DNA from: Laetmonice hystrix
Taxonomy: Eukaryota
Assembly: GCA_965235115.1 (NCBI GenBank)
Contig: OZ249436.1
Coordinates: 3,536,001 to 3,600,000 of the forward strand
Reading direction: 5' to 3'
DNA length: 64,000 nt
Below, piece after piece: positions 1-64,000 of the stretch (within the stretch, counting starts at the first letter, position 1; every line of letters starts with the position of its first letter). Below the pieces are notes generated by a model. That model saw only the letters and a list, made by a program, of their open reading frames with translations. It searched no databases and was not told where the DNA came from. The translations under genes and the position numbers were made by a program.

Positions 1-286
1 TACCACGTGTCAGTGCAGGGACTATTTAGATGTTGGGGGTTATTGTTATGAGGCATACAACACAAAAAAGTATAAACGTAATTATGCAAGTCCGTGAGCG
101 AGTGTAGTGGCCCCTGGTGGCATGTGGGGGAACCCTCCCACAGTCTGGCTCTGTGTGCTGGGAGGGTTGCTGGATAATGGCAGCAGAGGGTCTGCAGAGC
201 AACAAATAAACTTCCACAGATATAACTTGGCTCGTCAGTTTAGATACAACCTCCACCGAGAAACATTTCTGAGAAAATAAACTCAC

Positions 287-451
287 ATTAAAGCCAAGAT
301 AACTCCTGCGAGAAACCCTGATGATGTTATGAAGGACAGTATGACTGTGATGGCTGGTGCACTCTCCTCCCACTGGCCAACCAATTCAGAGATCACCTGG
401 TACGATGTGTCTTTGTTCCGGTACGGCCCACATACTGCTGACGGCTTCAAT
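287..451 (-). CDS. TMC: TMC coding exon 14
   Basis: LKPSAVCGPYRNKDTSYQVISE...VILAL; ctgacag / GTGAGT; frame differs from the ORF-track call. Confidence 0.9.
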
Positions 452-3400
452 CTGTCAGGGTAGGATCAAAGTCTGAGTGAGGGATCACACTGAACACGGC
501 TTCAATCTGTCAGGGTAGGATCAAAGTCTGAGTAAGTGAGGGATTCACACTGAACATGGCTTCAATCTGTCAGGGAAGGATCAAAGTCTGAGTAAGTGAG
601 GGATTCACACTGAACATGGCTTCAATCTGTCAGGGTAGGATCAACGTCTGAGTAAGTGGGGGATTCACACTGAACATGGCTTCAATCTGTCAGGGTAGGA
701 TCAAAGTCTGAGTAAGTGAGGGATTCACACTGAACATGGCTTCAATCTGTCAGGGAAGGATCAAAGTCTGAGTAAGTGGGGGATTCACACTAAACACGGC
801 ATCAATCTGTCAGGGTAGGATCAAAGTCTGAGTAAGTGGGGAATTCACACTGAACATGGCTTCAATCTGTCTGGGAAGGATCAAAGTCTGAGTAAGTGGG
901 GGATTCACACTGAACATGGCTTCAATCTGTCTGGGAAGGATCAAAGTCTGAGTAAGTGGGGGATTCACACTGAACATGGCTTCAATCTGTCAGGGTAGGA
1001 TCAAAGTCTGAGTAAGTGAGGGATTCACACTGAACATGGCTTCAATCTGTCTGGGAAGGATCAAAGTCTGAGTAAGTGGGGGATTCACACTGAACATGGC
1101 TTTAATCTGTCAGGGTAGGATCAAAGTCTGAGTAAGTGGGGGATTCACACTGAACATGGCTTTAATCTGTCAGGGTAGGATCAAAGTCTGAGTAAGTGAG
1201 GGATTCACACTGAACATAGCTTCAATCTGTCAGGGTAGGATCAAAGTCTGAGTAAGTGAGGGATTCAGACTGAACATGGCTTCAATCTGTCAGGGTAGGA
1301 TCAAAGTCTGAGTAAGTGAGGGATTCAGACTGAACATGGCTTCAATCTGTCAGGGTAGGATCAAAGTCTAAGTGAGGGATTCACACTGAACATGGCTTCA
1401 ATCTGTCAGGGTTGGATCAAAGTCTGAGTAAGTGGGGGATTCACACTGAACATTCAATCTGTCAGGGTAGGATCAAAGTCTGAGAAAAGTGGGGGATTCA
1501 CACTGAACATTCAATCTGTCAGGGTAGGATCAAAGTCTGAGTAAGTGGGGGATTCACACTGAACATTCAATCTGTCAGGGTAGGATCAAAGTCTGAGAAA
1601 AGTGGGGGATTCACACTGAACATTCAATCTGTCAGGGTAGGATCAAAGTCTGAGGAAAGTGAGGGATTCACACTGAATATTCAATCTGTCAGGGTAGGAT
1701 CAAAGTCTGAGTAAGTGGGGGATTCACACTGAACATTCAATCTGTCAGGGTAGGATCAAAGTCTGAGAAAAGTGGGGGATTCACACTGAACATGGCTTCA
1801 ATCTGTCAGGGTTGGATCAAAGTCTGAGTAAGTGGGGGATTCACACTGAACATGGCTTCAATCTGTCAGGGTAGGATCAAAGTCTAAGTGAGGGATTCAC
1901 ACTGAACATGGCTTCAATCTGTCAGGGTTGGATCAAAGTCTGAGTAAGTGGGGGATTCACACTGAACATTCAATCTGTCAGGGTAGGATCAAAGTCTGAG
2001 AAAAGTGGGGGATTCACACTGAACATTCAATCTGTCAGGGTAGGATCAAAGTCTGAGTAAGTGGGGGATTCACACTGAATATTTAATCTGTCAGGGTAGG
2101 ATCAAAGTCTGAGAAAAGTGGGGGATTCACACTGAACATGGCTTCAATCTGTCAGGGTTGGATCAAAGTCTGAGTAAGTGGGGGATTCACACTGAACATG
2201 GCTTCAATCTGTCAGGGTAGGATCAAAGTCTAAGTGAGGGATTCACACTGAACATGGCTTCAATCTGTCAGGGTTGGATCAAAGTCTGAGTAAGTGGGGG
2301 ATTCACACTGAACATTCAATCTGTCAGGGTAGGATCAAAGTCTGAGAAAAGTGGGGGATTCACACTGAACATTCAATCTGTCAGGGTAGGATCAAAGTCT
2401 GAGTAAGTGGGGGATTCACACTGAATATTCAATCTGTCAGGGTAGGATCAAAGTCTGAGAAAAGTGGGGGATTCACACTGAACATTCAATCTGTCAGGGT
2501 AGGATCAAAGTCTGAGTAAGTGGGGGATTCACACTGAACATGGCAATAAATGACAGCAGTTCATCTAATCACTGGTTATTCTAGTTATACAGATATAGTG
2601 TTATAAGGATATTACTCGCAGTTAGCTTGTCACAAAGTGACACATGACAGATTACATTAATTTAATATATTAAAATGGTGTTACTTACACAACAATACTG
2701 TAGCCAACAGCCACAAAGCAGAGTACTAGGGCAAGGCCAAGGAAGGATATGATGATAGTGTGAGTGCGGCCCCCGCGCCACGGTTTCCCAGACGGCACAC
2801 AGTTCATCATTACGCTGTATCGCTTCACGTAGAAGATGATGAGAGTTTTCAGGATGGCAATCACACAAAGTAATGGACTGTAGAACGTGCCCAACCTGAC
2901 AAAAACAACCAATCACACACAGTAATGGACTGTAGAACGTGCCCAACCTGACAAAAACAACCAATCACACAGTAACGGACTGTAGAACGTGCCCAACCTG
3001 ACAAAAACAACCAATCACACAGTAACGGACTGTAGAACGTGCCCAACCTGACACAACAACCAATCACACACAGTAACGGACTGCAGAACGTGCCCAACCT
3101 GACAAAACAACCAGTCACACACAGTAATGGACTGTAGAACGTGCCCAACCTGACAAAAACAACCAATCACACACAGTAACGGACTGTAGAACGTGCCCAA
3201 CCTGACAAAACAACCAATCACACACAGTAATGGACTGTAGAACGTGCCCAACCTGACAAAAACAACCAATCACACACAGTAATGGACTGTAGAACGTGCC
3301 CAACCTGACAAAACAACCAATCACACACAGTAATGGACTGTAGAACGTGCCCAACCTGACAAAAACAACCAATCACACAGTAATGGACTGTAGAACGTGC

Positions 3401-6400
3401 CCAACCTGACAAAACAACCAATCACACACAGTAATGGACTGTAGAACGTGCCCAACCTGACAAAACAACCAGTCACACACAGTAATGGACTGTAGAACGT
3501 GCCCAACCTGACAAAAACAACCAATCACACACAGTAACGGACTGTAGAACGTGCCCAACCTGACAAAAACAACCAATCACACACAGTAACTGTAATGGGC
3601 TGTAGAACGTGCCCAACCTGACAAACGTGCCCAACCTGACAAGCAATCACACTGATGACTGAGAAACTCGCCAGTTACTGTACAAATAGTATCCAGGTAT
3701 GCCAGTCATCTTCTCTCATGTCCATAAACAATTATAACGTTGTGTCTCAGAGCAACCCCATTAGTGGTTCCAAATAAAATCTTTGGCATACAAGGAGACA
3801 CCATAAGTTATCTTCATGTGTTAGCAACTAGAATATATCACTTTCAGTACGGTACAAGCATAGGTTTATACAAACTATTCTGTACTACCAGGTTATAGAA
3901 CCTACACCAGGCAAGTATCTCAACCTGGCATCCCGGTCACTTTCAGTACGGTACAAGCATAGGTCTACATACAAACTATTCTGCACTACCAGGTTATAGA
4001 ACCTACACCAGGCTGACCCTGTGAGTTTACCCTGTGAGTATCTCACCCTAACATCCCGGTTTGAATGACCTGTTGGAGTATAAAATACCTTTTCATTTTC
4101 TTGGTGACTTACCAGATCAAAGCCTGGGAGTAGATGAGGTACAGAGTGTTACGACCGATGTTAAACTCTGGGTATCCTAGCGACTTACAGCAAAACTGGG
4201 CCATTAGTCTACAAGGATATCAGAATAGAAATCACTGACAATGGCACTGGAATACTCAAATTCTTGTAGACAAATACAGGCACTACTGAAAGGTTTACAT
4301 GAAGTCAATATAGATATGTTTCATCATTATTATGAAAGGTCTGTTTGTCCTTACCTTCGGATAAGTTCAGCAAAGAATGTAATTAGCAGTGTTACCAGGA
4401 AGTCGACAATAACAAGACGGTAAATGTTCTCCCCCATGAAGTTTTCCCAGCACTGAAATGTTAAACAATCTAGGTACAGCATTTAGTATATTTCTTTGTT
4501 TCCAAGCTGAAGCAGTGAAAAGCCTTTTCCTAAATTTAAGACAAATGTTGAAACCACTTTTCCTTTTAACTCCAGGTATTGTCCGCATAGACAAATTTCC
4601 ACGACTTACTGTCAATAACAGTGAATAACCCCTTACCGGTCTACACTGTGTGTCCTTGTCCAGCCACTTGCGATCAGCACAGTCGACATTGTCAAACCAG
4701 AAGTAGATGAGGATGGCAAGGGTTGTTATGTAGAGTGTGATTGTGCTGGAAATGTAAACAACCATTGTTACAACAACGGTAAAACTGGACAACCTCAACA
4801 CTATACACTGGTATGATGTCTTTTTTTTGTGGCTGAATTTGACTGAGTTTGCTCTTAAAGCAAACACCAACTATTTCTTATTTCAGTGACTCCAAAATGC
4901 AGACATGGGCTGTTAGGTTAGATAAGGGTGTAGACCACATAATTCAATAAATGTATACCCACAGAAATGAAGAAATCTAATGAAACTCAACATTCCACTG
5001 TTTTCGCTATGAAGTGATCGGCTTATGGCTGGTTGTTGACATAACAGGTATTTTTCTTACAGATCAACCCTGCTCTCCTCAGATCCTCATAATGTAATAC
5101 TAGATGCTCTTCATCAGACAAGGACTTCCAGAATCCTGCCAAACCCTTGCTAGTAAAACATCTCGTATTATATACCAATGTACACCATCTAACTTCTCTG
5201 TATATTTGTAACACTTACAGTGTCATTGTAAGGTAAAGCTCAACCCTTGGGTTTGTATAGGTCTCAAAGCTCGCCAGAATGGAGAAAGCAAACGGTAAGA
5301 TATATTTGTAACACTTACCGTGTCATTGTAAGGTAAAGCTCAACCCTTGGGTTTGTATAGGTCTCAAAGCTCGCCAGAATGGAGAAAGCAAACGGTAAGA
5401 TATATTTGTAACACTTACCGTGTCATTGTAAGGTAAAGCTCAACCCTTGGGTTTGTATAGGTCTCAAAGCTCGCCAGAATGGAGAAAGCAAACGGTAAGA
5501 TATATTTGTAACACTTACCGTGTCATTGTGAGGTAAAGCTCAACCCTTGGGTTTGTATAGGTCTCAAAGCTCGCCAGAATGGAGAAAGCAAACGGTAAGA
5601 TATATTTGTAACACTTACCGTGTCATTGTAAGGTAAAGCTCGACCCTTGGGTTTGTATAGGTCTCAAAGCTCGCCAGAATGGAGAAAGCAGACGGTAAGA
5701 TATATTTGTAACACTTACCGTGTCATTGTAAGGTAAAGCTCAACCCTTGGGTTTGTATAGGTCTCAAAGCTCGCCAGAATGGAGAAAGCAAACGGTAAGA
5801 TAAAGTTGATTGCTGAGATGACAAGGGGAAGTGCCATCGTTGTCAGAAATTGGTCTTCACTCTGAAACAGACAATGTTCCCAGTACAACTAGGCGACATG
5901 TTTCACAAGACAAAGAACACTTTTCTCTAATATTTGATAGATTTACTCACACTGACACATTCGTTTAGTTCTTGCCTTTACACTTAGACTTCACGAACAT
6001 ATCTTATCTTACTGCATTAATTTCTTACTTTTAATGACTGCATCGTTGATATGAACCACACCAGGTATCCTGAGCCAGCAATCAAACCAATGACAATAAG
6101 ATTGGTACAGATACGGAATAGGATCAACCCGCAGTACTGAGACCGAGTTCGGTGAACATCTGACTTCTTGAAGACAGACAAGTATTCCTGAAACATTGCC
6201 ATAACATTATATAATCAACATACACATGTAATTGTTTCAATATCAAAACACGATAACCAGTTCTGAGCAGTACACTGGTTACAATACCGGTAAACTCACC
6301 AACCTGTAACTCCTTGAACACACTTTGTTGTTTCAGGTTTGAGCTGTACACTGGTTACAATAAACTCACCAACCTGTAACTCCTTGAACACACTTTGTTG

Positions 6401-9400
6401 TTTCAGGTTTGATCAGTACACTGGTTACAATAAACTCACCAACCTGTAACTCCTTGAACACACTTTGTTGTTTCAGGTTTGATCAGTACACTGGTTACAA
6501 TAAACTCACCAACCTGTAACTCCTTGAACACACTTTGTTGTTTCAGGTTTGATCAGTACACTGGGTTACAATAAACTCACCAACCTGTAACTCCTTGAAC
6601 ACACTTTGTTGTTTCAGGTTTGAGCAGTACACTGGTTACAATAAACTCACCAACCTGTAACTCCTTGAACACACTTTGTTGTTTCAGGTTTGAGCAGTAC
6701 ACTGGTTACAATAAACTCACCAACCTGTAACTCCTTGAACACACTTTGTTGTTTCAGGTTTGCAGCAGCTTCACTTGTAATGGTGTAGTCCCAGCCACAG
6801 AAGACTTTGGTAACAAAACGCAACTTTAACATGCCCGCTCCATCTATAAAGGTCTTTTTGTATGACCTTGTTAAGCTAAAAAAAGACAAACAAAATTCAA
6901 TACACACTGTATTTATCATTCTTGTGAGTTCTACTGATCAATTGTATTATGTTAAGATATCAACTATATTGGTTTATGGCTCTTTTCCCCAGAACCCTTT
7001 CAATTTAAACTGAAGGTACTGAATGAATCAGGAGAAAACATTTTTATGAGAAAAACCCTTTTTTTTCTTACCTGTACAGTAGAAATATAAGAGTAAGAAA
7101 ATAATATGCTGCCACGGTGAGCAAGTAACCATAAGGCATGTTGTATGGTACACCTTGTATAACAGTAATGGACTGGTTCAAATATGTGCCATAATATAAC
7201 TCGGTCTCTAGGAACCACCCCTGCAAAAAAAAAAACAAAAAAAAATAAATCAAAAATCAAAGAAAGAACAAAAAAACATGTTTAGGCATACCCTGGTATT
7301 TATTCTGGTTATGGAGACACAAGTTAATTCAGTATAGCACGACAGAAATACTTGGTGAGACCAGCAAATCAACTTCTATCAAAAGTCATGAAACTGCATG
7401 AGTTCCACGTCATGCTAGATTTTGCTGAGTTTTAACAACTTAGTAAAACTCCCCGTATAACGGCCCATGGTTATTTTATCAGATGATATCAAGTAACAAG
7501 AAACAAAAAGAAGAGAAAGATGACACAGAAAGTAGATTTCCCGACAACTTACAGCTCCTGTGATGAGTTCGACACCTGTGAAAGACTTGGAGTTTGGATA
7601 TGGGTTGTCCTGACTGACCCGATGTAACAGCTGCGGGATGACAACCAGGGCAAAGAGGACAATGAAAACAGGAATGTTGAGGAGGAAGAGCCAGCGGAGG
7701 AAAGTGAAATAGGATGCCACTCCTGTACCAAACTTTCCCTCAATCTTCGTCAGGTGACCTCTCCACAGATCAATAGAATACATGACCTCCGCAGTGTTGT
7801 CTTTCGTATGTTTCCATGCCTGCAAAAATTGAAAAAATACATGTATTTCCTATTTGTATAATACAATTAATAGATAGGCATGCACATATCTGTAAAAACT
7901 ATTGACTACCAGTAATCATGACATCATAACTTTCCTTTATTGAGTGTTTTTTAGAGAGATGAGATGATTACAATGCCAATTTGGGTCTAACTGATGTGAA
8001 CTCACGATAGCCATCCTGTATCTGGTCCGTTTAAACCAGCTCGGGTGACGATCTGATTCCTGACGGTCTGCGGTCTGCTCTAACCGTGCCCTGACAAAAT
8101 ACAATGTAATCGAGCTTATCAGGATAGGCTACAGAGTGTACAATAATCACCACCAATAAATAAAAACTCGATAAATTTCAAATTTCAATTATTTATCAAA
8201 TCCAAAATGTTGAAAATGACAGACTTGATTGATCTTTTGGTTGCTAGGTTGGTGTGTAGTTCCTTGATCTCTTCATTCTGAAGTTCTGAAGGTCGACTGA
8301 ATTCTGGGTCACTCAGCAGGTCATCAACGATCTTTCCCGTGTCCACTGCATCTGTTCCATGTTTGATTCTCAGGGTCTGGAACCCAGGCCTCTGTTTCTT
8401 GGCCTTTCCCCACAGAGTTTTATGCATGCGTATTGTGCCCAAAGTCGCTTTATGGTCAAACAGAAAAGTTAAAAAAAAAACGAATCACTTGGATTAGAAT
8501 CTATCAAATCTTCCAGGAACTTTATTTGTCATATTACGATTACTTTACTGTTATTATTGTTTCATAACTTTTATTACCGTTACTTTATTACCGTCACAAG
8601 TAAACAGAGAAAGAATATAGAACTGGTACACTACAACTCACAACATTTCAATACAGATTAAAGAAGATGGCTCATTATAAACCATGCAAGGGTCTGGAGA
8701 TTCTCAGTACTCACCCAATTGACGACTGGGCAGTTGTTCGGCTAAATTTATCTCCCAGTTTTCTTGTCGTGTTGGTGCACTTGCACGTCGTCTCAGACCC
8801 CCGCTCTGTCCAGACACAACACTAGATGGCTCTGATGGTGTTCGAATGGGAGCACGTCTGGCATACCGCTGTCCTGTGTGGTTCCCCTGACTATTGCTGG
8901 TGTACCCTGAGTTAAATGACCACGACAATGTGAACGGGAGCACGTCTAGCATACCGCTGTCCTGTGTGGTACCCCCAACTATTGCTGGTGTACCCTGAGT
9001 TAAATGACCACGACAATGTGAACGGGAGCACGTCTAGCATACCGCTGTCCTGTGTGGTACCCCCAACTATTGCTGGTGTACCCTGAGTTAAATGACCACG
9101 ACAATGTGAACGGGAGCACGTCTGGCATACCGCTGTCCTGTGTGGTTCCCCTGACTATTGCTGGTGTACCCTGAGTTAAATGACCACGACAATGTGAACG
9201 GGAGCACGTCTAGCATACCGCTGTCCTGTGTGGTACCCCCAACTATTGCTGGTGTACCCTGAGTTAAATGACCACGACAATGTGAACGGGAGCACGTCTG
9301 GCATACCGCTGTCCTGTGTGGTAACCCCGACTATTGCTGGTGTACCCTGAGTTAAATGACCACGACAATGTGAACGGGAGCACGTCTAGCATACCGCTGT

Positions 9401-10782
9401 CCTGTGTGGTACCCCCAACTATTGCTGGTGTACCCTGAGTTAAATGACCACGACAATGTGAACGGGAGCATGTCTAGCATACCGCTGTCCTGTGTGGTAC
9501 CCCTGACTATTGCTGGTGTACCCTGAGTTAAATGACCACGACAATGTGAACGGGAGCACGTCTGGCATACCGCTGTCCTGTGTGGTACCCCCAACCATTG
9601 CTGGTGTACCCTGAGTTAAATGACCAAGACAATGTGAACGGGAGCACGTCTGGCATACCGCTGTCCTGTGTGGTACCCCCAACTATTGCTGGTGTACCCT
9701 GAGTTAAATGACCACGACAATGTGAACGGGAGCACGTCTGGCATACCGCTGTCCTGTGTGGTACCCCCAACTATTGCTGGTGTACCCTGAGTTAAATGAC
9801 CACGACAATGTGAACGGGAGCACGTCTGGCATACCGCTGTCCTGTGTGGTACCCCTGACTATTGCTGGTGTACCCTGAGTTAAATGACCACGACAATGTG
9901 TTTTATGTTATACTCTAATATATTATAGACATGCGATTCTTTGGGCTCACCTTGGCACTAGTAGGTCTACATCAGAATGGTAAAAAATAAAAGATCAAGA
10001 AAATATACCATAAAAATTCATCTATTTTATATGTATTAATTGCTTTGAATGTCCAAAGTCAATCAATGCAATGCTTGTGTGAATTATTCCAAGGTGATCA
10101 CCTCAGGGGCGGATCTAGGGTCTATATTCAGGGGGGGTCCGAGGGGGGTCCAGCATAAAAAGGGCAAATCGAGGGGGGGGTCCGTTGTAAAACCAAAAGG
10201 CATTTTGGTTATAAAAAATTTAATTTGGCAAATTTGAGGGGGGGGGGGGGTCCGGACGTCGCCGACACCCCCCCTGGATCCGCCACTGCACCTAAATTTT
10301 GTAGTTATAATTCAACCAATATGCCTCAACATCAGGCACATAATAAACACTCTGCACTCTGTAATCCTGAGTCACATCTGGTATCAGAGATTACAGAGAG
10401 AGCTGTGGACAAACAATACTGACCTATATAACAGTAAACTCTTCATGTTTACGTCTAGTTGGCGACTCAGGCCTGGGCTGGACACACACCACACATACAC
10501 ACACTTACAGCAGGGTGCTATACTATTTTTCTCTTTCAATCAAGACATTCTTACAGTGACCTGGGTTACGCCTGATGCCCGTACAGAGTGGACACGTTTC
10601 TCCCTACACACTCCGGTGTTTCTGGGAACTTTCTGCAGGATCCACAGATTTCTGCCACTTTGTACACACAAACGAATGTTTGAACTTGTATCACACTCAC
10701 CCGGTTCCATTTCAATGTGTTCATGTTCTCTGGCAGCCCTGTCCGGCAGTGTACGGCCACCGTCCTCACGTTCCTGCGCCAT
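287..10782 (-). CDS. TMC: Transmembrane channel-like (TMC family) protein, probably TMC4-8/TMC7-like clade; spliced, 3' end lies outside the window
   Basis: 14 phase-consistent GT-AG exons: 10782-10701, 8906-8715, 8447-8225, 8090-8006, 7819-7553, 7220-7072, 6875-6725, 6187-6029, 5861-5719, 4745-4637, 4452-4355, 4208-4113, 2895-2689, 451-287 (2126 nt, ~708 aa). TMC-typical motifs IEGKFGTGVASYFTFLRWL, CWENFMGENIYRL, EFNIGRNTLYLIYSQ, WLGTFYSPLL and PSAVCGPYR. In-frame TAA 9 nt upstream of the ATG. Paralogue assignment is uncertain. Confidence 0.93.
440..2543. repeat. Tandem array, ~55-60 bp unit, ~36 copies, containing the acceptor of TMC exon 14
   Basis: Unit ggcttcaatctgtcagggtaggatcaaagtctgagtaagtgggggattcacactgaacat. 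Confidence 0.97.
2689..2895 (-). CDS. TMC: TMC coding exon 13
   Basis: LGTFYSPLLCVIAILK...FYVKRYSVMMNCVPS...; tttttgtcag / GTAAGT. Confidence 0.93.
2861..3641. repeat. Tandem array, ~50-52 bp unit, ~14 copies, containing the acceptor and start of TMC exon 13
   Basis: Unit repeats LGTFYSPLLCV coding sequence plus the ttgtttttgtcag acceptor (minus strand). Confidence 0.97.
4113..4208 (-). CDS. TMC: TMC coding exon 12
   Basis: LMAQFCCKSLGYPEFNIGRNTLYLIYSQALI-W; ttgtag / GTAAGT. Confidence 0.93.
4355..4452 (-). CDS. TMC: TMC coding exon 11 (start of TMC domain)
   Basis: CWENFMGENIYRLVIVDFLVTLLITFFAELIR; tttcag / GTAAGG. Confidence 0.93.
4637..4745 (-). CDS. TMC: TMC coding exon 10
   Basis: TITLYITTLAILIYFWF...QCRP; tttccag / GTAAGG. 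Confidence 0.88.
5201..5801. repeat. Tandem array, 100 bp unit, 6 copies, containing the end and donor of TMC exon 9
   Basis: Minus-strand donors at 5718, 5618, 5518, 5418, 5318, 5218. Confidence 0.97.
5719..5861 (-). CDS. TMC: TMC coding exon 9
   Basis: SEDQFLTTMALPLVISAINFILPFAFSILASFETY...LTMT-R; not in the ORF track; tttcag / GTAAGT. Confidence 0.9.
6029..6187 (-). CDS. TMC: TMC coding exon 8
   Basis: EYLS...LFRICTNLIV...QSLK; tttcag / GTAAGA. Confidence 0.9.
6292..6761. repeat. Tandem array, 70 bp unit, ~7 copies, containing the end and donor of TMC exon 7
   Basis: Unit taaactcaccaacctgtaactccttgaacacactttgttgtttcaggtttgagcagtacactggttacaa. Confidence 0.97.
6725..6875 (-). CDS. TMC: TMC coding exon 7
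   Basis: SLTRSYKK...KVFCGWDYTI...KELQ; donor GTTGGT required by phase. Confidence 0.9.
7072..7220 (-). CDS. TMC: TMC coding exon 6
   Basis: GWFLETELYYGTY...YNMPYGYLL; polyT-gcag / GTAAGA. Confidence 0.92.
7553..7819 (-). CDS. TMC: TMC coding exon 5
   Basis: AWKH...IEGKFGTGVASYFTFLRWLF...ELITGA; tttttgcag / GTAAGT. Confidence 0.93.
8006..8090 (-). CDS. TMC: TMC coding exon 4
   Basis: ttttgtcag acceptor, GTGAGT donor; ARLEQTA...YRMAI. Confidence 0.8.
8225..8447 (-). CDS. TMC: TMC coding exon 3
   Basis: Open frame ATLGTIRMH...TKRSIK; phases match neighbours; weak AAG acceptor and GTCTGT donor. Confidence 0.7.
8715..8906 (-). CDS. TMC: TMC coding exon 2
   Basis: tttaactcag acceptor, GTGAGT donor, open frame GYTSNSQ...SRQL. 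Confidence 0.75.
8848..9900. repeat. Tandem array, 88 bp unit, ~12 copies, containing the acceptor and start of TMC exon 2
   Basis: Repeated gtcatttaactcag/GGTACACCAGC on the minus strand. Confidence 0.97.
10104..10288. mobile_element. Short GC-rich MITE (CAGGGGCGGATC...GGATCCGCCACTG)
   Basis: Terminal inverted repeats, flanking direct repeat CACCT; related copy at 52196-52397 and fragments near 17234, 44020, 50549. Confidence 0.75.
10701..10782 (-). CDS. TMC: TMC coding exon 1 (MAQERED...EMEP-G)
   Basis: ATG with upstream in-frame stop; donor GTGAGT; phase 1 fits the next exon. The exon probably begins at an acceptor at 10898 (5'UTR part). Confidence 0.7.
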
Positions 10783-11261
10783 CCTAGATTACCTGCCCCT
10801 ACACGCGATCAAATCCTGCGGTGCCAGAAGCTCGGTTATCTCTCTGTCCGACTCGGTGCCATGATTGTCAACTTTATCACGGATGGTTCCACATTATTCT
10901 GAAACAAATTAAAATCACAATATAGCTCATGATCACCTTTTTCCTCTTAGTACATGTTCCACTGGTTAAAACGAAGATAGCCATCATTGGTGACAATGTT
11001 AGCACATGGCTTTGAAATGGTCGATACCTGTCATTTGACTGGTTCATTCTCTGGCTTGTTGACTAATCACATACCACAGATTTTACACAGCCAATGATGA
11101 GTTTGTCTGTGATAAAATAATGCCAATTAGGAACACAAACCGGTGGACAGATGGTGATTAAACCTGACAATGGGATAATCGTTGAAAAATCCCATGCTCG
11201 GGTAAACTCGGGTTCATGTGAGTAGAGTAGAAGCCCATGGCCAGACGTGAAGTAGTCACGA

Positions 11262-12305
11262 CCACCTGGGCCTAGCCACACCCACCTGGGCCTAGCCACG
11301 CCCACCTGGACCTAGCCACGCCCACCTGGGCCTAGCCACGCCCACCTGGACCTAGCCACGCCCACCTGAGCCTAGCCACGCCCACCTGGGCCTAGCCACG
11401 CCCACCTGGGCCTAGCCACGCCCACCTGGGCCTAGCCACAACCACCTGGGCCTAGCCACAACCACCTGGGCCCAGCTGCACTCACCTGGGCCCAGCCGCA
11501 CCCAAATGGGCCTAGCCACACCCAAATGGGCCTAGCCGCACCCAAATGGGCCTAGCCGCATCCAACTGGGCCTAGTCGCACATACCTGGGCCTAGCCGCA
11601 CCCACCCGGGCCTAGCCACACCCACCTGGGCCTAGGTGCACCCACCTGGGCCTAGGTGCACCCACCTGGGCCTAGCCACACCCACCTGGGCCTAGCCACA
11701 CCCACCTGGGCCTAGCCACACCCACCTGGGTTTAGCCACACCCACCTGGGCCTAGCAACACCCTCCTGGGCCTAGCCACACCCACCTGGGCCTAGCCACA
11801 CCCACCTGGGCCTAGCACACCCACCTGGACCTAGCCACACCCACCTGGGCCTAGCCACAACCACCTGGGCCTAGCCACATCCACCTGGGCCTAGCCACAC
11901 CCACCTGGACCTAGCCACGCCCACCTGGGCCTAGCCACGCCCACCTGGGCCTAGCCACGCCCACCTGGGCCTAACCACACCCACCTGGACCTAGCCACAC
12001 CCACCTGGGCCTAGCCACGCCCACCTGGGCCTAGCCACGCCCACCTGGGCCTAGCCACGCCCACCTGGGCCTAGCCACACCCACCTGGACCTAGCCACAC
12101 CCACCTGGGCCTAGCCACACCCACCTGGGCCTAGCCACACCCACCTGGACCTAGCCACACCCACCTGGGCCTAGCCACGCCCACCTGGGCCTAGCCACGC
12201 CCACCTGGGCCTAGCCACACCCACCTGGACCTAGCCACAACCACCTGGGCCTAGCCACACCCACATGGACCTAGCCACAACCACCTGGGCCTAGCCACAC
12301 CCACC
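11262..12305. repeat. Minisatellite, 20 bp unit (ccacacccacctgggcctag), ~52 copies
   Basis: Direct observation. Confidence 0.97.
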
Positions 12306-13756
12306 CACAAATAAATAGTCTAGTATATCTGTTGATCCCTGAATCAGCAAAGACCACATAACGGTACATTATTATACCCAAGTGGTACTATCTATCCTGT
12401 GTGGGATGGGCCAGCTATAGACCTTGACATCTGATACCACGTCACTTCAATGGTTAAATATACAGTGGCTTTGAGTCAAGTGAGACTTACACTGAGGAGT
12501 CTGGGGAACAGACCCAGACACAAGTAGCTGTTCACATACCAGTACTCATACCTACGCTAGCACGCAATATCCCTCTGATAAATACTTATTTACAATGATG
12601 GTATTTTGACATACACTCTCTCCTGATAAGGCTAGTTTAGAGAAAGGAATATGTCGGCACTACTGGGATCACTACAGCTGCAGGGTCTGGCTGATATACT
12701 TTCCAACAATAAAAATCATGTAGAAAACACAACGGTGACAGGTTTAATGGTTGGAGGAGGAATATTGTACCAGTAACCTTATCCAGGGCAAAGTACATGT
12801 GAAGGCCTACATAACAGGCAAAATATACCACCGCTCGAAAGGCAATGATGATAATGGATCAGTATTATAACAATAGTGTAGAGATAACTGTATTGACGAT
12901 CAGAAAAAAACCAGTTAATGAAGGTCATGTGGTACACTAAGTCAAACTATATTGATGATGTATTTTTATGTGTTTCTGATTTTAAAAAGGTAAAAATATC
13001 CATAATGTTACCATGATGACTTTTGTGTGGGCTGTGATAGGTGCTGCGTATGACCATAACATTAAAAAAGTCTACCACGGTACGATATATCGATATCAAA
13101 AACTTCCCGGTTATTAAAAAAAATTATCGTCAGTTACGAGTAATGTAATCTGAATTGATAGCAATTGCCCTGTTTAGATATTTTTACCCTACACTAATTT
13201 CACTTACAATGCCAGAAGGTTGGTCTGACTTTGTTAAACATTAAATTATTTCTTTAAACCAACAAAGTGAGACATCCACTAGGACTCTTGACAAGTTGTG
13301 GATGAAATACCACCTGAACTCTTTGATTTCTTTTGTAGGGTCTTGGCTACTTAGAACACAGAAAAAAAATATCCAGGGCCTACTAGAAATTGACAACTGC
13401 TGTAAAATTAACAGAAACTATCTTTACAGCTACGATACTAGGAGCTAAATCCTTTGATTTACCTAAAGTACAAAAATCATGTCGCCATCTGCGCTAGAGC
13501 ATAGCAACCATTCTGGTTATGGTCACTTCCCTGTAACTGGTCATTCATGTACGACCGTTTTTATAACTTCCTTCTTTGGGACAGTAACTTGGGTTACTTA
13601 GGCAGACCATAGGAAACTTTCCGCTCAGGAGATGTAGTTTGGCCTAAATCATGTTTCTGGTACAAAAGCGACTTGGAGGGTTTAACATTTTTATGTTAAA
13701 AAGCAAAATGATAATTCCCCACTAGAAAATTGTGAGCCGTGTTGGCAGTTGTAGAC

Positions 13757-14295
13757 TACATCTTTGCCTGGCCCTTTGATTGATCAGAAAAACTGACCAG
13801 ATTTAGTAGCTTGGTGCTTGATTTATTTGTTATTACATCCTTGCCTGGCCCTTTGATTGATCAGAAAAACTGACCAGATTTAGTAGCTTGGTGCTTGATT
13901 TATTTGTTATTACATCCTTGCCTGGCCCTTTGATTGATCAGAAAAACTGACCAGATTTAGTAGCTTGGTGCTTGATTTATTTGTTATTACATCCTTGCCT
14001 GGCCCTTTGATTGATCAGAAAAACTGACCAGATTTAGTAGCTTGGTGCTTGATTTATTTGTTATTACATCCTTGCCTGGCCCTTTGATTGATCAGAAAAA
14101 CTGACCAGATTTAGTAGCTTGGTGCTTGATTTATTTGTTATTACATCCTTGCCTGGCCCTTTGATTGATCAGAAAAACTGACCAGATTTAGTAGCTTGGT
14201 GCTTGATTTATTTGTTATTACATCCTTGCCTGGCCCTTTGATTGATCAGAAAAACTGACCAGATTTTCTGCTGCTTGATTTATTTGTTATTACAA
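13757..14295. repeat. Tandem array, 77 bp unit, ~7 copies
   Basis: Near-identical units. Confidence 0.96.
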
Positions 14296-15599
14296 TAAGT
14301 TACCCCGTAGTGCATATTTCTGTGTGACTCTTACAGGAATTCATCATAGACATAGACACACCTAGTTAATAACAAGTGACTAAAAATATCATTTAAGGTA
14401 GTACACGGAAAGAAGCTTGCTAAGTGTGTGCCATATGCCAGATCCTGAACCATATTTCTTGGTATAACTTTAATTCCTTACAAACAGTTTCTCCTACAGC
14501 TCCAAGTCCCAGGGCCAGCATCCTGCTATCGACACAAGGATACATGCAACCACAGTATGTGATGAGAAATATGTTGTTTGGTTTCGACGGCATACAGTCA
14601 GACTCTGTGGAACATCAGTTTTTTTAAAGGCTATCCCCAACTTCTCATCATCCATGTAAAAAATAAGCCAAATTGGTGATAGCATAGGACTGTAAGTTGT
14701 GTTCATGACTGTGGAGAGGGGAAACTCCAAATACTGAAAATAGTTACCGTTCTGCCTAAGGTACCTACAGGACAATATAGGATAACTGCAAAAATAGCAA
14801 GAGGTGGGCCCCATAATTAGATCAATGAATGCACCAGTATTTGTCGTCCTTTCAGTTCAAACTATAGACACTTCCATTGCTGGGTCATTGCAAGCATCAA
14901 ATAAAATCCCACTTTACAAGGTTCTCGCATCGTCACCTTTTTTCTTCCTGGTAGGGTCAAACACATAACATACACAACCCCCCCTCTTGGCACCCACAAC
15001 ACCCCCCCCCCCCGTGCAAACGCCCCTGCACTCTTACTGATTATTTTTATTTTCAGTGGTACACATATATTGTAGGAGGAATGGTGGTATCTTATCCCTA
15101 ACCCCTAACCCCAGTCCCTACACCTCCCAGAAACATATCCCTATCCTATCCCTATCCCTATCCCAGACCTTAACCCTAACCCAAACATTTCGTGGAAAGT
15201 TATCATGGGGGAAGAACCTTAACGGGGGGGGGGGGGGGGTGAGGCTCCACGACGGCCCGCCTCGATCTGTCACGTCTGGCCAAACTTGGGCGGGGTCTCG
15301 TCTCACGACTTGAGCTATGGCTAGACATTATACCGACCAACCGACCCGATCCACCCCGATCGGGCGATCGGGCGATCGGGTCGGTATATGTGCAACCGGC
15401 TTTACATGTTAGCGTGTTTTGTGTCGCCCGAGTCGTCACGAGTGTGACTGCATCAGTGCATGTGAAAGGAAGTTTGAAGACATCATCACAATCAACATTC
15501 CTCCCCCCCCCCCCCCATATATAATTTCCTTACGTGTACGCAACACGGACACTCAGAATACTAGAATCTGTCCACGGTCTCTCAGCAGCTTTGTACATG

Positions 15600-16130
15600 T
15601 ACATTTGTATTTAGATCTAGGCCAGACAAAAAGTTTCCCGGCACCCGCGGGACCCCTCGGTCCAGCAACCGGGAGTAGCGGCCACCACCGGCCGCGGCGG
15701 TCTCAAGCCTGCCGCCGGCCTCGCGTCGCCTTCACTACCGTACTCAGCATAGATCTACACTACTACATGATCGAAGGCGACCATTCTGTCCTCGTCACAA
15801 GTCACTACTGTACGGAGAACCTAGCAGAAACATTAATACCTGGAGGAACCAACCTGTTGCTATCGCCGACTTGTTGCATTCAGATCCACACATAAATAAC
15901 TCACGAAACTTTCTTACCCGGAAGTTGTATTTGTTTTACCTGTAAGGTGGCGCTGAAGTGCACGAAAAGTTCATAGATATGACACCAGGTGGCGGAATCA
16001 GATTCCCGCTCAAAACGGCCCGTGGACGAGGAGCTGGCTGTGGGAGGTATTCCACACTTGTGTAATGGGAAGGAGGGAGAAAGGTTCTCAGCAGAGTAGA
16101 GTGGAGGGGGCGGGGGGAGGGGGCACAGGA
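15600..16130 (-). promoter_or_regulatory. Candidate TMC promoter / non-coding first exon
   Basis: CpG-rich, GC box near 16106, minus-strand donor-like sites GTAAGA (15917) and CAG/GTAAAA (15939); the ATG exon has an upstream acceptor, implying a 5'UTR exon somewhere. Confidence 0.25.
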
Positions 16131-16601
16131 AAACAATTAATGATTGTTTGCATTTTTACTATAACAGGCGCGTAGCCAGCATTTTCCATTGCGGGGGGGG
16201 GGGGGGGGGGCGCGCGTTTCATAGGATTTGGGACCTGTCACCTCTAAAAGAAAAGAGCTATTAAAAATAAAACCAAATAGCTGTATAGGCCTATCTAAAT
16301 CTATCTAAATGACATAGGCAGCGGAAGATAAAATTGGTTGATGTGTGTGTAGCCTATAGGGGGGGGGGGGGGTCTGGATGGAAGCGGGCACATAGGTGGG
16401 GCGGAGAAGGGGGGGTTCTAATCCCAGACTCCCCCCCCCCCCCCGAAACCTTACCCGCATGACGTCAGCTATGGTGTGGATTGGAGCTTGAGCACTAGAT
16501 TCTGTTATAGCTACATTTCCCTTCATGTGTAATTCTGAAGGCTTAATTTCCTTTTATATATTGTATACGTTAACTTGGCATTCTTATGTTAGTAGGCCTA
16601 A

Positions 16602-16840
16602 TCCATGTCGGGACAGACTGGGACCCACATCCCAGCTGTCCCTGGTTAATCCGCCTGTAAATACCTGTTAACACTTAAACATGCAAACCTAATACTTAGC
16701 ATGTCGGGACAGACTGGGACCCACATCCCAGCTGTCCCTTGTTAATCCGCCTGTAAATACCTGTTAACACTTAAACATGCAAACCTAATACATGTACTTA
16801 GCATGTCGGCACAGCCTGGGACCCGCATCCCAGCCGTCCC
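16602..16840. repeat. Short tandem duplication, ~96 bp, ~2.4 copies
   Basis: catgtcgggacagactgggacccacatcccagctgtccc repeated. Confidence 0.85.
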
Positions 16841-18077
16841 TTCTTCTTAATATCAATGTAAACATATAACACTGCTCCCTTCTACCTTTGTCTCTGTCTT
16901 ATGCCAGACCTTGTAGGCCCCCTATAGGCCTATATAGGGAGAAAGACTTATGTCTTCATTTCAGTCTCAGCGAGTCTCAGTCCGAGATTCAATTCAATTA
17001 AGAGGCAGACTCATGCAGTCGCTCTTAGTTATAGCTGCCAATAAACCTCCGTCAACATTTTTTAACAACCCTGGAGTGGAACTTGGTTTCTCAACCCTTA
17101 GTTAGAGCCATCACGACAGAGCACATGTAGCTCCCCGGAATTATAGTATTATTTTATTACTTATATTATGGTTGTAAGAAAGCGCCCAGCCATGATATAG
17201 ATCAAAGGCAAGTGCCCCCCCCCCCGTGCCCCCTAGCTGCATGGATCCGCCTCTGCAATGGCAATAAACGGATCCAGGGGGTGCAGACCGCAATCTGTAA
17301 TGGCAATAAACAGATCCAGGGGGTGCAGACCGTAATTTTAACGTTCTTAGCGGCGTCCAGGCGAGAAGACCGTGGCACGAGGGTTATGAGAGGGTCGATG
17401 GCTTTGTCAGTTGTCGGTAAAATTTTACCTCATTTGTCAGCAGCCTATATCAGTCAAATTTCTGCTCTTTCATGCCCCGCTCACGGTTCCCGCCGACAGG
17501 CGGCGCGGCAGTCAAAAGCGGAAGGTCACAATCACATTAGTTCCTATTCTGGACCCTAGGTGGTGATGTTTCGTTCGCAGCTCCACGCGTTGGTGGATGG
17601 ATCTCGCCATGACTGAACTTGTATTCAAATGGCATGTTGATCTCCCCATTTGAAGTGTCCAAAGGCAAAGGCGTAGGCGTAGGCGTAGGCGTAGGAACGG
17701 GGGGGGGGCACAAGGGCGCATCCTTTTGGCCTCCCTGGGACGGTCAGACAGTAGAGCGGGGCTCTTCATTTCGGTCAGAATTGGATCTCCAGATGACGGG
17801 GAAATATTAGCCTATACCTTCCACCACACATCCCCCCCTATCTCCGCTACGGCAACTAACAAAAGCTTCCTAAGCGCCTGAAAGGGATAGATGCCTCGAA
17901 CAGGTGATAGGACCTTTTTTAGCTTTTTTTTAGATCATAATAAAACATAATCTTATAGGCTATACCTCAAGGCCCGTTGGCCGATTCATAGACCCCCATG
18001 GATGCACCTATAGCCTACCTCTATTATTCCGTTATTTGCCTGCCCCCTTCTTTAATCGCACACTGAGTTGATAGTAT

Positions 18078-18868
18078 AGCTGCCGCTACACTAGGCGATT
18101 CGATTGCGATCACGTTGCGATCACGTTGAGATTCCCTTTCCCACGGTTGCATCGCATAGTGTAGCAGGCTCCATCGCCCATCGCAAGGTCGTCGCAAACT
18201 CGTACGTTGCAGCTTCGTCGCAAAGAATGAACATGTTCATTCTTTGCGACGACGGTTGCAGCTGAATCGCACCGTTTTCCTGCTTGTTACAAGTGTATAG
18301 CCATCGCCGTCGCTCGTCGCAATGACGTGTCCACTGGATCATCCAACCAGAAGTCGCTATACTTCTGGTGTGATTATCCGTACGAATATCAAAATGGCGG
18401 AGTTAAATGACCATCTTTGGACTGTGGAGAAGGAGGATCAATTGACCCAGATGTGGTCCGATAGGCCCTGCCTCTTTGATGTTGGATGTGCAGACTACTC
18501 CAACACAGGGGGCAGAAGGAAAAGGCATGGCAGGGCTTCAACTGCCAGGGTTGTTGTGTTATTACCTCTATTCATTTTGACAGGTGCTGATGACATAGTC
18601 CTAGTCTAGGTCCGGACATATATAGGCCTACATTAATAAGGCTCCGTCATAATATATAGGCCTAGGCCTACGTCGAAATTGCGACTGGGAAATTCGCGTT
18701 TCGCGCCATCTTGGTTGAAATGAGACGGCAAATCGGGTGTACGGTCCCCTATAGCTGTTCGAGTGTATAGCGATGCGACGAGCGAGAGACGAGCGACCGG
18801 CATCCCCCCGGTTGCGATGGGTCGTCGCAAGCAAATCGCTTGTGGCATCGGCTAGTGTAGCACCAGCT
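18078..18868 (+). mobile_element. Non-autonomous PIF/Harbinger-like element with MADF/Myb-like ORF remnant
   Basis: TIRs agctgccgctacactag / ctagtgtagcaccagct; ATG 18394 gives MAELNDHLWTVEKEDQLTQMWSDRPCLFDVGCADYSN, resembling the MADF N-terminus of Harbinger accessory proteins. Confidence 0.7.
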
Positions 18869-19493
18869 ACGGATAGCGGTCTACGGATCGGATGGCGAAG
18901 ATGAGGTCCCTGATAAGGCACATGCCCAATGACCCTATTTCCGAGACCTTCCGCGTGGGGTTTGACCTTGTTTCACGTGTGGAGGTCACGGCTCCAGCCC
19001 GCAGCATGCAGGGCAAGGCCCAGATCTGCAGGTGGCTTGTCTCTGCTGCTGTTCGTCCGACCAATTCTTCAAGTTGGCCCGGTATCGGCTAACGATCAAC
19101 ATGGGTGCAGGCCTATTGTTTGGGAGGAAGTGTATGTATTGGCCTGAGGTGCCGAAACCCTGGATCACGAAGCAGATGAGGGAGCCAAAATGTTCCAGAG
19201 CGTAAGCCGTAAGGTATATAACCTAGGCTAGCCTACCGTAGGAAAGATTTGGAGAAAAAAAATAAATTGATCCGCCCTCCTGATAATAAAGTGTTAGGCC
19301 TGTATCTATTTCATTTTTATCTGGGGCTGGGAGAAAGGATAGCCTAAATAACTTCGTCTTTCTTGGCATCAGTCAATTTTGAGATGATTCCAGAAGCTTT
19401 CTTCCTTACTGAGGAGGTTCACACGACACTAGTCTTGTCACGTGATTTCACGTCATACAAAGATATAAAGATAGGAATCCAAGATAGGTCATA

Positions 19494-21186
19494 TATCGGG
19501 TGGGCCAAAACATTTTGGAACACTCTTTTATTGACTGTAATTTCTATAATTTTTACCTAATGTCATAATATTTGGAACATGATATCATCTGGTTATTTGC
19601 ATGGGGTCTGTGGTAATAATTTCAGATAAAATGGGTCAAGACGTCTACAAATAGGACCATTTCTAAACATTTGTGTCAAAAATTGCAATGCCGGACCAGG
19701 GTCATTAGCGTGAAGCCGCCCGTCTTTTAAGCGGGAAACTGCCCTGAAAAACTGTCTCGTTGAATGGCCCAGTTTTCTTGGTGTGTGTCCCAATTTAGGC
19801 AGGGTTGTTGTCATTATGTGTGAATGACGTACGTCAAATGTATGAATTGCCCCCTGCCGAAAACTGGTGGCCAGTCCCGACTTAAACCCCATAGGCACCA
19901 TTTGGAATTCCCTGTCTGAAAAAGTCTATAAAGGTCGCAAACAAAAATTCGCCGAGAACGAACCGAAGAAGAAAATTCGGGAAAGGTGGGAGAGAATTAC
20001 TTTAGAAGAAGTCAGGAAGTCAGCTGGGATATTCAAAAAGAGACTAAGGGCTGTGTGTGAACAGTGAACAGAATGGGGGTCACATCGATCACCTTTTCCT
20101 TTTTAAAGCGAGGGTCTCGTCCTTCAGCATTGTGCGATAGGCGGTCCACCCTAACGGTCGATGTGCTATTTATAGATGTCAGTTCCTATGCTACAGCATA
20201 GCATGGACGTAGTTATCAAATAGGTCACTAGGTGGTCGCGAGCATGGTCTAACGGACGAGACTGGGTAAGGTCAAATCTAAGAGTCAAATGGGTGTTAAC
20301 GCTAGGTATTAAGAAAGTGTTCTATAAATCGAAAATTTGACCTCGTCCTGGGTGTTTACTTAACACTAAGTTAACACTGTCTCAACAACGTGTTAACACC
20401 TAAAACACACCTTGTAAACACCTAGATAACTCAGGTGTCCCCTTAATCTCAGTAAGGTCCCAGGTGTCTTTGGAATACCATAGAAAACCTATACCTAAAG
20501 TGTTAACCGCCTGTGGGTTAACACCAGAGACAGGTCAAAACTCAGAGTCAAGCTTATTCCTTATTCCACTGGTAGGAGTGGGGACCCAGGTGTGACTGAT
20601 GTGTCAGGTAAGTGTTACCTGAGTTTCATCAAAGTGTTAATTGGGTGTTGTCAAAATGTTAACTGGAGCCTGGTGTTAAAGGTTCAGGTTAACACTTTTT
20701 CTTGAGATAACACCTGGGTAATCCAGGCGTATAGTTAACTCTCATATTTGACCTCACCCACTGTCGCTTTAACTGAAATAGGTGGGCCGGTGACACTTAC
20801 ATAGCCGTCCGGCATTGTATTTTTCGACATGTGATGTTTGATTTGTTTCCACGTAAAGAGTTTTTGGCCTATCTGTCTAAAATTTTCACCACAAAATGCC
20901 CTAAAAATCAGTGACAAACTATGAAAATTGTAGAAGCTATAGTCAAGTAAAGAGTGCTCCAGACACAGCGGGACCAACTCTGCTGAGGACGCCTGGTCCG
21001 GCATTGCAATTTTTGACATGCAGTTTTTAAAATGATCCTATTTTTTTTAGACATTTTGACCTATTTATCTGACATGCCCCAATTAACCAGATGATATCAT
21101 GTTCCAAATATTATGACATTGGGGTAAAAAGTCTAGAAGTTGCAGTCAAGAAAAGAGTGTTCTAAATTTTTTAGGCCCACCCGATA
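19494..21186 (+). mobile_element. Defective Tc1/mariner-superfamily transposon with transposase C-terminal remnant
   Basis: Imperfect TIRs of ~100 bp starting TATCGGGTGGGCC; 19867-20095 encodes SPDLNPI..IW...KKRLRAV, then NGGHIDHL after a disruption, typical of the DDE/D C-terminus. Confidence 0.8.
20263..20760. mobile_element. Nested foldback/MITE rich in GTTAAC motifs
   Basis: TIRs tgggtaaggtcaaatctaagagtcaa / ttaactctcatatttgacctcaccca. Confidence 0.6.
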
Positions 21187-21929
21187 TGCATTAACGGATC
21201 TTATGGGCCGCTGGATAGAGCCTACACGTGCAGGTCATCATCACATACCTCCACCTCCACCCCACCCCACCTAGCCCTTGCGCAGTCCTGTATGTATATA
21301 GGCACCCTCAATGATGTAAATACGTCGTTGTGTAATCTAATACAGTGTAGCATAAAGTGTCTCCTGTGTATGTGACAAGTGAATATATCACTGGAAAAGT
21401 AGAAGCCTGCTCACAAGTGTGTCTGGGGAGGGGGGGGGGGTGTTTATCGCACCCCAGTCCACCAAAACATCATCGCCATGTCGGGATATGGAGACCCTCT
21501 CTTGGAATAGGAGCCACCTGCTTGCGACAGTTTCCACTGGCCAAGTTCACTGTGACTGCATCAAAAGTCGACCAGTGTCGTCCGACAGTCTCCACTGGCC
21601 AAGTTCACTGTGACTGCATCAAAAGTCGACCACCGTCGTCGCAGCAATGGGACATGATAAATCTCACATCAAGGACAACTGGTTATTATAACTGACCACA
21701 TTGTTCTCCTGACGTTGGACGTAATCCACAAGGCGCGTACATAGATCGTCGGCTCTCTGTCTTGATCTACCTGTCGGCCTAATCCCAGTCCGACTCACCG
21801 AGAAATGAGCGCAGATAGAGAGGCGGGATGTTGAGTTGATGGTACGACTACAGTCCCAACGATCTACCGTCAGGTTCTTGATCTACATTTAGAGATATTT
21901 GGGCGTGTATCGCTGGGAGTTGTATAACC

Positions 21930-22229
21930 ATGTCTGTGATTAAGCACGGCGGGATCTTCATTAGTTGTATCCTTCTACATCTGGTGGTGTTACCTGTGGT
22001 GAACAGTAAGCCGGCCAGGCATGGCAGCCCACCAATAGATCCAGCCTCTTTAGTCCGGTTCAGCCCTGAACACCGACCAACCTGTGTCTATAATAACGAC
22101 ACATACCCAGCTGGACACAAGTTCCGACCAACTCTCTGTACCTACTGTCGCTGTCCAAGGCGTGGAGGACGGCCGATCTGTGCAATCCAAGACTGTTATG
22201 CCGAGCCCAGCTGTGTCAAATATCATAAG
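21930..22229 (+). CDS. VWC-domain gene coding exon 1
   Basis: MSVIKHGG...signal peptide...CTYCRC...CVKYHK; donor AAG/GTGAGG. Confidence 0.9.
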
Positions 22230-25200
22230 GTGAGGAACCCAGCTGTGTCAAGTATCATAAGGTGAGGAACCCAGCTGTGTCAAGTATCATAAGGTGAGGA
22301 ACCCAGCTGTGTCAAGTATCATAGGTGAGCAACCCAGCTGTGTCAAGTATTATAAGGTGAGGAACCCAGCTGTGTCAAGTATCATAAGGTGAGGAACCCA
22401 GCTGTGTCAAGTATCATAAGGTGAGGAACCTAGCTGTGTCAAGTATCATAAGGTGAGGAACCCAGCTGTGTCAAGTATCATAAGGTGAGGAACCCAGCTG
22501 TGTCAAGTATCGTAAGGCGAGGAACAAGGCTGTGTCAAGTATCATAAGGTGAGGAACAACGCTGTGTCAAGTATCATAAGGTGAGGAACAACGCTGTGTC
22601 AAGTATCATAAGGTAAGGAACCCAGCTGTGTCAAATATCATAAGGTAGGGGACAAGGCTGTGTCAAGTATCATAAGGTGAGGAACAAGTATCATAAGGTG
22701 AGGAACCCAGCTGTGTCAAGTATCATAAGGTGAGGAACCCAGCTGTGTCAAGTATCATAAGGTGAGGAACCCAGCTGTGTCAAGTATCATAAGGTGAGGA
22801 ACCCAGCTGTGTCAAGTATCATAAGGTGAGGAACCCAGCTGTGTCAAGTATCATAAGGTGAGGAACCCAGCTGTGTCAAGTATCATAAGGTGAGGAACCC
22901 AGCTGTGTCAAGTATCATAAGGTGAGGAACCCAGCTGTGTCAAGTATCATAAGGTGAGGAACAAGGCTGTGTCAAGTATCATAAGGTGAGGAACAAGGCT
23001 GTGTCAAGTATCATAAGGTGAGGAACAAGGCTGCGCTGAACACTGCAAGGGCGAATCAGAACGAATCTAGAAACGTATATTGGCCGCAGGTATTGGAGCA
23101 CGACGGCATGCCGATTTGTTAGTTTGCAAGATGATATCGGTCAGTAAAGCTTCTCCAAGTCCAAATGTTTTAAAGCTGCAGGCTCTTTGACTGGTTAAAC
23201 TTTAGGATGAAATTGCATTGATTTTGGCAATAGGCCTTTGGGCACTGCGCGTAGGAATCTCAGTATTTAGCTCTACCAGGTGGCCTCACTTAAACGCTCA
23301 AAGCAGCGCACCCTTTCATATGAAAGTCGTGCAAGTATGAGTTATGAGAGTAGTTTTGAATACAAATTAGTGTTAGAAAGGCGCCGTTCGTCAAAACCTT
23401 CACTGTAAAAAAATTCTCTGTAATTTTACAGTTAATTTAACTGGCAGCTCAGCTGCCAGTTATATTAACAGTAATTTTACAGATCTGTTAAACGACAGAT
23501 AAATTGTAATGCATTTATACAGAATCCAGTTTTTAAACGCCACGTTTGTAAAATAACAAACGCAAATTATTCATTATAACTGAAATACAGTAATGTAATT
23601 ATACCGAATCCAGTTTATAAACGCTACGTTTGTAAAATTACAAAATTACTATAAAGAATATTTACTGTATTTTTACGGTAAATACTGTTAAAAAAATCGT
23701 CGATGATAAACGAGAAACAAAAATCTGGCTTTTTAGTTTAAATACATGTAGGCCTACGTGTGGCCTGATTGATAATTTCATTCAAGGTCCATTCAAGGGA
23801 AACTCAAATGTCTGCAACCTAAGAGGCTACTCCGCATTATAATATAGTCTGCTTTTACAAAGGAGTTAATATTATGTTCTCTAGCGTCCAAAGATGGTGT
23901 TTTATGAGAAATATTAACAAATCCCACTTCATAATTAGGCCCCTGTTTGACATTCCACTCTACTTACCATCACAAAGAGTGTATTCATATTATTGTTAAT
24001 TTATGACCACGGTTGCATTAACCGACTATCACAGGTATAGGACACTTCGGGGTATAGACAATAAAAGGGGCAGGTGATAGTCATCACGTGACCACTGTGC
24101 TGGTTATCCAGTAACGTCTTACGTCCTGTAAATTTACAGTTCGTTTATTGTACAGATCGAATACAGCAACAGTAGCTGTCAAACTACAGTAACATTGGCA
24201 GTAATTTCCAATAACAGGAGCATGCGCTGTTCCTTTTACAGTTTTATATCTTGCAAATTTCCATTTTCTTAACAGTGCACACGGGTATTTTATGTATTTA
24301 AGTTAAACAAAGGGCCAATTTTTTATGTGTTTACGTTGCAATTAGGCAATTTTTTCCATTATTTTGTATATTTAGTGACATTCTACATTATTTTACAAAC
24401 TTTTTCTGTAAAAACTGGGAAGTAGGCCTAATGCCAGTTTTTTTGTAAATTCCTATCATCAGAAATGTATAATAAAATAATTCTTTTTATAAATTTACCA
24501 TAATAAAATGTGTAAATAGAGGGCTTACATTACACAGCTATTATTATGTGTTATTTTAACAAAGTTCCTCTGTGAAAATTTGGTAATAACAGTATTCTGT
24601 AATTTTTATTAACCATTTTCTCAGTTTTTTTCACGGTTTTAAGTAATATTACGGAATTTACTACATTTTACCATTGTGTCATAAAGAAATATGGAAAAAA
24701 CGTAAATTTAACACAAACACTTGTAATTTTATAGTAACTATATTGGTAAATGATTTTTACTGTAAAAAGTACTGTATTACTTAACAGATAATTCTACTGT
24801 AAAAGAAGTTTACACCAAATTCAATAGTAAATTTTGTCTGTTATTTTACGAATATTTTTTACAGTGTTGGATCAAATGCAAGCCTGTAGCCAGGACTTCT
24901 AAAGGGATGGGTCGTTTGGGCGGAAAAGTGGACCTTTTTGAAATAGTGGACTATTATGACTTTCGAAAGGGTGTGTCGTTTGAGGGGCAAAGTGGACCTT
25001 TTTGAAAGAGTGGACTAGCCTATTTTTTTATATATAAAAACCGGACCTCTGCCCGTTTCGGGGATGGGTGTCGTCCGACTCCGCGACCCCCCTCGCTATA
25101 CGGAGGTAAAATGAGTAACAATCTACGGAAGCCCATCGGTGCCACCGGTTATAGACTGGGACGAGACTTTCGTTGTCATCACAGCTAGGGTACAATGATT

Positions 25201-28200
25201 AGGGTATTTATACGTAATTGTTGCAGCCCCCAGACGAATGTTGCGGTGTCTGTGTTGAGTTCGGCTGCCTCCATTCAGACGGGCGTTCGTACCCCCCGGG
25301 AGCAGTGATTTCCACGTCATCGTGCGAAACGTGCCGATGTCCCCCTGGCGGAGGTCGTACGGTTTGCTCGAAGGTCGCCTGCCCACCAATCGACTGCGTC
25401 GACGCTGTTCATGACGTCGGCGACTGCTGCGCCAGATGTCCCAACGGTACGTCACAAACTATAAGTAGGAAATAATTATGAGGACCAAATCCTTTCCGTG
25501 TCAGTTATTTTTATTTTGTGTTTCTTAAACTATATTCCATTATTAGGCCTATAGCAGTCACAGGCGCCGGGAGATAGCCCTATATAATAGAGAGAGGTGG
25601 AGGAGAAACCAAATCAAGACTGTAACGGACCGAAAGATTGTCACTTTTGTAGGACAATACGAAACCTGACCCTCAGCGCCTATACCCGTCTATATATTAT
25701 AGGTCTCTTTGTACGTTTTGTCAGTTATTAGCCTAATAAATAATCATATATCAAGATTACTGGTCCGAGGGTGCTGTAACTAGGGTTTCTCTTGTGCCAC
25801 AACGTCCAAAAAGACGGCCAGAAGGTGAAGGCGGGAGCGAGCGCCTGTGCTTCCTCTGACCCCGCCATTGCTTGGATTTAGGGCCTGAGGTAGGCCTATA
25901 TACCTAGAGGCCTTTAAGGGGGAAATAACCTTCTACTCTGCATGATTTTCAAATATACCATTGAGTGTGATATGGTACCCTACACATTACACATCCAAGG
26001 CGTTTTTTTATAGGCAGATTGGTAAGGCCTTGGTATCAAACTGATCAACATCCGTGTACAAGTTGTTCCTCATCACTCACTAAGCTATTACACAACCTGA
26101 GAACATATTGCCGTCCTGTATGGTTCCGTACCCCGCCCGAAACATCATGTCTGTCAACTGCGCATTTAGTCTCCGCGCAGTCACCCCGTCTCATATTGAC
26201 GGGGATACGGTGTAAATTACATACGCTTTATTTTGAATTATTTTCATCGCAGATTTACCGCTTTTTCACCGTACGTGCATGCCATCTGTCATAACATACA
26301 AGGATCGGGTGTGGGTTGATCTGAGCAGACCCTCTCCCACGGCTTCCGCAGGTCACTGCCAACCTGACCTTCACGGGTCTGGTGTCAAAACATGTATATT
26401 ATATATTCGTAAACGGAATTGTTTTCTGCTGGCTCGTCTAAGCCATTCACTGCGGGAATGAAACAGGCACTTCACAGGAAATGCAGAAAATCCTTTAGGT
26501 TCAAACACTGAATGTAATATGTAAATATTTGGTAAGTCTTTTTTAGGGAGTTCCGTTTGTACTATATGTGTAAAAATATATTTGACACTTTTAAAGTTTA
26601 ATAATCAAACATTTTGCCTTGGCTATTATATACCTAACGTATTTTGTTTGGTGAAATTTGGTTTACCTTTACATAACGAGCAATGTCCTCCTGGGTTCTA
26701 TACACATACTGGACAAAAGTTTAGTCTGATAGCTTGAGTTCACCATTCCAAAAGACCCTCAAGTGTGTTCTGTTGATACATGTATTTATTTGTGATTCAT
26801 GACCTCTTATTGTTGTGTGTGAGCTAAATGCGGGCATGTTTATAAGGGCCTAGGCATGGGCGTCAAGCGGCAAGCGTCGAGCGTCAAGCGTCATTTTGAA
26901 AATGACGCTCTGAATGTTCAGTATGGTTTTCTATTATACACCGTTCACATATGGGCGGCGCGTCAAAAAACAACGCTTCCATACTGAGCATTCAGAGCGT
27001 CATTTTCAAAATGACGCTTGACGCTCGACGCTTGCCTCTTGACGCCCATGTGTGTCTAGGCCTTTAGACATGGCCACATAATGTTATATCCACAATGTCG
27101 CTGTTCAGTGCGAGACTGAGCCTACCGATTATAGGTATTAAAGTGGCACCAAAAATTCCACAAATACTTACCGTGGAACCCCAGGGACACCACGTTAAAG
27201 GGGCATGCTATGGAACACGTTTTGGAGGATTTCCGGCAATTATCCAACATGACCGTGTACTAGGGATCCAAGTGAATAATCCTACCACAGCATTTTGTCC
27301 TCCGACGTGTTTTCGCTGCGTATGCAGCAAAAGTATAGGTTCTATACGACTAAACTTATAGATGTCTCCCGATAGCACATCTCCTGCCATAATTTGGTAG
27401 ACAACCTCCCATCAACGCGCGTAATCGCGTACTGCGTCACATCCTGCGTGTGCACTCTCTGCATGTGCTTAGTCACGTGCTTCGCTTAGATGTAAACAAT
27501 TCAGCAGTTGCACTCGATCGCCCGGCATCAGAATGCCGCCCAAAAAATATTTTACGAAATCGGCAGAGAAGCGGGCAAGGAAGCTTCATAAACTTCGATT
27601 TTTCACGCAAAATGAAACTGATAAGTCTGTCTTTGTTTACCAAGCAATATTAATGAAGGATCTCTTTATGAAAACAGCAAAAGTTCTTTGAAATACCGAC
27701 ACGTTTTCTCATAATATGCCCCTTTAAAACTTCAGGTTCGAGCGATAAGCGAAACATGAGTTACATTGTTTCCGAGTATAGGCTGGATTCCACTAAGCCG
27801 ATTTACATCCGATCGGCCATCCGATTTTCTTAACTTCTAAAATTATTGGTAATTTGTGTCATCAAATCATTAAAGGACATTTAATTTGTTAAAATCAGAT
27901 ATATATTTTTCGTCGGGCGCAAATATCTGATATATTTTATCATCAATCGGATGGCCGATCGGATGTAAATCGGCTTAGTGGAATCCAGCCTTAACACACC
28001 GCCCCGTCCGCTACTTTTTCAAGCCGAGAACTAGCGATAATCTCTTGATAAATCACCGAGTATGGCAGCGGAATTGGGTGAAAGCCAACGGAGACATATT
28101 TTACCATTCCGCTTTTATCATACTTTCGCTTCTCGCTAGACCCTGAAATTTTAACAGGGTTTGGTGTAACTTTAAAAAATACATTGTAATAGATCGAGAA

Positions 28201-31200
28201 TGTGTCGTTCTATACTTTTATTGGGGTTTCATATTGACGCTAGAGTCATCTGAACTCTTCTTGTTCTAGTTCTTCTTCTTGTTCTTCTTGTTCTTCTTCT
28301 TGTTCTTCTTCTTGTTCTTCTTCTTGTTCTTCTTCTCGTTCTTCTTCTTGTTCTTCTTCTTGTTCTTGTTCTTCTTCTCTTTCCTCCTCCTCCTCCTCCT
28401 CCTCCTCCTCCTCCTCCTCCTCCTCCTCCTCCTCCTCCTCCTCCTCCTCCGTGTGTCCTGCCTGTAGCCACCGACATCACGTGACTGTAACCCATGATCA
28501 GATCCAGTCAACTGTAACCAGCAGTGTCACGATTTGGTTACCGCCTCCATTTGGTTCCTTTCACGTGGTGCCTCCCCTGATATGGGCCACGTAACGTGAG
28601 GAATATGTGAGAAAATTAACTTAGACATCTCAGTGCCACAGACACTTTGTACTGCGGAGTTGCTCACCCCGCCGGGTGATCTTATAGTTAAGTTTTTAAA
28701 CAGATGAAAACAGACGAACAAATCTGAGGCCCGAAAAGTCGTGCAAGGAGCGTTCTTGTATTCTATAGGCCTCTCGGTGTTGTCTGGTCAACTGTCGATT
28801 GTTGAGTGAGAAAGTGAGAGTTTGTATTTTTATATCGCGTCACCAAAACATAGCGAAACTATAGGGGGCCGTTGTGGATGCCACAAAGTTAAGCATTATT
28901 GACATCCTGGGTTATGACATTGATATTTTCCTCAATGAAGCGACCGGTCTAGGCCAGATCGAATCGGAACGTCCAAGGCCATTTCCGGTAATAACGTGTG
29001 TCCCAAGATGTTGCGATTGGACCAGACCCCACGCTTTGGTCCGTTAATAACGTGTGTCCCGAGATGTTGCGATTAGACCAGACCCTATACGCTTTGGTCC
29101 AGTAATAACGTGTGTCCCGAGATGTTGCGATTGGACCAGACCCTGCGCTTTGGTCCAGTAATAACGTGTGTTCCGAGATGTTGCGATTGGACCAGACCCT
29201 ATACGCTTTGGTCCGGTAATAACGTGTGTCCCGAGATGTTGCGATTAGACCAGACCCTGCGCTTTGGTCCGGTAATAACGTGTGTCCCGAGATGTTGCGA
29301 TTAGACCAGACCCCACGCTTTGGTCCGGTAATAACGTGTGTCCCGAGATGTTGCGATTAGACCAGACCCTGCGCTTTGGTCCGGTAATAACGTGTGTCCC
29401 GAGATGTTGCGATTAGACCAGACCCTGCGCCTCGGTCCGGTAATAACGTGTGTCCCGAGATGTTGCGATTAGACCAGACCCTTTGGTCCAGTAATAACGT
29501 GTGTCCCGAGATGTTGCGATTGGACCAGACCCTGCGCTTTGGTCCGGTAATAACGTGTGTCCCGAGATGTTGCGATTGGACCAGACCCTTTGGTCCAGTA
29601 ATAACGTGTGTCCCGAGATGTTGCGATTAGACCAGACCCTGCGCTTTGGTCCGGTAATAACGTGTGTCCCGGGATGTTGCGATTAGACCAGACCCTGCGC
29701 TTTGGTCCAGTAATAACGTGTGTCCCGAAATGTTGCGATTAGACCAGACCCTGCGCTTTGGTCCGGTAATAACGTGTGTCCCGAGATGTTGCGATTAGAC
29801 CAGACCCCACGCTTTGGTCCGGTAATAACGTGTGTCCCGAGATGCTGCAATTAGACCAGACCCTGCGCTTTGGTCCGGTAATAACGTGTGTCCCGAGATG
29901 TTGCGATTAGACCAGACCCTGCGCTTTGGTCCGGTAATAACGTGTGTCCCGAGATGTTGCGATTGGACCAGACCCTTTGGTCCGGTAATAACGTGTGTCC
30001 CGAGATGTTGCGATTAGACCAGACCCTACGCTTTGGTCCGGTAATAACGTGTGTCCCAAGATGTTGCGATTGGACCAGACCCTTTGGTCCGGTAATAACG
30101 TGTGTCCCGAGATGTTGCGATTAGACCAGACCCTACGCTTTGGTCCGGTAATAACGTGTGTCCCGAGATGTTGCGATTAGACCAGCCCCTGCGCTTTGGT
30201 CCAGTAATAACGTGTGTCCCGAGATGTTGCGATTAGACCAGACCCTACGCTTTGGTCCGGTAATAACGTGTGTCCCGAGATGTTGCGATTAGACCAGACC
30301 CTGCGCTTTGGTCCGGTAATAACGTGTATCCCGAGATGTTGCGATTAGACCAGACCCTGCGCTTTGGTCCGGTAATAACGTGTATCCCGAGATGTTGCGA
30401 TTAGACCAGACCCTGCGCTTTGGTCCGGTAATAACGTGTGTCCCGAGATGTTGCGATTGGACCATACCCTGCGCTTTGGTCTTCACCCGAGTTCGATTCT
30501 TAGCAGCCGTCGTTTCCGCAGCCAGAAATCGTTAGACCGAAGTTTAAAGGGGTACTTGGGAGACCCTATTAGGCCATGATTAGCAATAATTTATAAGAGC
30601 CCTTGCCTGTCAAAAACACTTTTGCCGGATTGCGGGGGAAACTGCTCCCTGTCCCCTTTCCGTATGGCCCTGTACTTTGTAATTCTGAGTAGATTATAAA
30701 GTTTTGCTTCAAGAAACAGGTCAGTGCAATGTAATTAGTGTAAATATACATGGGCCTGCACAGTGTGTAGGCCTACATAAGAAACTATAGGTCAGTACAT
30801 GTAATTAGTATAAATATACATGGGCCTGCACAGTGTGTAGGCCTACATAAGAAACTATAGGTCAGTACATGTAATTAGTATAAATATACATGGGCCTGCA
30901 CAGTGTGTAGGCCTACATAAGAAACTATAGGTCAGTACATGTAATTAGTATAAATATACATGGGCCTGCACAGTGTGTAGGCCTACATAAACATTGTAAC
31001 GTGACAAACCATCTACTCTAAAAAACCAATGCCACCATGTCTCACCCAACAATCCCCTCTCAGTATAGTGTTTTTGTTTTCCATCCATTAACGCGCCTGA
31101 TTCCGGCGTTTCCTTACTCGCATTATGCAAGACTGGGGGTGTGGGGGTGGGGGTGGCGGTGGGGTGTGGGGGTGGGTGGGTGTGGCGGTGGGGGTGTGGG

Positions 31201-34200
31201 TGTGTGGGTGGGTGTGGCGGTGGGGGTGTGGGTGGTAGCAAAAAGCCAGTCTAGCATGTAGAAAGCCAGTCGGCACTTGTCACTATTTGACAACACATTC
31301 ACTTAACGTGAAGACCATGGTGAGGACAGACTGTTTGTGTTTTGCCAATGTGTAACGAGGGAATGCCTGTGTCTTGCCTGTAGATAACGGAGGAATGCCC
31401 GTGTCTTGCCTGTAGATAACGAGGGAATGTCTGTGTCTTGCCTGTAGATAACGGGGGAATGCCTGTGTCTTGCCTGTAGATAACGAGGGAATGCCCGTGT
31501 CTTGCCTGTAGATAACGGGGGAATGCCTGTGTCTTGTCTGTAGGTAACGGGGGAATGCCTGTGTCTTGTCTGTAGGTAACGAGGGAATGCCTGTGTCTTG
31601 CCTGTAGATAACGAGGGAATGCCTGTGTCTTGTCTGTAGGTAACGAGGGAATGCCTGTGTCTTGCCTGTAGATAACGGGGGAATGCCTGTGTCTTGTCTG
31701 TAGATAACGAGGGAATGCCCGTGTCTCGCCTGTAGATAACGGGGGAATGCCTGTGTCTTGTCTGTAGGTAACGAGGGAATGCCTGTGTCTTGCCTGTAGA
31801 TAACGGAGGAATGCCTGTGTCTTGCCTGTAGGTAACGAGGGAATGCCTGTGTCTTGCCTGTAGATAACGGAGGAATGCCTGTGTCTTGCCTGTTGATAAC
31901 GAGGGAATGCCCGTGTCTTGCCTGTAGATAACGAGGGAATGCCTGTGTCTTGCCTGTAGGTATATGAGTGTGGAAGGACCAGTTTATAACAGCTGGTTGG
32001 CTTCAAAGAAACAAAGAGTAGGTCTATAACCAAGCCAATAAAACGAGTTGATTACAAAAGGTAGGTCCACGTAAACTGATGGCCCCAGAGACCAATTAGC
32101 AGTCTTGTGTTAATGTCTCTTATGCATGCTCTCAGGTGCTTGATAAAAGTATGGTCCGAGTCTATTCGATTCCTGACCCCTTTTGACCTGATTGCAGATA
32201 ATGACCTTTGCGTTTAATATAATATATTACGTATAATATTTTAATATAATTACATAATTTAATATAATATTATACTGACGTCCAAAAGAAACTTAGTGCA
32301 ATGTTTACTTACAATTCAGTATGAAAGAAATAACAATTGCCCTGGGGGGGGGGGGTAGCTCCAATTCCAGCGGCCCTTAGTCGCCTGGATACTGGCTGTC
32401 TCTGCCTGTTCTCCCGTTGTTCTGAATCGCTATAGTAACTGGTGTGTTGAATTTTCTTGCAATATGAACCTGTGTTGTGCTCATGTTGGCCATTCCAATG
32501 ACCCTCTCGCGCTGATCACGTGACAACTGTTGCATATCGGCGGTGATGTTTGGTCAAACTGGACATCAGACACGTTAACTGAGCTCAGTGTAGGCCTATA
32601 TCGTTTGACTATCCATATTTTGGGTCAAACTGGACATCAAACACGTTAACTGAGCTCAGTGTAGGCCTATATCGTTTGACTATCCATATTTTGGGTCCAA
32701 CTGGACATCAGACACGTTAACTGAGCTCAGTGTAGGCCTATATCGTTTGACTCTCCATATTTTGGGTCAAACTGGACATCAGACACGTTATCTGAGCTCA
32801 GTGTAGGCCTATATCGTTTGACTATCCATATTTTGGGTCAAACTGGACATCAGACACGTTATCTGAGCTCAGTGTAGGCCTATATCGTTTGACTATCCAC
32901 ATTTTGGGTCCAACTGGACATCAGACACGTTAACTGAGCTCAGTGTAGGCCTATATCGTTTGACTCTCCATATTTTGGGTCAAACTGGACATCAGACACG
33001 TTATCCGAGCTCAGTGTAGGCCTATATCGTTTGACTATCCATATTTCACTTGGATATTACATGACACCATTTCACCGCACGGGACCCAATGCTTCTATTT
33101 GTTTAGACGATATGATTTCGTCTCGTTGTATTCTGCAGAAATTACGTACTTTCGATTGTAATATCACCAAGGTCCTTTTGAACGTCAGTTTACATTTAAT
33201 ATAAGCCTTTGTAGACCGTAATACACAGTAGTCATAATGGAAACAAGCAGGCTAAAGCAAGGCTATAAACTTAATCCATTGACAAAGTTAGGGTTAGGGT
33301 ACCAGGGACAGTGTACCATAACATTAACATTTACACATAACGTACCAGGGGCAGTGCACCATAACATCAACATTTACAAATAACGTACATGGGGCAGTGT
33401 ACCATAACATCAACATTTACAAATAACGTACCAGGGGCAGTGCACCATAACATCAACATTTACAAATAACGTACCAGGGACAGTGCACCATAACATCAAC
33501 ATTTACAAATAACGTACCAGGGACAGTGCACCATAACATCAACATTTACAAATAACGTACCAGGGACAGTGCACCATAACATCAACATTTACACATAACG
33601 TACCAGGGTCAGTGCACCATAACATCAACATTTACAAATAATGTACATGGGGCAGTGCACCATAACATCAACATTTACAAATAACGTACCAGGGGCAGTG
33701 CACCATAACATCAACATTTACAAATAACGTACCAGGGGCAGTGCACCATAACATCAACATTTACACATAACGTACCAGGGGCAGTGTACCATAACATCAA
33801 CATTTACAAATAACGTACCAGGGGCAGTGCACCATAACATCAACATTTAAGCTGGTATCGCACTTCACTCTGTGAACCGTATTTTTTCCCAGCCGACCCC
33901 CGGTTTGACAGAAAACGGACGTTTACAGAGGAGGTAGCGATTGATGTTTGCAATACGTTTATACAAACCAAATATGACGGACAGGTCTATATAATATAGT
34001 TTATATTAATACAGCAAATTAGAAAAAGAAAGAAGTAAAAAGAAAGAGGACACGACAGAGTCCCCTGTATTCGAATTCGATGTTATTCGCCGTTATTCAA
34101 CGGAACGCAGGGCGTGATGCATGGCGGGATAGATCACGTGCTTACCCTGAAATTACAAACAAAACGGCATTCTGTCAACGTTTTATCGGTCAACCTAAAA

Positions 34201-37200
34201 ACGTAAAAAGATAAAGTGGTGGGGTAACATTAGTCTGTAAGGGATAGCGGCGTGGGCAATATGGGATTGGTTGTGCTAGTCTGGAGCACTTTAAGAGAGC
34301 TTTAGGATATGTGACGCCATTGGTAACTGAAGAATATCTTATCTGAACAATCTCGCAATGTAACATTTCGTCAGCTGGAGCGAGCAAGTTAAAAGGTGGA
34401 ATGTATCAACAGGTCGTTCCGGACGGTCTAGTGAAATATGAACCATGGTTGTATGGTATAGATCGCTATGGTAACATAGTGAAATATGAACCATGGTTGT
34501 ATGGTATAGATCGCTATGGTAACATTTCCCCAGAATCTGGGGGTAAAAACGGAAAGCTTTATCACTATTCGTATAGCGCCACACCTAACCTTCTCTACCC
34601 TACCCTACCCTACCCTACCATAACCCTACCCTAACCAGCCCTAACGGCGGTTCCCACGCAGACCTCCCCCTGTCCTGTCCCCTGTCTCTCCCCTATTTCC
34701 AATTTGGTGAGAAATTTTGTTAAATTACGATGCGGGAACAGCCGTCCGTAAAGCCCCTGAGTGGCTGTGGCTGTACATAATCTCTGGAGTTTGAAGGAAC
34801 CGATCGACAATCCTGTCAACCTAACAGTTCCCTAGTACCCGAATTCTGAGAGCACAGTGACAATCACAATATACGCCTATAAGATAATACTTCAGGCACA
34901 ACTACAGTTTTGATACCGAAATCGTTTCTGAAATGATTTCTATAAGATTCAGCAGGGCTGTCCATAATAATCCGGTCCCCATGCAGCTTGGTGTCTAAGT
35001 CCTTGCGTCACGTTTCAACATGGGGGTTCGGGGTAAATCTTTGACGGCACGTGAACCGACGGTGAAACGTTGGGTGCCGTTAGTAACGAGGTTTTGGTGT
35101 GGTTGAGTGTCGGCAACTATAGGCCATCTTCCCAGCGAAAACACGGTTAGAATACTGTAAAAGGCGCGCTCAAAGAAAGGTAGGGGGGGGGGGGGCTATA
35201 GGCCTAGACCTATAGGCCCAGTGACTGACACGTATACCAATGCCAGGTCCATGTATCTAAGGAGGATGCTTGTCAAAGCGTAAGATTTCCAGACCATTTG
35301 GCATTCAACCACAAACATTTGGATGTCGCCTGACACTTGGCGCTTGTCTATGGTGACATACAACAGATATTTCTCCCGTGACTGAAAGGGGTTCTTAGGC
35401 CAGAACATCCGGCTGCTACACACAGATATTCCTCCTATGACTGAAAGGGGTTCTAAGGCCAGAACATCCGGCTGCTACACACAGATATTTCTCCCGTGAC
35501 TGAAAGGGGTTCTAAGGCCAGAACATCCGGCCACTACACACAGATATTCCTCATGTGAAAGGGGTTCTAAGGCCAGGACATCCGGCTGCTACACACAGAT
35601 ATTCCTCCTGTGACTGAAAGGGTTCTAAGGCCAGAACATCCGGCCACTACACACAGATATTCCTCATGTGAAAGGGGTTCTAAGGCCAGGACATCCGGCT
35701 GCTACACACAGATATTCCTCCTGTGACTGAAAGGGTTCTAAGGCCAGAACATCCGGCTGCTACACACAGATATCCCTCCTGTGACTAAAAGGGTTCTAAG
35801 GCCAGAACATCCGGCTGCTACACACAGATATTCCTCATGTGAAAGGGGTTCTAAGGCCAGAACATCCGGCTGCTACACACAGATATTCCTCCTGTGACTG
35901 AAAGGGTTCTAAGGCCAGAACATCCGGCTGCTACACACAGATATTCCTCCTGTGAAAGGGGTTCTAAGGCCAGAACATCCGGCTGCTACACACAGATATT
36001 CCTCCTATGACTGAAAGGTGTTCTAAGGCCAGAACATCCGGCTGCTACACACAGATATTCCTCCAGTGACTGAAAGGGGTTCTAAGGCCAGGACATCCGG
36101 CTGCTACACACAGATATTCCTCCTATGACTGAAAGGGGTTCTAAGGCCAGAACATCGGGCTGCTACACACAGATATTCCTCCTATGACTGAAAGGGGTTC
36201 TAAGGCCAGAACATCCGGCTGCTACACACAGATATTCCTCCAGTGACTGAAAGGGGTTCTAAGGCCAGAACATCCGGCTGCTACACATAGATATTCCTCC
36301 TGTGATGAAAGGGTTCTAAGGCCAGAACATCCGGCTGCTACACATAGATATTCCTCCTGTGTCTGAAAGGGGTTCTAAGGCCAGAACATCCGGCTCCTAC
36401 ACACAGATATTCCTCCTGTGAAGGGGTTCTAAGGCCAGAACATCCGGCTGCTACACACAGATATTCCTCCTGTGACTGAAAGGGTTCTTAGGCCAGAACA
36501 TCCGGCTGCTACACACAGATATTCCTCATGTGAAAGGGGTTCTTAGGCCAGAACATCCGGCTGCTACACACAGATATTCCTCATGTGACTGAAAGGGGTT
36601 CTAAGGCCAGAACATCCGGCTGCTACACACAGATATTCCTCCAGTGACTGAAAGGGGTTCTAAGGCCAGAACATCCGGCTGCTACACACAGATATTCCTC
36701 ATGTGACTGAAAGGGGTTCTAAGGCCAGAACATCCGGCTGCTACACACAGATATTCCTTCAGTGACTGAAAGGGGTTCTAAGGCCAGGACATCCGGCTGC
36801 TACACACAGATATTCCTCCAGTGACTGAAAGGGGTTCTAAGGCCAGAACATCCGGCTGCTACACACAGATATTCCTCATGTGACTGAAAGGGGTTCTAAG
36901 GCCAGAACATCCGGCTGCTACACACAGATATTCCTCCCGTGACAGAAAGGGGTTCTAAGGCCAGGACATCCGGCTGCTACACACAGATATTCCTCATGTG
37001 ACTGAAAGGGGTTCTAAGGCCAGAACATCCGGCTGCTACACACAGATATTCCTTCAGTGACTGAAAGGGGTTCTAAGGCCAGGACATCCGGCTGCTACAC
37101 ACAGATATTCCTCCAGTGACTGAAAGGGGTTCTAAGGCCAGAACATCCGGCTGCTACACACAGATATTCCTCATGTGACTGAAAGGGGTTCTAAGGCCAG

Positions 37201-38854
37201 AACATCCGGCTGCTACACACAGATATTCCTCCCGTGACAGAAAGGGGTTCTAAGGCCAGGACATCCGGCTGCTACACACAGATATTCCTCATGTGACTGA
37301 AAGGGGTTCTAAGGCCAGGACATCCGGCTGCTACACCATTATCTTTACGTGGAGCCATCGTTCGGTCGTGAATTCAAACCAAGAGACGGTGATGTTTGCG
37401 AAAGGTCAACTTAGTCCTAGCCTATTCGTCAGGTGAAGCCTGTTGGCTTTAAGCCAATACAGAAACTGTATCTATTTATAGGGGTATATAGAGGTCCACT
37501 GTAAACTGCACGTACTAGAATGTGCCATACTAGCAGAAGTTAATACTGTCACATATTGACACACTATCATGATATAATGTTGATATAGACACAGACTTAC
37601 CATGCGGGCATAGATCTATGTCTAAATAAGAAGAGTGGGTCGACCAAAAGGCCCTTTTTTGTTATTTATTGAGGCGTTAGCTTGGGCGGGAAACTCGCGA
37701 CCTGTGAATGAGGTTAATTTTTATGACCTATGTACTGTAGAATCTACTGTGGTGGAAGACTGCAATCGTAAGAGAGGAGCAAGGTTTTGGAAACGGCTGG
37801 CGTGGGGGGGGGGGGGGGTTAAAGGAGAGAAATCTTAGCGTTGGGGGCAGGGTCAATTCAGAAAGTTGTCGGGATCCGTCACTGCATCTTGTGTAGACCT
37901 ACATATTGTTGCTCCGTTAAATATTATAATCCTCCTGATATTGCTGTTGGTTTCAGGTACGTTGGCATGGTGACCAGTTGCTGCTGTTGGTTTCAGGTGC
38001 AAACTGTTGGCATGGTGACCAGTTGCTGCTGTTGGTTTCAGGGGCAAACTGTTGGCATGGTGACTTCCGGGTGTACATGCGGTATTTAGGTCAACACTAG
38101 ACTAGAGGGAGATTCCCTTCCACACCCGGAAGTCACGTGATCACGCGTCATCATCGCCCGACCGCGGCCAACTCAAATATCCTGTGGGCCGCTTGCTAAT
38201 TCTGAGCTACGTATTTGCGAAAGATTTGGCATATTTTCCTTACTAAATACTGGTCGCCGGGCCATAACAGTCTCACATGATGTTACTGGGAGTCCAAGGT
38301 ATGCGAATCATTATGTTTCTAAGACTGCCATAAATCGAAAAAATGAATTTTACGGCTCCCTTTAAATATTATAGTCCTCCTGATATTGCTGTTGGTTTCA
38401 GGTACGTTGGCATGGTGACCAGTTGCTGCTGTTGGTTTCAGGTGCAAACTGTTGGCATGGTGACCAGTTGCTGCTGTTGGTTTCAGGTGCAAACGTTGGC
38501 ATGGTGACCAGTTGCTGCTGTTGGTTTCAGGTGCAAACGTTGGCATGGTGACCAGTTGCTGCTGTTGGTTTCAGGTGCAAACTGTTGGCATGGTGACCAG
38601 TTGCTGCTGTTGGTTTCAGGTGCAAACTGTTGGCATGGTGACCAGTTGCTGCTGTTGGTTTCAGGTGCAAACGTTGGCGTGGTGACCAGTTGCTGCTGTT
38701 GGTTTCAGGTGCAAACTGTTGGCATGGTGACCAGTTACTGCCGGCGGGAGTCACGGTGAAGGACCCCGGATGTCGGAGCTGTCGATGCCCGCCTCACGTT
38801 GGCCACCTACCGTGGAACAGCTTCACTAAGTCCGTCTGCAGCGGGCACTGCTGA
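21930..38854 (+). CDS. Secreted von Willebrand factor type C domain protein, brorin/VWC2-VWC2L-like, 221 aa
   Basis: Exons 21930-22229, 25227-25446, 38709-38854 splice in phase (666 nt including TGA). Hydrophobic signal peptide, two VWC modules (C..C.C ... CCxxC), then the junction-spanning CPNGANCW...LLPAG segment resembling the VWC2/VWC2L C-terminus. Confidence 0.85.
22205..23031. repeat. Tandem array, 32 bp unit, ~25 copies, containing the donor of VWC exon 1
   Basis: Unit cccagctgtgtcaagtatcataag/gtgaggaa. Confidence 0.97.
23401..24866. mobile_element. AT-rich non-autonomous CACTA/EnSpm-like element
   Basis: TIRs CACTGTAAAAAA / TTTTTTACAGTG, TT on both flanks, many internal tttacag/ctgtaaa subterminal motifs. 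Confidence 0.7.
25227..25446 (+). CDS. VWC-domain gene coding exon 2
   Basis: PPDECCGVC...CETCRC...DCCARCPN-G; ttgcag / GTACGT. Confidence 0.9.
26845..27063. mobile_element. Palindromic MITE (Harbinger-like)
   Basis: Long inverted arms catgggcgtcaag...tctgaatg / cattcaga...cttgacgcccatg. Confidence 0.75.
27199..27723. mobile_element. Kolobok-like MITE with TTAA target duplication
   Basis: TTAA-AGGGGCAT ... ATGCCCCT-TTAA. Confidence 0.65.
27780..27991. mobile_element. MITE with perfect ~47 bp TIRs (Harbinger-like)
   Basis: aggctggattccactaagccgatttacatccgatcggccatccgatt and its exact reverse complement. Confidence 0.85.
28253..28450. repeat. Compound microsatellite (TTC/TTG)n-(TCC)n
   Basis: Direct observation. 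Confidence 0.97.
28983..30480. repeat. Tandem array, 51-57 bp unit, ~27 copies
   Basis: ccggtaataacgtgtgtcccgagatgttgcgattagaccagaccctgcgctttggt. Confidence 0.97.
30730..30990. repeat. Tandem array, 70 bp unit, ~3.7 copies
   Basis: Direct observation. Confidence 0.93.
31340..31960. repeat. Tandem array, 32 bp unit, ~19 copies
   Basis: gataacgagggaatgcctgtgtcttgcctgta. Confidence 0.96.
32550..33046. repeat. Tandem array, 71 bp unit, 7 copies
   Basis: Direct observation. Confidence 0.96.
33300..33848. repeat. Tandem array, 43 bp unit, ~13 copies
   Basis: gtaccaggggcagtgcaccataacatcaacatttacaaataac. Confidence 0.96.
35358..37336. repeat. Tandem array, ~54-58 bp unit, ~35 copies
   Basis: cagatattcctcctgtgactgaaaggggttctaaggccagaacatccggctgctacaca. 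Confidence 0.97.
38385..38737. repeat. Tandem array, 44-45 bp unit, 8 copies, containing the acceptor and start of VWC exon 3 (3 more copies at 37940-38063)
   Basis: Acceptor AG ends at 38401, 38441, 38486, 38530, 38574, 38619, 38664, 38708. Confidence 0.96.
38709..38854 (+). CDS. VWC-domain gene terminal coding exon 3
   Basis: GANCWHGDQLLPAGVTVKDPGCRSCRCPPH...SVCSGHC*; phase 1 matches exon 2; missed by the ORF track. Confidence 0.82.
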
Positions 38855-39784
38855 AGACACACTAGGTGGCGACACAGTCTGCCAGCAAACCGCGCCAAGC
38901 GAGAGGCACGTGGGCGCACGTGGACGTTATAATCTCGATACTTGATAAGCTCTGTATAGATCTAATCTAATCAGCGCGTGACAGGATAGACAGACCGTCG
39001 GCTAACCTATTCGTGGGATATTGACGTGTGGTACGGCCACGTGGCGTTTTAACAAAAACTATTTTAAAATAGACATAGATACAGATCTCTGCTGCATGAT
39101 CGAGCGATGTGACCGAGAGGGTCCAATAGACCAAGCCCAGAAGGAGATATAATGGACCAGGCATAAAAGTCCGTCCCTCATTCGCCAGAACTATAGTTCA
39201 AATATTTTCGTTTGTTGGGCATTCACATAGAAACATAAGAACAGGGGAATAAGCTTGGCCTCTCTGCTTGTATACTTCGGCCTATGTTTTCATTAGCCAT
39301 CAAATGGGCGGAAAAGGGAGATAGCGTCCACCGAAAAGATAGTTTAGACCTATATGTAGGCCTATAGGCTTATATCCTGAGCCCCCCCCCACACACACAC
39401 ACACACACGCTGCTCCAGTTGATCGCCACCACCAGTTGCAGTTGAAGACGACTATAGTCAGTGGGTGAGCTGTTACGATTATGACACGAAGTACTCGGCC
39501 TATACATGTACATCGGGGTCAATCATCAAAACAATGTCAGGAGGGAAGAATTGCAATTTTGGATATGCTTTCCAATAAACTATTGTTCACATATATATCT
39601 ATCAGGCAATAATAATGAAATAGTTCTATGCAAGTTAATGATATCAATAAAATATGCTATATGTAGGCTACTAAACGATTTTGCGTCATGTGTATATACG
39701 GTATAGATATTGAAATAACCAGGGCTGACTATTAAGCTTATAGGGAAGGATTATGTAACTCGGTATGGAGGGGGGGGCGTGATA

Positions 39785-40640
39785 TATCGGGTGGATAAAA
39801 AAAAACGCCCCGAACTTTAAACTTCAATATTTCAAAAAGTAATGATTGTAATTCAATGAAATTTTTCTTACTATCACTTCATGATGTTGTCTCTTAGTTG
39901 TTAATGTTACAACTCAATAGCTTGGATAATATTTCCGTGGGGCTAAAAACAAAAATCATTGTACAAAACCGCAATGCCGGGCTAAAGCGAGTGGTAGTCG
40001 CACCAGAGTCCCTGGCCTCACACTAGAGTAGGTGGTCAATCGGTCCCCCGTTTTCACTTCATACTGCTCTCAGTCTCTTTTTCCATGAGCCAATGCACTT
40101 CCTGATCTCTGATAGGAGATATCTTCGCAACATTTGGAAATACGCAACGTTCTGAACGTGTTTCTAAACGTGATAATGATACGATTTCCCTTGAACTTCT
40201 CGTTACAGCCATATCGTCCTATAATGTTGCAGTTTCTGTGTAGAGTTTGGCACATTAAACATCTGTTTTTCTCTAAAAGTACTAGGAATAGCACATATTG
40301 TGTTATATCTAGTGGTCCACAACATGATACATATTGTAAAACATGCAAAAACTAAATATTGATTTTTTTACCCAAGGTACAATGCGGTGGATCAAACAGA
40401 TGTCAAATTGGACACCTGGCAGCTGCATGATATTTGACCTAATTCCGGCATTGCATTTTTAGACACTGATTTTTGTTTTTAGCGCCACGGGAATAAAATC
40501 AAAGCTATTGAGCTGAGACTTTAACATACCAGAGACAATATCATGTAGTGATATTAAGAGAAATTTTACTGAATTATAATGCATAGTGTTTGAAATATCA
40601 AAGTTTAAAGTTCGGGGCGTTTTTTTTTATCCACCCGATA
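39785..40640. mobile_element. ~856 bp Tc1/mariner-like MITE, copy 1
   Basis: TA-flanked, long TIRs TATCGGGTGGATAAAAAAAAACGCCCCGAACTTTAAACT; second full copy at 50748-51604. Confidence 0.9.
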
Positions 40641-40798
40641 TATGCCTAATCAAAATGTAGGTCCTATATCAAATTAATACCCAAGATATTCCATAATCAG
40701 ATCTTGGCCTATGTACACAATCTGTTATACAGGGCTGACATCACTAAAACAAAGGTCAGGCATGGCGCTTTGACTGCGCAGTCGATATGTTGGTCATA

Positions 40799-41608
40799 AA
40801 GCCTCAGTCACACCGGATCGTGCGATTTCTGGATCGTGCGATTGGTGGCGAATTGGCCCAGGTACGACCAATCGGCAATGTTTGCTATACGATCTCCATT
40901 TGCGGTCGCATACTTCGATTGCCCTTAACGATTAGTGGTTGGTCATCGTACGATTGGTGGTACGCGGGGTCATGCGATCACCTGCGAATCGTAGGTAATC
41001 GTGATGGCGATCAGTGATCCATCGTACAGGTAACACGACAGGTGGCACCACCAATCGTCAGGTGGCACGACCAATTGCTCAACCAATCGCGCGACTGCTT
41101 GACCTGCGATCTTGCGCGACTGGTGGTACGATCATGTAAGACCTGTCTGCCACCTATTACGATTTGGAATCGCAGGGCAAAAGTTGTGAACATGACCATC
41201 GACCTTGCTGCGACTGATTTTGTTCTGGCGATCACTCACGACCTTTTCGACCATTCGCATGCTCTTTCTACGATTTACCTGCGATTCTAAAATTTTTCGG
41301 TCGCAGATAGGTCGTAACCTGGTCGCAGCCCGGGGTGACTGGGGCTGAACATGACCATCAACCTTGCTGCAACTTATTTTTCTTTGGCAATCACTCACGA
41401 CCTCTGCGACCAGTCGCACGCTCTTTCTACCATTTACCTGCAATTCCAACATTTTTCGGCGGTCGCAGCTAGGTCGTAACCTGGTCGCAGGCCCGCTGCG
41501 ACTGGGGCTTTACCTACGATTCCAACATTTCTCGGCGGTCGCAGCTCGGCCGTAACCTGGTCGTAACCTGGTCGTAACCTGGTCGCAGGCCCGCTGCGAC
41601 TGGGGCTT
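40799..41608. mobile_element. Harbinger-like non-autonomous element with triplicated right end
   Basis: Left aagcctcagtc; right gactggggct(tta) at ~41347, ~41510 and ~41608; CGA/TCG-rich interior. Confidence 0.6.
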
Positions 41609-42949
41609 TAGGCGCCATCTGGCGTCCCATTAACGAACAATAATTTTGAAAGGAAATGTCTGTTAATTATAATTATATAGCTATATCCGATTCATCAACT
41701 TGGGATATGTCCTATATTAAAGAGACGGTTTTCTTTTATACGAGTTTCCCAAGTATCGGGATGGCCCAAACATTATAATGTTCATCATAAATAGGCCTAG
41801 GTGAACAGTAGCCGTGGACAGATGATATATAGAGGGGGGGGGGCATTTTGATTGAGGTAGTGGAACATGTACATGGTTGTATCATACAACGTCTTCTTGT
41901 AGACAGGCATTGTATGGATTTTTTTTTCTGTAAACGAGTTGCCTCAGGTATAGAGGTGACCCAGATATTATGACAACATAAAACACAAGACAACAATGAC
42001 ATGCACTGGCACACCTCACAGTCTACAGTCGAGTCCACTCAAAACCAGGATGCTTGTCGCCATGGAAACATTAGACCATATTCCTGAATTACCTCATAAT
42101 CGTGACCAAACGCGTATCATTAAGCTCACACTGAAGCCATCTTGTAGTGTTAGACCCAATTGGCGCTAATATTAGTATAACGTGTGTCATTCCAGATATT
42201 CTGGCTTTAAAGTAATATTTTTCTTATAATATTCTTATAGACGGGCGCTTAGCCGTAAAATAGCATGTAAAAATAAAAATGTATGTAGATCTATAGGCAT
42301 CTATAGACTGCAGAAGCCAGGAAGATATTGATAGTTGGGAGGAGGGGAAGCCAAGTCTGAAGCCAATTAGAACTGCCTATCTCTGGACAGCCGGGCAGGG
42401 GCGGGTCTAGGTATTGGGAGGATACCCCCTGGCCCCCCTAGCTGTTCTAACACCCCTGCATATTGTAGGTTGAGGACCTCTGAGCAACGACTACCTCCTT
42501 ACGACGATCTAAACAACGACCGATATTTCAACAATTTTCTTTAATCGTAATCACTTCTTTAATCACTTGCCTTGTTCATGCAGAGTTAAACCACCCATTC
42601 GATATGCCAATATTTCTTTTTCGAATCAATGCTATAGGCTTAAAATCCCATATAGAGGGATTTACATAAAACGGTTTTCATGACTTTCCATTAAATTAAA
42701 ATTGTAATGATTTGATTTAGGCTAATAACCTATTTTTAGCTAGGCCCTATATAGCTATACACACTATTTAAGTTGGTCTTTAGCTAGGCCCTATAGCTAT
42801 ACCGCCACCTTAAAAAATTGCCGTATCTATAGAAGAATTGAATGTGTAATTGTCCTAGCGGCCAAGATAAACAAGGATCTCACGCTATGTTTGTAATGGT
42901 CGACATTTAATATGGTTGTGGCCGAGCCCTGCATAGGTTGCATGTCGTA

Positions 42950-43190
42950 CCACGCATGCTCTCCCGACTCGCCAGGGCCCAGATCACGACAAGCACGGGG
43001 CGGCGGCGGTGACCGACCAGACTACAAATAGGACGGCGTTCCTCCCGTGGCTGTCCGTCTACCGAGTGCATGGTGTGGCAGTCTGGTGTGGAGCCGTGGT
43101 GACTCGTGAGTGCAAGTCGGGTACGGGGTCAGACCAAGTCTATATAGTAACGGACACAGAGAGGGACAGCATCATCACCAAGGTATCAGG
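42950..43190 (+). promoter_or_regulatory. Candidate ABAT promoter/5'UTR
   Basis: CpG-rich stretch with GGGGCGG and TATATA at 43141, just upstream of the ATG. Confidence 0.3.
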
Positions 43191-43236
43191 ATGTTGAAGG
43201 TTGGGAGCACACTGTTCAGGAGTCTGAGAACGTTTG
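43191..43236 (+). CDS. ABAT: ABAT exon 1 (mitochondrial presequence-like)
   Basis: [15 protein letters not shown], basic with no acidic residues; GTGAGT donor; phase 1 fits exon 2. Confidence 0.7.
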
Positions 43237-46200
43237 GTGAGTATAATTCACTTACTACGAGTGGCTCGTGTCATGACGACACGCGGGAGGCAGCAGCCAA
43301 GGGGTTGATTACGACCACGGCACATACTGCGGGAGGCTATACGCCGTACTCCAGTCTCTCCATGCCAGGGAGGCTGGCAGGGGCTGCAGCAGGACTAGCT
43401 GGGAGGCTGCCTGGGAGGGGCTGCAGCAGGAGTACTAGCTAGGAGGCTGAGAGAGCTGCAGCAGGACTAGCTGGGAGGCTGCCTGGGAGAGGCTGCATCA
43501 GGACTAGCTGGGAGGCTGCCTGGGAGAGGCTGCAGCAGGAGTACTAGCTGGGAGGCTGAGAGAGCTGCAGCAGGACTAGCTGGGAGGCTGCCTGGGAGAG
43601 GCTGCAGCAGGACTAGCTGGGAGGCTGAGAGAGCTGCAGCAGGACTAGCTGGGAGGCTGCCTGGGAGAGGCTGCAGCAGGAGTACTAGCTGGGAGGCTGA
43701 GAGAGCTGCAGCAGGACTAGCTGGGAGGCTGTCTGGGAGAGGCTGCAGCAGGAGGAGCAGGAGGACCGAAGGAGTACTGATCGAGACTCACTAATTACTC
43801 CATGCACTACTGTAATTAGATCTACAGACCGACCTTTAATTTGATATCGTGATTTGCACTATAAACACATTTTTTTATCACCGACTGATATAGGAGTTCA
43901 CATAAACAATTTTGCAACCAAATACTAAACTGGTTTAGAGTAATATTATAAAAAAAAATTCTAGTCTAGAACTTGGGCTGTGCAGGCTGTGGGCATTCCA
44001 CATGCAGCTTAAATATCCACTGGCGGATCCAGGGGGATATAGTATCAACATTTACTTGATTCTTGTCCAGGAGGCCTTGGTCATTGATACAGGGCAAATC
44101 TATGAATATTATAGCTGATAGAAACAGTCTGAAGTAGGCCTACTCGCGTTTCCAAGGGTTGTGTGGGGTTATCACCAGTATAGTAGACCTATGATCGGGT
44201 ACGTCCGTACCCGAGTTGACCTTGGCTCAGGTCAGTAGAACGCGGGAAGACTTGCGTACAGACGATATCAGACACAGAGAGTACCCGTCCCAGTCCCAGT
44301 ACTCAGCTTGGGCGAGACCTGTTACAGACGATATCAGACACAAACTACCCGTCCCAGTCCCAGTACTCAGCTGGGCGAGACCTGTTACGATATCAGACAC
44401 AAACTACCCGTCCCAGTCCCAGTACTCAGCTTGGGCGAGGCCTGTTACGATATCAGACACAGAGAGTACCCGTCCCAGTCCCAGTACTCAGCTGGGCGAG
44501 ACCTGTTACAGACGATATCAGACACAGACTACCCGTCCCAGTCCCAGTACTCAGCTGGGCGAGACCTGTTACAGAAGATATCAGACACAGACTACCCGTC
44601 CCAGTCCCAGTTCTCAGCTGGGCGAGGCCTGTTACGATATCAGACACAGAGAGTACCCGTCCCAGTCCCAGTACTCAGCTGGGCGAGACCTGTTACAGAC
44701 GATATCAGACACAGAGAGTACCCGTCCCAGTCCCAGTACTCAGCTTGGGCGAGACCTGTTACAGACGATATCAGACACAGAGAGTACCCGTCCCAGTCCC
44801 AGTACTCAGCTGGGCGAGACCTGTTACAGACGATATCAGACACAAACTACCCGTCCCAGTCCCAGTAGGGGGTGTAGAATTATTTTGGTCCTAACGTGCA
44901 CTGGATCGACGCCTGCCAGGAAACAACGTTCACCGTATATTCATCACGCAAAGCGTATAAAAGTCAGGCATAGGGGCCCACTGAGGCTAACTGATCAATA
45001 TTCCTAATTCCTAGCTCTATATTTTAATCTTTTTTAAAAGCTCCAGTCGGATTACAATTAAGGTATAGGGGCCTATTCCCCCCCCCCCCCAAGGCAAAAA
45101 AAATAGTTACGTTTCTTGTCCTTTCATATAAAAGATTTGGGGCGGTGACGCGGGTTTTATTTCATCTTTATTTTTTTTTTGATTCAACCAGACAACGGCC
45201 GATTGCAATTGCTGTTGGGTACATGAAGAAATCTTAAAGAAAAAACTAATCTTTGACGTCACAAACGATAACAAAATTCATCCACCAGTTTGACGTTATA
45301 GATAATTAATTAGTCCCGGAAGCCCTGAGCCACTACCCGAGGGCCAGAGTGCGGCCCTATCTGTTCCTACGTATTTGACCATTTTGGTCGAGTATACTTT
45401 ACTCGAAAATTGTTGCACGCCAGATGTTAAAACTCCCTGGTTAGAGGGTCAGAGCTTCTCGGACTATATGTTATAGGTCTACCGTTCTTCTGGTCAATAA
45501 TATACTTATCATGCACTGTCTCTCTGGGTAGACCAGAGCCAACGCAGGCCCTTATGTGAAGGACAGATAGGGACATGGGACATTCACGGGAGAGTTTGAA
45601 GACATCTGGCTTCAAGAAAGCCCCCTCGAAGGCAGATTCTTTGGCCCTACGCTCTTATTCAACTATGTTAGGAAAAAATAAAATTGGGATATTTTGATAG
45701 TTGACTATAGACGATCCGGAAATGTCATCTAACTTCCTGTCGGGTTAGCACAGATGTTATGCTGTCGATTTGACATCCGATTTTTTGTTTGTTTCCCAGA
45801 GCCATGCATCTCCGAAGGGCGACAATGCTATTTAGAGAGATGAGAGTAGAATCAACTAAAGATTTTGAACGCTTTTCGTTTTCCGCTTTCCCTGTGCGAT
45901 ATACTGCCGTGAAATGACAAAAGGAAGCAAGTCCAAAAGTTCAGGTTTCGAGAAATGGACATAAACAAGTTGTCTCTACACTAGTCGCACTTGGATGGAC
46001 GTGCTTCATTCTGTCATGTGACTGATAGCTTCATAGAAGGATGTTTAGCAGAAATACACCCTTCATTGATAGATAGGACTTACTTCCCTGAATCCAAATT
46101 TACACTTAAGTCGATTTTGATGAAACTTGGACTTGCTTCCTTTTGTCATTGCACGGCAGTATATGGGACATGCAGTTCGACCGCACGTTTTAATGAGCCA

Positions 46201-49200
46201 GAAAAAAGGCGGGAGCCGAACACCTGTTGCCATTGTTGACGTCCTTAGCGGCCGGAAATAAATCGTTTCTCTCTCGTACTGACCGTGACATGCATGTAGT
46301 TTTATTTCGGCTGTAGACGTTTCACTTGGATTGCCTTACCTTTAATGATAAAATTTTTCTTTCAATTTAGTTTTAATGGAAATTGCGTAAGATAGCTAGT
46401 CAACTATAATTTTCTTATTTAAATATTGATCTGGAGCCACCGGGTCTGTCGTGCGGACGTGTACTACGATATTCAACTGGTCAAGACTGGTTTTGACCGG
46501 CATCCTGGGGAGGAGGGACGCTATAAGTGCTAAGTAGCAGCAGCCGTCGCCTGCAGCAGTCTGAACGGCTTGTCGTGGATGGGAAACGTGTGCTTGTCGT
46601 GCCCTCAGTCTCGACAGGAGTGTGAATATTGTCAATAAATCAATGCTATTAGGAACCCATCAAATAACTGGCTCCCAACTCTTGCCAGCAATAACTGGCT
46701 CCCAACTCTTGCCAGCAATAACTGCCTCCCAACTCTTGCCAGCAATAACTGGCTCCCAACTCTTGCCAGCAATAACTGCCTCCCAACTCTTGCCAGCAAT
46801 AACTGGCTCCCAGCTCTTGCCAGCGGTTCGGGACCCCGCCCCCCTTGGCCCCACCGCATGGTAATTCACAAGAAGACAATCGATCGCTCGGATCCTGGAG
46901 ACGTGTACTACCGTAGTACAGTATGCATACTACCATAGTGTGTGATTTATGTTAGATGCACGGGCATCAGGCCCAGTTATGTCCGGAAAGATGACTGCAC
47001 TTACCAGATTACTGCACCCATTCACTGTGTGTGTGTGTGTGGGGGGGGGGGGGTGTTGGGGGGCCGGGGGGCTGCAGAAAGGGCATGGTCAAGGGGGTGC
47101 AACTAAACTCAGCTAGAGGGCAGAATATTGCCCCCGAAAAGGGTTTTTAAACGCCACTTAATTTGTCCATTACTATCCTCAAATTAGGTATATACTTCTT
47201 CTTCAAAGCCTATATTGGAGGCATGGCGTATAAGTAATGATAGGGGGTAGATTATCATTGTGTGAGGCAGGAGTAGATTGTGTGAGGCAGGGGTAGATTG
47301 TGGGAGGCAGGGGTAGATTGCGAGAGGCAGGGGTAGATTGTGAGAGGCAGGGGTAGATTGTGAGAGGCAGGGGTAGATTGTGGGAGGCAGGGGTAGATTG
47401 TGGGAGGCAGGAGTAGATTGTGTGAGGCAGGGGTAGATTGTGGGAGGCAGGGGTAGATTGTGAGAGGCAGGGGTAGATTGTGAGAGGCAGGGGTAGATTG
47501 TGGGAGGCAGGGGTAGATTGTGGGAGGCAGGGGTAGATTGTGGGAGGCAGGGGTAGATTGTGGGAGGCAGGGGTAGATTGTGAGAGGCAGGGGTAGATTG
47601 TGGGAGGCAGGGGTAGATTGTGAGAGGCAGGGGTAGATTGTGGGAGGCAGGGGTAGATTGTGGGAGGCAGGGGTAGATTGTGGGAGGCAGGGGTAGATTG
47701 TGAGAGGCAGGGGTAGATTGTGGGAGGCAGGGGTAGATTGTGAGAGGCAGGGGTAGATTGTGAGAGGCAGGGGTAGATTGTGGGAGGCAGGGGTAGATTG
47801 TGGGAGGCAGGGGTACGTAGATTGTGAGAGGCAGGGGTAGATTGTGGGAGGCAGGGGTACGTAGATTGTGGGAGGCAGGGGTAGATTGTCGGAGGCAGGG
47901 GTAGATTGTGAGAGGCAGGGGTAGATTGTGAGAGGCATGCAGGGGTAGATTGTGGGAGTTCCTGGAAAGTGGAATCTACTCGGCGCTATACCTAACGCCC
48001 CCGGTAGATTCTGGGAAGCCCATGGCTTCGTTTGGATATAGAGCCCAAACAGGGTAATATTGTATCTTATAGTGAAACGGCCCCTGCTCTTTTAGGCTGC
48101 TCTTGGATGCCTGGTAGATGCCATTATTAGTAGGTCCCTTATTCACTTTTCACGAGTTCTATCGTACGGGGGGTTCCTACGACATTCCAGAAGACTGCGT
48201 GTAGCAGAAGGACGAGGTTGAGCTGGTCAACTATATGAAGTTTATTCCAGTTCACTTTCCAAGTTTTTGTACAATAACATGAGTAGAGAAGACCACTGTC
48301 AAACTGACCAATGATATGTACACATGTACTGTACAACAGAAAAATGCTGGCTCCCGGTTGGCTAAACCATCACAGCTAGGGCAGGCCACTTTGGGGATTG
48401 TATATTGTTGTTAAAGACAAGTAAGTTGGCACTGGCAGACAGTCTAATGACCCGTGATTATACTGAGGCAGACATCCTGGCACTAGTGAGCTGCTTCACA
48501 GAGGTGGGAAACAATAGGTGAGAAAACACCTGTATTACGGGTTCCCTGTGATGAGCGACTCTGCCCCTATGACTGTACTGCCTTCAACAACTTCCCAAAC
48601 GAAAGCTGGGGAAAACCATCAATGGAGAACATATGTCACCCAAGAGATTATATTGTTTGTTTGCTGGTAGCAAACAATGAATACAAACTGAACATCTGAG
48701 AACGGTGGTTAAATCCTTAATGCACCACCGTTGCAACATGGTTGGTAAATGTCTATAATAATGAACATATAATCTTTCTGGGAGTAAATCAAAAGTACAC
48801 AATTTAAAACTAAAGATAAGAATTGCCTCTGTCGTAAGTTGTTTGTCCATTATTTTGATCAAGGGTAGCCCATAGTTAGACTAGGGGTACGATAGTTCCA
48901 CCATGTTTACACCATGAAGATGGCCATACTCGTCCGTTACGTGTTACAGAGCCCGCTCGGCGATGTGCACAAACCGCAGCGGCGGCCGCTCAGCCCCTGC
49001 ACCCGGCCGAGCCGGAGGGACCGACCATCCGGACCGCCATCCCTGGTCCCCGCTCACAGCAGCTCAAGGACGAGCTGCATCAGGTTCAGGTGAGTCACAT
49101 ACACATTAGCTGCACAGGAACTAGGCCTACTACTGCTCACAGGTGGCAGGTCGCCCTCTAACAGGTAAAAGGTGACAGGTCTCCTGGTTCTGCATGGACT

Positions 49201-52200
49201 GGACGCCGTTGAAAAGGACCCTCTCAAAATTGAAGGAATTAAAAAATGTCTATGGAAGGGAGGGACGCTCTTCGAAGTCTGCGAAAGCTAGAGTACCAAA
49301 TTATCCGCAAATTAAAAAATTAGAGCCGCGGCCTCATAAAGAAATGACAATGGTTCCGCGGGGCCTTCACCTAATGACTAGGCTATATTTCAGGGCTGTC
49401 CAGCAAAGTATTGAGCGGTAAATGCAAATTATGTATTAGGCCGGACATAAAGGCCCACAGAGAATAACTACTATAACACTTGACAATAACCTACATAGCC
49501 CCGGGTCATGTCGGTGCTTAATTAGACTACATTATACATGTAGTTGGTTGGATGCTTTGAGGGTGACAAAGAAAGTGGCCTTTTTACAATATATCTGATA
49601 TAACCAAGGACGAGAGACATATAATCATTGGTATAACTATATATAAACTATGTCACGCCAGTATCACCAGTCATAGTTCGAGCAAAGGAATTCATACAGA
49701 CATTCTATGTTAAATATCAACATTTCTCAGCCCATTCTAGACTATTGAAATCCATTATAATTTTTAAATAGTTATTTTCAGAATGATGTCTGGATTTAAG
49801 GCCAACGGACGCGGAAATAGGGCATAAAATAAAACTTGAAGGAGGTTGAAATAAATATTAACCATTAGTTTTTCAGTCAGTCGCACCTAGACGATAAATA
49901 TCAATAAACAATATTTCCTCTACGAATTCCAATCGAATATTAATTAATTAGTGATGTAGGGATTGTGTAGTAATTATTAATATTAATTAATTAGTGATGT
50001 AGGGATTGTGTAGTAATTATTAATATTAATTAATTAGTGATGTAGGGATTGTGTAGTGATTATTAATATTAATTAATTAGTGATGTAGGGATTGTGTAGT
50101 AATTATTAATATTAATTAATTAGTGATGTAGGGATTGTGTAGTAATTAGATAGTCAAATGGTAAGATGTCTCTGCCTGGTATATATCCTCCGTTAGATGA
50201 CAAAACATAATCATTCACCTGTAACCTATATCACAACCTTGATCTAGATTAGGATTTCGGAGAAACATGTTAGGAGATCTAGATTAGGATTTCGGAGAAA
50301 CATGTTAGGAGATCAGTAGATCAATATACACAGATCTGTTGTATGTCAGTGGGACGACTCACACAGATCTGTTGTATGTCAGTGGGACGACTCACACAGA
50401 TATGTTGTATGTCAGTGGGACGACTCACACAGACATGTTGTATGTCAGTGGGACGACTCACACAGACATGTTGTATGTCAGTGGGACGACTCACACAGAT
50501 ATGTTGTATGTCAGTGGGACGGCTCACACAGAGAGCGGGATTAGTGACAGGGGCGGATCCGAGATTTGCAAGACGGGGGGGGGGTGCTATGGAAAAATGG
50601 CGCTTTCTCAAACGTCCCCCCCCCACCCAGTCAGTAGCCTAAACAGTCAAACTCTCTTATTTCACTCGGCTGATAATGCGCAACGTCTCGATTCCATGAA
50701 GGAAACGTTAAAAATGATATGATGCAGAATTTTTGGTCTCTGTGTTATATCGGGTGGATAAAAAAAAACGCCCCGAACTTTAAACTCCAATATTTCAAAA
50801 AGTTTTGATTGTAATTCAATGAAATTTTTCTTACTATCACTTTATGATGTTGTCTCTTAGTTGTTAATGTTACAACTCAATAGCTCGAATAATATTTCCG
50901 TAGCGCTGAAAACAAAAATCATTGTACAAAAGCGCAATGCCGGGCTAAAGCGAGTGGTAGTCGCACCAGAGTCCCTGGCCTCACACTAGAGTAGGTGGTC
51001 AATCGGTCCCCCGTTTTCACTTCATACTGCTCTCAGTCTCTTTTTACATCGCCAAAGCACTTTCTGATCTATGATAGGGAATTATCTTCCCATTATTGGG
51101 AAATAAGCAGCGTTCTGAACGTGTTGCTAAACGTGATAATGATACGATTTCCCTTAAACTTCTGCTTACAGTCATATCGTCCTAATGTTGCAGTTTCTCG
51201 GTAGGGTTTGGCAAATTAAACATCTGGGTTTCTCTAGAAGTACTAGGAATAGGACATAATTTATTATATCTAGTGGTTCACAACATTATACATATTGTAA
51301 AACATGCAAAAACTAAATATTGAAAATGTTTTTACCCAAAGTACAATGCGGTGCATCAAACAGGTATCAAATTGGACACCTGGCAGCTGCATGATATTTG
51401 ACCTAATTCCGGCATTGTGTTTTTAGACACTGATTTTTGTTTTTAGCGCCACGGGATTAATATAAAAGCTATTGAGCGGAAACTTTAACATACAAGAGAT
51501 AATATCATGAAGTTATATTAAGAGAAATTTTATTGAATTATAATGCAAAGTTATTGAAATATTAAAGTTTAAAGTTCGGGGCGTTTTTTTTTATCCACCC
51601 GATATATCAAGGTTTTCATCTGGCTATATGTGTACAACAGGAAATCCTCTGACTTGATATCATGAAGAATCTCCAACCCAGCAAGATCAGACAATATGTG
51701 ACGGACAGTTGTCACAATGGTTCGTTCAGAGTAGGGGTCTCTGTATAGGTTATCATCTGACTTGATATCATGAAGAATCCCTTTATAAACCCAGCAAGAT
51801 CAGACAATATGTGACGGACAGTTGTCACAATGGTTCGTTCAGAGTAGGGGTCTCTGTATAGGTTATCATCTGACTTGATATCATGAACAATCTCCTAGTA
51901 AACCCAGCAAGATCAGACAATATGTGACGGACAGTTGTCACAATGGTTCGTTCAGAGTAGGGGTCTCTGTATTATATATCAAGTTTATCATCTGACTTGA
52001 TATCATGAAGAATCTCCATGTAAACCCAGCAGGATCAGACAGTGTTTGTGATGGAGAGTATACACAATATGGTTCGTCCGGAGTAGGCCTATATCAAGGT
52101 TATCCTCTGACTTGATATAAAAAATCTCCATGTAAACCCAGCAAGATCAGACAATATGTGGTGGACAGTTATCACAATGGTTCGTTCAGAGTAGGCAGTG

Positions 52201-55200
52201 GCGGATCCAGCAGTGGGGGGGGGGGGGGGGCTTTGGGGGCTTAAGCCCCCCCCCCCCCCAGCTGACTCCAGATTTTTTTTCCACGGGGATTAAATACTCT
52301 CTGTATTCCAATCTTTCCCAGGGTTGACCGCGCCGGTCTCACATGTATCTAGCCCCCCCCCCCCCCCCCCAGTTGCAAAATCCTGGATCCGCCCCTGGGG
52401 ATCTCTGTATTAGGCCTATATATCAAGGTTATCATCTGCCTTGATATCATGAAGAATCTCCTAGTAAACCCAGCAGGATGTGGTGGACATCACAATGGTT
52501 CGTTCAGAGTAGGGGGAGGGTCTACTTGTTGTAGTCAGTGGGCAGTACCACGTAGGCTGCTCGCATTGTGATCAACCGATTTCAACAAGTCGTATTAACC
52601 GCATAACTGATAAAATCAATCATTAAAATGATTTATAAAATGAATCATTAAAATGATTAAAAAGACGCCATTGGAAGCACTTCTCCCCCCAACGTAGGGA
52701 TGAGATTGAAGCAGCTGTCACATAGTTCTACTTGTAGAATCTACTCAGACCTACTCAAACAATAGCCTTGTATTAGTGGGTCAATTGTTTTTGTCTTTCA
52801 GCATTCACAAGCCGTTAATTTCTTCATTGATTATGATAAGAGCCAAGGCAACTACATTGTGGACGCTGATGGGAATGTACTCCTCGACATGTTTACTCAG
52901 ATATCTTCTATACCAATCGGTGGGTCACGTGACTTTAACTTTACACTTCTTAAAACACTTAAATAACTCTTTACATGCAAATAGATGTAATTGTCTGGTT
53001 GTAGGGGGTACTCTGTCTCAGTTTCGGCGAAAGAGGGCCCACCAGTGTGTAATTTGCGGGGGGGGGGGGTCCCCTCTTTTTCCGCGAAGTATACTGCCAA
53101 CATTTCCCACACCCATATTTGTATTTTGACGGAACGTGATAGTATACATGTACCTTTATATAAATATATTTCCATGCATGATTTTATGAGTCACTCTCAC
53201 ACAGAAAAAATGTGTGATTATTTTTTTCAGGATACAATCACCCAGCTCATATAGCGGCGGTTCAGAACCCGGCAAACCTTGTAAGTCATCAACACTTCTT
53301 CATCAGGGATACCTGTTTATTGAACTAAATACAAAACAGGCTACAACGACTCATTAACCTCTGAATCTCCTCTGGTATCCACTATTCCAATAACGCTATA
53401 ACGCAGGTTATTTCATTATTAGACCTCACATAAAATATGACTAATACCTTACATTGAATATGACTGATATCTTTGTCTGCCGCCAGAGTAATTTCATTAA
53501 TTGATCTTACATTCAATATGACACCTTGTCTGTCGCCTGAGTTATTTCATAAGTAGACCTTACATTGAATCTCACTGGTACCTTTGTCTGCCGCCAGAGT
53601 AATTTCATTATTTGACCTTACATTGAATATGACTGGTACCTTTGTCTGTCGCCTGAGTTATTTCATTAATTGACCCTACATTAAATCTCACTGGTACCTT
53701 TGTCTGTCGCCAGAGTTATTTCATTAATTGACCCTACATTGAATCTCACTGGTACCTTTGTCTGTCGCCAGAGTTATTTCATTAATTGACCCTACATTAA
53801 ATCTCACTGGTACCTTTGTCTGTCGCCAGAGTTATTTCATTAATTGACCCTACATTGAATCTCACTGGTACCTTTGTCTGTCGCCAGAGTTATTTCATTA
53901 ATTGACCCTACATTAAATCTCACTGGTACCTTTGTCTGCCGCCAGAGTAATTTCATTATTTGACCTTACATTGAATATGACTGATACCTTTGTCTGTCGC
54001 CAGAGTTATTTCATTAATTGACCCTACATTAAATCTCACTGGTACCTTTGTCTGCCGCCAGAGTTATTTCATTAATTGACCTTACTTTGAATATGACTGT
54101 TACCTTTGTCTGCCGCCAGAGTTATTTCATTAATTGACCTTACACTGAATATGACTGGTACCTTTGTCTGCCGCCAGTTATTTCATAAATAGACCTTACA
54201 TTGAATATGACTGATACCTTTGTCTGCCGCCAGAGTAATTTCATTATTTGACCTTACATTAAATATGACTGGTACCTTTTTCTGCCGCCAGAGTTATTTC
54301 ATAAATAGACCAGCACTTGGTAACTTCCCGCCATTGGAGTGGACCGAAAGGATAAAAAATGCTCTTCTATCAGTAAGTCTACTTGTATATTTTTTTTTTT
54401 ACAAAGTATATGTATTTTATACAGCAGCCTTACGTTGTACAAATTCTTTAAACATATTACATAACTGAACATTTGGTTTGGGTTGAGGAAAGGTGACCTT
54501 GGATAGCGGGTTCAGAATAACCTCGTTACCGTAAAGGCTATTGACAATACACCGATACACAGCAGAAAATATATTTGATGTAATTCTACAAATTCTCTTT
54601 GTTAAACATTCAGATTGCACCGAAAGGACTACCAAGTGTTCAAACCATGGGTTGTGGTACCTGTTCCAACGAAAATGCTTTCAAGGCAGCCTTTATGGCA
54701 TATATGGTAAGTATTGATGACCGATGTTCCTGTTTATGGCTGTTTATGGCATTATGGTAAGTATTGATGAGCGATGTTCCTGGTTATGGCTGTTTATGGC
54801 ATATATGGTACGTATTGATGACCGATGTTCCTGTTTATGGCTGTTTATGGCATTATGGTAAGTATTGATGACCGATGTTCCTGTTTATGGCTGTTTATGG
54901 CATATATGGTAAGTATTGATGACCGATGTTCCTGTTTATGGCTGTTTATGGCATATATGGTAAGTATTGATGACCGATGTTCCTGTTTATGGCTGTTTAT
55001 GGCATATATGGTAAGTATTGATGACCGATGTTCCTGTTTATGGCTGTTTATGGCATATATGGTAAGTATTGATGACCGATGTTCCTGTTACTCTGTGATG
55101 TGTTGCTGTGCTGTGTCAAGAGGTACCGTATACGTTAATTGTCCAGTGAGAGATCGAGAGGTTTCAGTGTGTTGAAACGTTCCTTCTGATCATTAAATCT

Positions 55201-58200
55201 TTGTCTGATAGAGTTTTGTCAGTTGACCGTGCTGATTCTCCCTTACCAGTTTCCCCTCCTGAACCATCCCTCTCTCACCCTTTACAAAATCTTAGATCCG
55301 CGCCAGTTGATATGTTTTTGTCTGTCGGCCAGCGCCGTGAGCGAGGGGGAAAGTTTCCGAGTGACGATGTCCTAGAACAGTGTCTCTATAACCGTGGACC
55401 TGGATGTCCGCCACTCACCATCCTTTCCTTCACCAACGGTTTCCACGGCCGCACGTTAGGTCAGTCTGTTATTTATCATCAGTCAAGACTAGTAACCCAC
55501 ATTTTAAGCGAGAGTTCACTCTGAATGTAAGCATCAGTGAAACAAAGTAGGATTTGTATTTGTATAAATTTAATGATTATATAATTTATCTCATATAACC
55601 GGTACGTCAAAATATTTTGAGGTTATGTCATAAATGTAGGTCAGTCACCTTCAGTGCATTTGTTCAGACCTATAGGCCTACAGCCGCACGACATATTTAA
55701 TGGTCATATTTAGGCCTACGTGCGTTATGTATCAAGCGTGTGTGTCTGGGGGGGGGGGGGGGGGTGTATGTGCTGGAGTTTGCGAATGTCATTGTATTTC
55801 AGGGTTCTCCATAAGATAAACCAATAGTACTAGTAGCCATTTTTCTGCCTTGATGTCGAATGTTGAGACATTATATATTATAAGAAAGAACCACAAATAG
55901 AGATTGCACTATGGAATATATGATATGATATGATAGCGCAGTAATGATAGTGAAGACCGTATTATTAAGTGAAAGAATATAAATGAGAATGAGACACATG
56001 AGTTTCCATTTGTACGATTCCGTTATCCGTTTCCGTTATTCGACCATCTGTGCCCATTTCCTATGGGAGCGTTTCCATGTGTAGGCCTACGCTTCGTAGT
56101 CCGATTGTAGGCCTACATATAGAAATGCTCCCATAGGAAAAATGCATATCGATCGAATCGGAGACGGATAACGGATAACGGATAACGGAAACGTACACAT
56201 GGAAACGCGGCTTAATCATATCTTCAATAGATTAAGCAGAACAGTTCCAAGTTCCAGCTAAAACCCATACTATACCAGTAGGCCTATCAGTCATACAGTT
56301 ATTCCCTATGGTAGTTGTATTCAAAACTTCATTTATTGCTTATACCATATCGTTGTAATATAAACAGGGAACGCTGACGCAGGATGTTTTCCTATGCCTA
56401 CTTAGTACTATATATGTTTGTTCTCTTTAATTGTTTAGTTTATTAAGATTTCTTTATGTGTAGGTAGCCTAAGTGTGACCCACACCAAATGGATACATAA
56501 AATCGACATCCCACCGTTTGACTGGCCAATCGCGTCTTTCCCTGGTTATAAATACCCGCTGGAAGATCACGTAGAAGATAACAGACATGAAGATCAGCGT
56601 TGTCTTAATGAGGTAATCCGATCCGTGAGCTCAGGTTAATCCTTACACAGACTGTGCTGACACCTGGTGACAGCTTCAAGTAATATGTTATTTTTGTTCA
56701 ACACAGGATTGTGTTGGAATTTCAATGGAATGACTTCCACTTGTCATTCACGTGAACGAATGACTAGACCCTCCCTAGACTTTACTGAATTATTCCATGG
56801 GGCATTAGTAGGAATGAGCACCGGCAGCCAAAGGAAATGTAGCAAAACTCAGCAATGAATGTGAGTGGCTGTCGTCACAGTATGATCGTCGCAAAAGGAC
56901 AATGCGAAAAACTTATCGACTAAACAAATTTCTGTCTGAAAGTTTTAGATTTAGAAGTTATCATATCCTGTCGCACTATTATAAGACTATGATTTGTGAT
57001 TCCCATTATACTGCAGCGCAAAGAAATAATTATAGTCAAGAATAAGAATCTTTCAGATAAGTTTTTTTATCCGAATTTATTAAGCATGACTCGAGTTAGT
57101 AAACTAAAATTAATTTGGTCTGACGTAAAATGGAAGGCGTCTTATTAGACAAGAAGTGCTAAGAAGACGTTGGAATATCTCGTAAATTTAGCTAGTTATA
57201 TTAGTATATTACATGCATGTTCCAGCCTTACAGGCCTACACCTGGCACTTGTTCCTTACGATATGCACAAACTTTTATTCTAAGTCTGGATATAACTATA
57301 TGACTCAGGGCAGTTTATAAGACTTTGTATATTTGCTGTTTATCATTCAGGAATGACAAAGTATTTTGTCAACAAATAAGACAGCTAAAAAAATTCAAGT
57401 AGTTCTTATTGGTACTAGCCTACAACGTATGACGTCGGTAAGGTATGAACGCGAGACAAATTTTTCACCATTTTTTTCTGCGTCATTTGTACATATAGGA
57501 TCTCTCGCAACCTCTCACGCTAGGTGGCAGTACAAGCTAGATAGCCCGACCTTGGATTGGCCTGAAGCTGTGTTTCCCACTCTGAAATATCCGCTCGACC
57601 AATATGAACAAGAAAACCGTGCCAGTGAGGAAAGATCTCTCAACGAGGTACATAATAGTCAGCAAGGTTCTGTTCGTTATCAGACTATACTCACTCGATG
57701 TCGGAAACTTCACCAGGCTCACGGCAGGAGGAACGAGACACGAGATATACCGGCCATGGAAATTTGGGCATCATTCAGGAAATATTTGTAACTGGTGGAA
57801 TGAATTTATTCCTATAAAATCTTCCATCCATGCCACGCTGCTGATGCAGTGATGGAAGATTTTATACTCGTGTAAAAATTTCAACGATTTTTTGTAGGCT
57901 TGCTGACACGTTGACTTGGCTGTGAGTGCATTGTATATATATTATATGTAGTGGCGTGCTTTCTGGTCCTATTTCTCAAAATCAATGACTTTCTTACATC
58001 GGTGTGGCTTACCTGAGCATTGTCAAACCATAGAACTGTAATATGCGAACTTTAGGTAGTGAATTTAAATTACTTGAAGGCATTTTATCAGTCTGTAATA
58101 TCGTTCAAAAAGAAGGAATTACACATTGCTCAGCAAAAGTAAAATACTTTAAATATGTACCTTTGTTATCACCTAGTAGTATGTGCACGCTTGTTTTAAT

Positions 58201-60985
58201 TGACAAGTGTATCTTGCGGTCAGCACTGTTATACTTCACCAAGGGGAATATATACTACTTGTGTAACATGCCTACGACCACTTAAATTGATCTTTCTAGG
58301 TGCGAGAGAAAATTGCCGAGTACAACAGTCGGGGAACTCCAGTGGCTGGAGTAATTGTAGAACCTATCCAAGCCGAAGGTGGAGACAACTATGCCTCATC
58401 CGAATTCTTCCATCAACTGCAAAAAATTATCAAAGAGGTAAGACAGTTAAACTTAATAAAAACCGGGTATATTTGTCAAAGATGAAGGTTTTACAACTGG
58501 CCTGACGGGCATCTTAAGACGGCCAGTCAAACAGGTGGTACGTACATGCTCCACCCCCAACCCCACCCATAGTCCTCTTGGTGTTCCAGAACAACGCCTA
58601 CCTCATCGTTGACGAGGTACAGACGGGTCTGGGTGCCACGGGTGAGATGTGGGCCCATGAACACTGGAACCTGCCCCAACCACCTGACGTGGTCACCTTC
58701 AGCAAGAAGGCACTCACAGGTGGCTTCTTCCTCACTGACGAACTCAGGCCACTCGAGGTAATCCCTCAGACAGATGTTGGGGTCTAAACTGACAACTGGA
58801 CAATTAACACCGTCTTGGTACTATATTTAGGCCTACTTATTGATTACTAATTTGATTACTACGGATGCTCATAAGTACCGAAAATTTGAGTACTTGCAAG
58901 GTTAGACTTGGTTGTCACTTTAGAACAGCAGAGTCTCAAATCAGCTATAAACACCTACATTTCCTTGGCTTGGAACAACATGAGACTTCTATGAATGGAA
59001 CGGCATCTGAAAATGTTCTTCGTGTCAGTTTAAGTATAGTCTACAGCTAATAAAAACATTGCACTTATGTTGAAATAACATTGGTGCAATATAGATCTAA
59101 GTATAGGTGAGGATATACCATAATATTTGTATTGTCCTCTAGGGCTTCCGTATCTTCAACACGTGGATGGGTGACCCATCCAAGGTGTTGCTACTGGAGG
59201 AAACCCTGAAGGTAATCAATGACAATGACCTCATCCAGAACGTGCGCGATGTCGGCAAGGTCATCATGGACGGCCTGCGACTGCTGCAGGTCAGTAACAA
59301 ATAGAGGTCATGTCGGAGGTAGTGTAGGAAGATAGGTCCAATCATGTCATAAAGATAAACCTTTCTGTAACATTTTCAGAACCATGTTGGCCTGTTTTTC
59401 TTACCAGAGCGGTGTGTGATAGCAATTAACAAAGTCTGTTTCAATTTGTTGTTACACTGTAAAACTTGCAGTGGCCTATACCGGCAATTGCATTTAGTAT
59501 TAAGGTTTTGCTTGCAGGCAGTAGGCCTATACTAAAGGTATGTAGTGAATTATATGCAAAAGAAATAGCCTACATTGCCAGATAGGCCCTCGTCCTGTAA
59601 GACTTGAGCCGCTTTCACATGCACACGGTTTGCAGCGTGCGGCATGCGGCGTGCGTTTTTGTTAATAATGTAGCCAATGTAAATCGCCGCACACCGCAAA
59701 CTGGGGGCATGTGAACGGTTATATCTATTTTCAGTTGTTCCATTTCTGCAAAAACGCACGCCGCATGCCGCAAACCGTGTGCATGTGAAAGCGGCTTTAT
59801 TTGTTCAAAATTGTATTTGTTCAATTGTACAGCGTGTGTAATAAGTTTTGTGTATTTACAGGACCGTTTCCCAGACCAGATCAGCAAGGTGCGAGGATGT
59901 GTAATAAGTTTTGTATGTTTACAGGACCGTTTCCCAGACCAGATCAGCAAGGTGCGAGGATGTGTAATAAGTTTTGTATGTTTACAGGACCGTTTCCCAG
60001 AGCAGATCAGCAAGGTGCGAGGATGTGTAATAAGTTTTGTGTATTTACAGGACCGTTTCCCAGACCAGATCAGCAAGGTGCGAGGATGTGTAATGAGTTT
60101 TGTGTGTTTACAGGACCGTTTCCCAGACCAGATCAGCAAGGTGCGAGGATGTGTAATAAGTTTTGTATGTTTACAGGACCGTTTCCCAGACCAGATCAGC
60201 AAGGTGCGAGGATGTGTAATAAGTTTTGTATGTTTACAGGACCGTTTCCCAGAGTAGATCAGCAAGGTGCGAGGATGTGTAATAAGTTTTGTGTGTTTAC
60301 AGGACCGTTTCCCGGACCAGATCAGCAAGGTGCGAGGATCTGGAACGTTCTGTGCCATGGATGGCAGGGACCCCCAGCACAGAGATAAGATAGTGGCAGA
60401 GATTCGCAACAGTGGTACGTTACCAGCCTTGATTCTTGTTAACGTTAGATTCACAACAGTGGTACGTTACCAGCCTTGATTCTTGTTAACGTTAGATTCA
60501 CAACAGTGGTACGTTACCAGCCTTGATTCTTGTTAAAGTTAGATTCACAACAGTGGTACGTTACCAGCCTTGATTCTTGTTAACGTTAGATTCACAACAG
60601 TGGTACGTTACCAGCCTTGATTCTTGTTAAACGTTAGATTCACAACAGTGGTACGTTACCAGCCTTGATTCTTGTTAAACATGTTGGCGGAATAGAAGGA
60701 GAGGGAGATAATGAACTCTCTCGAGGCACTCCTCTCAGTAACCATCCTAGTCAGCAAAAAATCGGCATTAATGTTTAGGCTCTTTTAAATACTTTTATCT
60801 TTTCACAAAGAACTTGCACAAAGATTATTTCGCTATTCCTAGGTTTTTTTCTGTCTGTTCCAGGGGTTCATATTGGTGCGTGTGGGGTCAAAACGATACG
60901 TATACGGCCGACACTGATTCTGCAAGAAAAACACGCCAACATTTTCCTTAATACCTTCGAATCTGTGCTGGAGAAGTTGAAGTAG
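43191..60985 (+). CDS. ABAT: 4-aminobutyrate aminotransferase (GABA transaminase), mitochondrial, 496 aa; two predicted isoforms
   Basis: Exons 43191-43236, 48950-49089, 52802-52919, 53231-53280, 54292-54372, 54614-54706, 55333-55459, [56464-56612 OR 57499-57647], 58300-58437, 58590-58757, 59143-59289, 60303-60414, 60864-60985 = 1491 nt, open to TAG. Motifs [59 protein letters not shown] (PLP lysine), [10 protein letters not shown]. Confidence 0.96.
43366..43755. repeat. Minisatellite (ctagctgggaggctg...gcagcagga), ~32-39 bp variants
   Basis: Direct observation; ABAT intron 1. Confidence 0.93.
44258..44866. repeat. Tandem array, ~56-65 bp unit, ~10 copies
   Basis: gatatcagacacagagagtacccgtcccagtcccagtactcagctgggcgagacctgttaca. 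Confidence 0.95.
46663..46823. repeat. Minisatellite, 27 bp unit, 6 copies
   Basis: aataactggctcccaactcttgccagc. Confidence 0.95.
47243..47957. repeat. G-rich minisatellite, 20 bp unit, ~35 copies
   Basis: ggggtagattgtgggaggca. Confidence 0.97.
48950..49089 (+). CDS. ABAT: ABAT exon 2
   Basis: [27 protein letters not shown]; ttacag / GTGAGT. Confidence 0.92.
49937..50147. repeat. Tandem array, 43 bp unit, ~5 copies
   Basis: Direct observation. Confidence 0.93.
50327..50530. repeat. Tandem array, 36 bp unit, ~5.5 copies
   Basis: acacagatatgttgtatgtcagtgggacgactc. Confidence 0.93.
50748..51604. mobile_element. ~857 bp Tc1/mariner-like MITE, copy 2
   Basis: TA-flanked; colinear with and highly similar to 39785-40640, same orientation. 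Confidence 0.9.
51645..52512. repeat. Diverged tandem array, ~110-125 bp unit, ~6 copies, interrupted by a MITE
   Basis: tctgacttgatatcatgaagaatctcc...aacccagcaagatcagacaat...ggttcgttcagagtagg. Confidence 0.88.
52196..52397. mobile_element. Short GC-rich MITE (CAGTGGCGGATCCAG...CTGGATCCGCCCCTG)
   Basis: 15 bp TIRs; interrupts one unit of the surrounding tandem array. Confidence 0.8.
52802..52919 (+). CDS. ABAT: ABAT exon 3
   Basis: [40 protein letters not shown]. Confidence 0.94.
53231..53280 (+). CDS. ABAT: ABAT exon 4
   Basis: [17 protein letters not shown]; polyT-cag / GTAAGT. Confidence 0.93.
53447..54310. repeat. Tandem array, ~58 bp unit, ~15 copies, containing the acceptor of ABAT exon 5
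   Basis: ...ggtacctttgtctgccgccag/agttatttcat repeated. Confidence 0.96.
54292..54372 (+). CDS. ABAT: ABAT exon 5
   Basis: [33 protein letters not shown]. Confidence 0.93.
54614..54706 (+). CDS. ABAT: ABAT exon 6
   Basis: [37 protein letters not shown]. Confidence 0.94.
54692..55089. repeat. Tandem array, 50-51 bp unit, 8 copies, containing the donor of ABAT exon 6
   Basis: Donors at 54707, 54757, 54808, 54858, 54909, 54960, 55011, 55062. Confidence 0.96.
55333..55459 (+). CDS. ABAT: ABAT exon 7
   Basis: RRERGG...[21 protein letters not shown]. Confidence 0.94.
56001..56211. mobile_element. Palindromic MITE remnant
   Basis: gtttccatttgtacg..tccgttatccg / cggataacggaaacgtacacatggaaac inverted arms. 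Confidence 0.65.
56464..56612 (+). CDS. ABAT: ABAT exon 8a (mutually exclusive, canonical-like)
   Basis: [50 protein letters not shown]; gtgtag / GTAATC; 149 nt. Confidence 0.92.
57499..57647 (+). CDS. ABAT: ABAT exon 8b (mutually exclusive, divergent)
   Basis: [50 protein letters not shown]; atatag / GTACAT; 149 nt. Confidence 0.88.
58300..58437 (+). CDS. ABAT: ABAT exon 9
   Basis: VREKIAE...[19 protein letters not shown]...IIKE. Confidence 0.95.
58590..58757 (+). CDS. ABAT: ABAT exon 10
   Basis: [26 protein letters not shown]...DVVTFSKK...RPLE. Confidence 0.96.
59143..59289 (+). CDS. ABAT: ABAT exon 11
   Basis: [20 protein letters not shown]...GLRLLQ. Confidence 0.95.
59607..59796. mobile_element. 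Harbinger-like MITE
   Basis: TIRs agccgctttcacatgcacacggtttgc / gcaaaccgtgtgcatgtgaaagcggct. Confidence 0.82.
59835..60339. repeat. Tandem array, 63 bp unit, 8 copies, containing the acceptor and start of ABAT exon 12
   Basis: Acceptor AG ends at 59861, 59924, 59987, 60050, 60113, 60176, 60239, 60302. Confidence 0.97.
60303..60414 (+). CDS. ABAT: ABAT exon 12
   Basis: [20 protein letters not shown]...EIRNS-G. Confidence 0.93.
60400..60680. repeat. Tandem array, 47 bp unit, 6 copies, containing the donor of ABAT exon 12
   Basis: agattcacaacagtg/gtacgttaccagccttgattcttgttaacgtt. Confidence 0.96.
60864..60985 (+). CDS. ABAT: ABAT terminal exon 13
   Basis: [40 protein letters not shown] (TAG TAG). 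Confidence 0.94.
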
Positions 60986-61824
60986 TAGCGTCCTCTGAAG
61001 GATGTGGATGTCTGAAGGCCGGGCAGGGATATGAAACTCTTGTATTCTCCCAATATTATCATAATTATTACGGGACATGATAATGGAAGGCTGTTCCTGT
61101 AAGCTGAGGACACACCACAGAAGGTGTGTTTTAATGTGCAGGGCTGAACCTTGTGAGGCCCAGGCTTCATTCATGGTAAAAATGTATAACGCAAGGAGCT
61201 GGAGGGATTTCATGACGTCAGGTGGTGACGTCATAATGGGACTCGTTCGTCAATATGACGTGTTTTATGCTGCAATATGAAGTGCTACGTGCCAGGTACA
61301 GCAGCTCCGGTGTAAAAATGATTTCTGCGTGGAAAACGAGTAATGACAAATCAGACCAAGAATAGGGTCAGACACGGGGTCCATTTGATGCCAGCATTTG
61401 TTTCTGCTGAACGCTAATATTTGCCAAGTATTCCTATAGAATCATTGAAAATAAAATACAAGTCTGCTCATCTGATAGGCCTAATACAGTTTCTGCACTC
61501 GTGACTTGGAAGCATGTATGAAAGTCGAACAGTACGGACTAGAGACTACTGCTGTTCTTTGCTAGTATTTTATTACCATACCTCATGATGCTCTTGACGA
61601 GTTCTATAGGATGGAAATTCTTGCCATTTTCCTGACTGAGTAGACTTAGGAGTTAATTTTCTATTGTTAAAAATGCCCAAAATATGTTCTTGTTGGTTTA
61701 TCTGTTAATGAGTGGCACATTCTGTAGTTTAAGGGTCTTTTAAAGGTCTTTGACTAATAATTGTGATTTGGTGAAAATGTATACCGGTTCTCTTTTTTTG
61801 TAATTGTATGCATTAGTTTCTTTA

Positions 61825-61830
61825 AATAAA
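61825..61830 (+). promoter_or_regulatory. Candidate ABAT polyadenylation signal AATAAA (another near 61449)
   Basis: Hexamer in a T-rich context downstream of the stop codon. Confidence 0.4.
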
Positions 61831-61917
61831 CTTTCAAATTATTTTAGTTATTTCATTCACATGTAGGTCTATGAATTGCTTTGAGTGAGACGATACGCCT
61901 ACCCGTCTTTAATTTAA

Positions 61918-62206
61918 GGACAAGTGCTAGTGTGAGGCCAAAAATTTTTTTGAGACAGATTTTTTTTAAATTTTGCAGATAAACAGAGTATGTTGTCCTC
62001 TTTCAAAATTCAGCAAAAAAATGATACCTCACCGGGTTAGTTTTTTTGTTAGGAGCGTTTGAAGTTGGTATTTTCTTCATGTTAATGAATAGATCTACAG
62101 TTTGCAATTTTTATTTTTTTTACCACTTTTTTTTGTCAGAACGGTGTTATGACAAATAGAAAAATCTGTCTCAAAAGATTTTTTGGCCTCACACTAGCAC
62201 TTGTCC
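61918..62206. mobile_element. MITE with TTAA target duplication (Kolobok-like)
   Basis: TTAA-GGACAAGTGCTAGTGTGAGGCCAAAAA ... TTTTGGCCTCACACTAGCACTTGTCC-TTAA. Confidence 0.85.
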
Positions 62207-62471
62207 TTAACATCTGATGCCGAGAATATTAAGTCCTTTGAAAAAGGAATGAGTTGTTTATTTAATCATAGCGCCCAATTCAACTAAAGGCGGCCTGTCT
62301 ATACATCATATCATGTATGTGAACAAAAGGACTTTACTGCAATGTCTTGCAGTCGGATATACAATGTATAGGCTAATGGTGTTGGAGACATCTGTTAGAT
62401 CTGTAATAAACGAAGTCATCACAGGATTTAAACGACAATTATTGTGTGTATACCTCCTCTATACTCTATTG

Positions 62472-62592
62472 GTCCTACTCATGGGTTCTGTGTCCTACTC
62501 ATGGGTTCTGTGTCCTACTCATGGGTTCTGTGTCCTACTCATGGGTTCTGTGTCCTACTCATGGGTTCTTTGTCCTACTCATGGGTTCTGTG
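62472..62592. repeat. Minisatellite, 20 bp unit, 6 copies
   Basis: gtcctactcatgggttctgt. Confidence 0.95.
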
Positions 62593-63304
62593 TTCAAGTC
62601 AACTTCCAAGAAACTGCATGTAAGGATGAATAAAAATGGTATAAATGCCTTCTAATATTAGTTTAACCAGGTCGTTGATCTCTCAACTTTTACCTTTAAA
62701 GTCACCAACGGCCCGGCAACGAGAACACGTAATTTGATTAATTGATTGATTGATTGATTAAAGTTTGGACTAGGCCTATCGGGCAGATTCCGAGGATATG
62801 GGATCGACTAGCGTTTCAAGCATACAGAGTATCCAGCAGAGAACTTGGCAGTCGAGCAGACTGTTACAGGACTCAGCCCGCCAGGGGGCCCCTCGCTCCT
62901 AGCGGGAGAACAGTGAAACAGTCTGAGCAGTGGCCTCGTGAAGATCATTGAGTGAAGCGACCTACTGCGGACTGACCGTAAACTAGGCTCAGTCAGGTCC
63001 TGCATGTAGGCCCATACTGACCAGGTGGCGCCAGTGATTTACGGAAATCCGAGGGAGCGCGGGTGTGCATCAGGTTTGCCTATATGCATGGTCCACACTT
63101 GCATGGTCCATTGTTGACTGACCAACACTGCCAGACTGGAAACTCGGACTCGTAACTTCATAATCTCAAAGGGCCGATTTATGAAAACCTGCCGTGAATA
63201 TAGAGAACATTTATATCGCTAGGCATCGTCTAACTTATGCTTTCTACCTTTCTCAGATCACCACCTTGGCTATAAAAAAAACCCCCTGTACTACCGCTAG
63301 GGGG

Positions 63305-63566
63305 CCAGGCCCTGGTTTCAGAAAGGCTCTAAGCAGCAAGATTGAAGCTAAGCAGGGCTACGGTGGCCCACGAGGACACAGAAACTTTTACTTTCTACGT
63401 TGATTTTCATGGATGTTTTCACTAAATCACTGAATTATCACTGAAAATATCGATCAAAATCAATCTAGAAACTTAAAAACATTAAAGTTCTATGTCCTTA
63501 TGGGCTGCTGTAGCTCTGGTTAGCTTAAAATTTGCGGCTTGGAGCCCTTCTGAAACCGGGGCCTGG
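63305..63566. mobile_element. MITE
   Basis: TIRs ccaggccctggtttcagaaaggctc / gagcccttctgaaaccggggcctgg. Confidence 0.7.
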
Positions 63567-64000
63567 GGTGGTGCGGTATGGAGTGAGCCGAGTAAAGCTG
63601 TATCCTCACTGGACGCGTGCGACGCGAGCGACGCGCGCGTTTTTTTTAGAAGTAATGGAAATGAATTGAGCCATCTGCACTGGCCGCGCGCGACGCGCGC
63701 GTCATTTTTTGTGACGCGCGCGTCGCGACACAGATAGGACTGGTTCTATTTTTGTCGCGCTACGCGCGCGACAAAAGACATCTTGACCAATCAGAAGTGA
63801 GATCTACGACCTCGAACTCTGTTCAAGAGCGTCAAGAGACTAATATACACCTATACACGCCTATAGCCTACTCATTTTTAATTAATTTTAACACTGACGG
63901 TGTATCTCAGGGAAACCCCGAGCTATTATGTAGGCCTATACCTCTAGAACTCTCATTCAAGAGCATGAGCTTTAATTCGTAATGCAAACAATTATGAATT

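Follow-up and report, generated by a model that had tools for sequence, protein, structure and literature searches.

Tandem arrays that lie across exon-intron junctions raise two questions: whether local duplication favors splice sites, and how the correct site is told from its copies. Both arise in the window analyzed here, a stretch of 64,000 nt from Laetmonice hystrix, in which three genes were modeled:

287..10898, minus strand, TMC-family gene; 14 modeled exons, running past the window's left end; Pfam TMC domain, E 7e-13
21930..38857, plus strand, secreted VWC-domain gene; 3 coding exons; Pfam VWC, E 2e-8
48949..60990, plus strand, ABAT (GABA aminotransferase) gene; 13 modeled exons including a duplicated pair; Pfam Aminotran_3, E 0.015

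Exons of ABAT were taken from spliced alignment with six homologs, and those of the TMC and VWC genes were placed by hand. Since a homolog search for TMC gave no match at E 0.001 or better, its model combines hand placement with the Pfam match; it yields an open frame. AG and GT are found at every modeled internal junction of the three genes. The duplicated ABAT exon is present in two copies, at 56464-56612 and 57499-57647, that apparently are mutually exclusive.

Eleven junctions in the window carry tandem arrays

A sequence-only reading had named 11 arrays on exon-intron junctions of the three genes. TRF, which was used for array detection here and in the dynein stretches described below, recovered all 11, each at most ~30 bases from where that reading had placed it, and all span a modeled junction. 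A displaced copy of one array is listed with them:

443..2544, minus strand, TMC acceptor array; 60-bp unit x 36, 9 nt of exon per unit, 35 decoy AGs; true acceptor on exon 451-287
2858..3642, minus strand, TMC acceptor array; 51-52-bp unit x 15, 38 nt of exon, 13-14 decoys; true exon 2895-2689
5201..5802, minus strand, TMC donor array; 100-bp unit x 6, 84 nt of exon, 5 decoys; true exon 5861-5719
6264..6768, minus strand, TMC donor array; 70-bp unit x 7, 44 nt of exon, 6 decoys; true exon 6866-6725
8844..9900, minus strand, TMC acceptor array; 88-bp unit x 12, 63 nt of exon, 11 decoys; true exon 8906-8715
22206..23026, plus strand, VWC-domain gene donor array; 32-bp unit x 26, 24 nt of exon, 23 decoys; true donor after 22229
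37942..38064, plus strand, displaced copy of the VWC acceptor array; 2.8 units plus upstream flank, ~320 bp upstream of the main array
38387..38741, plus strand, VWC acceptor array; 44-45-bp unit x 8, 33 nt of exon, 7 decoys (10 counting the displaced copy); true exon start 38709
53446..54311, plus strand, ABAT acceptor array; 58-bp unit x 15, 20 nt of exon, 11-12 decoys; true exon 54292-54372
54692..55089, plus strand, ABAT donor array; 51-bp unit x 8, 15 nt of exon, 7 decoys; true exon 54614-54706
59835..60339, plus strand, ABAT acceptor array; 63-bp unit x 8, 37 nt of exon, 7 decoys; true exon 60303-60414; head-to-tail joint in a read-derived contig
60400..60678, plus strand, ABAT donor array; 47-bp unit x 6, 15 nt of exon, 5 decoys; on exon 60303-60414, shared with the acceptor array at 59835..60339

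Units of the 11 arrays are 32-100 bp long and present in 5.9-36 copies. As the sequence-only reading had proposed, each array leaves one intact exon: the true junction is in the exon-side terminal unit in all 11, and 5-35 near-identical copies per array retain GT or AG. Its estimate of 11 among roughly 58 junctions also agrees with our count (11 of 56-57 junction ends, for modeled exons, with non-coding first exons outside the models). The 11 units likewise proved mutually unrelated, with a best pairwise score of 21 compared to a mean shuffled maximum of 20, and each matches the exon edge of its own gene, indicating local birth rather than a dispersed family. No shared element of the kind expected for a transposon or introner origin was seen at many junctions in the pairwise unit scores, all of which were at shuffle level; one pair of units within a dynein gene has ~35 nt in common. 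The suggestion that local tandem duplication is very active was borne out by the array background, as 30 hand-merged arrays make up 29% of the window.

The window arrays are mirage minisatellites, an already described class rather than a new phenomenon. Such repeats have been reported in amphioxus for Adh3 (after Canestro et al. 2002), the globins BflGb6 and BflGb9, troponin C and PGBD5 (PMC3087553, PMC3902484). As in these amphioxus genes, the worm units span the exon-intron boundary on donor and acceptor sides and duplicate the GT or AG, and the unit sizes overlap (10-160 bp in amphioxus, 20-124 bp in the worm). Splicing is apparently normal in the amphioxus cases and may be so in the worm. 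An amphioxus source for the window, suspected early on, was rejected on COX1: the best matches of this genome are all polychaetes, led by Phyllodocida at 90-92%, which makes it a phyllodocidan polychaete.

Read-derived contigs contain the repeat structure

The sequence-only reading had allowed that the arrays might be an assembly artefact. In contigs from runs X3 and X4, which share one sample label, an X3 contig contains the head-to-tail joint of the ABAT acceptor array, returning from 59897 to 59835 in a 63-base step, with a depth of 183 versus ~54 in unique sequence. The bin with the last donor unit showed a depth of 354-448 versus 32-55 in the adjoining unique bin, and structured unit variants are found along arrays. 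Although these runs possibly derive from the source sample and none of the contigs covers an array from end to end, we give an artefact next to no probability. X4 showed zero depth on the X3 joint and no cover at the bin with the last donor decoy; these are absences from contigs and carry no weight.

One X4 contig joins five ABAT exons intron-free. X4 also contains a GT..AG joint into ABAT exon-12 sequence, which is silent on the unit used because the compared stretch contained one unit only, and contigs drop rare forms.

Arrays overlap junctions more often than expected by chance

Across the modeled gene spans of the window, 11 of 22 arrays span a junction compared to 3.4 expected (p 1e-5), a test biased by the choice of the window for its junction arrays; two non-junction arrays in the first TMC intron lie outside the modeled span. 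A further test covered ~213 kb of dynein heavy-chain stretches outside the window, in two samples. For the first, stretches were taken by list order, and 11 of 36 arrays (period 15-200) were left out for lying outside the span from first donor to last acceptor or where the chain end was uncertain; among the 11, three looked like acceptor arrays. The second was a distal top-up, added after distal genes had proved rich; 10 of its 36 arrays were left out for the same reasons. Array labels were curated by hand. L051, a 407-bp satellite with no dynein match, was excluded, an array adjoining an acceptor across a gap was retained and scored as non-spanning, and two degenerate acceptor arrays under the TRF filter were left uncounted. 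In the null model, each array was reduced to one unit and exon-internal seeds were barred.

In the first dynein sample, 12 of 25 arrays lie on a junction compared to 4.8 expected (p 6e-4), and an excess was also seen in the second (p 5e-4). The two combined give 24 of 51, versus 9.5 for uniform and 12.2 for GC-weighted placement, and a ~2-fold excess remains with GC weighting across the whole gene span (p 1e-4). Removal of the two distal genes from the first sample left 5 of 14 compared to 2.4 expected (p 0.064). Overlap thus exceeds background in the window and the dynein genes alike. A reading without bias, in which short ancestral introns swollen by random arrays only appear to hug junctions, gains from the high expected junction rate per array in compact genes (up to 0.5 in TMC), but the two dynein samples each depart from a null that already reduces arrays to one unit and bars exon-internal seeds, and we find this reading barely plausible.

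The excess depends on the distance over which it is assessed. With the null limited to within 100 bp of junctions, 24 of 36 dynein arrays span one compared to 16.2 expected (p 0.006), and the excess holds when this limit is widened to as much as 400 bp. A 50-bp limit with GC weighting gives p 0.08-0.17. Non-spanning dynein arrays also lie near junctions, 11 of 27 within 50 bp compared to 7.1 expected (p 0.057). GC content is 0.435 for non-junction units, 0.381 for introns and 0.511 for exons, and none of the 73 retained arrays (window and dynein) is fully inside a modeled exon. Because the excess fades once the comparison is confined to the nearest 50 bp, arrays can be said to favor exon edges but not clearly splice signals. 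The proposal that duplication is biased to junctions thus stands as a ~2-2.5-fold excess outside the window, but exon edges and GC content seem to account for the preference better than targeting of the splice signal does.

Junctions could instead be actively targeted, with breaks or flaps favoring exon-intron borders through R-loops, nucleosome edges or co-transcriptional pausing of the spliceosome. The persistence of the excess under GC weighting and the 100-400 bp nulls fits such seeding, as does the involvement of both donors (16) and acceptors (19) among the 35 junction arrays of the window and dynein genes. The GC-weighted result at 50 bp argues against it, and fixed breakpoints relative to the splice site or branch region were not found, as acceptor units contain 11-71 nt of intron and donor units 5-48 nt. 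End overlaps of 0-7 nt are also alike in junction arrays (17 of 35) and other arrays (20 of 50). We judge this splicing- or chromatin-linked targeting rather unlikely. To the proposition that transcription- or chromatin-linked seeding favors borders, so that about one in five distal junction ends bears identical decoy sites, we assign a small though appreciable chance; if true, it would explain the origin of mirages, exon architecture would steer mutation, and splice-site choice, like intron gain by duplication, could be tested in this genome at hundreds of naturally polymorphic loci.

Junction arrays are concentrated near chromosome ends

Among dynein genes, 19 of 79 junction ends near contig ends carry arrays compared to 5 of 433 in the interior. 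The junction-array rate declines weakly with distance to the contig end across 16 loci (rho -0.43, p 0.09). Junction arrays are therefore regional, mostly near chromosome ends, and their occurrence tracks chromosome position, not gene type. The sequence-only reading had called the amplification of splice sites systematic, which describes the window (~19% of junction ends) but not interior dynein genes. In humans, the last 5 Mb of chromosomes show a 21-fold enrichment of VNTRs with units >15 bp and GC >60% (PMC7608644); the worm units, in contrast, average ~44-45% GC.

Decoy sites often equal the true site

The junction can fall anywhere along the unit in the 35 arrays (KS p 0.13), with a weak hint that exon makes up the smaller part (its share is under 50% in 24 of the 35, p 0.04 by binomial test, with one value judged by eye). 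By splice-site matrix, the true site ties with decoys in 13 of 24 arrays, so the intact-exon site is probably picked by context, in line with the earlier proposal of exon-definition or proximity-based choice. Were the nearest decoy used, these 24 arrays would yield a stop in 11 cases, a shifted frame in 10 and an insert that keeps the frame in 3; in all 11 window arrays, the outcome would be a stop or frameshift.

We also considered whether decoys tune splicing efficiency, permit stepwise (recursive) splicing or form a stock for new introns and exons. The frequent ties and the repeated AG|GT sites in one dynein acceptor array (L052) would fit such a device, an intron-gain model from mirages has been proposed (PMC3087553), and human duplicated genes with repeat-driven new introns are described (PMC2812944). 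However, AG|GT is not enriched at acceptor arrays (5 of 19 versus 75 of 259 background acceptors, Fisher p 1.0), unit length modulo 3 is flat (12/11/12 in 35 arrays), occurrence goes with chromosome position, and the window units are unrelated to one another. A functional device is thus very doubtful; we found no signs of recursive splicing or frame selection, and nothing here shows function.

Mirage minisatellites as probable by-products of minisatellite birth

We favor, at a probability of about 0.72, the reading that mirage minisatellites are tolerated by-products of ordinary minisatellite birth in chromosome-end regions very rich in minisatellites. A piece of 20-125 bp would be duplicated in place through repair or slippage, with modest preference for GC-richer exon-edge sequence, and would then be amplified by unequal exchange in distal, probably high-recombination regions. 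Arrays within coding exons would be purged, as is partly shown here, and border-spanning arrays would survive because one intact exon remains and is picked by exon definition. The spliceosome probably pairs the closest sites across the exon, as suggested by mammalian work and consistent with our limited RNA, such that the first donor and last acceptor would be used. Occasional decoy use would mostly yield a stop or frameshift, and nonsense-mediated decay would be expected to clear such transcripts. This by-product account explains only loosely the ~2-fold excess left after GC weighting.

Precedent for such site choice comes from the 37-bp VNTR in intron 7 of human F7 (Borensztajn et al. 2006, PMC1557585), where all sites are functional yet only the most upstream donor is used. 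There, the donor lies in the first unit and 5-9 identical pseudo-sites follow, as in the worm donor arrays. However, F7 is a single mammalian donor-side locus, while acceptor arrays are equally common in the worm (19 of 35) and need the last AG, not the first. Under the exon-centric proximity rule, exon definition favors the sites closest across the exon (PMC9225289), which would select the intact exon at donor and acceptor arrays alike; the intron-centric rule from the same source would instead predict decoy use.

So far, mirages have been described at just a few loci in amphioxus and human, and their origin is termed unclear in PMC3087553; the worm genome supplies many. Several points set this spiralian (an errant polychaete) apart from the amphioxus cases: arrays reach 36 copies, one gene can carry several, the excess over chance has been measured, and the gradient toward chromosome ends is strong. 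We found no report in the open-access literature of annelid mirages or of a mirage excess over chance. What is new here is the junction test beyond the window, in dynein genes, with its ~2-fold excess and the gradient, which turn an anecdote into a testable question of mutation bias. Acceptor arrays with identical decoys offer a test of exon definition against first-AG scanning. The arrays also are a warning to annotators because partial exon copies attract false exons; the spliced aligner placed one here.

Junction-spanning arrays in the TMC, VWC and ABAT genes

Tandem Repeats Finder located all 11 arrays that a sequence-only reading had assigned to exon-intron junctions, and the structural details of that reading were borne out: GT or AG is intact in 5-35 copies per array, the units bear no relation to one another, and the arrays occupy 11 of 56-57 modelled junction ends (single donors or acceptors), where ~58 junctions had been counted. 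In each of the 11, the real junction lies within the terminal unit on the exon side, and the exon portion of the unit is 9-84 nt. Altogether, 30 arrays cover 29% of the window. The ABAT model was derived from spliced alignment of six homologs, and the TMC and VWC models were placed by hand. The TMC model is an open reading frame throughout, AG/GT is found at every modelled internal junction of these genes, Pfam supports the TMC, VWC and class III aminotransferase assignments, and searches with the ABAT exons matched 4-aminobutyrate aminotransferases. The tandem joint is present in reads, since a contig derived from sequencing run X3 passes from the end of a 63-bp unit to the unit start again at a depth of 183, compared to ~54 in unique sequence; this run and a second, X4, may come from the source sample of the assembly. 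COX1, on contig 35 and translated with the invertebrate mitochondrial code, has its top matches among Phyllodocida polychaetes (90-92%), which places the genome in an errant annelid and rejects a lancelet origin.

Two introns carry further features:
4794-5718 (reverse strand): TMC intron that follows the donor array of 100-bp units, with a phase 2 donor.
31353-31959 (forward strand): 32-bp array in VWC intron 2, with units resembling an acceptor plus a trailing GT or AT, to which no exon could be assigned.

The AG that would keep the residues expected from the TMC7 sequence is out of phase with the TMC donor, and the in-frame AGs, all lacking a pyrimidine tract, lose 5 residues or gain 8. A single-base difference in assembly or allele could account for this mismatch, as could an unusual acceptor.

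Excess of arrays in the exon-edge zone

For comparison with chance, each array was collapsed to one unit and placed uniformly over the gene span, with wholly exon-internal positions barred. In the window, which had been selected for such arrays, 11 of 22 span a junction, compared to 3.4 expected. Because of this selection, we annotated dynein heavy-chain gene stretches elsewhere in the genome with a spliced aligner, choosing them by list order irrespective of repeat content. The first sample (458 junction ends) yielded 12 junction-spanning arrays out of 25 (4.8 expected, p = 6e-4), and a top-up, with the two richest genes picked afterwards, yielded 12 out of 26 (4.7 expected). The pooled count is 24/51 against 9.5 expected, with array labels curated by hand and arrays sharing a gene not independent. 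Given that the GC content of non-junction units exceeds that of introns, the null was also weighted by GC, raising the pooled expectation to 12.2 (p = 1e-4), or to 13.8 with a heavier weight. With the GC-weighted null confined to 100 bp around junctions, p was 0.006; within 50 bp the excess weakened (p = 0.08-0.17). Non-spanning arrays also lie near exon edges, with 11 of 27 within 50 bp (7.1 expected). The excess is thus real and approximately two-fold, but the proposed bias to splice junctions is best described as a bias toward the exon-edge zone, because the signal weakens at 50 bp and non-spanning arrays share the location.

The junction-array rate varies by region. We counted 19 arrays for 79 junction ends in the two dynein genes that lie at most 1.2 Mb from a contig end, 11 for 57 in the window and 5 for 433 in 13 interior genes. 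The window itself is 3.5 Mb inside one end of its 73.8-Mb contig (assembly 627 Mb, 35 contigs). Across 16 loci, junction-array rate and contig-end distance are weakly rank-correlated (p = 0.09), and omitting the two distal genes from the first dynein sample gives p = 0.064. Human VNTRs are likewise described as concentrated toward chromosome ends (PMC7608644). On the 3´ side of one dynein heavy-chain gene, as far as it was modelled, a 407-bp satellite extends for more than 10 kb (stretches L051 and L047, G000:C13, about 1.143-1.155 Mb).

Relation to mirages and array formation

Tandem repeats across exon-intron boundaries, termed mirages, have been described for amphioxus Adh3, globins, troponin C and PGBD5. 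Splicing at these loci is reported as normal, the length of the repeats as unstable and their origin as unclear, and they have been proposed as a path to intron gain (PMC3087553, PMC3902484). The L. hystrix arrays share the defining anatomy. In the open-access literature searched, we found neither annelid mirages nor an enrichment test. The arrays belong to a known class, to which our addition is modest and quantitative; the original observation stands, and its interpretation stands in part.

The junction can fall anywhere within the unit (intron portions span 5-71 nt), and the end overlaps of junction arrays are similar to those of non-junction arrays, which favors ordinary duplication over any process that cuts at splice sites or branch points. 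Under this account, arrays would start as local duplications of the ordinary kind and then be amplified by unequal exchange. Of the 73 arrays retained, none is confined to a modelled exon, as expected if such arrays are purged.

Other duplicated sequences were noted:
37910-38064 and 38355-38510: start of the VWC acceptor array with ~30 bp of flank, copied ~440 bp upstream with unrelated sequence between; dynein stretch L050 contains a similarly displaced copy of a donor array.
L050, 7954-8760 and 9718-10000 (reverse strand): donor and acceptor arrays of different introns, ~1 kb apart, with ~35 nt of intron sequence in common, pointing to transfer of sequence from one array to its neighbour.
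39765-40645 and 50745-51605: two similar ~870-bp copies with apparent terminal inverted repeats (by eye), probably a DNA transposon.

Splice-site choice within arrays

A splice-site matrix built from 132 dynein introns ranks the real site above the decoys (its repeated copies) in 9 of 24 arrays, level with them in 13 and below them in 2; therefore, context must decide site choice. Under exon definition, the closest sites across the exon are reported to be favored (PMC9225289), a preference that would pick the first donor in donor arrays and the last acceptor in acceptor arrays. In the account of human F7, every pseudo-donor is functional, yet the first is the sole donor used (PMC1557585). In 21 of 24 arrays, including 11/11 in the window, splicing at the nearest decoy would shift the frame or bring in a stop, and such transcripts would be expected to decay. 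A contig from run X4, for which there is no RNA record, has five ABAT exons joined with the introns absent, and a GT..AG joint leads into ABAT exon-12 sequence, a joint that does not distinguish among the repeat units. We found no AG|GT enrichment at array sites, and unit lengths show no bias with respect to frame. In dynein stretch L052 (6396-7648, reverse strand), an acceptor array has AG|GT decoys, one of which the aligner took as a zero-length exon, making the array a natural candidate for a test of recursive splicing. Among 132 confident dynein introns, 30 have C or T at donor position +3, a share that seems high for an animal.

A duplicated ABAT exon

A 149-nt ABAT exon is present in tandem duplicate:
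56464-56612 (forward strand): first copy, included in the X4 spliced contig.
57499-57647 (forward strand): second copy, left out of that contig.

Both copies are open, with equal phases and 24/50 identical residues, and inclusion of both in one transcript would cause a frameshift. The exon aligns to residues 195-244 of PDB chain 1ohv_A; assuming that positions in the chain follow the usual residue numbering, Lys203, Ile205 and His206, which are among the pocket contacts listed in a docking study (PMC5137336), are altered in the second copy. The phrase "mutually exclusive exons" was absent from the 12 papers listed out of 628 literature hits. In the nemertean Lineus longissimus, four annotated ABAT isoforms differ solely in the same segment, and a mutually exclusive cassette may thus be common to spiralians.

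Follow-up and report, generated by a model that had tools for sequence, protein, structure and literature searches.

The gene for 4-aminobutyrate aminotransferase (ABAT, GABA-T) in the window, that is, the whole analyzed stretch of 64,000 nucleotides, was found to carry two versions of the exon that follows the one bearing the FHGRT motif. These two exons, designated 8a and 8b, are probably (roughly 70%) tandemly duplicated coding exons of a single-copy ABAT that are used mutually exclusively. The original prediction, that one gene encodes two transaminase isoforms, was supported in so far as both exon versions were intact, homologous and frame-compatible, 8b had been kept as coding sequence, and a parallel case was present in the nemertean Lineus longissimus; the splicing of a single one of them into each transcript is what we infer from these features.

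Gene structure and the two versions of exon 8

A single ABAT gene on the + strand occupied the right-hand quarter of the window. In total, 13 coding exons were placed between 48994 and 60985 (Table 1), with an AG acceptor at all 13 exons and a GT donor at each of the 12 exons that precede an intron. The 3' end of the first coding exon was firm and its 5' end was provisional, and no in-frame ATG was detected upstream of it within the ORF at 48880-49161. Minisatellite arrays enclosed both splice junctions of the 112-nt exon near the 3' end of the gene.

Table 1. Coding exons of ABAT and the intron between exons 8a and 8b, in positions of the window
Feature	Position	Strand	Basis or remark
First ABAT coding exon seen	48994..49089	+	tblastn with 11 ABAT proteins; GT donor at 49090
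ABAT exon, 118 nt	52802..52919	+	AG/GT, open frame in joined model; tblastn
ABAT exon, 50 nt	53231..53280	+	tblastn, joined model
ABAT exon, 81 nt	54292..54372	+	tblastn, joined model
ABAT exon, 93 nt	54614..54706	+	tblastn, joined model
Exon 7	55333..55459	+	ends with FHGRTL and one base of the split Gly codon (phase 1 out)
Exon 8a, 149 nt, canonical-looking version	56464..56612	+	AG/GT, open frame, match to pig GABA-T
Intron 8a-8b, 886 nt	56613..57498	+	
Exon 8b, 149 nt, divergent version	57499..57647	+	AG/GT, open frame, match to pig GABA-T
Next constitutive exon, 138 nt, phase 0 in (VREKIAEYN...)	58300..58437	+	tblastn, joined model
ABAT exon 10, 168 nt (DEVQTG...TFSKK)	58590..58757	+	single occurrence in the 627-Mb genome
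ABAT exon, 147 nt	59143..59289	+	tblastn, joined model
ABAT exon, 112 nt	60303..60414	+	joined model
Last ABAT coding exon, with TAG stop	60864..60985	+	joined model

The gene was matched by all 11 ABAT-family proteins used in tblastn, in 9 to 13 stretches each and with 43-58% overall identity, and the named animal ABATs among them showed 50-54.5% identity. Its type, a eukaryotic class III PLP aminotransferase, was assigned on whole-length similarity and on the presence of FHGRT (with the substrate-binding Arg, in exon 7), DEVQTG and TFSKK. When exon 10 was searched against proteins, 1535 were matched, and the best 120 of these 1535 all carried PF00202. The ORF of 8a alone reached Aminotran_3 at 16.5 bits, under the cut-off of 30.5, as expected for 49 residues, and the ORF of 8b alone had no Pfam match. 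Across the 627-Mb assembly only two copies of exon 8 were detected, namely 8a and 8b, the third match (E = 2.36) being noise, and the most conserved ABAT exon, exon 10, had one genomic copy, which places the exon duplication inside a single-copy gene. ABAT of this genome is a single-copy gene of the mitochondrial type.

Both versions of exon 8 lay between exon 7 and the exon starting at 58300. Exon 8a was bounded by AG at 56462-63 and GT at 56613-14, and exon 8b by AG at 57497-98 and GT at 57648-49; the donor of 8b was GTACAT, with no G at +5. In each of them the first two bases completed the split Gly codon of exon 7 and 49 open codons followed from the third base, so that the splice phases were alike, phase 1 in and phase 0 out. 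The two translations were aligned by BLASTP with 23 of 49 residues identical and 34 of 49 similar, gap-free, at E = 4e-19 for this single comparison, a similarity far above chance. Residues 197-244 of pig GABA aminotransferase (1ohv_A) were matched by 8a at 62.5 bits (E 1.5e-16) and by 8b at 42.6 bits (E 3.2e-10), and the 11 ABAT proteins all matched 8a and 8b through the same query residues in tblastn. The boundaries, the translations and the BLASTP alignment together bear out what had been claimed beforehand, two 149-nt exons with the same phases and AG/GT boundaries that align gap-free and without stops. The peptides quoted with that claim agreed with the start of each translation, of which they cover the first part only.

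Selection on exon 8b and the reading frames of the alternatives

Identity between 8a and 8b was distributed very unevenly over the codon positions, with 28, 35 and 12 of 49 bases identical at the first, second and third positions, respectively, at an overall DNA identity of 75/147 (51%). The synonymous difference was saturated (pS 0.98) and the nonsynonymous one was 0.36 (pN), and the flanking 100 nt on each side of the two exons could no longer be aligned with each other. Synonymous saturation together with unalignable flanks indicated that enough time has passed since the duplication for neutrally evolving sequence to lose every trace of similarity. Exon 8b contained no stop and no indel, and its splice signals were intact. 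Of the 19 columns with a conservation of 85% or more across 244 further sequences of the exon-8 segment, 8b kept 16 and 8a kept 18; the 244 sequences were gathered with 8b as query and may favour 8b slightly, a bias that should be small because 8a and the pig enzyme show conservation at these columns too. Neutral decay was simulated from 8a as the starting sequence, with 20,000 runs per setting at 0.3, 0.5, 0.75 and 1.0 substitutions per site. An open frame with at least 16 conserved columns was retained in 0.035% of the runs at the lowest setting (0.3) and never at the three higher ones.

It was concluded from these patterns that purifying selection has acted on 8b as protein-coding sequence during most of its past, and that both 8a and 8b have been subject to such selection on their protein sequence ever since their duplication long ago. 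A decaying pseudo-exon was considered as a candidate for 8b and rejected on the codon-position pattern, the conserved columns and the simulations of neutral decay.

The alternative that survives best is that 8b is an unused relic, a once- or never-functional duplicate that is no longer spliced, so that the gene makes the 8a enzyme only. This agrees with the greater divergence of 8b, which was the weaker of the two in its match to pig GABA-T, had a terminal branch about twice as long as that of 8a (0.56 vs 0.30) and was altered at 3 of the 19 family-conserved columns. The long branch and the donor lacking G at +5 would fit relaxed constraint as well as specialisation. The 149 nt of 8b, in 12 sampled words, served as the sole query against public sequencing runs; three runs were matched and none was on record as RNA, and their contigs on 48800-61100 covered introns and held no exon-exon joints, which identifies the runs as DNA. 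No 8b-bearing protein was found in the searched protein libraries. The word-indexed protein search, a method too insensitive for 49-residue queries, scored 0 of 8 candidates with 8b and 1 of 3 with 8a, a wasp ABAT, and the exhaustive search with 8b gave 265 matches at E <= 0.001, of which the best were 62-65% identical and none was a close relative of 8b. No 8a-bearing protein of the species itself was found either, which suggests that these libraries probably lack the proteins of the source organism.

Against a relic stand the randomised third codon positions beside largely identical second positions, the absence of stops and indels between two intact splice signals, and the simulations, in which neutral decay reproduced the state of 8b in at most 0.035% of runs. 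So old a relic should also resemble the surrounding intron, where all similarity is gone. The selection analysis measures the past, and a loss of use would go unnoticed by it only if it were very recent. Taken together, an unused 8b seems rather unlikely. Within the two exons themselves, none of the 40 differences examined among 70 listed for the run contigs fell in 8a or 8b, a result that is uninformative since about one would be expected per 149 nt (about 12 differences in the 1.6-kb contig).

Joined models of the gene were then compared for their reading frames. With 8a alone (form A) or 8b alone (form B), the frame ran uninterrupted through 466 codons as far as the natural stop. Since 149 is not divisible by three, joining both exons produced a stop 13 codons into 8b, 63 residues past exon 7, and skipping both produced one 53 codons downstream of exon 7. 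The expectation that including both or neither would shift the frame was thereby confirmed, and a productive mRNA would be able to use only one of the two exons. In the proposed mechanism, each pre-mRNA would keep exactly one of 8a and 8b, and transcripts with both or neither would be frame-shifted and, through their early stop, would be subject to nonsense-mediated decay or yield no enzyme. Frame shift and early stop are the usual means by which exclusivity is enforced when exon lengths are not divisible by three. Competition between splice sites, with removal of the frame-shifted products by nonsense-mediated decay, would be the simplest mechanism. Steric hindrance would not be needed, as the 8a-8b intron is long enough for splicing. 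A search for docking and selector RNA structures in this one genome yielded no support for them. It gave 25 inverted-repeat pairs, the long ones being part of a repeated palindromic element, and the whole-intron duplex energies, a global and crude test for competing structures, did not differ from those of 30 dinucleotide shuffles each (z -0.51, 0.71 and 0.32).

The same frame logic bears on the possibility that 8b is a regulatory poison exon with a non-coding role, which, when added to 8a, would produce a frame-shifted transcript targeted by nonsense-mediated decay and lower the output of ABAT. The stop that arises within 8b when both exons are joined would serve such a role, and the 886-nt intron would permit splicing of 8a to 8b. 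A poison exon has no need of amino-acid conservation, yet 8b keeps the ABAT frame and most of the family-conserved residues, and this conserved frame is read only when 8a is absent. Moreover, the isoforms of Lineus described below swap exon 8 and do not add one. A poison exon is therefore very improbable. An assembly artefact behind the pair, through collapse or mis-joining of paralogues or haplotypes, is a general possibility only and can practically be dismissed, because the two copies share just half of their DNA sequence, far beyond haplotype divergence, the rest of the ABAT gene occurs once in the genome, and independent contigs of all three public DNA runs (one sample) were continuous over 56177-56828 (8a with its introns) and over 56886-58503 (8b and the next exon), so that the arrangement is no local misassembly.

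Exon 8 in other organisms and the age of the duplication

Tandem coding exons used one at a time, which is the preferred reading of 8a and 8b, have a counterpart in Lineus longissimus. For its ABAT, NCBI lists four isoforms, X1 to X4 (XP_064636245.1, XP_064636255.1, XP_064636262.1 and XP_064636272.1), of 504, 502, 502 and 502 residues, which were found in one 90%-identity cluster. When aligned, they were identical except for the segment from after FHGRTMG to ...CL.E, just before IRALVEEYN. The comparison was made on database proteins alone; alternative isoforms of the NCBI pipeline are built from transcript alignments. Lineus and the present gene were alike in the exon concerned and its boundaries, a split Gly codon on the 5' side and phase 0 on the 3' side, and in the concentration of variation just after the substrate-binding Arg. 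They differed in that Lineus had four variants and the present gene two, in that one Lineus variant was 2 residues longer, and in that X1 and X2 changed residues kept by 8b, such as a 99%-conserved Asp and the Leu of YPL. In a second phylum of spiralians, the same ABAT exon is thus annotated as a mutually exclusive cluster with four members.

Exon 8a was closer to the exon of other phyla than to 8b, being identical at 35/49 residues (71%) to a wasp ABAT, at 31/49 (63%) to a hemichordate one and at 31/49 (63%) to Lineus X3, and at 23/49 to 8b. Among 151 proteins compared with both exons, 136 scored higher with 8a, 13 with 8b, and 2 tied. The 13 that scored higher with 8b were unnamed single-exon ORFs. 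In oysters, one exon-8 version was present in all 14 motif-bearing members among the 15 listed of 43 in the cluster. Two hemichordates likewise had one version, the two isoforms of Ptychodera flava sharing the same exon-8 segment. No second copy of exon 8 was found in any of 80 ABAT loci on metagenome contigs (the best 80 of 163 confirmed matches), 27 of which had at least 1.5 kb on both sides. Many of these 80 loci are probably from intron-poor organisms or transcripts. The single exon 8 in oysters and the absence of a second copy from the metagenome loci indicated that the duplication is not general.

Trees of the 49-residue segment were built to date the duplication. In a FastTree analysis of 247 rows, 8a was placed with Lineus X3 and X4 and 8b elsewhere, with supports of 0.81-0.88. 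In an IQ-TREE analysis of 46 chosen rows no branch was strongly supported, and 8a and 8b as one clade were not rejected by the AU test on these 46 rows (p 0.427). The duplication may accordingly be ancient, or it may be lineage-specific with faster later evolution of 8b, and the duplications of the present gene and of Lineus may be either shared or independent, both being compatible with the trees.

A wider interpretation is put forward only tentatively, as it is more doubtful than otherwise. The exon of the substrate gate might be a recurrent or ancient hot spot of tandem duplication in spiralians, with two versions here, in a probable annelid, and four in the nemertean, and splicing might switch the substrate range or kinetics of the active site (GABA, beta-alanine and other omega-amino acids) between tissues, replacing the separate enzymes of other lineages.

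Residues of the proposed substrate gate and comparison with known systems

In the alignment to 1ohv_A, exon 8 corresponded to pig residues 196-244 and started four residues after Arg192 of FHGRT, which we take to be the ligand of the substrate carboxylate. Exon 8a keeps K203, I205 and H206 (pig numbering), and 8b carries K203R, I205Q and H206Y. The prediction that 8a keeps the K and H of this segment, for which 8b substitutes R and Y, thus held at pig K203 and H206. Additionally, the RCL motif close to the 3' end of the exon has Ser in place of Cys in 8b. The replacements of 8b were also present in single exons of other organisms among the exon-8 matches. A docking study on pig GABA-AT placed Lys203, Ile205 and His206 among the ligand contacts that line the pocket, alongside Ile72, Glu270 and Phe351 (PMC5137336). 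These docking contacts are loosely consistent with an entrance-lining position of residues 203, 205 and 206. An exchange of the exon would replace the 49 residues after the substrate-binding Arg and leave the PLP-binding core unchanged. Most likely, the gene would make two isozymes with different substrate gates. From the position of the changed residues, these isozymes might differ in substrate preference, kinetics, inhibitor sensitivity or stability.

ABAT breaks down GABA, an inhibitory transmitter, accepts beta-alanine and 3-aminoisobutyrate as well, and is the enzyme targeted by vigabatrin. If the present reading is true, invertebrate GABA metabolism would be tunable by splicing, and the two natural versions (in Lineus four) of the 49 residues beside the substrate-binding Arg would be ready-made experiments on the role of this segment. 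Mutually exclusive use of tandemly duplicated exons is textbook knowledge, and the gain would be a new testable case and no new principle. At the level of titles and abstracts, no second version of exon 8 was found for any ABAT, vertebrate included, in the searched literature on ABAT or aminotransferases with mutually exclusive or tandemly duplicated exons. The earlier impression that such a pair is undescribed for ABAT therefore stood for the papers searched and had to be qualified for the databases, since NCBI already lists the four Lineus isoforms.

With regard to known structures, both exon versions aligned over their whole length to residues 197-244 of the pig and human GABA aminotransferase (PDB 1ohv and related). 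Among enzyme genes, pyruvate kinase PKM has a mutually exclusive pair in exons 9 and 10. In mammalian ATE1, exons 7a and 7b are mutually exclusive and arose by tandem duplication in an enzyme gene (PMC7797038). The pairs of ATE1 and PKM resemble 8a and 8b as neighbouring homologous exons, matched in length, that exchange a single segment of an enzyme. Isoform expression and a functional difference have been shown for ATE1 and PKM, whereas for 8a and 8b both are predictions from the sequence. The exclusivity of ATE1 depends on competing intronic RNA structures, whereas for 8a and 8b the frame shift with its early stop would suffice. Exons 5a and 5b of the sodium-channel SCN-alpha genes likewise go back to an old exon duplication, and distantly related species have copies of the alternative exon that had escaped annotation (PMC12772994). 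They belong to another protein class, and their conservation across phyla is documented, in contrast to the two spiralian lineages of ABAT. In both SCN-alpha 5a/5b and ABAT 8a/8b, few residues are changed at a functionally sensitive place.

Exon 8 and its surroundings

The frame of exon 8b, the downstream one of the two homologous 149-nt versions of exon 8 proposed to be mutually exclusive in the 4-aminobutyrate aminotransferase gene (ABAT), ran through 144 open codons, 47 of them upstream and 48 downstream of the exon, while only 66 open codons were counted in the frame of exon 8a. Stops were expected at about 7% of codons from the local base composition, and therefore the chance of 95 additional open codons around 8b was roughly 1 in 1000 by our own arithmetic. 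No Pfam match was found in the parts of this frame that flank the exon, and the long open frame may be a product of chance that was picked out after the fact.

A MITE-like palindromic element was observed within the intron preceding 8a. Its inverted repeats measured 34 nt, with 91% complementarity, and 30 nt, with 93%. The summed depth of the contigs from three public DNA runs of one sample was about 1,000-2,000 in the bins of this element, compared with about 50 in the unique sequence downstream (56609 onward). Upstream of 8b lay a partial copy, 71% complementary to the element; pairing of the two would, hypothetically, loop out 8a.

Features in and near ABAT (window coordinates)
Feature	Position	Copies	Matches
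Tandem arrays upstream of ABAT	44195-45007; 47184-48091		
Open stretch at the 5' end of ABAT	48880-49089		
Very high-copy intronic repeats	50444-51676; 59486-59896		
Palindromic element	56002-56206		
Exon 8a	56464-56612		
Partial copy of the palindromic element	57232-57265		
Open frame of 8b	57357-57791		
Exon 8b	57499-57647		
ORFs across the 63-nt units	59715-60257; 60258-60479		
Minisatellite, 63-nt unit	59835-60339	8.0	96%
112-nt exon	60303-60414		
Minisatellite, 47-nt unit	60400-60678	5.9	97%

Minisatellites and other repeats

Both splice junctions of the 112-nt exon, which is the second-last coding exon modelled, were each located within a young minisatellite. The 63-nt unit at the acceptor was a copy of the final 27 nt of the intron together with the initial 36 nt of the exon, and the reading frame was kept and mostly open across these units; the 47-nt unit at the donor copied the final bases of the exon and the donor itself. 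Very high-copy repeats were also present in the ABAT introns, where the summed contig depth reached 23,000-390,000 against about 50 in unique sequence. In long, coding-looking tandem arrays upstream of the gene, several reading frames were open on either strand; these arrays are probably minisatellites.

The 5' end of ABAT

The ABAT frame was devoid of ATG throughout the open stretch at the 5' end, and a presequence-like, ATG-led peptide ([16 protein letters not shown]...) was encoded in a different frame of the same DNA. Either the start of ABAT is supplied by an upstream exon or a frame change is present; among the differences listed for the DNA contigs, there was no indel in this stretch.

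Exon-8 versions in library proteins

Versions of ABAT exon 8 were also carried by three proteins of the searched libraries (P0073, P0083 and P0114), which were single-exon ORFs, each from a different contig. The unusual string DFPQADWP was common to all three and the remainder of the exon differed among them. The three may represent alternative exons within a single species or else orthologs in relatives.
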